The notes beneath the pieces are model-generated. The model saw only the letters and a program-made list of their open reading frames with translations, had not been told where the DNA came from and made no database searches. A program made the translations under genes and the position numbers. Positions 1 through 36,981 of a stretch of 36,981 nucleotides of DNA are shown here, in pieces. Position 1 is the first letter of the stretch. Every line of letters starts with the position of its first letter. The DNA is from Octopus bimaculoides (lineage: Eukaryota), in NCBI RefSeq assembly GCF_001194135.2, contig NC_068994.1, positions 5,506,140-5,543,120 on the forward strand, written 5' to 3'.

Positions 1-313
1 TACATATATTCATAGGTATACCAGTACACCTATACACATAAATATACAAAAATACACGTATGCATTCATATATATACGCATGAAGATTCATACCTACATA
101 TTATATACACCTCTGCACGTATACATATCAACCCATACTCACACACAGCCATATGCACATACGCACTCATATACATGCACATGCATATAAACGAATATAG
201 ACATATACACACACATATGCATGCATTTATATATATATATATACACACACAGATATATATACGTACATATATACATATACACACATATACATACATACAA
301 ATATACATATATA
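1..313. repeat. Compound (TA)/(CA) low-complexity tract
   Basis: Direct inspection. Confidence 0.9.
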
Positions 314-718
314 CATGCATAAAATCAAAATAAGCAACATGGATTTTAAAGATGGCTGCAGTACGCACGTTTCATGCTAATCAATTTATTTAAGTAATGC
401 GAGCATTACATTAAATGCAATATGTAGAGCAATCTTCAGCTGCACAAAAATGTAGAAAATTACAATAGAATAGACATATTATAATTGTGGCAACATTTAA
501 AATTCAAGTGGGAAGAAGAATACATAAAAATCCATCTTGACATAGCCAAGCCTATCAGGCTAGTGAATGGTTTTAGAATGGTTTTTGGAATGGTTTTTGG
601 ATAATACCATACTATATTCTGGTGCCTAAACATAAGTACCATATTCAATTTTGAATCTAAATCTAAATCTATATACATGCATATATATATATATGTTTAT
701 ATATATATATATATATAT

Positions 719-1443
719 NNNNNNNNNNNNNNNNNNNNNNNNNNNNNNNNNNNNNNNNNNNNNNNNNNNNNNNNNNNNNNNNNNNNNNNNNNNNNNNNNN
801 NNNNNNNNNNNNNNNNNNNNNNNNNNNNNNNNNNNNNNNNNNNNNNNNNNNNNNNNNNNNNNNNNNNNNNNNNNNNNNNNNNNNNNNNNNNNNNNNNNNN
901 NNNNNNNNNNNNNNNNNNNNNNNNNNNNNNNNNNNNNNNNNNNNNNNNNNNNNNNNNNNNNNNNNNNNNNNNNNNNNNNNNNNNNNNNNNNNNNNNNNNN
1001 NNNNNNNNNNNNNNNNNNNNNNNNNNNNNNNNNNNNNNNNNNNNNNNNNNNNNNNNNNNNNNNNNNNNNNNNNNNNNNNNNNNNNNNNNNNNNNNNNNNN
1101 NNNNNNNNNNNNNNNNNNNNNNNNNNNNNNNNNNNNNNNNNNNNNNNNNNNNNNNNNNNNNNNNNNNNNNNNNNNNNNNNNNNNNNNNNNNNNNNNNNNN
1201 NNNNNNNNNNNNNNNNNNNNNNNNNNNNNNNNNNNNNNNNNNNNNNNNNNNNNNNNNNNNNNNNNNNNNNNNNNNNNNNNNNNNNNNNNNNNNNNNNNNN
1301 NNNNNNNNNNNNNNNNNNNNNNNNNNNNNNNNNNNNNNNNNNNNNNNNNNNNNNNNNNNNNNNNNNNNNNNNNNNNNNNNNNNNNNNNNNNNNNNNNNNN
1401 NNNNNNNNNNNNNNNNNNNNNNNNNNNNNNNNNNNNNNNNNNN
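719..1443. other. Assembly gap (N run)
   Basis: Ns following a TA-rich tract. Confidence 1.
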
Positions 1444-1659
1444 TATATAACGTACATGATGCATAGTGCATAGTTTTCTTATATAATTTTTGCAAGTAAT
1501 TTTATTCATTTATTTATGTAAATGTACATGTATATTTATTTCGTTGTGTGCTTTAAATTAAGCTTTGGAATTTGTGTTGATTCCCTAGATGTGTAGAGAG
1601 AATTAACTACTAAAAGAAATTGAAATGAAAATATGAGGGAGTGAAAGGAAACAGGAATT

Positions 1660-2190
1660 TAAGCAAGGTTATTTTACCTGTAATCATCAGTAGGGCTGTT
1701 TTGGCTGAATCGCAATAAATTCTCGGTAGACAATTCGTTTGCGAAATGAGATTCATAATTGGAGAACCAAAGAGTACTTCTGTCCTATTGTTGAAGAGTT
1801 GTTAATTCCTCGTTTTCACATATTTCTGTCCAAAGTTTAATATTGTTTTCCCAGCCTTGGGAGCTTTTGCAATTTCTGTTTGCATCTGTGCGCTAATTGT
1901 TTTAAATTTTTCTTCGTTGCAATTTGTTCTTAGCCGTATTAGCTGGGTTTCCATTCAAAATTTGTCGAGAGTTTTTGATGTTGTTCGAGTTCATTAGCGA
2001 TATGTTTTATTTGTAGTTTCTTTGGGTGGATGATTGGCTGAAACATTTTCATATATTTTCGCTTTGGCATTATCTTTAATGAAGTACCAAAAGGCAAATT
2101 TACCAGTTAAGTGTTTTCGATTGCTGAGGTTTCTTGTTGCATGCAGGTCAATGTTATCTTCATGTTCAGTTTTGGGATTTTGTGCCGGCT
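1660..2190 (-). mobile_element. Degenerate coding-like interspersed repeat, possibly Penelope-related; unclassified
   Basis: Long broken minus-strand reading segments (e.g. METQLIRLRTNCNEEKFKTISAQMQTEIAK) ending near a CTGATGA motif. No diagnostic domain motif recognised. Confidence 0.3.
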
Positions 2191-2809
2191 TCTAGAACAT
2201 CGCTATTTCTATATATATATGTGTATATTTATATGTATGTATTCTGGCATGTATATGTATATGCTTATCTATAGATGTATATATAAACTCGTCTAAATCT
2301 ACTTATAGTGTCACGAAATTCCACGTTATTCCACTCGGTTAATGACAGAAGGGCTAACAGAGTACCCAACATCTACTTGTGGCTACTTCATCACCTAAAT
2401 TAGGGAAATATATAATTTTCTAAAGAGTTACACTCGCAATCGAATGACAGTTATAGGTTTCGGTATACACACACACACACGTACACACACATACGCGCAC
2501 ACAACACATACATATTTGAACATACGCACATTTACATGCATGCACATATAATTATATGTTGCATACATATTGTCATGAGAAATGTATAGATACACTTAGA
2601 AACAAACTTGTACATCCGTTTATGAATACATTGTGATGGTATAGAGGGCCCTTAATAACTAGACATGTTCGTTCTTCCTCTTGGAGGGAGAGAAAAAACA
2701 TACTTATTGCAGCGTTTTTCTTTTTTCCGGATATGATTATTGAAAATTTTATAGTTAATCACAGACTTATCAGATTTAGTTACTCTTTTGGACATAGAAG
2801 TTGTGAGAA

Positions 2810-2882
2810 ATGTCTGCTGGGAATGTAATCATTTTGTGGTGTGGATTATTGTTGATACTTTCAACCAAACAGATTTCTACGT
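2810..2882 (+). CDS. Exon 1: start codon and signal-peptide-like sequence MSAGNVIILWCGLLLILSTKQIST
   Basis: ATG at 2810, hydrophobic core VIILWCGLLLIL, phase-1 donor T|GTATGT at 2883. Joins exon 2 in frame (t+cc=Ser). Too short for the ORF track. Confidence 0.7.
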
Positions 2883-3136
2883 GTATGTAATTATATTTCT
2901 TTTCTTTTCTTTCTTTCTAATTACTGTCTCCATATATGTTGATTACATGTTTTAGTGGTAATTAATGCATATCCTAATTATTTGATAATGTAGTTTTGAT
3001 GTTTTATGTTTTCTCTACGGAGCCTACCTCTCTCTCTCTTTCTCTCTCTTCCCCTCTCCCTCACTCTTCTTATATATATTCACAGATGTATACGCACGTA
3101 CATATATACATATTCATATAAATTAATATATGAATG

Positions 3137-3140
<4 letters not shown>

Positions 3141-3194
<54 letters not shown>
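3141..3194. repeat. (TA)n microsatellite
   Basis: Direct inspection. Confidence 0.97.
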
Positions 3195-3196
<2 letters not shown>

Positions 3197-3420
3197 AACA
3201 CACACACACATACGCACGCACACATATACACATGCACACACACACACATACAAACGGACATATACGCACATACATATTGTAGCAGACATATATCTGAGTT
3301 GAAGCAAATATTTCAGTCTATAGTTTCAAATCGATAAATACTTTTCAAGGAAATTAGTAGACACAACATATGCTGAAATCCCTCTTGTATACCTGTATGA
3401 GTAAGTACGTGTGTTAATGC

Positions 3421-3431
<11 letters not shown>

Positions 3432-3472
<41 letters not shown>
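3432..3472. repeat. (TG)n microsatellite
   Basis: Direct inspection. Confidence 0.97.
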
Positions 3473-3475
<3 letters not shown>

Positions 3476-3655
3476 CCCTTTAACATCAGGTGGAAATTAC
3501 TGGAAACTCGTAAACCCTATCGCAATGGAACAAGACCGTGTAAATTGTGTATGGCAGGAAGATGTATCATCCTCATGAACTCACATGAGCCAAGAAGTTA
3601 CCTGAACTCCAGGACACATTTTCGGAAATTTTTACTTCAAAATTGGAAAACCTAA
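3473..3655 (+). mobile_element. Penelope-like element 3' fragment (C-terminus of the GIY-YIG endonuclease region)
   Basis: FNIRWKLLETRKPYRNGTRPCKLCMAGRCIIL...YLNSR..RKFLLQNW resembles the PLE C-terminal WKIL..A.PY....K.C.LC..EK..LN.R..KF pattern. Begins right after a (TG)n tract. Confidence 0.7.
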
Positions 3656-4391
3656 CTACCAAGCGAAGGAAGACAACTCGCCCGACCATTATTTCTTAAA
3701 AGGAATATTTTTTTTAACTATCACCGGCGTTCTTGTGTTTAAAAAATTTTTTTGCAGAGAACGGTTATCATTTAGAAAAACTGAAGAATTGTCTAGTTCA
3801 CGCTAGATATGAAACCAATGGTTTTTTTCTAAACTATTACGTTACACATACAAATATATATACATGTGCATGTGTGTGTGTGTGTTTGTGTGTATATATA
3901 CTCACGCACGCAGACACAGATAGATAGATAGATGATAGACAGAGGGAGAAAGAGAGAAGGCGAGAGAGATAGGCATATATACATATACATATGAATAAAT
4001 CCGTTTTTGTGAGTGTGTGTGTATGTGTGTGTATGTGTGTGGGCGTGTGTATTTATTTGTGAAGTTGTTTGTAAGACTGTCACCGTTTTCACCGCCTCAC
4101 AAAAATGCGTTTTCTCTGTGCTTATGTCCCCTGACCTAGCGTTGCGATAAACGAATGCCGCTACAATAAGTACATGACTTAGAAAAAGTTTTTAAAATGA
4201 CCAACAATATACTGGAGTTTGGTATACATATTTATAAACCCCGTTACAGCGGTCTACCAGTATAGCTACAATTTAGTGAAAATGTACATACATTTGTCTT
4301 TGTATATATAACATAATATAATATATATGGATATGTATACACACACTCACATATGTATATATACTAGAATGAAAAACGTGAGCGAGAAATA

Positions 4392-4545
4392 AACAGAGCA
4401 ATAACAACATGTAACGAAAACATCTTTAAATGATTATTCCGGAGCATATTCATAATCTACTTCAATTACTGCTTCGCATTTGCTTGGCAGACGGTCAGAC
4501 CGTCATTTAAAGATGTTTTTGTTAAATATTGTTATTGATTCTGTT
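4392..4545. repeat. Imperfect inverted repeat with ~42-bp arms and ~69-nt spacer
   Basis: 4392-4433 AACAGAGCAATAACAACATGTAACGAAAACATCTTTAAATGA vs the reverse complement of 4503-4545, AACAGAATCAATAACAATATTTAACAAAAACATCTTTAAATGA. Confidence 0.8.
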
Positions 4546-5911
4546 GAAGAAAATTTGTTGAAGAAAAGCCGCAATGATTATGCACCAACCCAATAAGTAT
4601 TTAATAAACCTGGAAAAATACAGAATAAGTAAGCCTAAAAGAAAAGATCTTCAAAAATTGCAACTAAGATAAAATTTGAATGGGTTGCAAATTCAATAAA
4701 ATATTCAAAGCCAAGCCATTCAATACTGATCGACCATCTTTCAGTCAAGAAGTAGGTCAAAAATAAAAGAGCTTAAAGTGCTAGAACTAAATTTAAAATT
4801 CGATAAAAATAATCTGATGCTTTATCATAAATTCGCATTCATCAAATAATATATTGTTTTAAGATTTTTGAAATAGAGAATCGTGTTTGTTTATTTATTA
4901 TTAAGACAATTTTATAAAGATGATCTTTATTTTCTTTTATTATATTTAACTCCATGAAAGTAAAGTAAAATAATTTTGCCAAAAATATAACCAAGAAAAT
5001 ATTTAATTACTGATATAGGCTTAAATTTTACTATAATCTAACATTTAGATTAATTACCTACTTCCTTTACATTTGTAAAAAAATTTTAGTGAATAAAAAA
5101 TTTTAACTACTAATGTTACAAAATATTATGGCAGTTACCACTCTATTTTCATATATTAAAATAACTGAAATTTATTTGCAGTCAGGATTAGCAATAGGGT
5201 GAAAGATGATAGATCAACATTGTATGACTTGGCTTATTTGAATATTCTATTTAATTGGGAACCCATTCAAGTTCCATTTTAGCTGCAATATTTTAAGCTC
5301 TTTTCTTTTATTTTAAGGATTAGTTTTTGTTCTGTATTTTTCCAGGCTTATTAAATACTTAAGAATATTTCAATCCCTTGCTCACGTTTTTCATTCTAGT
5401 CCACTTTTTTGTTTTACAGGAGATGCTGAAAAATCAATAATTTTTGTTCTAATACGAACAGCCATATCAACAATCCAACATACCTCTATCATCAGCTGCT
5501 CCACAGATATCACTAAGTGTTGTTTGGGAACAAACATACCTTAGATATCACCACATCCACACAATCTTAGTTCTAGGAAACATTAAACACTAACATTATT
5601 AATTAAACTACAACAAAGAAACACATTTACCCTATGTACAAAAACAGTATCGGTAAATAAATTCAATAAGTAAACCTATAACTAACTCCTAAAATATCTA
5701 ACTAAATAGTGACCTAACCTTTGAAGTCATACAAATGATATTCCCACCAGTTTTGCATAGTTATTAATATAAAAGTGCAATTCTATTCTCTCCAAAACAA
5801 AACAAACTTGATTATACGTGTGTGTCTGTCTGTATATATGCACACACACATACATATATGTGTATTTATGTATTATATAAAGGTATGTATTTTGTGTTGA
5901 TGAGAAGAAAA

Positions 5912-6185
5912 AGGTGCAGCTGTCTTGTAAGAAGTTTGCTTCCCAACCATATGATTCCAGGTTTAGTTCCACCACGTGGCACATTTAGCAAGTGTCTCCT
6001 GCTATAGCCTCGGGCCAACCAATACCTTGTGAGTCGTTGTGGTCGGAAATTGATAGAAATATTATTGCGTCTGTGTTTCTTACAGACCACCGCTTGACAA
6101 CCGGTGTTATTATGTTTCCGTCCCCGTAACTTAGCCATTTAGTAAATGAGACCAATAGGATGAGCATCAGGCTTACAAAAAAATA
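5912..6185 (+). mobile_element. tRNA-derived SINE (family 1, my label)
   Basis: CGCTTGACAACCG (6091-6103) is the exact reverse complement of 14098-14110, and GGCTTACAAA also matches. tRNA-like head. Resembles octopus SINEs as I recall them. Confidence 0.7.
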
Positions 6186-6760
6186 CTCGTTTTGATTCTT
6201 TCTAGTGAAGTTTTTCAATGCGTTGCCCCTGCATGGATCCAATTTAGTGACTGAAATAAATAAGATACAATTTAAGAACATATAACGCCTTGTCAACTTC
6301 GTCATATCTGTTTTTGGAGGGAGCTGTTCTGAAGCAATATCGTTTCTATATAAGACCGAACATGTGGGGTTTTCATAGTTCAGGGAGACGTAATCTTGAT
6401 ATGTGTGATGGTAAATTTTTTCCCCCATCAACAGAGATAAATCTATTTGCTATTTTTCGGGGGAAAGATAAACCCCTTTGTGTACTGATGCATTAACACG
6501 TTTATAAACAGTTAAGGTGTTCAAAAACATTTCTATGCATATTAGGATATGTTGTATCCAAGCTTTTCTAGAAATACCCCGGTTTCTGTTCTCGCTGAAA
6601 AGTTTTCACTTGATTTTTATTTTCACTAACAAACATTTTGATTTATGGCATTTATATGGCTGAGATGGACATAAATATCATTTCTTTATATTCTACACGA
6701 TGTCTAAGTTATTCCACTGATGTCTACTTAAAAATAAAGTTCTATTTTTCTTTATTAAAG

Positions 6761-6847
6761 CCCAATGCAATATTACCATAGGAGATTGCGTCGCAGATGA
6801 TAAGAGAAATAACATTTCCTGCAACAGTACTTGTTTCAGAACACCTG
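6761..6847 (+). CDS. Exon 2: small Cys-rich segment (S)QCNITIGDCVADDKRNNISCNSTCFRTP
   Basis: Acceptor ttttctttattaaAG, donor G|GTAAGT, 87 nt, phase 1-1, no stop, 4 Cys. Confidence 0.75.
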
Positions 6848-8581
6848 GTAAGTTTAGTAGTATTATTGCTATTTAATATAACTAAATTGAATAACATGAT
6901 ACTGCTCTTACTCTCATATTCTGCATCCTGTCATAGTTTTACATTTCTTCGATAGAGTGCGGTTTTCTACTGTATTGTGAGTGCTATTATATGTAATTAT
7001 GTGTACGTGTACATGTACACATATGCCAGAAATACTGATTCCATTCTGTAAGTTACCATCACAGTAAAGAAGACAAAGAGGACCACGATGTGTATTTTAT
7101 AAGAAGACAGAGAATGACTTAGAACAAGAGAAAATATATATCAATTGATAACTATGATTAATCAATTTTAGACAGAAGACATTAGAAAATTTTTTTATCA
7201 AAGGCTACATACTTTTAAAAATATATATAACTAATAATATGAATTTTTTAAATAGAAAAATTCATTTCGAAATTTTTCAAAATACATAACTTTCGTTATA
7301 ATAAACTTAGAATGTAGATGATGCTAACATTGTTAACATGTTTTTTTGTTTACAGCGTTCATGTGATAAATTTTATATTATTATACCAAATACTAAACAT
7401 TATTCTTTTCTAATTTAGTTAACTTCGAAAAGTGATGGGAATATCACCTGTATCATCACACGCGGTGTCATTTATTTATAGTGAAGCTATGTCCTATAAT
7501 TTGTTACTTTTCTTTACACTAAATGAGAAGATACATTGCGGAATTGTTATTCTAACGAGTTATATCGATTAATCACCCGAAGAGATACATCTGCATGGTC
7601 GGATGCTCCTGACCCATTTGTGAAGTATCCCACCCATGAGGGATCGATGCTAGATGTGTCGAAACAATTGTATTGTATTTTCGAGTTCATAAAAGTTCAC
7701 AGTGGACCTCAGTTTTGAAGGTTGTGAAAGATTTATATTCCGCACAATAAAAGTTGACAAAGCTGTTAATCTGGAATAACCAATTTTAGACAAAGCTGTT
7801 AATCTGTAATAACCAGCTTTTAACAAAGCTTAAGAAAATATATACGTGTGTGTGTATTCTCCTCTATGAATGTTAAATCTTCAAATTATCCCAGTACTAC
7901 TAGGCATCTCTCACCGTTTTTCTTATGAGAAAATAAAGCAAATGGAAAGAACCTCTTAAATTTTTAAGAATTTCAATAATTCAGAAATATTAGCAAAAAA
8001 TGACAAACCTAAAAGTCTACAGTGATGAATGGCACCTCTCCTTTCGTTAGTTGACCAGATAAAATCATATAGCAATTCTCTGAGAGAAAAATATATGGGA
8101 TGGGTTAAGTAGAAACGGAATAGACATGGGTGTAAAGCCTTCGATCATAGATCAACTCAGTTAATGCTGAGTGACGGCTAAATAACAAGAGTATTAAAAA
8201 TGCGTCATTAAATGTGAGGAAGATATGTACATGAATATATTTTAAAACCTCAGAATCTGTAGTTCATAAACACTAATTATCAATTTTCTTTTATGTCATA
8301 GATAAAAAAATTTACGATAAATAATAAATTAATATTTAGGGTAGACAGAGGAGTATCGCGGAAGTAAACTGTTTGTGAACCGATTCTAAAAATTAGATTA
8401 ATTTATTCCTTGCCACTGAGATTGCTAATGCTCTTTAAATTGTATAAATCATAACGCTATATTCATCTAAAGCTTTTTATATAACTTAGATATAGTTTAA
8501 TATGAAGGAAATCAATATTATATATTAAGACAATAATTGAAAGAAATTTTGTAATATTGTTGATGTATTTTTTGTTTACAG

Positions 8582-8734
8582 AGAATTGTGTAAATTATAC
8601 TGGAGTTGACTTGTTTGGAAAAGAACAAAAATACCAATGTAACTGCAAACACCTTAGTGACTGTAAGTTCCAAATCCTTAGTAAATGTGAAAATGGATGC
8701 TTACCTGGATATGAAAAGCCATATTGTCAAAAAC
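8582..8734 (+). CDS. Exon 3: EGF-like repeat ENCVNYTGVDLFGKEQKYQCNCKHLSDCKFQILSKCENGCLPGYEKPYCQK
   Basis: Acceptor ttttttgtttacAG, donor C|GTAAGT, 153 nt, phase 1-1. FG..CxC..C..C...GC..GY....C pattern with 7 Cys. Confidence 0.9.
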
Positions 8735-10039
8735 GTAAGTTAAAAAATAGCAGGGTTGCTGAACATTACATTCTTATATATTCTGTTTAAATCACAATTT
8801 CATTAAAAGTTGGTTGTCTGATGATACTGATAAAAAGTACTATTGTTTAAAGCATGATTTTCATTCCCGACATTTTAATTGTTTGAATAATTTTAACCTA
8901 AACGTGCAAAGATATTAAGGTATTGATTAATATGAAAAACAAATAGTTTGCATTATAGATTCCTTTAATATAAGAAAGTTTCAAATATGCAGAACAGTGT
9001 TACATTAATAATCCTGTTTCCATAAAACAAAAGTTTAACTAAATCTTATAAAAGAAAAGATGTCATATTATTATTGGATACAAACAAATAACATTTAACA
9101 CATTTTTAAAACACACACACGCACGCCACATCACAAACACCCATACATATATATAACACACACGCGCACGCCACATTACATATACCCATATATGCATAAC
9201 ACACAAAAACACATATACGCAATTTCCACCCCTACTTCCCGCTAGACTCCGATTCCGAAAACCCCCATACATCATGAAACTTCCCCATTTCTCATCTATC
9301 TAAGATTTCATTATACTGTTGCTTTTCACACCCTTTATTTTATTCCATTACTTATCTTCTCCTCCTCCTCTTCACTCAATCTCTTGTAGTCCCTTCACTC
9401 CCTCCCCCCAAACTGCTAGGGTGTGCAGGCTGCTACTTCTAGGTTATATATCTTTGCTATCGCTATTGCGTAATACACCACAGACAAAATGGTTAGTTAC
9501 TTCAATATAATATACCATGCAAGTATATTAAGAGCGGTTAGGAAGTAATGGTGAAAAAGAACATGACTGGGACTAAAACAATTAAACAGATCAATCGAAT
9601 TTTAGGTCAACAATAGAGGTAGTAAATTAGATTATCCCTAGGTTAGGAGTTATTATAGAGGCTATTTAATGTCCTTGAAATATTTAAATGTGCCATTAGC
9701 CTTATGTATACAGGAAAGACGATGGTTTAGTTTAGTAGTTATTAGATTTTCACTATTTGATCTCTTCAAAATTTCAGACAGCTCCATGCAGCAAAGCCTG
9801 CACCCGTATCTGCTGTTACCAGTACCCTCATTTAAATTAATATTATTAATAACCATACTTTTTTCTAGGTGATTCATTGTTAATCATGGGTGATTTATTG
9901 AGGCCAATATTTCTGCCAGATTAGTAGAAGTCTGGGTGATAACAACATCGAGATTTCTCTTACTTAAATGGCCACATTACTATCACCATCTGCAAACCTA
10001 CTAGACTGGTCATTACTAATATATGACCCAGTGGCAGCA

Positions 10040-10375
10040 GGGTTTTCATATATTATTTCTTATTTATATCCTGCGTTAGAAAGAGCCGGATTGTAAAAAT
10101 GAAAGTATGAATTGAAAATGTCTTCATTCGCCGAAAGTTGCGTAATTCTGCGTGGAATACTTTTAGCTAGAGAATTAATAACGGAGATGGGACTGATTGG
10201 AGAATCTGCTAATATATTTAGTGATTTCATCTGGTTTTCTGTAGGGATAGTATAATCTGGATTTTAGGTTCAACGAGACGTCTACGCAGTTAACTGTTTT
10301 AATACCTAGTTCGAAAGTTAAGTCAAGGTTAAGGTTACGGTAGAATTTCCTAATTCTTAGTGAACTGACAATCAT
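10040..10375 (-). mobile_element. Penelope-like element RT/thumb fragment
   Basis: LDLTFELGIKTVNCVDVSLNLKSRLYYPYRKPDEITKYISRFSNQ followed by EDIFNSY..YNPALSNAGY resemble the PLE VNFLDVTLNL..Y.PYRKPN..YI...SNH motifs. Confidence 0.72.
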
Positions 10376-11482
10376 CCATCCTCTTTTATTTTCATTTCAT
10401 TATATATGTAGTGGTCTACGTAGCTAAATAATTGAATGATCTCCCTTGCAAGAACGGTTATTTAGTAAACTCCCTATTCTAAGTTTCTCGAAGCGTCCGT
10501 GCCGTGAGACGTGATTCTTAATTATTCAAGAAGCTTAACGTTTCTCTTGCAAGTTTCTAGAATGTCTAACGATCCATTAATAAAAACAGCTTGCTAACCC
10601 TGCCCTTTGCTTCTTAGTTGATTAGACTTAGAACCATTCATGTCATTGTTATGTCCGTCTATTTCTCTACGCCACATGACTTAGAACCACCACTTAGCTG
10701 TTATTTCTACATTTTCTATCTCTGAACTTTCTTGCATAGATAACTTCATTCAACTAGATTCTACATTTTGATTCTATGTATCATCATCGACCAGTAAACA
10801 GAATATATTTTTATGTGGTAAATATATGTCTTGAATTTAGTCTTCATCTCTTTATGAACTATTGTAATGACATACACGCAGCCACATGAACACCTTGTAC
10901 TGACTATATATTTCCACTACATGTGTGTGTGTGCGCGCGCGTGTGTGTGTATGTGTATGTGTGTGTGTACGTGTGTGTGTGTATGTGTGTGCGTGTGTGT
11001 GTGTATGTGTTGGTTAAGTAAATTTTTACAGTTATTTTAGAAACGGTCGTGAGAGTATTACTAATAATAATATCTAGGGGTAATCTGGTTTATTTTCCGC
11101 TATGAAATTAAAGATCTGAATAAGAATTTCTCATGTTTTTATAAACTTATTACACGTTTACTTTTTCCTTTTATATATTTATATATATATTCTTTTTACA
11201 CTTTTGCTTTTTAAGTCGTTTTCTTTTTATAAAATGTTATTCCATTGCCTTCCGCTATTTTCGAACATCCCATAGTGATTTATAGGAAACAAAGATCTTG
11301 AATCTATGGTCCCTGCTTGTTTCTAGATGTTTGCTCAGCGGAACTTACGTAATTCATTTTATCTGATGTGTTGAATGTGGATGCTTGCATGTTAGCAAAA
11401 ATAATTGTCGGTTTCGTCATTGTTAGATCTCATTACTGTTTCTAAAGTAACTGGAAATATTTTCTTAGATAAATAACTCAGA

Positions 11483-11485
11483 ACA

Positions 11486-11554
<69 letters not shown>
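11483..11554. repeat. (AC)n microsatellite
   Basis: Direct inspection. Confidence 0.97.
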
Positions 11555-11557
<3 letters not shown>

Positions 11558-12055
11558 TTCACTTTATCTCTGTCTCCCACGCGCATGTTTAAAAATACAC
11601 ACACATAAGTGCACACTCACGCACGCATGCACTCACACACGCACGCACTCGCACATCTAGTTTACATAAATATATTTAATCAGAGTATTATTATATCTCA
11701 CAATTTCACGACATAGGTGTTTAGTTATAACGTATTAATGAGTGCATATTTGTACTTTACTTCATATTGTATTTACATTGAATTATGCATGTCCATTCTA
11801 GTAAATGTTCCAGTACTTAGATAGGTGCATCTTTATTAAATAAAAGGAAGTTTTTACAATATTATTAAACTATTAGGGAAAAATACACAGATTCTTAACC
11901 TTAATATATGTTATAATTTAAATGTAAATATAACTTTTGTTAGCTAAAATGTACCAAAACTTATCTGAATACTTGCTTGAGTTTGTCAGTATTTGCTATT
12001 ATTAATCGAGTTGTTAGTTTAATAATTTTAAATTATTTTTGTATATTATATGCAG

Positions 12056-12208
12056 GTATGTACCATAACTTCATAAAGAAAGACACAAATCAGAGTTATC
12101 ATCAACTATTTATATCTAAAAACAAAGAGGCAGTGATGTCCCCAATAGAACTAAAATTTAGAAACAAATACAGAATTAATACAATAAAAATTTGTAGCAA
12201 TCTTTCTG
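12056..12208 (+). CDS. Exon 4: first half of a degenerate F-type-lectin-like domain (R)MYHNFIKKDTNQSYHQLFISKNKEAVMSPIELKFRNKYRINTIKICSNLS
   Basis: Acceptor ttatatgcAG, donor G|GTAAGA, 153 nt, phase 1-1, open frame. KKDTNQS resembles GKQTNQSS of exon 7. Confidence 0.72.
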
Positions 12209-12624
12209 GTAAGAAACATTTCAAATTGTATTTCATATTTGTATTTCTCGTAACTGATGTTAAATTAAGATTTATTGTCGTTGTGCAAATGATTGTAGTG
12301 CTTATATTTCTAATGATACTGAAATTGAAATTAATTTGTTTTTAATATACAATTTTTATGTATTATTAATGTTATGAAAATATTTTCATTTATTCGGAAA
12401 ATACTAAGATATTGGTTCAAGTTCAGTAAGTATGCTTATTAACGTATATTAGAACATTTGTAATGATCATTCCAAATTAATAAATCTCTGAAAATATTGG
12501 CAACGTGTAATATATGCAGACTATTAAAACTTAGGTCAAACCAAACTGAAATTAATTAGTGCAAGATGTGAAATGAGTGATAAGTGATCACAAAAATCTG
12601 CGAAATAATGTGAATATTCCTTTT

Positions 12625-12822
12625 CCTATCGGCACAAAGCTTCCAATTTTGGGGAATTGAGGCTAGTCGATTACATCAATCTGATTGTTCGAATGGTACT
12701 TTTTTATTGGTTCCAAAAGAAAGAAAGGCAAAGACGTTCTTCAGAGGATTTGAGCTGAGAACGTCAAGAGCTCGAAGAAATACCAAAAAGCATTTTGTCC
12801 GTCATGCTAATGATTCTGCCAA
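12625..12822 (-). mobile_element. SINE family 2
   Basis: AGTCGATTACATC (12665-12677) is the exact reverse complement of 28324-28336. Ends in GATTCTGCCA (A box reversed). Confidence 0.68.
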
Positions 12823-13924
12823 ATCGATGCCTTAAATAACGTTGATAATGAGAGTACTACCGCGTCAATGAATCCCTATATTTATCATTCCATCTGCCAC
12901 TCTTTCTCTCTCTTTCTGTCTGTCTGTCTCACTCACTGTATCTTTCTGTCTCGCTTTCCCCCTGTCTCGCTTTCCCCCTGTCCCTCTTTCTGTCTCTAAC
13001 ACGCATGCACACATACATAGAGCCCCTCTCTGTTTAATATATTTATCAATTTCACTGATATTACTTGATTTCGTTGCATAAATTCGATGGTATCAAACAG
13101 TTTTCTCTAAGTAGACATAAAGCAGCAAAACTTGGTTATTAAACGATTCCTCAAGTGCATAATGATATAAGAAAAGTGTAGTTATGGATAAGGCTTAAAA
13201 GGTGCATAGCATATTACATATATATAAACAAATAGTAAATGAGTATATGCATATATACGTACAGGTATGTGCATACCGACATCCACCTGTATATATAGGT
13301 GCATATCTGGGTACAGGACATTGCAAACAAAACGTAGACGAGAAAACACACAAGCCACATAGAGAACATTCTACTTCATCAGCTACCCACGTTTTAACAC
13401 CGGCGTTTCGACGAGCTTGGGCAGGACGCATCGTTAAAACAGCTCATCCCATGGACCGCAGATTAAATTTGTATACGCAAATTAAATCTTGCCATGGAGG
13501 AATGTAGTGGCGGACAAAAAACAAGACAGGAAAACAAACAGAAAAGGCTTTACGGCCAGACGAGAAAAATTATGTGTGTATGAACGCGGTGAATATACCG
13601 AGAAAGAATATAGTGAGAAAGGAGGAATATAAATGTAATATAATATAATATAATATAATATAACATAATATAATATAATATAATAAGAATTTAGAGCTTA
13701 TAAACGAATCCATGAAAATGATAAAATAAAAATACGATTAAAACATTTAAGTGATCAAGTGCCCAGAAGAAAATTGGTACCATTCAGCACGGGTATAATA
13801 CAAATATAACAGGTATATTAGAGCAATCAAATATAGCTAAATATAAACGAAACTATGGGGAGAGGTCAGGAGATAAGGCAAAATATTGCATTGTACATAA
13901 ATTAATAAACCCAACAATAACACT

Positions 13925-14212
13925 CTTTTACTCTTTTACTCTTTTACTTGTTTCAGTCATTTGACTGCGGCCATGCTGGAGCACCGCCTTTAGTCGAGCA
14001 AATCGACCCCAGGACTTATTCTTTGTAAGCCTAGTACTTATTCTAACGGTCTCTTTTGCTGAACTGCTAAGTTTCGGAGACATAAACACACTAGCATCGG
14101 TTGTCAAGCGATGTTGGGGGGACAAACACAAACACACAAACGCACACACATATATATACATATATGTATATATATATACGACGGACTTCTTTCAGTTTCC
14201 GTCTACCAAATC
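13925..14212 (-). mobile_element. SINE family 1, head-truncated, with (CTTTTA)n tail
   Basis: Reverse-complement homology to 5912-6185. Short tandem tail tcttttactcttttactcttttac. Confidence 0.75.
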
Positions 14213-15170
14213 TGCAAGGTAGCTATATAAACCGTGGTTTATATATATTTTATTTATTATAATAATATGAGAAAATAGATTGGTAATTGTTAAATTAATA
14301 TTTATTAATTAAAAAATTGACAAACATCCCTTACAGCTGTTTCAATTCAAGCTCTCAGAAAATTAATTAAGTAAAGTAAAAATTTATTTGAAAGTCGAAT
14401 CTCTAGATAAAGGTATACAAAGTAGGTGTTCAATTTCCTCATGTTGAGTAAATGGCTGCAAACCGTTAACTGATAAAAAAATTATACATCAAGAACATAG
14501 CATATAAATGGTAGAGCCCTTAGAAGGGAAGTAAAGCTGTGTATAATGGAATTGTAAATCAATATATTTATCTGGAGTGTTAAGTATAATAAAGCTCAAG
14601 TAGATACAATTGGTAAAAATGTCATATTGTGCTATTAAATCAATATAAACTTAGTATGTAGAGTTTAATTCAAGTGTGTATAGTTACTAGTGTATAGTGA
14701 AGGTGGAAGATACTCAGGCAATAAATTACTTATTAAAAATATCGAAATAGTTAAAAGTCCTATGAGAATATTCACTCAATTTTGGTGGTACATAAAAATT
14801 ATGTATATAATAATTTTCAAATTTTTTATCTATTTACATGAATATTAACATTCGCTGGTTCATAATTTGTGTATGCCCCTAGTTTAGTTTGTTCCTAGTT
14901 CTCTCTTCAGCTTTTCTCCTCTAAATTGAATTAATTGTACTAGATGAACCAAACCTTTAGCTATTACCTAACTTACTGTAAATAACAATTATTTAGTTCT
15001 ACTTGTTTTCGCTTTTGTATGTCCCTAAATTAAATTATTCCTAGATTTTTCTTTAGCCATTCACCTCTATATGAATACCTACTTCCGGTTTTGAAAGCTT
15101 TATATTTAACCATTTATAGTTCTTTACTGATTAAGAATTTCTATTTTCATGTATATTTTTCTCTTTTTAG

Positions 15171-15320
15171 ATTCATTAATGAACGTCACGCAACCAACTG
15201 GATTGAAATGCGAAATAAAGAACACTACTAATACTAAGACTACAATTTGCACTGGTGACGTACATACTGATACGTTGAATATCAATGGAACGGCTGGAAT
15301 TAATTTTATTAAGTTAATTG
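15171..15320 (+). CDS. Exon 5: second half of the degenerate lectin-like domain (D)SLMNVTQPTGLKCEIKNTTNTKTTICTGDVHTDTLNINGTAGINFIKLI
   Basis: Acceptor tttttctctttttAG, donor G|GTATGT, 150 nt, phase 1-1. Its two Cys are spaced similarly to those in exon 8. Confidence 0.78.
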
Positions 15321-15889
15321 GTATGTTGAAACATCACTTTAAAAGCAATTTGCAGATGTTTATTCATTTTTTTTTGGTATTTTTTATCATGTTCAATCAT
15401 TAATATCATGACTTTTGTCAAACAAGAATTTATCACAGAACTCTTCATTAAAACAATTTTTTATGGAAACAACTTTTTTAAGAAAAAATCTTTTCACAAG
15501 ACAAATTATTACTGAAAAGATACTTTTTTTCAGCTAAACGATTTGACTTTGAATTAATTCATAAAAAGTATTTTGTAATATACTTCGATTTTGTATTTGG
15601 TTTGCAAGATTCTTGATGCGAGTTCATGTGTTGAGACAAAATCTTGTTTCTTAGGTAGATTATTACACCAATAAACACACGCGCCGGTTCAATATAACTT
15701 CTTCATTGTTAGTTAATCGGGTAAATATTGGTTGATTATGATTGAAAATTAACCAATAAAACGTGATCACCACGCAAACGGCCACGACCCCTCACACTTT
15801 CATTCGCAACTTAGGTATATATTGTCAGGCACACAACAGACTCGGCTATAACATTCTGCTGTCGGATAGTGCGTGCTTAACAGATACCG

Positions 15890-16042
15890 CGGGCATCTTT
15901 CAGTTTCTGTCTACTAAATCCACATACAAGGTTTGGTTGTCCGGGTTTATAATGGAAGTTACTTGCCCAAGATACCATACTGTAGCACTGAACTTAGAAA
16001 AATCTGATTGTGGAACAAATTTTCTATCACTAGGCTACACCT
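15890..16042 (-). mobile_element. SINE family 1, degenerate 5' part
   Basis: TCTTTCAGTTTCTGTCTACTAAATC matches 14188-14212, and ACTTGCCCAAG matches the head of the 5912 copy in reverse. Confidence 0.55.
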
Positions 16043-16194
16043 TCACCTATATCATTTTCTCCACAAAACAAATTTTAAGTATAATAACTTGTATTAGAAA
16101 TTGTGTTACAGACTGCAACATATATATGTATATATACACAAATATATGTATATGATTTTATATACATGTATTTGTATACCGACAAATGGACAGA

Positions 16195-16213
16195 CAGACA
16201 CACACACACAGAG

Positions 16214-16271
<58 letters not shown>

Positions 16272-16290
16272 ACAAACATGCACGCACGCA
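16195..16290. repeat. (AC)n compound microsatellite
   Basis: Direct inspection. Confidence 0.93.
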
Positions 16291-16789
16291 CAGATGCACG
16301 ATCTTAACAAACCTTAATAGCATAGTAGGCTCCCGGGCAAGTCATTGAATTAAGCTCTTTAATATTTAGATACTAACAGGAAGACACAGCGAATTTACAT
16401 CATAATTAGGCCCCTAATACCAGAGGCCCCAACATAACTTCCCCGTGTACCCATACCTTAGAACTGCAATGTTAGCATACTGTTGATTTCTTTTTGATAG
16501 AAACAGTTCAATTTTCCCTTCTCGGCTAAGAAACAGAAAACTTGTTTTAAACTTTTCACAACTGTAGCTTATGTAGATTCTACATGTACAGGAATCACAT
16601 AATTTTTTATTTCTTATATGTGCATGAATTTCTACAAATTTAAGATTGTAAAAGTTAAATATAGAAAATAGCACTATTGTCGATGAATTACTTGATATGT
16701 GAGACTTTGGAAGTTTGAGATTTATATTCAATAACTGTTTTGTTTTAATGCTCATTTACAAAGAAACTGTTTCGATGTTATCAATTTAG

Positions 16790-16933
16790 GATGCCCACCA
16801 CAATTGTATGGTAAAAACTGTACCAAGAAATGTCATTGTTCTGGAAATAAATCATGTCACCAAATTACTGGAGAGTGTAAAGATGGCTGCGAAGATGGAT
16901 GGTATGGAGGGAAGTGTGAGAAGCAAACATATG
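16790..16933 (+). CDS. Exon 6: EGF repeat (G)CPPQLYGKNCTKKCHCSGNKSCHQITGECKDGCEDGWYGGKCEKQTY
   Basis: Acceptor caatttAG, donor G|GTGAGT, 144 nt, 8-Cys MEGF10-type pattern. Confidence 0.93.
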
Positions 16934-17413
16934 GTGAGTACATATTTGTTCAGAGTATGAGGATACTTAGATACTTAGATAACTTTCAGCCAGAGGTTAC
17001 CAGTGCCATGACTAACTTAGTTGAAGCAGTTGAGAAGACATTTAATTATGTTTAATGTTACAGTCATACTTTCGGAATCGTAGCCCATGCGAATAAATCT
17101 TCTCAATACGGTTCATTTCTTTGGTATTCAGATCTGAAACCAGCTATTAATATTTACTGCATGGCACATAACGTGAATAGATATGTATTTCATAGCATAT
17201 AGAAACTTCGGAACAGTAAGCACTTAGGATTCTTTTGTTGGTGTTATATGTCCTTGATAAAATGATTTAACAAAGATACAATTAAACTCAGCATACTGAA
17301 ATAGGACATGGTAAAATTGATGTCTGTTTTATTAACCGAAACTGTTTAGTTCTTTCAATTTATGAGACTTGGAGAATCTGTGAATGCAAGTGGTATTGGG
17401 GTTCACGCTTTAC

Positions 17414-17452
<39 letters not shown>

Positions 17453-19063
17453 AAGGCGTAGCGAAGGAAGAACCGTCATATCCGATGGAACTTGGAAAAG
17501 TAAGATAAATATTATTCATGGTATAAATGACGGAGACAGAGAAGTATTTAGTTATGTCGTTTTTTATTCCAAGTCCATTTCCACCCCTCAACCGAACTAC
17601 TCTTGAATGTTCACCCTTCCAGTGAGTATCGATATTATACTTACCAGTAATATATACTAAAATCTATGCAATAAATTATTTAATTTTTGCTAATGAATGA
17701 GAGATGTATTGTTCTCGTATTTACAGAATATATTCCATTTCATATTCCTATATGTCAGTCATTCTAGTTTTCAGATTCCTTAGTATATTGTTATATAGTA
17801 ATGTTATTGTTGTTCTCATACGTCTAATTGAGTGGGATTAGTATAGGATTGTATTAAGATATTAGTGTTGTATCAAAAGGTTTCGTGAATGAGTTATTTT
17901 TACGACAGGAAATTGTATTATATAATTTTATATTCATCAATTTTCCCAAGATAATATTCTACGATATCAAATTAGAAAATTATCTAGCATGTAGTATAAA
18001 ATAAGTTAGCTCTTAAACTTCAGCTTTATGTAGATTTGAAGAAAATTATATAACTTAAATAAGTTTCGGCCAGTATAGGCCCAGGTCATATCTAACTTAA
18101 TAGCACCACCTGGAGAAGTCTTTTAGATCGTGATTAACACCCGACTCATATATGTGACATCATGGCCCACTCTAGCAAAGAGTTTTTAAAATTTATTTTT
18201 GGAGACATATCCAGGTGTAGGGGGTTGGTCTGGGACTTTTGGAAAAAATTGTCCAGAGAACTAGAATTTTATGGGATCTGTTTCCGTTTTGATGTATTTT
18301 GAAATAATATTAAAATGAGCTGAACCGGTTGAGGTAAAGTAGTTGTGTCGTAATGTTGTTATGTGTCCTGAGTTCGATTTTTGTAGTCGGCGGAGAGCAC
18401 AGAGGTCAAGTCTTGCGTGGATTTTAAAATGGATGCTAACATTATTCGTGCAATATTGATGGAATATTTTCCACATCAGATATATGATGTAGCGCTCACA
18501 GTGGCGTTGGAGAGAGAAGAGAATGAGGTTTTTAGTCGACCCCAGGAGTTGATGCTTGTCATGCCGTCTATCTTTCTTATTATTGACCTCTGGAGTGCTT
18601 CCACTTTCATAATGCTTTGCTTCGTGTGGGGTGACCACAGTGGGCAACATTATTCAAGGTGGATCGGTCAAAAGTAGAGAAGGAGAAGGATGAAAGTGTG
18701 AGCATCTCTAGACCAGACGACTCTCAGAATTCAAGAGCACATCTTGCGGGCCAAGTCAACCTTACTGTTTACATGGGAACTCCAGCTTAGATTGTTATGA
18801 ACTTTCTCGATATTCTTGCCTGATCTTTTATGAATATTTAGTTTATAAGTGTTAAGTTTTTGTCTTATAACTGCCATCTCCCATCTGGTACTTTGGGATG
18901 ATACAAACTTTGTATATTTTAAGTATATACTACATTTTTTATAGTTATGTACAGAAAAGTGGAGCTATAGAAATATGCCACTTATTCAGAAAATAACGGT
19001 TTCAAAATATATTGAACTAAAAATTGTATACTAATCATTAATTTAGGCTTCTATCTTTTTCAG

Positions 19064-19255
19064 TTAATATTGCTCAAGGTAAACAAACAAATCAATCAAG
19101 TACTTATGGAACGAAAGGAACACGTGTCTTCCATAATGGAACATGTGTGGACATGAAGGTAGGGATGACATCCGCCAAGGCGGTTGACGGTAATTTTGAC
19201 CCTGGAGTCGTACATAAATCATGTGCAAATACTAACAAGGAAAAGGATCCATTTT
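19064..19255 (+). CDS. Exon 7 (3' end lost in gap): N-half of the F-type lectin domain (V)NIAQGKQTNQSSTYGTKGTRVFHNGTCVDMKVGMTSAKAVDGNFDPGVVHKSCANTNKEKDPF
   Basis: Acceptor ctatctttttcAG. NIA.GK.T.QSSTY, A.AVDGN and SC..T...P motifs typical of FTP domains. Runs into Ns at 19256. Confidence 0.88.
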
Positions 19256-19504
19256 NNNNNNNNNNNNNNNNNNNNNNNNNNNNNNNNNNNNNNNNNNNNN
19301 NNNNNNNNNNNNNNNNNNNNNNNNNNNNNNNNNNNNNNNNNNNNNNNNNNNNNNNNNNNNNNNNNNNNNNNNNNNNNNNNNNNNNNNNNNNNNNNNNNNN
19401 NNNNNNNNNNNNNNNNNNNNNNNNNNNNNNNNNNNNNNNNNNNNNNNNNNNNNNNNNNNNNNNNNNNNNNNNNNNNNNNNNNNNNNNNNNNNNNNNNNNN
19501 NNNN
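19256..19504. other. Assembly gap interrupting exon 7
   Basis: Ns begin mid-reading-frame. Confidence 1.
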
Positions 19505-20290
19505 TCGGTGTTGCTACTTTTAACAATTCCAGCGGCAAGTTAGAAGCCCTGTCGGTTCAAATTACGTTTGTTCATTTGAGTTCAAATAGTGTGTAAAATT
19601 ATTATACAGTTAATTAAAAGAACATTATAATAGTTGGTGAAATTTGAACTGTTTTCTCACCACCACTGATTCCTTGAGAATGGAAATAATTTTTGTTTAC
19701 ATTTTATTTTGAACTTCAGAAGAGACAAAGCCTATGATCGGAAGAAACTTGTATTGACTTCATAATATTGTGGATATGAACTCAGGAGATGATATCCATC
19801 TAACCAAAATTCCATTTTATCTTTAACACTTGTAATTGCTAGTGCATTACTAGACTTTAGATCGTTGTGGATTTGAATGAATGTCGTGTCTGTTTTTATG
19901 ACTGAATTGTTATTAAATGATGAATTGTTTTCTTCTTATTAAAATCACATCGTTTTTAATACAGTGTTATAGCAGAAACAGTTGACTTTAATGCATTGAT
20001 ATATAAAAACATATATGCTGACTGGTGGCAAAAGCGTAAAAAGGGAGACAATCTGAAAAAAGGAGAATCTCCCCTGTATTTGAAAACTATAGAAATACTT
20101 TCTTTTAAATCATTTAATTTAATTTTCCCACAATTTGTTTTTCATGCTTTACTCTAAGTTGAAAAAGTCACAAAAGACTGATACCAGAACTAAGACATTC
20201 TTCATGATAAAATTATTTTAGCATTCTCTACCTTGTCTTATTTTCCTTATACATATCAGCTCGTGCATTCCTTTTCAACCATCTACATGA

Positions 20291-20397
20291 ATGTGTGTGT
20301 GTGTGTGCGTGTGTGTGTGTATGTGTGTATGTGTGTGTGTGTGTGTGCGTGCGTGGGTGTGTGTGTGTGTGCGTGTGTGTGTGTGCGTGTGTGTATG
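20291..20397. repeat. (TG)n compound microsatellite
   Basis: Direct inspection. Confidence 0.93.
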
Positions 20398-20599
20398 TCT
20401 TTATGTATATATGCTGAGACCCCCACCTCTGGTCATGACTGACCATGGGATTGCGCCTAGAAAGTTACCCTCCCAGGCGGTAGAGTTTATGTTGTTTTTT
20501 TTATTCTTTTCTTTTACTGTGTTAATCGTGGTAGTGGTGTTGGTGCAGTTAGTGGTATTGGTACTGTTATTTGTGCTGTTCAGATGGGGAAATCCTCCG

Positions 20600-23407
20600 A
20601 GGTATTGACCGTCAGAACAGCCACTACCACTCCCCCCGACCAACGAAGCCATCCTGTCTTTCGTTAGACGAATAACATAAAAGTATTTTATAAGGACCAA
20701 AATGTCCAAACTTCTCAAAAATGCAGCACGTACCAGATGTCGAAAATAATAGTAGTGATGACGATAGTAACGAACGATAATATAGTATTTTACAGCAGAT
20801 AATAGAGTAAGTGGGAGGAAGTGGAGTAGAGAAGAAAACAGTTTAGTGATGCAGTGCTACTTAGAAAGTGAACCTAAAAGAAGGGTCTACAAAAATGAGT
20901 GTTAACACTTTAGGTAGAGAAGGCTAAGTTTAAAGTAACTTATCAAGCTAATACTATTAGGCGAAAAAAGTGGATGACAGAATTGGAGGCGGAAGAGATC
21001 ACAAGAGAACTGGAAATGAAAGACCAGGCAGTGGGAAAGACAAACAACATAAGAGATAGAGCTCAAGCCAAAAAAGAATCTAAAAGAATAAATAATAATA
21101 GCGCTACCAATAAGGAAGGGACAACTGGCACCAACGACATAAGTGATTTGAGTGAAGAAGATTTTAGATGAGTTGCAGGAAGTAATGAGTAAAGAAGTAA
21201 GAAGAAGATTGCCAGCATTAAAAGGCACCAACAGAAGGAAGCTACAAGAAATGACTTGGAAAGTATATTCTGTTATCAGTAGGATAGATACTAAAAATAT
21301 AGAAGACACTAACTTATTGATCTACGCAGGAGGGGTAGCAGTCACCAGAAGATTAGATATCTCATAGAGAAATATTAAAAAAGAGCAAATGTGGGAAAGG
21401 AGACTACAAAATAAAGTGAAGACTTTAAGACAAGATCTGAGTAGAATAGAAGCCTGGAAACTGAACGAGTTAGGAAACACAAGATGCAAATCTTCCCTCG
21501 AGAAAAGGTACTTAGTCAAAGAGAAAGGATCTGGGACAGTAATAGAACAGCGTATCATAGCAGCAGCAAGTAGTCTCTCCAGATATCAGAAAAGAACAGA
21601 ATAGATTATTTGAGACAGAGCAGAGGAGATTTTATAAACAAATAAATAGTGGAGAACAAAGTACTAAAGATGAGAAACCTAATTTAGAAGAAGCTAGTAC
21701 ATTCTGGAGAAATATATGAGTTAAACCAGTCAATCGTAATGGAGATGCAATATGGTTAAAGAAAGTGAGGGAAAAAGTACGGAGTGAGAAGCAGCCAGAT
21801 TTTAGATTAACTAGTGAAGTAATGAGTAAAGTGTTAAGAAAAATGCCGAATTGGAAGGGCCCAGAGCCAGATTTAGTTCAAGGATACTGGCTAAAGAAAT
21901 TCAGTAGTTTACATGGTAGGCTGAAGGAACAACTTCAGGATTGCCTTAATAGAGGAATGATACCAGATTGGATGACTAAAGTGAAGACAGTACTCATTAT
22001 GAAGAATAAGAGCAAGGGTAATACGGTTAGCAACTATAGACTAATCACTTGCTTACCGTTAGTGTGGAAGCTGTTAACAGGAATGCTTTCAGAAAGCATT
22101 TACGAGCACCTTGACAACCAAAATTTACTGCAAGAACATAAAGATTACATAATGAAGGCTAGAGGAACATATGATCTATTATATATAGACAAAGTTGTTC
22201 TAAATGAAGTAAAAGCTGGAAAGAAAAATCTAACAATTGTATGGATAGATTATAGGAAAGCCTATGACATGATCCCACACTCATGGATAAGTGAATGTTT
22301 GAGTATATTCAGTTTAGCAGATACCATAAGAGAATTAATTAACTTTAGCATGAAGAAACGGAAAGTAGATTTTTACTCAGGTGACACACTCTTAAGGAAT
22401 GTTAATATCAAAAGAAGAATTTTCTAGGCAGACTCGTTGCCCCTTTTAATATTTGTCGTATGTTTGATGCCCCTCAGTTTAGTATTAAGGAAGGCAAAGG
22501 CTGCGTATCAGTTCCGAAATAACAAGGGAAAAATTATTCATTTGCTCTACATGGATGATCTGAAGTTTTTTAGTAATAATGATAAAGAGATAGATTCCCC
22601 AATACAAACTGTAAGACCCTTCAGCAAAGCTATAGGTATGGAATTTGGCATGGATGAATGTTCAGTATAAGTCATGAGAATTGGACAGGTAGTCAACAGA
22701 GAAGGCATCTAATTACTAGATGGCCAGATACTAAAATCATTGAAAGGAAGAGGGAGTTATAAGTATTTAGAAGTATTGGAATGTGACAGAGTACTAACTG
22801 CAGAAATGAAAACGAAAATTGAAAAGGAGTACATAAGAAGCATGAGGAATCTAATGAAGTCAAAGCTAAATGGTCCGAATCTACTGGAGGCTGTAAATAC
22901 TTGGGCAGTATCATTACATACTCAGCAGCTTTTGTAGATTGGACAAAAGTTGAATTAGCAAAGCTAGACAGAAGATATAGGAAGGAATTCAATATGAATA
23001 GAGGACTCCATCCAAGTGCAGGAATAGCGAGATTATACCTACATAGAGAGAAAGTTGAAATAGGGTTAATTTCAGCAGAAGACTGCGTAGAGTTAGCTAG
23101 AGTAAATACAGACAACGTAAGAGAATTAATTAACTTTGGTATGAAGAAATGGAAAGTAGATTTCTACTCATGTGACACACTCTTAGGGAAAGTTAAAATC
23201 AAAAGAGGAATTTTCCAGAGTGACTCGTTGTCCCCTTTAATATTTGTCTTATGTTTGATTCCCCTCACTTTAGTATTAAGGAAGGCAACAGCAGGGTATC
23301 ATTTCCGAAATAGTAAGGGGAAAAATTATTCATTTGCTCTACATGGCTGATCTGAAGCTTTTTAATAAGAATGAATAAGAGATAGATTCCTTAGTACAGA
23401 CTGTAAA
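20600..23407 (+). mobile_element. Decayed R4/Dong-clade (RLE-type) non-LTR retrotransposon, 3'-truncated, with internal duplication of part of the RT
   Basis: Broken ORF: N-terminal RKWSREENSLVMQCYLESEPKRR (Myb-like), MPNWKGPEPDLVQGYWLKK, NYRLITCL, WIDYRKAYDMIPHSWI, YMDD at 22548-22559. Several stops and frameshifts. No endonuclease region seen. Boundaries approximate. Confidence 0.85.
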
Positions 23408-23729
23408 CTTCTTTCATTTCACCGAAAGTCTCTTTTCGTGTACGACCTTATGAAGTATAAGAACCTGATCATTAATCTACATTCAACTGCTTCCATTATA
23501 ACACCTTAGTTCACTTCAGCAGCCGTAAAAGACAAATGAACACGAGCGGGAATCGGCAATATGCAATGTGACAAGTAGAGACATGCAGGGTTATACCTGT
23601 CCAAGTTCCGTTTCTTGCAACAAACGGAAGTGAGTCTGGGGAAAACTTTAATGAACATCCCTTGTATGTATTAGCACAATGAATGTCCTAAATTATTGAT
23701 TTTCTCCATTGATTGTGTTATCGATGTAA

Positions 23730-24040
23730 AGGCGTGTAGCTTAGTGGGTAGGGTATTCAGCTCAAGATCGTAAGGTTGTGAGCTCAATTCCCGGCGACGC
23801 ATTGTGTCCTTGGGCAAAACACTTTATTTCACGTTGCTCCAGTCCACTCAGCTAGCAAAAAATGAGTTTTACTTGTATTTTAAAGGGTCAGCCTTGACAC
23901 GCTCTATGTTACACTGAAACTCACGTTAAGGACACACGTGTTTGTGGAGTACTCAACCGCTTGCAGGTTAACTTCACGAGCAGGCTGTTCTGTTGATCAG
24001 ATCAACCGGAAACCTCGTCGTTATAACCGACGGAGTGCCC
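23730..24040 (+). mobile_element. tRNA-derived SINE (family 3)
   Basis: A box TAGCTTAGTGG at 23737, B-box-like GAGCTCAATTC at 23780, then TGTGTCCTTGGGCAAAACACTT central-domain-like motif. Not a complete tRNA cloverleaf. Confidence 0.68.
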
Positions 24041-24181
24041 GTACATATTCTGTTGCCGATTATTTAATAAGACAAATTATAAATATAAAGGTAAATCCGT
24101 CGCTTGGTAATCTTTCGTTTGAAATTATTCTCAATATAACTAACATCTGATTCCAATTTTACTCTTATATTTTGGTTCTAG

Positions 24182-24370
24182 GTGACAGGCTGAAAGGATT
24201 TAAAGTTTATGTTGGATCATCAATTTGTTTTGAAAATGGGAGTTCTGAATACAAAAAAGATGTAATTCATATTAAATGTGCAGAACCACTCAATTCAAGT
24301 TATGTCAAAATATCGTTATTAGATGGACAGAATAAGAGAATGCTTACTCTATGTGAAGTGGAAGTATTAC
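24182..24370 (+). CDS. Exon 8: C-half of the F-type lectin domain xDRLKGFKVYVGSSICFENGSSEYKKDVIHIKCAEPLNSSYVKISLLDGQNKRMLTLCEVEVL
   Basis: Acceptor ttttggttctAG, donor C|GTAAGT, 189 nt, phase 1-1. Contains RL.GF.V.V and the LTLCEVEV FTP signature. Confidence 0.92.
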
Positions 24371-24974
24371 GTAAGTTATGTTTATTTGTTATTTCACTTG
24401 GTAAATATTGATTTATAAGAATGTTACAGAGCTATCGATTTTGAGATAAAGTACAACTGATGATCTTGACTACCATACTGAACTGATGACTATTTTATTG
24501 ATCCCAGAAGTATAAAAGGTAAAATGTATAGAGTGGGATTTGAAATCAGAACCTGAATAAACCAACTAATTGCAATTAAATAATGTTTTTCCAACCTTTT
24601 TGTCAACCCCCAACCCGACGTAGCATGTTTAAATAGTAAAGCTTTCTGTAGTTAAATGCAGCATCGTCAAGTAATATGGTAATTTAGTGAACTCATTAAT
24701 ATTTTGGAGTTGTTTCCCAAAACTTATCGCTGTGAGAACGGTCATTTAATAAGAATATAAGGTACCGAGCATATACATACAAATATAACATAGATGAGGC
24801 AACTGATCCGGTATCTCATACTGGAGAATTTCTAGTAGGTAATCCATATTCAGGTGTCCTTCAGTCGTTATTGTCACTATGGTTTCTTACATATAATGGA
24901 ACACGTGGCATGAACTTCAACATTTATAGCCAATTGTTCTTATTTCAGTTTTACATTAGCACAGAAATACAAAC

Positions 24975-25065
24975 TTACGAAAGGTAAAGATCGACTCCGG
25001 CGGAATTTGAAATCAGAATGTAAAGACGGACTACATACCACAAAGCATTTTTTCCGCCATGAAAG
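24975..25065 (-). mobile_element. SINE family 2 fragment (a more decayed copy lies at ~24455-24560)
   Basis: GGCGGAATTTGAAATCAGAATGTAAAGACGGA is the reverse complement of the head of the 28090 copy. Confidence 0.6.
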
Positions 25066-25271
25066 CAGATGTAGATTTATAGTCCTCATCTTATATAATT
25101 ATATATGTAATATTTGATCTATCACTGACATCAAGAGATCCACAAATTATCATTAAATTTAAACCATAATAATTCTATGAAATATTACAACTAAATATTA
25201 GATGCTAACGTTAGTGAAATATATACAGTAACCGTGATATTTTCTTTTTTTAATCAATTTTGTTATTGCAG

Positions 25272-25415
25272 AATGTGTTCGTGGATTCTATGGAAATATG
25301 TGTATGGAACGTTGTAAACGCTGTGTAGAGTCTAAATGTGATCAAGTTACGGGACGCTGTGAAAAAGGTTGCAAAATCGGATATTACTGGTCCAATAGTT
25401 TCAATAATTGCACAG
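25272..25415 (+). CDS. Exon 9: EGF repeat (Q)CVRGFYGNMCMERCKRCVESKCDQVTGRCEKGCKIGYYWSNSFNNCT
   Basis: Acceptor ttgttattgcAG, donor G|GTTAGA, 144 nt, 8 Cys. Confidence 0.9.
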
Positions 25416-27269
25416 GTTAGATAAACTTTTAATCTCCTACTCAATGATAACACCGAGAGATTCCATTGCAAACCTTTCTTATATCAGGTTCTACAAATAT
25501 CCATATCCACAACAACTTCACAATTTTACCATTACCAACCTTATATGCTTTGGTGTGAGCATTATTTGAAATTCTAAACATTATTTGAAAATTTTAACCG
25601 TATATTTCTCTTGCAGAGAAAAAAAATCTGCAGAACTTAATGTCTCATTAACTACATTACTTTCTACTGTTATCGCTGAGATTAATTCTGTTTTGTTTTT
25701 GTTTTTTTGTTTTTTATGCAGTAATATATTAAAAAGTAAAGATCGCTTTCTCTAATTACTCTGTCTTCTCTTCTTTTGTTTCTTTTGTTTTCCTCTTTTA
25801 ACATTTGAGTCGCTTTTTTGTTTACCAGTCTTTCTGTTCATTTCACAAATATACAATCCTTCAATGTGTACATGATGACCTTGTCCCTTTTACAAACACA
25901 ATACCCGAATCAATACACAAATCAAGGATATAATGATGAAACCTTAGAAATGTACGCCTCGAATGCTTCCCATAATTTAGAAATCATCCCCAGAGAGAGC
26001 AAATGCATGAGTCATGATCAGTGTTGTCTATAATACACCACTAAGTTCCACACCAGTTTCCTGCTCACATCCATGGGACAACGCTGTTGTCATGAATATT
26101 CTCGAGGAAAAGAAGTCTATTCAACTGACGGGCAATAATTTACTCACAAACACACTCCAATCAATGTCTTACATACGCGTTGTTTCTTCTACATTTTTCT
26201 TTTTTATTATTGTTAAATATATCTTTTGCCGGTCCTCTGTAGTTTTTTTAAATAATACTTCTAGAACTATACCCATTCACCTTATCCTAACCATCTCTCA
26301 ATCCTCTTGAACCCTCACTAAATTCTCTTCTTCCCGTTCTTCCCTCTCAGAACTACAACTATCTGATGACTATCAGGGTCACCATTCTATAAATGTTCAA
26401 ACCGAACATCAATCAACTCAAATAATTTCACCTTTATGGGGAGGCTTAAATATTAATGGATGCCGTCCCACTTATTTATGTATATCTTAAAGTAAAATTG
26501 AGACATTATCCATTATATTGATCATCAGTCATCGTATTAGCATTTTCGTAGCTTCATTTATCATAGATTTGATGAGAGAAGAGAATGAGGATCACAGTAC
26601 ATATGGGTTGCTACAAAGCAACACTTTATTGGGGTTAGAATAAAGTAATCCAGCTGAAAATCAATGGTTGCAGGTAGGTGTCTCGAAATTATAATGTTAT
26701 TGAAGGAGAGACGATGATGCAGGACGTTGTGCCAGCAGCTACAAGGGCTCCCGCAAACGTTATTTATGTTGTTCCATCTCGTTGTAGTCCCCCATAGAGA
26801 ACATTTTCTTTCTGTAACTGCTGGATAGCAGTGGCATTAAGCAAAGGATGGTATAATCGGACGCAGCACTAAAACTTTTCTGTTATCTTTAGAATAGGAA
26901 TTTAACGCCAGTCCTTGTAACCAGGCAAACCTACCCAATAAGATCTTGCTAAATAGGGAGTCTGATTATAGCAAATCCAAAAATATATAAAGTGCTATAA
27001 TATTGTCAATAGAACTGGTGTTATCTTATACATTATCAAACTGAACCTCAATCAACTCATCTGTTTGGGGGAGTAAGGTGAAGGAAATAAACGTGAATTA
27101 AAGAGGAGGAGGCAGCCATCAGGGACCGTAGGCATACAATGTGAAGAATAGGACATAAATGACACCACATCACTTGAATGATTAGTACCACAGTTGCATG
27201 ATAGACAGAAAGATGACCGTTAGATGAATTGTGTGGTAAGGCATGACAGGATCTAGCTTTTGCTTAAAT

Positions 27270-27975
27270 GGACGGTGGTTCTCAAGCACTTCACAGCATC
27301 ATTAATCCCGTTCGTTTTCCATCTTCTACGTGAGGTTCAACATTTTGAAGTCGGTCTTCACTACGTTATCCCACATCTTTCTGGGTCTTCTTCCAAAAGT
27401 TTTATCCAACTATAGCGGTTGCCACGTTCTTATCCAGCTGTTTTATCCATCCGTGCCCCATGACCTTACTAACTCAGTCTTTTCTCTTGCGCATTATTGA
27501 TTCTTATGCCCATTTTTTTTCTCTCAAAACATTTTTCTTTTGCCGTACATGCAAACTAGCTTTGCACATCCAGCAGAGCATGCGAACTTCCTTTCACTCT
27601 ACTTTTTATGTGTTTGTATATTAATCCAAGTTTCAAAGATATGTAGCATTGATAAATAGAAAAAATCTGAGAACGGAGACTTGGCGAACACCTACCTCTA
27701 AACTAAATTCATCGGTGTATTCTTTAACTCACACCTTGCTGACAACATCCCTGTATGTGTCTTGAATGACTCTCAACAGCCGTTTGTTTACAAGCGGCCG
27801 TTACGACTCCGACATCAAGGAATGGAAACTCTGTCAAAAGCTTTCTTTAGAGTGACAATTACCAAGTAGATGGTTTTACTTTTTACTAAATACTTCTTCT
27901 GCAGTAGCTGTATTATAGAGAGAAGATCAATAATACTTCTTGCCCGAACGAAACCAAACTACATTTCGTCTATGC
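27270..27975 (-). mobile_element. RTE-clade LINE remnant (RT to C-terminus)
   Basis: Minus strand reads IDEM*FGFVRARSIIDLLSIIQLLQKKYLVKSKTIYLVIVTLKKAFDR (QFGF...KAFD RT motifs) and GRRPRKMWDNVVKTDFKMLNLT (RTE C-terminal GRPRKTW motif). Many stops. Confidence 0.75.
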
Positions 27976-28089
27976 TCTCTTTCTCCTAATTAATCGAGTC
28001 GTGACTCTTTCAGTAACGTTGATGACCTAGTCCAGTAATTTAAACCCTCTATTGTTACTTCTCACTAAGACATCTCATTTACCCACGTA

Positions 28090-28345
28090 AGAAAGCTAGC
28101 AGAATCATTAGGACGCCCGGCAAAGTCCTTAGCGAAATTTCTTCCGTCTTTACATTCCGAGTTCAAATTTGCGCCGAAGTCGACTTTGTCATTTCCTCGT
28201 TTGTAATAGTACTTAGCGGTTTTTCTGCCGATTACACGTCCAGAGTTCAAATGCCGCCGGGGCTGACTTTTCCTTTCATTATTTCGAGGACGAATAAATA
28301 ACTACCAGTTGAACACTGGGGTCGATGTAATCGACTTACCCACTT
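28090..28345 (+). mobile_element. tRNA-derived SINE (family 2) with duplicated head
   Basis: A-box-like TAGCAGAATCA at 28097, two B-box-like GAGTTCAAAT at 28159 and 28243, tail GGGGTCGATGTAATCGACT. Confidence 0.7.
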
Positions 28346-28637
28346 CCGGGAATTGTGTTATTTAAGAAACCTAATTAGCAGTTGCACAAGATGTTGATAC
28401 ACTATTGAGGTGTATAAAAGTATGATAGAGACGCAGGAACAGGTACCTGGCTGAAGAGGTGAATACAGAGAATTTGAAAGCAATAATATTCTTAGTTAAA
28501 GAATGAATGCCACATATTTTTATATTCTCAGCCTAAAATAATTGTCTCTTGACAAAGAATTTGTGTAACATATCCAACATTTTCGTGATATAAGCACACA
28601 TACATACATACATATATATATATATATAGAATATATA

Positions 28638-29808
28638 TCTACTACATATGTGGAAAATCGATGTGTGTTTGTTTGTGGTGTTGTTTGCTAACTCCTCCTA
28701 CATCGTTTTATTGATTTTGATGAAACTTGACACGTGAGTAGAACTCATGTCTTGAAACCTCGTGACATACTAAGATTGTGGAAAAAATTGATAATACGGC
28801 CCTGAAAGAGACCTTTATATCTACCTCATATAACTAATTTTTTTAAGCCCCCAAGAGAAATAACCCATAGCACCTGCACAATATTTTTTTAAACACTCAA
28901 CGAAAATAACCCATTTCGTTTTTTATGCTCGATTACTTCGAATATTCATTTTTTGTGTGTCCTATTTCTAATTTTTGCAGATAATATAAATTTTATACTT
29001 TATTTAACACGTGAGTAGAACTCATGTCTGGAAACCTTGTGACATACTTAGATTGTTGAAAAAAATCGATAATAATCTATTGGCCCTTCCAATAGATCTT
29101 TCTATCTACTACATATTACTAATATTTTATTTAAACAACCCAAGGGAAATAACCCATACCACCTGCAGTTTTTAGCGAAGCGATCAATATTTGATTCTCA
29201 CGATCAGCCGACCTAATTCTGCATGTCACTACTCACAGTTTTGAACTGCCAAACATTATTATTACACTTCTTTAATGTGAATCTTGAACCTTTAAGACTT
29301 CGTTCATACATTTCTATACATACATACTTTTTGAATGCCCATTACTCCGATAATTCTGCATTTTTAAAGTTACACTTTTTCCATGACAGTAGATAAATTA
29401 TTTATTCCACAACGTATTTATAGTGGCTTCATTCAGGCATAGCGTGGGTTTGATCCTCGATTGCCAAATTTCACTTAACACTTCAGTAGCGCTTTTCTCA
29501 CGGTAAAACAATAGTTTTCCTTTGAATGGCAGTAGTTATACATTTCCGAGATGTCTTCTCTAAGCAGAATAATGTATTTGCGTCTCGCCAACCTCAGGAA
29601 ACTTCTCTATCCAACCTCCGAAAACCTTTCTCACCAACCTCCAACAATCTCCCCCTCCTCCACCTGACACCTTTTTGCACTTTTTTGTGATGGAAAATAC
29701 ACCATTTGTGGCAGTTATACCGAAATTGCTTTCTTATATCAGAGTATTAAAGCGTTTCAATACAACATCTTTACCCCCCACCCGGGAATTACCCGGTACA
29801 CCAGCTAG
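28638..29808 (+). mobile_element. Probable non-autonomous Helitron
   Basis: A|TC 5' end within a TA tract. 3' hairpin CCGGG-AATTA-CCCGG (29782-29796), 8 nt, then CTAG|T. The 5' pairing with this 3' end is inferred. Confidence 0.55.
28730..29167 (+). repeat. Imperfect direct repeat of ~150 bp (28730-28878 and 29007-29167)
   Basis: ACACGTGAGTAGAACTCATGTCT.GAAACCT.GTGACATACT...AAATAACCCATA.CACCTGCA occurs twice. Confidence 0.85.
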
Positions 29809-29809
29809 T

Positions 29810-29840
<31 letters not shown>

Positions 29841-29963
29841 NNNNNNNNNNNNNNNNNNNNNNNNNNNNNNNNNNNNNNNNNNNNNNNNNNNNNNNNNNNN
29901 NNNNNNNNNNNNNNNNNNNNNNNNNNNNNNNNNNNNNNNNNNNNNNNNNNNNNNNNNNNNNNN
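29841..29963. other. Assembly gap within a (TA)n tract
   Basis: Ns flanked by TA repeats. Confidence 1.
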
Positions 29964-30213
29964 TATATATATTTCTGTGTGAGTTAGAGGTTGAGAAACC
30001 AACTAAGGGAGAGTACCTATGCAATATACTGAGAACGACTATATTCACCTACCCACCACTGGACGAAATAACATGGGTCTTATAATATATTACGGGACGT
30101 CTTATCTTATTCCCCATTGCTTTACCCAAATCATTGTACTATGATGCACTGCATTTGAATTTCCCATGATAGATCGCTAGCCACTATACCGTTTTCTATT
30201 TTCACTCATTGTT

Positions 30214-30252
30214 CCTTTCTGTCGAAGAGCGTAGGCTCGAAACGTAAAAGAA
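30214..30252 (+). ncRNA. Minimal type-I hammerhead-ribozyme-like motif (Penelope-type), A6U variant
   Basis: CUUU-CUGUCGA-A-GAGC(GUAG)GCUC-GAAAC-GUA-AAAG: 4-bp stem I, 4-bp stem II, palindromic ACGU stem III. Confidence 0.5.
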
Positions 30253-30524
30253 TTTCTCACTTCCTGAGCGTTAAACTAATACATCTGGTTGTTGTTTACA
30301 CACTCGTCTTCGTCAAGGATAATATACAAAAGTTGTTGAAGAAATACGTTTGTTTGTTCATGATTATTTATAATTATCCATAATTAATATCTCACTAAAT
30401 TTCATTTTACCCGATTCTTTGATCGTTTCATCCACAGTTATGTGTCATTGGTCAAAGTTTATTTATCTCAATCTAGTGTCTGTAGTGTTAAAAGAAATAA
30501 GATATATGTCATCTATATTATATC

Positions 30525-30643
30525 ATAATATAGTATAGATGACATAATAGCAATTCACATGTGATGTGCCAATTTCTTAACCCTATATATGGAACATGTC
30601 CAGGCGTGTGATGCAGGATACACCGGATATAAATGCCAAGAAG
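30525..30643 (+). pseudogene. Decayed copy (A') of the type-A EGF exon
   Basis: Its 3' end TGTGATGCAGGATACACCGGATATAAATGCCAAGAAG|GTTATT matches exon 35276-35404. A 2-nt deletion (GGCG-TGT vs GGTGATTGT) shifts the frame. The 5' part is eroded, so the start is approximate. Confidence 0.7.
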
Positions 30644-30909
30644 GTTATTTTCAATACTTTTAAATCCAATATTCCAAAATTCTTTATATTTGATTTAGCG
30701 TTTCTGAACGTAGTTGACTTTTTTTCTTTATCCTCAAAGACTACTTCAATGTTAACTTATCTGATATTTCTCTAAGGAGATACAGTAAAAAGTGTATCAC
30801 TAACATCATAGTCAAATCTCTAAAGTAGAAAATAATCGTTATCTCCATAACTTTTATTGCGTGTAGCCAATGATAACTTATGTATTGGTTTTTGTATTGA
30901 TATTTTCAG

Positions 30910-31044
30910 AATGTGAAGTTGGTAGATTTGGTAAAAATTGTACTAAGACATGTCATTGTTTCGAGAACAAACCCTGTAACAGAAAATTTGGAAACTGTTC
31001 AGATGGATGTTCTGCTGGATATAAAGGCAACAATTGTCAAAAAG
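30910..31044 (+). CDS. EGF exon B1: ECEVGRFGKNCTKTCHCFENKPCNRKFGNCSDGCSAGYKGNNCQK
   Basis: Acceptor atattttcAG, donor G|GTATAA, 135 nt, 8 Cys. Confidence 0.9.
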
Positions 31045-31303
31045 GTATAATTTAAATCTATATAACATTTTAGATAAATATGTTTAAATTAATGCAGCTG
31101 ACTCTTACTTTATATTTCCTTTTGTCAATAAGACTGCTTCAATGTTAACTCATATCTGAGTTATTTTTTTAAAGATGAGACAATAAAAAGCGTGTCATTG
31201 ACATCTCATTTATATCTCTGATATCGGAAACTATTACGGCCATTAATTATATTGTGTGTAGCTAATTGTATCTAACCTATTGTTTTTGTATTAATATTTT
31301 CAG

Positions 31304-31438
31304 AATGTGAAGTTGGTAGATTTGGTAGCAATTGTGCTAATATATGTCATTGTATTGACAACAAAAACTGCAGCAGGCAATTTGGAAATTGCTCAGATGG
31401 ATGTTCTGCTGGATATAAAGGCGACTACTGTCAAAAAG
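31304..31438 (+). CDS. EGF exon B2: ECEVGRFGSNCANICHCIDNKNCSRQFGNCSDGCSAGYKGDYCQK
   Basis: Tandem duplicate of B1 at 394-nt offset, same splice sites, 135 nt, 8 Cys. Absent from the ORF track. Confidence 0.9.
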
Positions 31439-31540
31439 GTATAATTTAAATCTATATAACATTCTAGATAAATATGTTTAAATCAATGCAGCTGATTTCC
31501 TTGTATCAATAACGCGATAATGGAGATTTGCAAGCCAGTA

Positions 31541-31655
31541 TACCGAGGAAGGCTGAAAGGTTCATAGGCTGACTATGAAGGAGTGATGCTATAGCTGTAA
31601 AAGTTTTCACGCATCAACATCAAGTCTTCTGAATTGTTTCTTTCCAAGTAAATCT
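31541..31655 (+). mobile_element. Probable mariner/Tc1 left-end fragment
   Basis: TA followed by TACCGAGGAAGGCTGAAAGGTTCATAGGCTGAC resembles mariner termini (from recall). It lies in a segment that interrupts the homology between the introns after B2 and after B3. Confidence 0.45.
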
Positions 31656-31870
31656 ATAAAGTTGACAATTATCTGCAAGTTATCATTTATACCGATACAG
31701 AATCTTGATTCTTATTGCATATTTTCCTGCTATTTCAATACTCTACTAATGGAAATGTGGTCTACACAGGTTTATAATCAAGTATATATTTTCCAATCTT
31801 TTATTCATTTAATACTTCGAAAAGTTATATTGAAAGGTGTGCGTGTGTGTATGTCTATATTTGTGAGTGT

Positions 31871-31908
<38 letters not shown>

Positions 31909-31926
31909 TCATGAGTTTATATATAT

Positions 31927-31981
<55 letters not shown>

Positions 31982-32254
31982 TGATAAAAGCTTAGAAAAC
32001 AATTTGTGGGTATGTATAAATATCTCGTTTATTTCCCACGTATATCCTGTTGCAGTCAGAAAAGCCATTCGGTTGATTTAAAGATGAGCTAATCCGGGGC
32101 TATCTATTTTATTAATAATTTCCGTTGGCTTGTTGCACCGAATTCAACACAAGCGTTTGTGATTTCTTTAGTGGTGAGACGATTTAACGTCTATTTCTCA
32201 GCATATAGGTTAGAAAATGTTTTATTTCTATATTGGTTCTATATCTATACACGT

Positions 32255-32530
32255 ATATGTATGTGTGTATGTATATGTGTATGCATGCATGTAATTATAC
32301 ATATATGCATGTTTGTATGTATATGTGTATGTAAGCATGTATGTATATATGGATTGATACATGTATGTATGTATGTATGTATGCCTGTATGTTTGTATCT
32401 GTCTATCCATACATCCACATATATACGTATGTGTGTATGTATGTATGTTTGTATTATGCATGTATGTATGTATGTTTGTATGTATGTATGTATGTATGTA
32501 TGTATGTATGTATGTGCTGGTGTGTGTGTG
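32255..32530. repeat. Degenerate (ATGT)n/(TG)n tract
   Basis: Direct inspection. Confidence 0.9.
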
Positions 32531-33279
32531 CGCCTGTATGCATATATCAGGCACTCAATACATACACGCACAAACACCTAGCTTCTAAACAGACACATTC
32601 ACACAGAACTTAATTACAGGTGTGTAATCTTACATATATGCCCATATAAACTCAACCATATATTTACAAACCCCAGAAACTGTCTAAACGCAGACATTTT
32701 GTCACTTTCGAGCGACTGGCTTGTTATCCCTGAAGAAGAATTTAAACAAATCTCAAAGAAAGACATATTCTTATAGACTTTAATTTTGTGTCTGGATATC
32801 CCTAACATTATTTCTTGGTTGTCAATTTTAATTGATTTAATGTGAAAATATCCTGATACTCTATATTAAATATAACAGTTTCATTTGTTTTATTTCTTGT
32901 GACAAACCATATGTAGAAGGATTACTTAAATATAAATAGATATCGTTAACTCATTTATATTTATGGTGAAATATCAATAATATTCGTTAGATGTATAATA
33001 TTCGGTTGGTGGTTCAAATAACATTTATTTTTCCATTTTTAAATACAGGTGATTATCGAAATTGTGAATTATTAAAAGTCATTTAAAATGATTTCCTTAC
33101 TATGATGGAGGATTATGATGTCATAAACTGATAGAATATTTGAATTATAGTCATTATATTTATGACCATACAGACTGTAGTTGTGTGTAGGTTTTTACAT
33201 TTACTTTTTACATTTATTAATGGAGCTATTTTCATTGAATGGCTTGACCAAAATTCCCATGTAACTATTTTTATATTAG

Positions 33280-33412
33280 TCTGTTCTAGTCATACATTTG
33301 GTCACGAATATAAAAAGTCGTGTCATTGTTCCGAAAAATGTAACCACATCGAAGGATCGTGATGTGATGCAGGATTGTGACGCAGTATTCACCGGACTGA
33401 AATGCCAAGAAG
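33280..33412 (+). pseudogene. Pseudo-exon (A'') of the type-A EGF exon: CSSHTFGHEYKKSCHCSEKCNHIEGS* ... DCDAVFTGLKCQE
   Basis: AG and GTTATT splice sites retained, but length is 133 nt (frameshift), with an in-frame TGA and the second Cys changed to Tyr. Confidence 0.78.
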
Positions 33413-34678
33413 GTTATTTTCCGTAAAAGGTCCAATAACATGAAGAGAGTACTATGGCTAAGGCATTCAGGATACGGAAGAAGGTTTACTCCTGCACATG
33501 TGTCACACAAGCCTACCGCAGTGTGATACATGAACGATTTCCAATGTTTAAGAATTAGATAAGCACTCTGACTTCAAGGATAAAACTGAGAAATTAAGAG
33601 ATAACAGAGTAAACTGTAAATAAATTGTTGTGTGTGTAGAGAATTGCTGCTGTATCTTGAATAAGTAACATCAGGAATCTTCAGACATTGATTTAGAGGT
33701 CCAAGTTGATGGTTGCTGGCGGCTGCAGGATGGGAAGACTGAGAGAGAGAGAGTGGGCAGGGAGAATTAGAGAGAGAAAGTAAGTCAGCCATAGAAAAGT
33801 TAACAATCTATTCCAGATATAAGTATCATATTCTTTTCTATATCAAATAATGCATGCAGCAAATAGATGTCGTTTATAAAAGTTGAAGAGTATCTATAAT
33901 TACGTAAAGCCTTTGAATTTCTTTTGTCGAACCGCTGTTATGAAAACGTACACGCAATAAAACCAGATGTTAAACGCATTTATCCCCTATTCTTCATATT
34001 GCGTCCTTATTACAGTCCCTCATGATTGCTTCATCTCCTTCTTTTGACTTCACTTCACCTCCTCCAAACTGATATTCATGTAACCCTACCTCTAAACATC
34101 CGTCAAACTCTTTTTAGTTTCTAGCACAGTTACTTAAATCCCATTAATCCACCATGTTTTGGTTCATTTATCCTTATTCTCGTTCAGAACTTTACTGTAC
34201 ATTAAAATATGCCCTCACCATTTCTCTCTCTCCCTCTTTCTCTCTCCCTTTCTCTCTCACCCCTCTCTCTCTCCCTCTCTTTCCATCTGGAGAATCTTCA
34301 TGAAGATACTTGTTCCTCTCTCTCTATCATACATTCATATCCCTCAGTGATGTACCCCACACAGTCTTACGAGAACTTCGTGACATCACTAGTGCTGGTG
34401 CCACAACAAAAGCACCCAGTAAACACAGTAAAGCGGTTGGCGTTAAGCCTCTTGTTTTCGTTTTATGCAGAGGTTGTCTACGTCACTGTTTACGTGGAAA
34501 TTATGGCTGCTTGTTAGTATTTTTCGAGTTTTTACATCAATGGTTCGCATCTTATCAGGTGTCCAACCAAGCAGATCAAATGTTGGTATGAGTACTGGCA
34601 CTGCAAACACATTGCGGGCCACTGTTTTATTGAATGGAGAGAGTGCTGAAGTTCTTTTTTTTTTTTTTTTGCTGTATC

Positions 34679-34724
34679 TATGTATGTATGTATGTATGTA
34701 TGTATGTATGTATGTATGTATGTA
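34679..34724. repeat. (ATGT)n microsatellite
   Basis: Direct inspection. Confidence 0.95.
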
Positions 34725-34879
34725 GACATAATTCTTTCACAAGCCGTAGGAGAAAACAAATAAAACTGGTTACACAATTTACACGACGGAATGATGTATA
34801 AGAAACCGCGATCACGAAATTCTCTCTAGAAAGGACGGCGCTTCGTTGCAGGACTAAATGCGAGCAATATTGAGTGAAG

Positions 34880-34945
34880 GGGAAAAACAATTACATCGAC
34901 CCCCCCCACCAGTACTTGACTGATACCTTATTTCATTGGTCCCAG
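34880..34945 (-). mobile_element. SINE family 2 tail fragment
   Basis: ATTACATCGACCCC...CAGTACTTGACTG matches the family 2 tail in reverse. Confidence 0.5.
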
Positions 34946-35275
34946 GTATTTAATAATGTTACTTATGAATATGTTTGATTGATGGAAGGGGTATGATGCT
35001 TTTTAGTCCATTTTCTAAATACAGGCTCTTGTTATGATTTGCGGACTTGAAGCCGCTACTAGTTAAAGTTATTCTCTTACTATGAAGGTGCTTTTCACGT
35101 ATTATCAATTGTCCTGATAATGAATTCGTAAAATGCTAGAATTACAGCCTTAATATGTATAGAAAAACAATTTCTGAGTGTGGCTAAGTGTTTACATTTA
35201 TTCATCGATGTATCATGACCAGAATTTTGTGATGCAGAATACTCCGGATTCATTTCCAACAATACTTTATTTCAG

Positions 35276-35404
35276 AATGTTCCAATGGTACCTTTGGTCA
35301 CAATTGTAATGGTTCTTGTCATTGTTCCCTACCATGTTTCCACGTAAATGGATCGTGTCAAGGTGATTGTGATGCAGGATACACCGGATACAACTGCCAA
35401 AAAG
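35276..35404 (+). CDS. EGF exon A (intact): ECSNGTFGHNCNGSCHCSLPCFHVNGSCQGDCDAGYTGYNCQK
   Basis: Acceptor ctttatttcAG, donor G|GTTATT, 129 nt, 8 Cys, phase 1-1. Confidence 0.88.
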
Positions 35405-35645
35405 GTTATTTTCTATACGTTATTCCAAAATTATTAAATTACTTTTTATATTTGATTTAATTGTTCTACTTGTTCAATCTTGTTTATGATAACATATTAC
35501 GTTAAGGGAAACAAATGTTTAATGTTTATTTACAAACATACAATATCTTAATTATATTTCTGAAGTAGAAAAGTATTATAGACATAACGTTCATTATATT
35601 CAACACAGGATATCTAATATTATTTGTTTATACTAATATTTTCAG

Positions 35646-35780
35646 AATGTGAAGGAGATAGATTTGGTGTAAACTGTAACAGTGTATGTCACTGTGTCGA
35701 CAACAAAAACTGCAGCAGACGAAATGGAATATGTCTAGATGGATGTGCTGCTGGATATGAAGGCGACAATTGTCAACAAG
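35646..35780 (+). CDS. EGF exon B3: ECEGDRFGVNCNSVCHCVDNKNCSRRNGICLDGCAAGYEGDNCQQ
   Basis: Acceptor atattttcAG, donor G|GTATAA, 135 nt, 8 Cys. Confidence 0.9.
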
Positions 35781-36688
35781 GTATAACTTAAGTCTATATC
35801 ATATTTTTTAAAATATGTCTCAATCTGTGGGTTTCTCTCTTTCTAAATATTTCCTGTTATTTCAATAATGCGCCAATGGAAATGAGGACTACACATGTTT
35901 ATAACCGATTATGCTTTACAAACGTTCATTCACAAAATTCTTTGGAAAGATATCGTGTAATATTTGACGCCTGAAGACTATGGTCATCAAGGGTATGAGA
36001 GGTATTGCTATCAAGAAGTCCCAAAGGTGTCAGGTAATGCTGTGTAAGTGCTATGGACAGACTATAGTTAAGCTCCAGGTTCGATGATTATACGAATGAG
36101 TTCAACGTAGGTCATATATTAGGGATATATATAATACCTCGCAAACAGCTGTATGACCTTTATAAACAGCTGTATGACATTTATAAATGTTCTGAAAACT
36201 ATCACAGTCTTGGATTTTTATCCATTCTCTTAATCTATATGTGCATGTGTGTGCGCGCGCCGTGTGTGTGTGCAAACATTAAATTAAATAGAGAGAGATT
36301 CAATTGACAATCCAATAATTTATTTGTATTCTAATATAAATTAATATTCTATGAAAATGATATAATATAAGGTAACAAAAAATCATTTAAAAACCAAAAG
36401 AGCCAAGTAGCTCTATGTTTCTCCTCATAAATATTTACGAAAAGAAACTTAGATCTACCTGGCTCTTTTGATTTTTTAATGATTTTTATGTTACCTTATA
36501 TTATATTCGTAGTATATTATATTATATTATAATATAAATGAGTTATTGGGTTGTCGATTGAATCTATTTAATATATTGTTTGTAATTTTGCATTTTATAC
36601 CTCTATTTATGTGGTATTCAACTGACGTACCAGTGAATTGGATGTGTTTACATACCCCTTTGAAGGCATTATTTTCCTTAGTTTGTTA

Positions 36689-36726
<38 letters not shown>

Positions 36727-36792
36727 ATATGACCGCGTGTGTATCGTTGGCGATTTTCTTTCTCTGTCTTCCCTTCTTTGGGTTTTTCCTAT

Positions 36793-36827
36793 ATTTCTGA
36801 TGAAGAGTTCCACTTGAAAAGTGAGAT
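36793..36827 (+). ncRNA. Degenerate hammerhead-like motif inside a ~210-bp element (36731-36942) flanked by (TA)n
   Basis: AUUU-CUGAUGA-A-GAGU(UCC)ACUU-GAAAA-GUG-AGAU. Cleavage triplet and stem III are non-canonical. Shares downstream TTCCTGAGCGT with the 30214 copy. Confidence 0.4.
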
Positions 36828-36942
36828 CCTCTTATTTTTCTTTCCTTTCCTGAGCGTCCAATAACACTGTACTTATTCCATGTCCTCGAGTTGTTGTTTT
36901 TTCCTGCTTTTTCTTGCTTGTTCATGCTTGAATTGACGAAGC

Positions 36943-36981
<39 letters not shown>

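Follow-up and report, generated by a model that had tools for sequence, protein, structure and literature searches.

A modular EGF and F-type-lectin gene of Octopus bimaculoides, likely a member of the mollusc MEGF/galactose-binding-domain receptor-like PTP family

The window, a stretch of 36,981 nucleotides from Octopus bimaculoides (contig NC_068994.1, positions 5,506,140 to 5,543,120), carries 13 exons, all on the + strand and spanning positions 2810-35780. We consider it likely that they are the 5' part of a cephalopod member of the mollusc MEGF/galactose-binding-domain receptor-like PTP family, with the full mechanism proposed below. The earlier observation on EGF/lectin exon cassettes was confirmed, the exon model, splice sites and phases bearing out the modular gene with phase 1-1 cassettes that the initial annotation had described. 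Judged from its sequence, it appears to be one modular surface-receptor gene, real but ordinary, of a family already annotated and described; the caution that novelty was not established was thus correct, the architecture being widely annotated in molluscs.

Exon model and modules of the predicted protein

The window covers the promoter-proximal 33 kb of the gene, and the AG acceptors and GT donors of the 13 exons are canonical. The encoded order is a signal peptide, a Cys-rich piece, an EGF module, a beta domain of about 100 aa, an EGF module, an F-type-lectin domain, an EGF module and four EGF cassettes. All 12 internal exons are in phase 1 at both ends, and the complete ones measure 87, 153, 153, 150, 144, 189, 144, 135, 135, 129 and 135 nt, each length divisible by 3. 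Such a run of 13 consecutive phase-1 junctions is far beyond chance; phase-1 junctions are the usual state for exons of extracellular modules. The readable spliced product of exons 1 to 13 showed no stop codon, 68 cysteine residues and 24 N-glycosylation sequons, and the ectodomain is predicted to be heavily cysteine-bonded and is probably heavily N-glycosylated.

Exon 1 (2810-2882) provides the start codon and a signal-peptide-like leader, MSAGNVIILWCGLLLILSTKQIST, whose hydrophobic core VIILWCGLLLIL has a Kyte-Doolittle mean of 3.2; it ends in phase 1 at the donor GTATGT and is 71% identical to the start of O. sinensis XP_029644740.2. Exon 2 (6761-6847, 87 nt, phase 1-1), located by tblastn with the proteins P0001 and P0002 and by its splice sites, codes for the Cys-rich N-terminal piece SQCNITIGDCVADDKRNNISCNSTCFRTP, and a direct splice from exon 1 to exon 3 would make a TAG codon. 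Exon 2 is absent from the exon list of the initial annotation. The first EGF-like module (exon 3, 8582-8734, 153 nt) is degenerate, with 7 Cys, and the second (CPPQLYGKNC…) is formed by exon 6 (16790-16933, 144 nt), both exons being in phase 1-1. Between them, exon 4 (12056-12208, 153 nt, found by tblastn with P0002) and exon 5 (15171-15320, 150 nt, …LKCEIKN…ICTGDV…INFIKLIG), also in phase 1-1, code for the two halves of the beta domain. This domain, earlier called lectin-like, gave no Pfam match and no family assignment, and a profile search among 1.84 billion representatives returned only 11 relatives. The AF2 model of its O. sinensis copy is all-beta with a pLDDT of 68, and Foldseek found for this model only weak jelly-roll/discoidin-like matches (TM 0.4-0.5). 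The whole N-terminal module (Cys-rich piece, EGF, beta domain, EGF) appears to be confined to cephalopod-type proteins.

The stalk begins with EGF-like module 3 (CVRGFYGNMC…) on exon 9 (25272-25415, 144 nt, phase 1-1), which has a weak donor, GTTAGA. It is followed by the 45-aa 'A' EGF cassettes of exon 10 (30910-31044) and exon 11 (31304-31438), both of 135 nt in phase 1-1, exon 11 being a tandem duplicate of exon 10 that includes the intron flanks (87.6% over 241 nt), then by an intact 43-aa 'B' cassette, exon 12 (35276-35404, 129 nt, phase 1-1), and a further 'A' cassette, exon 13 (35646-35780, 135 nt), the last exon in the window. Two pseudo-exons lie among them on the + strand. The first, psiB1 (30586-30643), was recognised by alignment to an intact O. 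sinensis B exon as the 3' remnant of a 'B' cassette, its acceptor and 5' half being lost and 2 nt deleted; psiB2 (33280-33412) is a decayed 'B' cassette whose 133 nt are not divisible by 3; a net 4 nt have been inserted, two stops stand in frame and one Cys is missing. The repeats are of the MEGF and laminin/Tie2 type, Tie2 EGF repeats matching at E=4.5e-5.

In the introns, a degenerate retroelement with reverse-transcriptase similarity (20900-23400, + strand) lies in intron 7, outside the gene product; RVT_1 matched at 21729-22427 (E=3e-9) and 22437-22670 (E=9.5e-5), and the RT segment is repeated at 22901-23350. Assembly gap 2 (29841-29963) interrupts a TA microsatellite of intron 9. The exons flanking it are in the same order as in O. 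sinensis, with a spacing of about 5.1 kb vs 5.75 kb, and no exon was found in O. sinensis between the matching exons; the gap is intronic, and no exon is expected in it.

The F-type-lectin domain

The N-terminal half of the lectin domain (VNIAQGKQTNQSS…AVDGNFDPGVVHKSCANTNKEKDPF) is coded by the 5' part of exon 7 (19064-19255), which runs open into assembly gap 1 (19256-19504), and the C-terminal half (DRLKGFKVYVG…MLTLCEVEVL) by exon 8 (24182-24370, 189 nt, phase 1-1). The readable part of exon 7 aligned without gaps with positions 53744-53935 of O. sinensis L001, where the exon has 261 nt, and the alignment resumed past the gap at window position 19505 with L001 position 54146. The sequence hidden by gap 1 comprises the end of exon 7 (about 69 nt) with its donor and then some 141 nt of intron; 210 nt would be expected from O. 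sinensis, against the 249 N of the assembly. Order, orientation and spacing around the gap are conserved, and the phase of exon 8 fits.

The two halves matched striped bass FBP32 (3CQO) with E=1.8e-11 and eel agglutinin AAA (1K12) with E=9e-4, so that the F-type-lectin (FTP) domain of the initial annotation is a genuine fold, of the same family as these two proteins; the signature blocks AVDGN…SC.HT…, …R.G and …LCEVEV align with the octopus domain. The Pfam check of the spliced exons, which had been recommended, came out in part: the window product alone gave no match, since gap 1 cuts the lectin domain in two, and the domain of the orthologs passes both PF22633 and PF00754. AAA and FBP32 are soluble lectins, whereas the octopus domain sits embedded in a receptor. 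The fucose-contact residue His52 of AAA corresponds to Asn (SCANT) in the window, the position aligned with Arg79 lies inside gap 1, and the octopus family does not conserve the residues at Asp81 and Cys82-Cys83. The fucose or glycan sensing proposed earlier is thus doubtful because this His is replaced, and the analogy with oyster bindin fails because there is a single lectin domain and no array.

Orthologs, paralogs and receptor PTP relatives

The window is collinear with the 'protein draper' locus of O. sinensis (CM016872.1:64.77-64.86 Mb), with 82-92% nucleotide identity, introns included. Its product there, XP_029644740.2, is the collinear ortholog, 56-66% identical in protein, with the same exon order, phases and domain order. 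The two differ in protein sequence, with only about 65% identity, in the cassettes, B-A-A-B-A with both B intact in O. sinensis and psiB-A-A-psiB-B-A in the window, and in the fucose-contact His, kept in O. sinensis but Asn in the window. As annotated, the O. sinensis product of 691 aa lacks a TM segment and terminates where the frame reads through into an intron. A PTP-containing O. sinensis model of 374 kb overlaps this locus; it uses none of the ortholog's exons and looks chimeric.

No TM or PTP exon was found within the window by tblastn with the relatives' proteins. The donor of exon 13 (CAAG|GTATAA) is intact and in phase 1, and therefore a further exon is expected downstream. A 764-nt block, from exon 12 through the intron to exon 13, is 90% identical in nucleotides to a block in the O. 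bimaculoides gene for XP_014777921.2, annotated 'receptor-type tyrosine-protein phosphatase mu', whose last two EGFs match exon 12 (79% aa) and exon 13 (100% aa) and whose TM exon lies 2.2 kb downstream of the shared block, followed by D1 and D2 PTP exons. Upstream, that gene is only 72-77% similar and lacks most ectodomain exons, its assembly being full of gaps; it is a paralog at another locus. The window gene belongs to a tandem cluster or family of such paralogs.

Octopus vulgaris CAI9733300, O. bimaculoides XP_052834032 and P0041 share the N-terminal modules and then run into TM and PTP domains, PF00102 matching the PTP-bearing relatives with E=1e-76 to 1e-87; these gene models are computational predictions. 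At E<=1e-60 we found 64 relatives, in gastropods, bivalves, a chiton and a brachiopod, many pairing PF22633 with PF00102. A domain search of the window product and the orthologs detected no EMI domain. As its relatives continue into TM and tandem PTP domains while EMI was not detected, the gene probably belongs to the mollusc MEGF/galactose-binding-domain receptor PTPs, and the 'PTP-like' alternative already flagged in the initial annotation is favoured. MEGF/GBD-containing receptor-like PTPs have been described at the SudRes1 locus of Biomphalaria sudanica, where clustered paralogs have a variable ectodomain and EGF domains are lost between haplotypes (PMC12297450). Their signal peptide, galactose-binding-type lectin domain and repeated MEGF-type EGFs are shared with the window gene, their single TM and tandem PTP domains with its relatives. 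However, the octopus gene is only about 25-30% identical to its gastropod relatives, the octopus genes have the extra N-terminal module that is confined to cephalopod-type proteins, and the octopus gene is not known to be linked to parasite resistance or to another phenotype.

Skipping of any cassette in frame had been proposed. The O. sinensis gene LOC115219456, a separate paralog on the same chromosome with an F-lectin domain, a longer EGF stalk, TM and tandem PTP domains, has eight isoforms (X1-X8, XP_036365017-25, all RefSeq predictions) that differ by 43, 88, 131 or 176 residues, exactly one to four whole EGF cassettes. The predicted behaviour would thus be a feature of this paralog, and in-frame skipping in the window gene is plausible for the EGF stalk; skipping of any cassette is not supported, since the eight predicted isoforms vary only in EGF stalk cassettes and none removes the lectin domain.

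Proposed mechanism and alternative readings

From the relatives, we infer that TM and PTP exons follow beyond the window: exon 13 would splice in phase 1 to a TM exon about 1-2 kb or more downstream of the window, and two PTP domains would come next, the membrane-proximal one active and the other degenerate. The membrane-distal modules would bind a ligand, though probably not fucose through the canonical triad, since Asn replaces the key His, and the EGF stalk would set reach and spacing, its length being altered by in-frame skipping or by cassette gain or loss. Ligand-driven clustering may then modulate phosphatase activity. The tandem family would evolve through duplication of exons and of whole genes, decay of cassettes and rapid change in amino acids, a pattern that fits a role in recognition (immune, or other non-self or surface recognition).

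A secreted or short-tailed membrane-anchored EGF/lectin protein without phosphatase, acting as a soluble or adhesive recognition factor, has a small but real chance. The transcripts would then stop either behind an EGF cassette or with a TM exon and a short tail. The O. sinensis ortholog model ends by intron read-through after an 'A' cassette, with no TM, and in the window read-through past exon 10, 11 or 13 would reach a stop after 3 codons (GII*/GIT*) and yield a clean soluble form; in P0031 and P0039 the TM segment is followed by no more than a short tail, and such tails in these and in oyster 'MEGF10' proteins carry YQEL and NPYQN motifs. However, the short models may be incomplete annotations, the exon 13 donor is intact in phase 1 and the block shared with XP_014777921.2 precedes TM and PTP exons there; a secreted form could also coexist with the PTP form. 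The tyrosine motifs of the oyster proteins also enter the engulfment reading of the initial annotation, a Draper/CED-1/MEGF10-type receptor signalling via NPxY or ITAM-like tyrosines, which we regard as highly improbable. Draper, CED-1, MEGF10 and SCARF resemble the predicted product of the window gene in being type I membrane proteins that carry arrays of 8-Cys MEGF-type EGF repeats, and RefSeq names relatives 'protein draper' and 'MEGF10', but nothing beyond EGF similarity lies behind the transfer of these names. Draper-type proteins have an N-terminal EMI and non-catalytic tails with NPxY/YxxL motifs, whereas the octopus gene has a different, cephalopod-specific N-terminus without EMI and an inserted lectin-fold domain, and its closest full-length relatives bear PTP domains through which they would signal; this identity is not supported.

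Compared with the receptor PTP reading, it is also improbable that the gene belongs to a birth-and-death family as a paralog in decay, already a pseudogene or turning into one. The ectodomain dN/dS is 0.76 over 410 codons, with a 95% bootstrap interval of 0.56-1.07 that includes 1, the fucose-contact His is replaced, two cassette exons are already dead and exon 7 is only partly readable because of gap 1. Against this, all 13 exons have open frames and canonical splice sites, whereas psiB1 and psiB2 are examples of true decay at this locus. The ectodomain appears to evolve fast with its cysteines kept (34 of 36 conserved), and the coding sequence is maintained by selection: under random substitution at half the observed divergence, the frame stayed open in only 0.07% of trials (P=0.0007).

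Exon organization and continuity across the assembly gaps

The window is AT-rich, with many microsatellites and three N runs. On its + strand, a series of short open stretches, each lying between an AG and a GT, was assembled, using homologous proteins as guides, into 13 exons. These encode a leader (E1, 2810-2882), a Cys-rich piece located between the leader and the first EGF (E2, 6761-6847), the first EGF (E3, 8582-8734), a domain labelled 'lectin-like' in the initial annotation (E4, 12056-12208, with E5, 15171-15320) and, after E6 (16790-16933), an F-type lectin domain (E7, from 19064 to the gap at 19256, with E8, 24182-24370). They are followed by E9 (25272-25415), by three copies of the 45-residue EGF cassette A (E10, 30910-31044; E11, 31304-31438; E13, 35646-35780) and, between the last two, by E12 (35276-35404). 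E1 ends on the first base of a codon, all later exons carry two bases of a divided codon at their start and one at their end, and the lengths of the complete internal exons are all divisible by three. The spliced product comprises 605 residues readable in the window, with no stop codon, 68 cysteine residues and 24 N-x-S/T sequons, and seven of the EGF-like exons are intact. The initial observation is confirmed and extended, and its reading as a modular lectin/EGF receptor is right. The leader has a hydrophobic core of 12 residues, conserved in orthologs and paralogs. A direct splice of E1 to E3 was ruled out since it creates a TAG codon, and this led to the discovery of E2; the domain order of the initial annotation is correct as listed but omitted this Cys-rich exon. 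The start of the O. vulgaris models CAI9733301/CAI9733300 (…LIRDLSDLVTLLDIEVVRNVC) corresponds to window 2730-2830, read in another frame and overlapping the signal-peptide ATG. The match shows DNA-level conservation of the 5' UTR, and the first exon of these models is probably mis-framed in the annotation.

The window is collinear with the O. sinensis locus on CM016872.1 (L001) and, counting introns and the 5' flank, is 82-92% identical to it in nucleotide sequence. On the left side of the first gap (19256-19504), window 19064-19255 aligns without gaps to L001 53744-53935, and on the right side window 19505 aligns to L001 54146, so that order, orientation and spacing are continuous across the gap (210 nt expected from O. 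sinensis versus 249 N). The O. sinensis counterpart of E7 has 261 nt (53744-54004), and therefore the unread sequence comprises about 69 nt of E7, the donor of this exon and about 141 nt of intron. In the sequence read outside the gap, E7 is open up to the gap and E8 has the phase required by a 261-nt exon. The second gap (29841-29963) lies in a TA microsatellite of intron 9; in O. sinensis no exon lies between the counterparts of the two flanking exons, whose order is the same and whose spacing is similar. The collinear O. sinensis match is absent over 3 kb around this gap. Part of these 3 kb, a 1.2-kb segment of intron 9 (27103-28329), is 82% identical to L001 89312-90546, out of order and downstream of the last annotated O. 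sinensis exon; it shows no coding signal and has probably been transposed (mobile) or rearranged. A third gap (719-1443, 725 N) is located upstream of the gene, with CA/TA-rich microsatellite on both sides.

Lectin, beta and EGF modules of the ectodomain

The two halves of the lectin domain, joined by X residues in place of the gap, were compared with solved F-lectins using phmmer, and matched FBP32 (3CQO, E=1.8e-11), eel agglutinin (1K12, E=9e-4) and Sm-hPAF (3LE0, E=2e-3). These matches, obtained with the window's own halves, confirm the F-type lectin domain recognized initially. Orthologs match Pfam PF22633 and PF00754 at the corresponding place; a Pfam scan of the window's spliced product and of each lectin half gave no match, because the first gap splits the domain. 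The domain is present in a single copy divided over E7 and E8, and the repeated units are the EGF cassettes only, whereas oyster bindin-type proteins carry a tandem array of F-lectin repeats in variable number. A literature search on F-lectin domain architectures with EGF found nothing.

In eel agglutinin (AAA), the fucose-binding triad is formed by the fucose-contact residue His52 and by Arg79 and Arg86. In the motif H-x26-R-x-D-x4-R/K, the position of His52 is occupied in the window by Asn (SCANT versus SCTHS/SCTHT, 1K12 alignment), this His being kept in O. sinensis and O. vulgaris and replaced by Gln or Ser in other paralogs. The Arg79-equivalent position falls inside the gap 19256-19504, and the Arg86-equivalent is kept, the Arg of DRLKG at the start of E8 aligning with the ER(I/L) of AAA and FBP32. 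The positions of Asp81 and Cys82-Cys83 of AAA are not conserved in the octopus family. With Asn at the His52-equivalent position, the fucose sensing attributed to this protein is a weak proposition.

No Pfam match was obtained for the E4-E5 domain, for which the search of representative proteins and the structure prediction used the O. sinensis and paralog copies as queries. A profile search of 1.84 billion representative proteins gave 11 relatives, the nine best of which (E<=5e-5) have a cephalopod-type architecture like that of the window, seen directly for the proteins P0039-P0042; P0043 (E=1e-4) is a short repetitive peptide without the look of a family member, and P0044 has an E-value of 2.6e-4. 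AlphaFold2 modelled the O. sinensis copy as all-beta, with moderate confidence only (pLDDT 68, pTM 0.62). Foldseek returned nothing at E<=1e-3 with this model, and its weak top matches (TM 0.4-0.5) were mostly jelly-rolls of the discoidin, neuropilin-b1, CBM32 and furin-P kind. A jelly-roll or galactose-binding-like fold, and with it the label 'lectin-like', may be taken as a weak lead from modelling and not as a result.

The EGF cassettes contain eight cysteine residues and match the Tie2 EGF repeats (E=4.5e-5); Pfam gave none above threshold for these cassettes, with EGF_STAB1-2 sub-threshold at E=0.012. The stalk is built from 43-residue B and 45-residue A cassettes. E10 and E11 are tandem duplicates, and the duplicated unit extends about 50-60 nt into the intron at both ends (87.6% identity over 241 nt). 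Two dead B copies are present: psiB1 (30586-30643), in which the acceptor and the 5' half are lost and 2 nt are deleted, and psiB2 (33280-33412, 133 nt), which has lost one Cys and has two in-frame stops. A decayed A cassette was searched for after psiB2 and none was found. The cassette order in O. sinensis is B-A-A-B-A with intact B exons, and cassette content therefore differs between close species.

The initial annotation had proposed that any cassette could be skipped in frame. Phase 1-1 symmetry allows such skipping, but it is the common state of exons coding for extracellular modules and by itself proves nothing. The eight isoforms predicted by RefSeq for LOC115219456, an O. sinensis paralog, differ only by deletions of 43, 43, 88, 131 and 176 residues, which correspond exactly to one to four EGF cassettes, and by two further small differences of 1 and 3 residues. 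Skipping is thus indirectly supported and plausible for the EGF cassettes, but the lectin domain is removed in none of these eight isoforms. Read-through past the donor of each A cassette (31045-31056 for E10, 31439-31450 for E11 and 35781-35792 for E13) meets a stop after three codons (GII*/GIT*), so that soluble forms are possible; the O. sinensis 'draper' model ends by a like read-through. Judging from these intronic codons, intronic polyadenylation could give rise to soluble ectodomain forms.

Family membership and the cytoplasmic part

The closest proteins are annotated in octopus as 'protein draper', 'MEGF10', 'fucolectin…domain-containing' and 'receptor-type tyrosine-protein phosphatase T/mu/kappa-like'. 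In O. vulgaris CAI9733300, O. bimaculoides XP_052834032 and the relative P0041, N-terminal modules as in the window are followed by a transmembrane (TM) segment and protein tyrosine phosphatase (PTP) domains. PTP-bearing relatives match PF00102 at E=1e-76 to 1e-87, and the full-length relatives also have a second, degenerate PTP-like domain (…HCRKNFHKSG…). The E13 protein is 100% identical to the EGF preceding the TM segment in O. bimaculoides XP_014777921, and the 764-nt block formed by E12, the intron and E13 is 90% identical to the gene of this protein, whose TM exon is located 2.2 kb further on. The remainder of that locus (L002) is only 72-77% similar and is therefore a paralog, and L002 was rejected as the window's own locus. 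No TM exon was found in the window downstream of E13 (35781-36981); E13 has an intact donor in phase 1, the phase that the TM exon requires. From the spacing in the XP_014777921 gene, we infer that the TM exon would be reached about 1 kb after the end of the window.

For the collinear ortholog in O. sinensis, the annotation gives a protein of 691 aa that ends by intron read-through after an A cassette. A 1575-aa O. sinensis 'MEGF6' model (P0045, CM016872.1) was rejected as proof that the ortholog is a PTP, as it extends over 374 kb and covers the whole 'draper' gene with none of its own exons placed in the orthologous locus. The PTP domain of this model switches paralog type in mid-domain; the model is probably a chimera, the fusion of two tandem paralogs, and for this reason was not taken as evidence.

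A second search found the lectin/EGF/PTP architecture in gastropods, bivalves, a chiton and a brachiopod. In Biomphalaria sudanica it has been described as 'MEGF/GBD-containing RPTP', with 17 such genes, mostly clustered, three of them in a schistosome-resistance locus, and with EGF-domain loss between haplotypes (PMC12297450). The window has the signal-peptide-like leader, the galactose-binding-type (F5/8-C / F-lectin) domain and the multiple MEGF-type EGF repeats of this architecture; the tandem PTP domains are present in relatives with the window's ectodomain modules, and tandem clustering in relatives only, namely in O. vulgaris, where CAI9733294-312 share a chromosome, and in O. sinensis, where a stretch of about 400 kb contains at least four genes of the family. 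The gene is an added member of this known, already annotated family, and it is likely to be the 5' part of a mollusc MEGF/GBD receptor PTP.

The kinship with Draper/MEGF10 put forward initially turned out to be wrong. Draper, CED-1 and MEGF10 have an N-terminal EMI domain, whereas the N-terminus encoded in the window is a different Cys-rich module, with no EMI match at E<=1 in the window product or in the relative P0001; they also have a non-catalytic tail with NPxY and YxxL/ITAM motifs, in place of which the closest full-length relatives, sharing the same ectodomain modules, bear PTP domains. The vertebrate R2B phosphatases (mu/kappa/T) differ by their MAM-Ig-FN3 ectodomain, as Pfam gave no match to MAM, Ig or FN3 in the window product or its relatives; the mu/kappa/T annotation names reflect PTP-domain similarity only. 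The gene therefore belongs neither with Draper/MEGF10 nor with the R2B phosphatases of vertebrate type. A bolder reading can be drawn from the cephalopod-specific N-terminal module. According to this reading, the module, especially the E4-E5 domain of about 100 residues, would be a new ligand-binding domain, and the tandem gene cluster, with its rapidly changing ectodomains, its gain and decay of cassettes and a combinatorial splicing of EGF cassettes, would form a diversified octopus repertoire of recognition receptors signalling via a phosphatase; we regard this as improbable. Assignment to the mollusc receptor PTP family corrects a misleading label, as the octopus 'draper', 'MEGF10' and 'RPTP mu/T/kappa' genes belong to a mollusc-wide lectin/EGF receptor phosphatase family which in snails lies in a locus associated with resistance to schistosomes. 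Knowledge of the ligand and of the expressing tissue could make the family a useful entry to cephalopod innate recognition; at present, the gene is one ordinary member of an annotated family.

Divergence from O. sinensis and mobile elements

Over E1-E9, the protein is 65% identical to that of O. sinensis, with 34 of the 36 cysteine residues conserved. The dN/dS over the 410 aligned codons of these exons is 0.76 (bootstrap 95% interval 0.56-1.07), a value to be read over E4-E5 with possible paralog exchange or non-orthology in mind. When substitutions were placed at random at half the observed divergence, the frame stayed open in 0.07% of trials only, and the gene is therefore maintained. The divergence is mosaic, with about 85-90% identity around E1-E3 and E6-E7, and 66-71% in the E4-E5 region (11680-12563 and 15099-15727), introns included, against 84-92% in the regions next to it. 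This pattern points to gene conversion, to exchange with a paralog or to non-orthology of the segment. The locus illustrates ectodomain diversification in that phase-1 cassettes are duplicated with their intron flanks and some have decayed, cassettes are skipped in the predicted isoforms of a paralog, and amino acid change is near the neutral rate with a fixed Cys scaffold.

The window contains several copies, in both orientations, of an interspersed repeat of about 280 nt (5919-6182, 13929-14212 and 15884-15999), which was also found in at least six places of L001 and at least five places of L002; according to ARAGORN the repeat does not derive from a tRNA, and Rfam gave no match to it. On the - strand of intron 6, an ORF of 129 residues (18261-18650) without a Pfam match resembles by eye the C-terminal tail found in ORF2 proteins of non-LTR retrotransposons. 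Scans of the remaining long ORFs of both strands (Rfam, tRNA and Pfam) gave nothing except a degenerate reverse-transcriptase retroelement (20900-23400, + strand; RVT_1 E=3e-9 and 9.5e-5), located in the intron splitting the F-lectin domain. Its segment RELINF..KVDFYS..LL..V.IKR.IF is present twice, at about 22.3 kb and about 23.1 kb, and the retroelement is therefore internally duplicated or nested.
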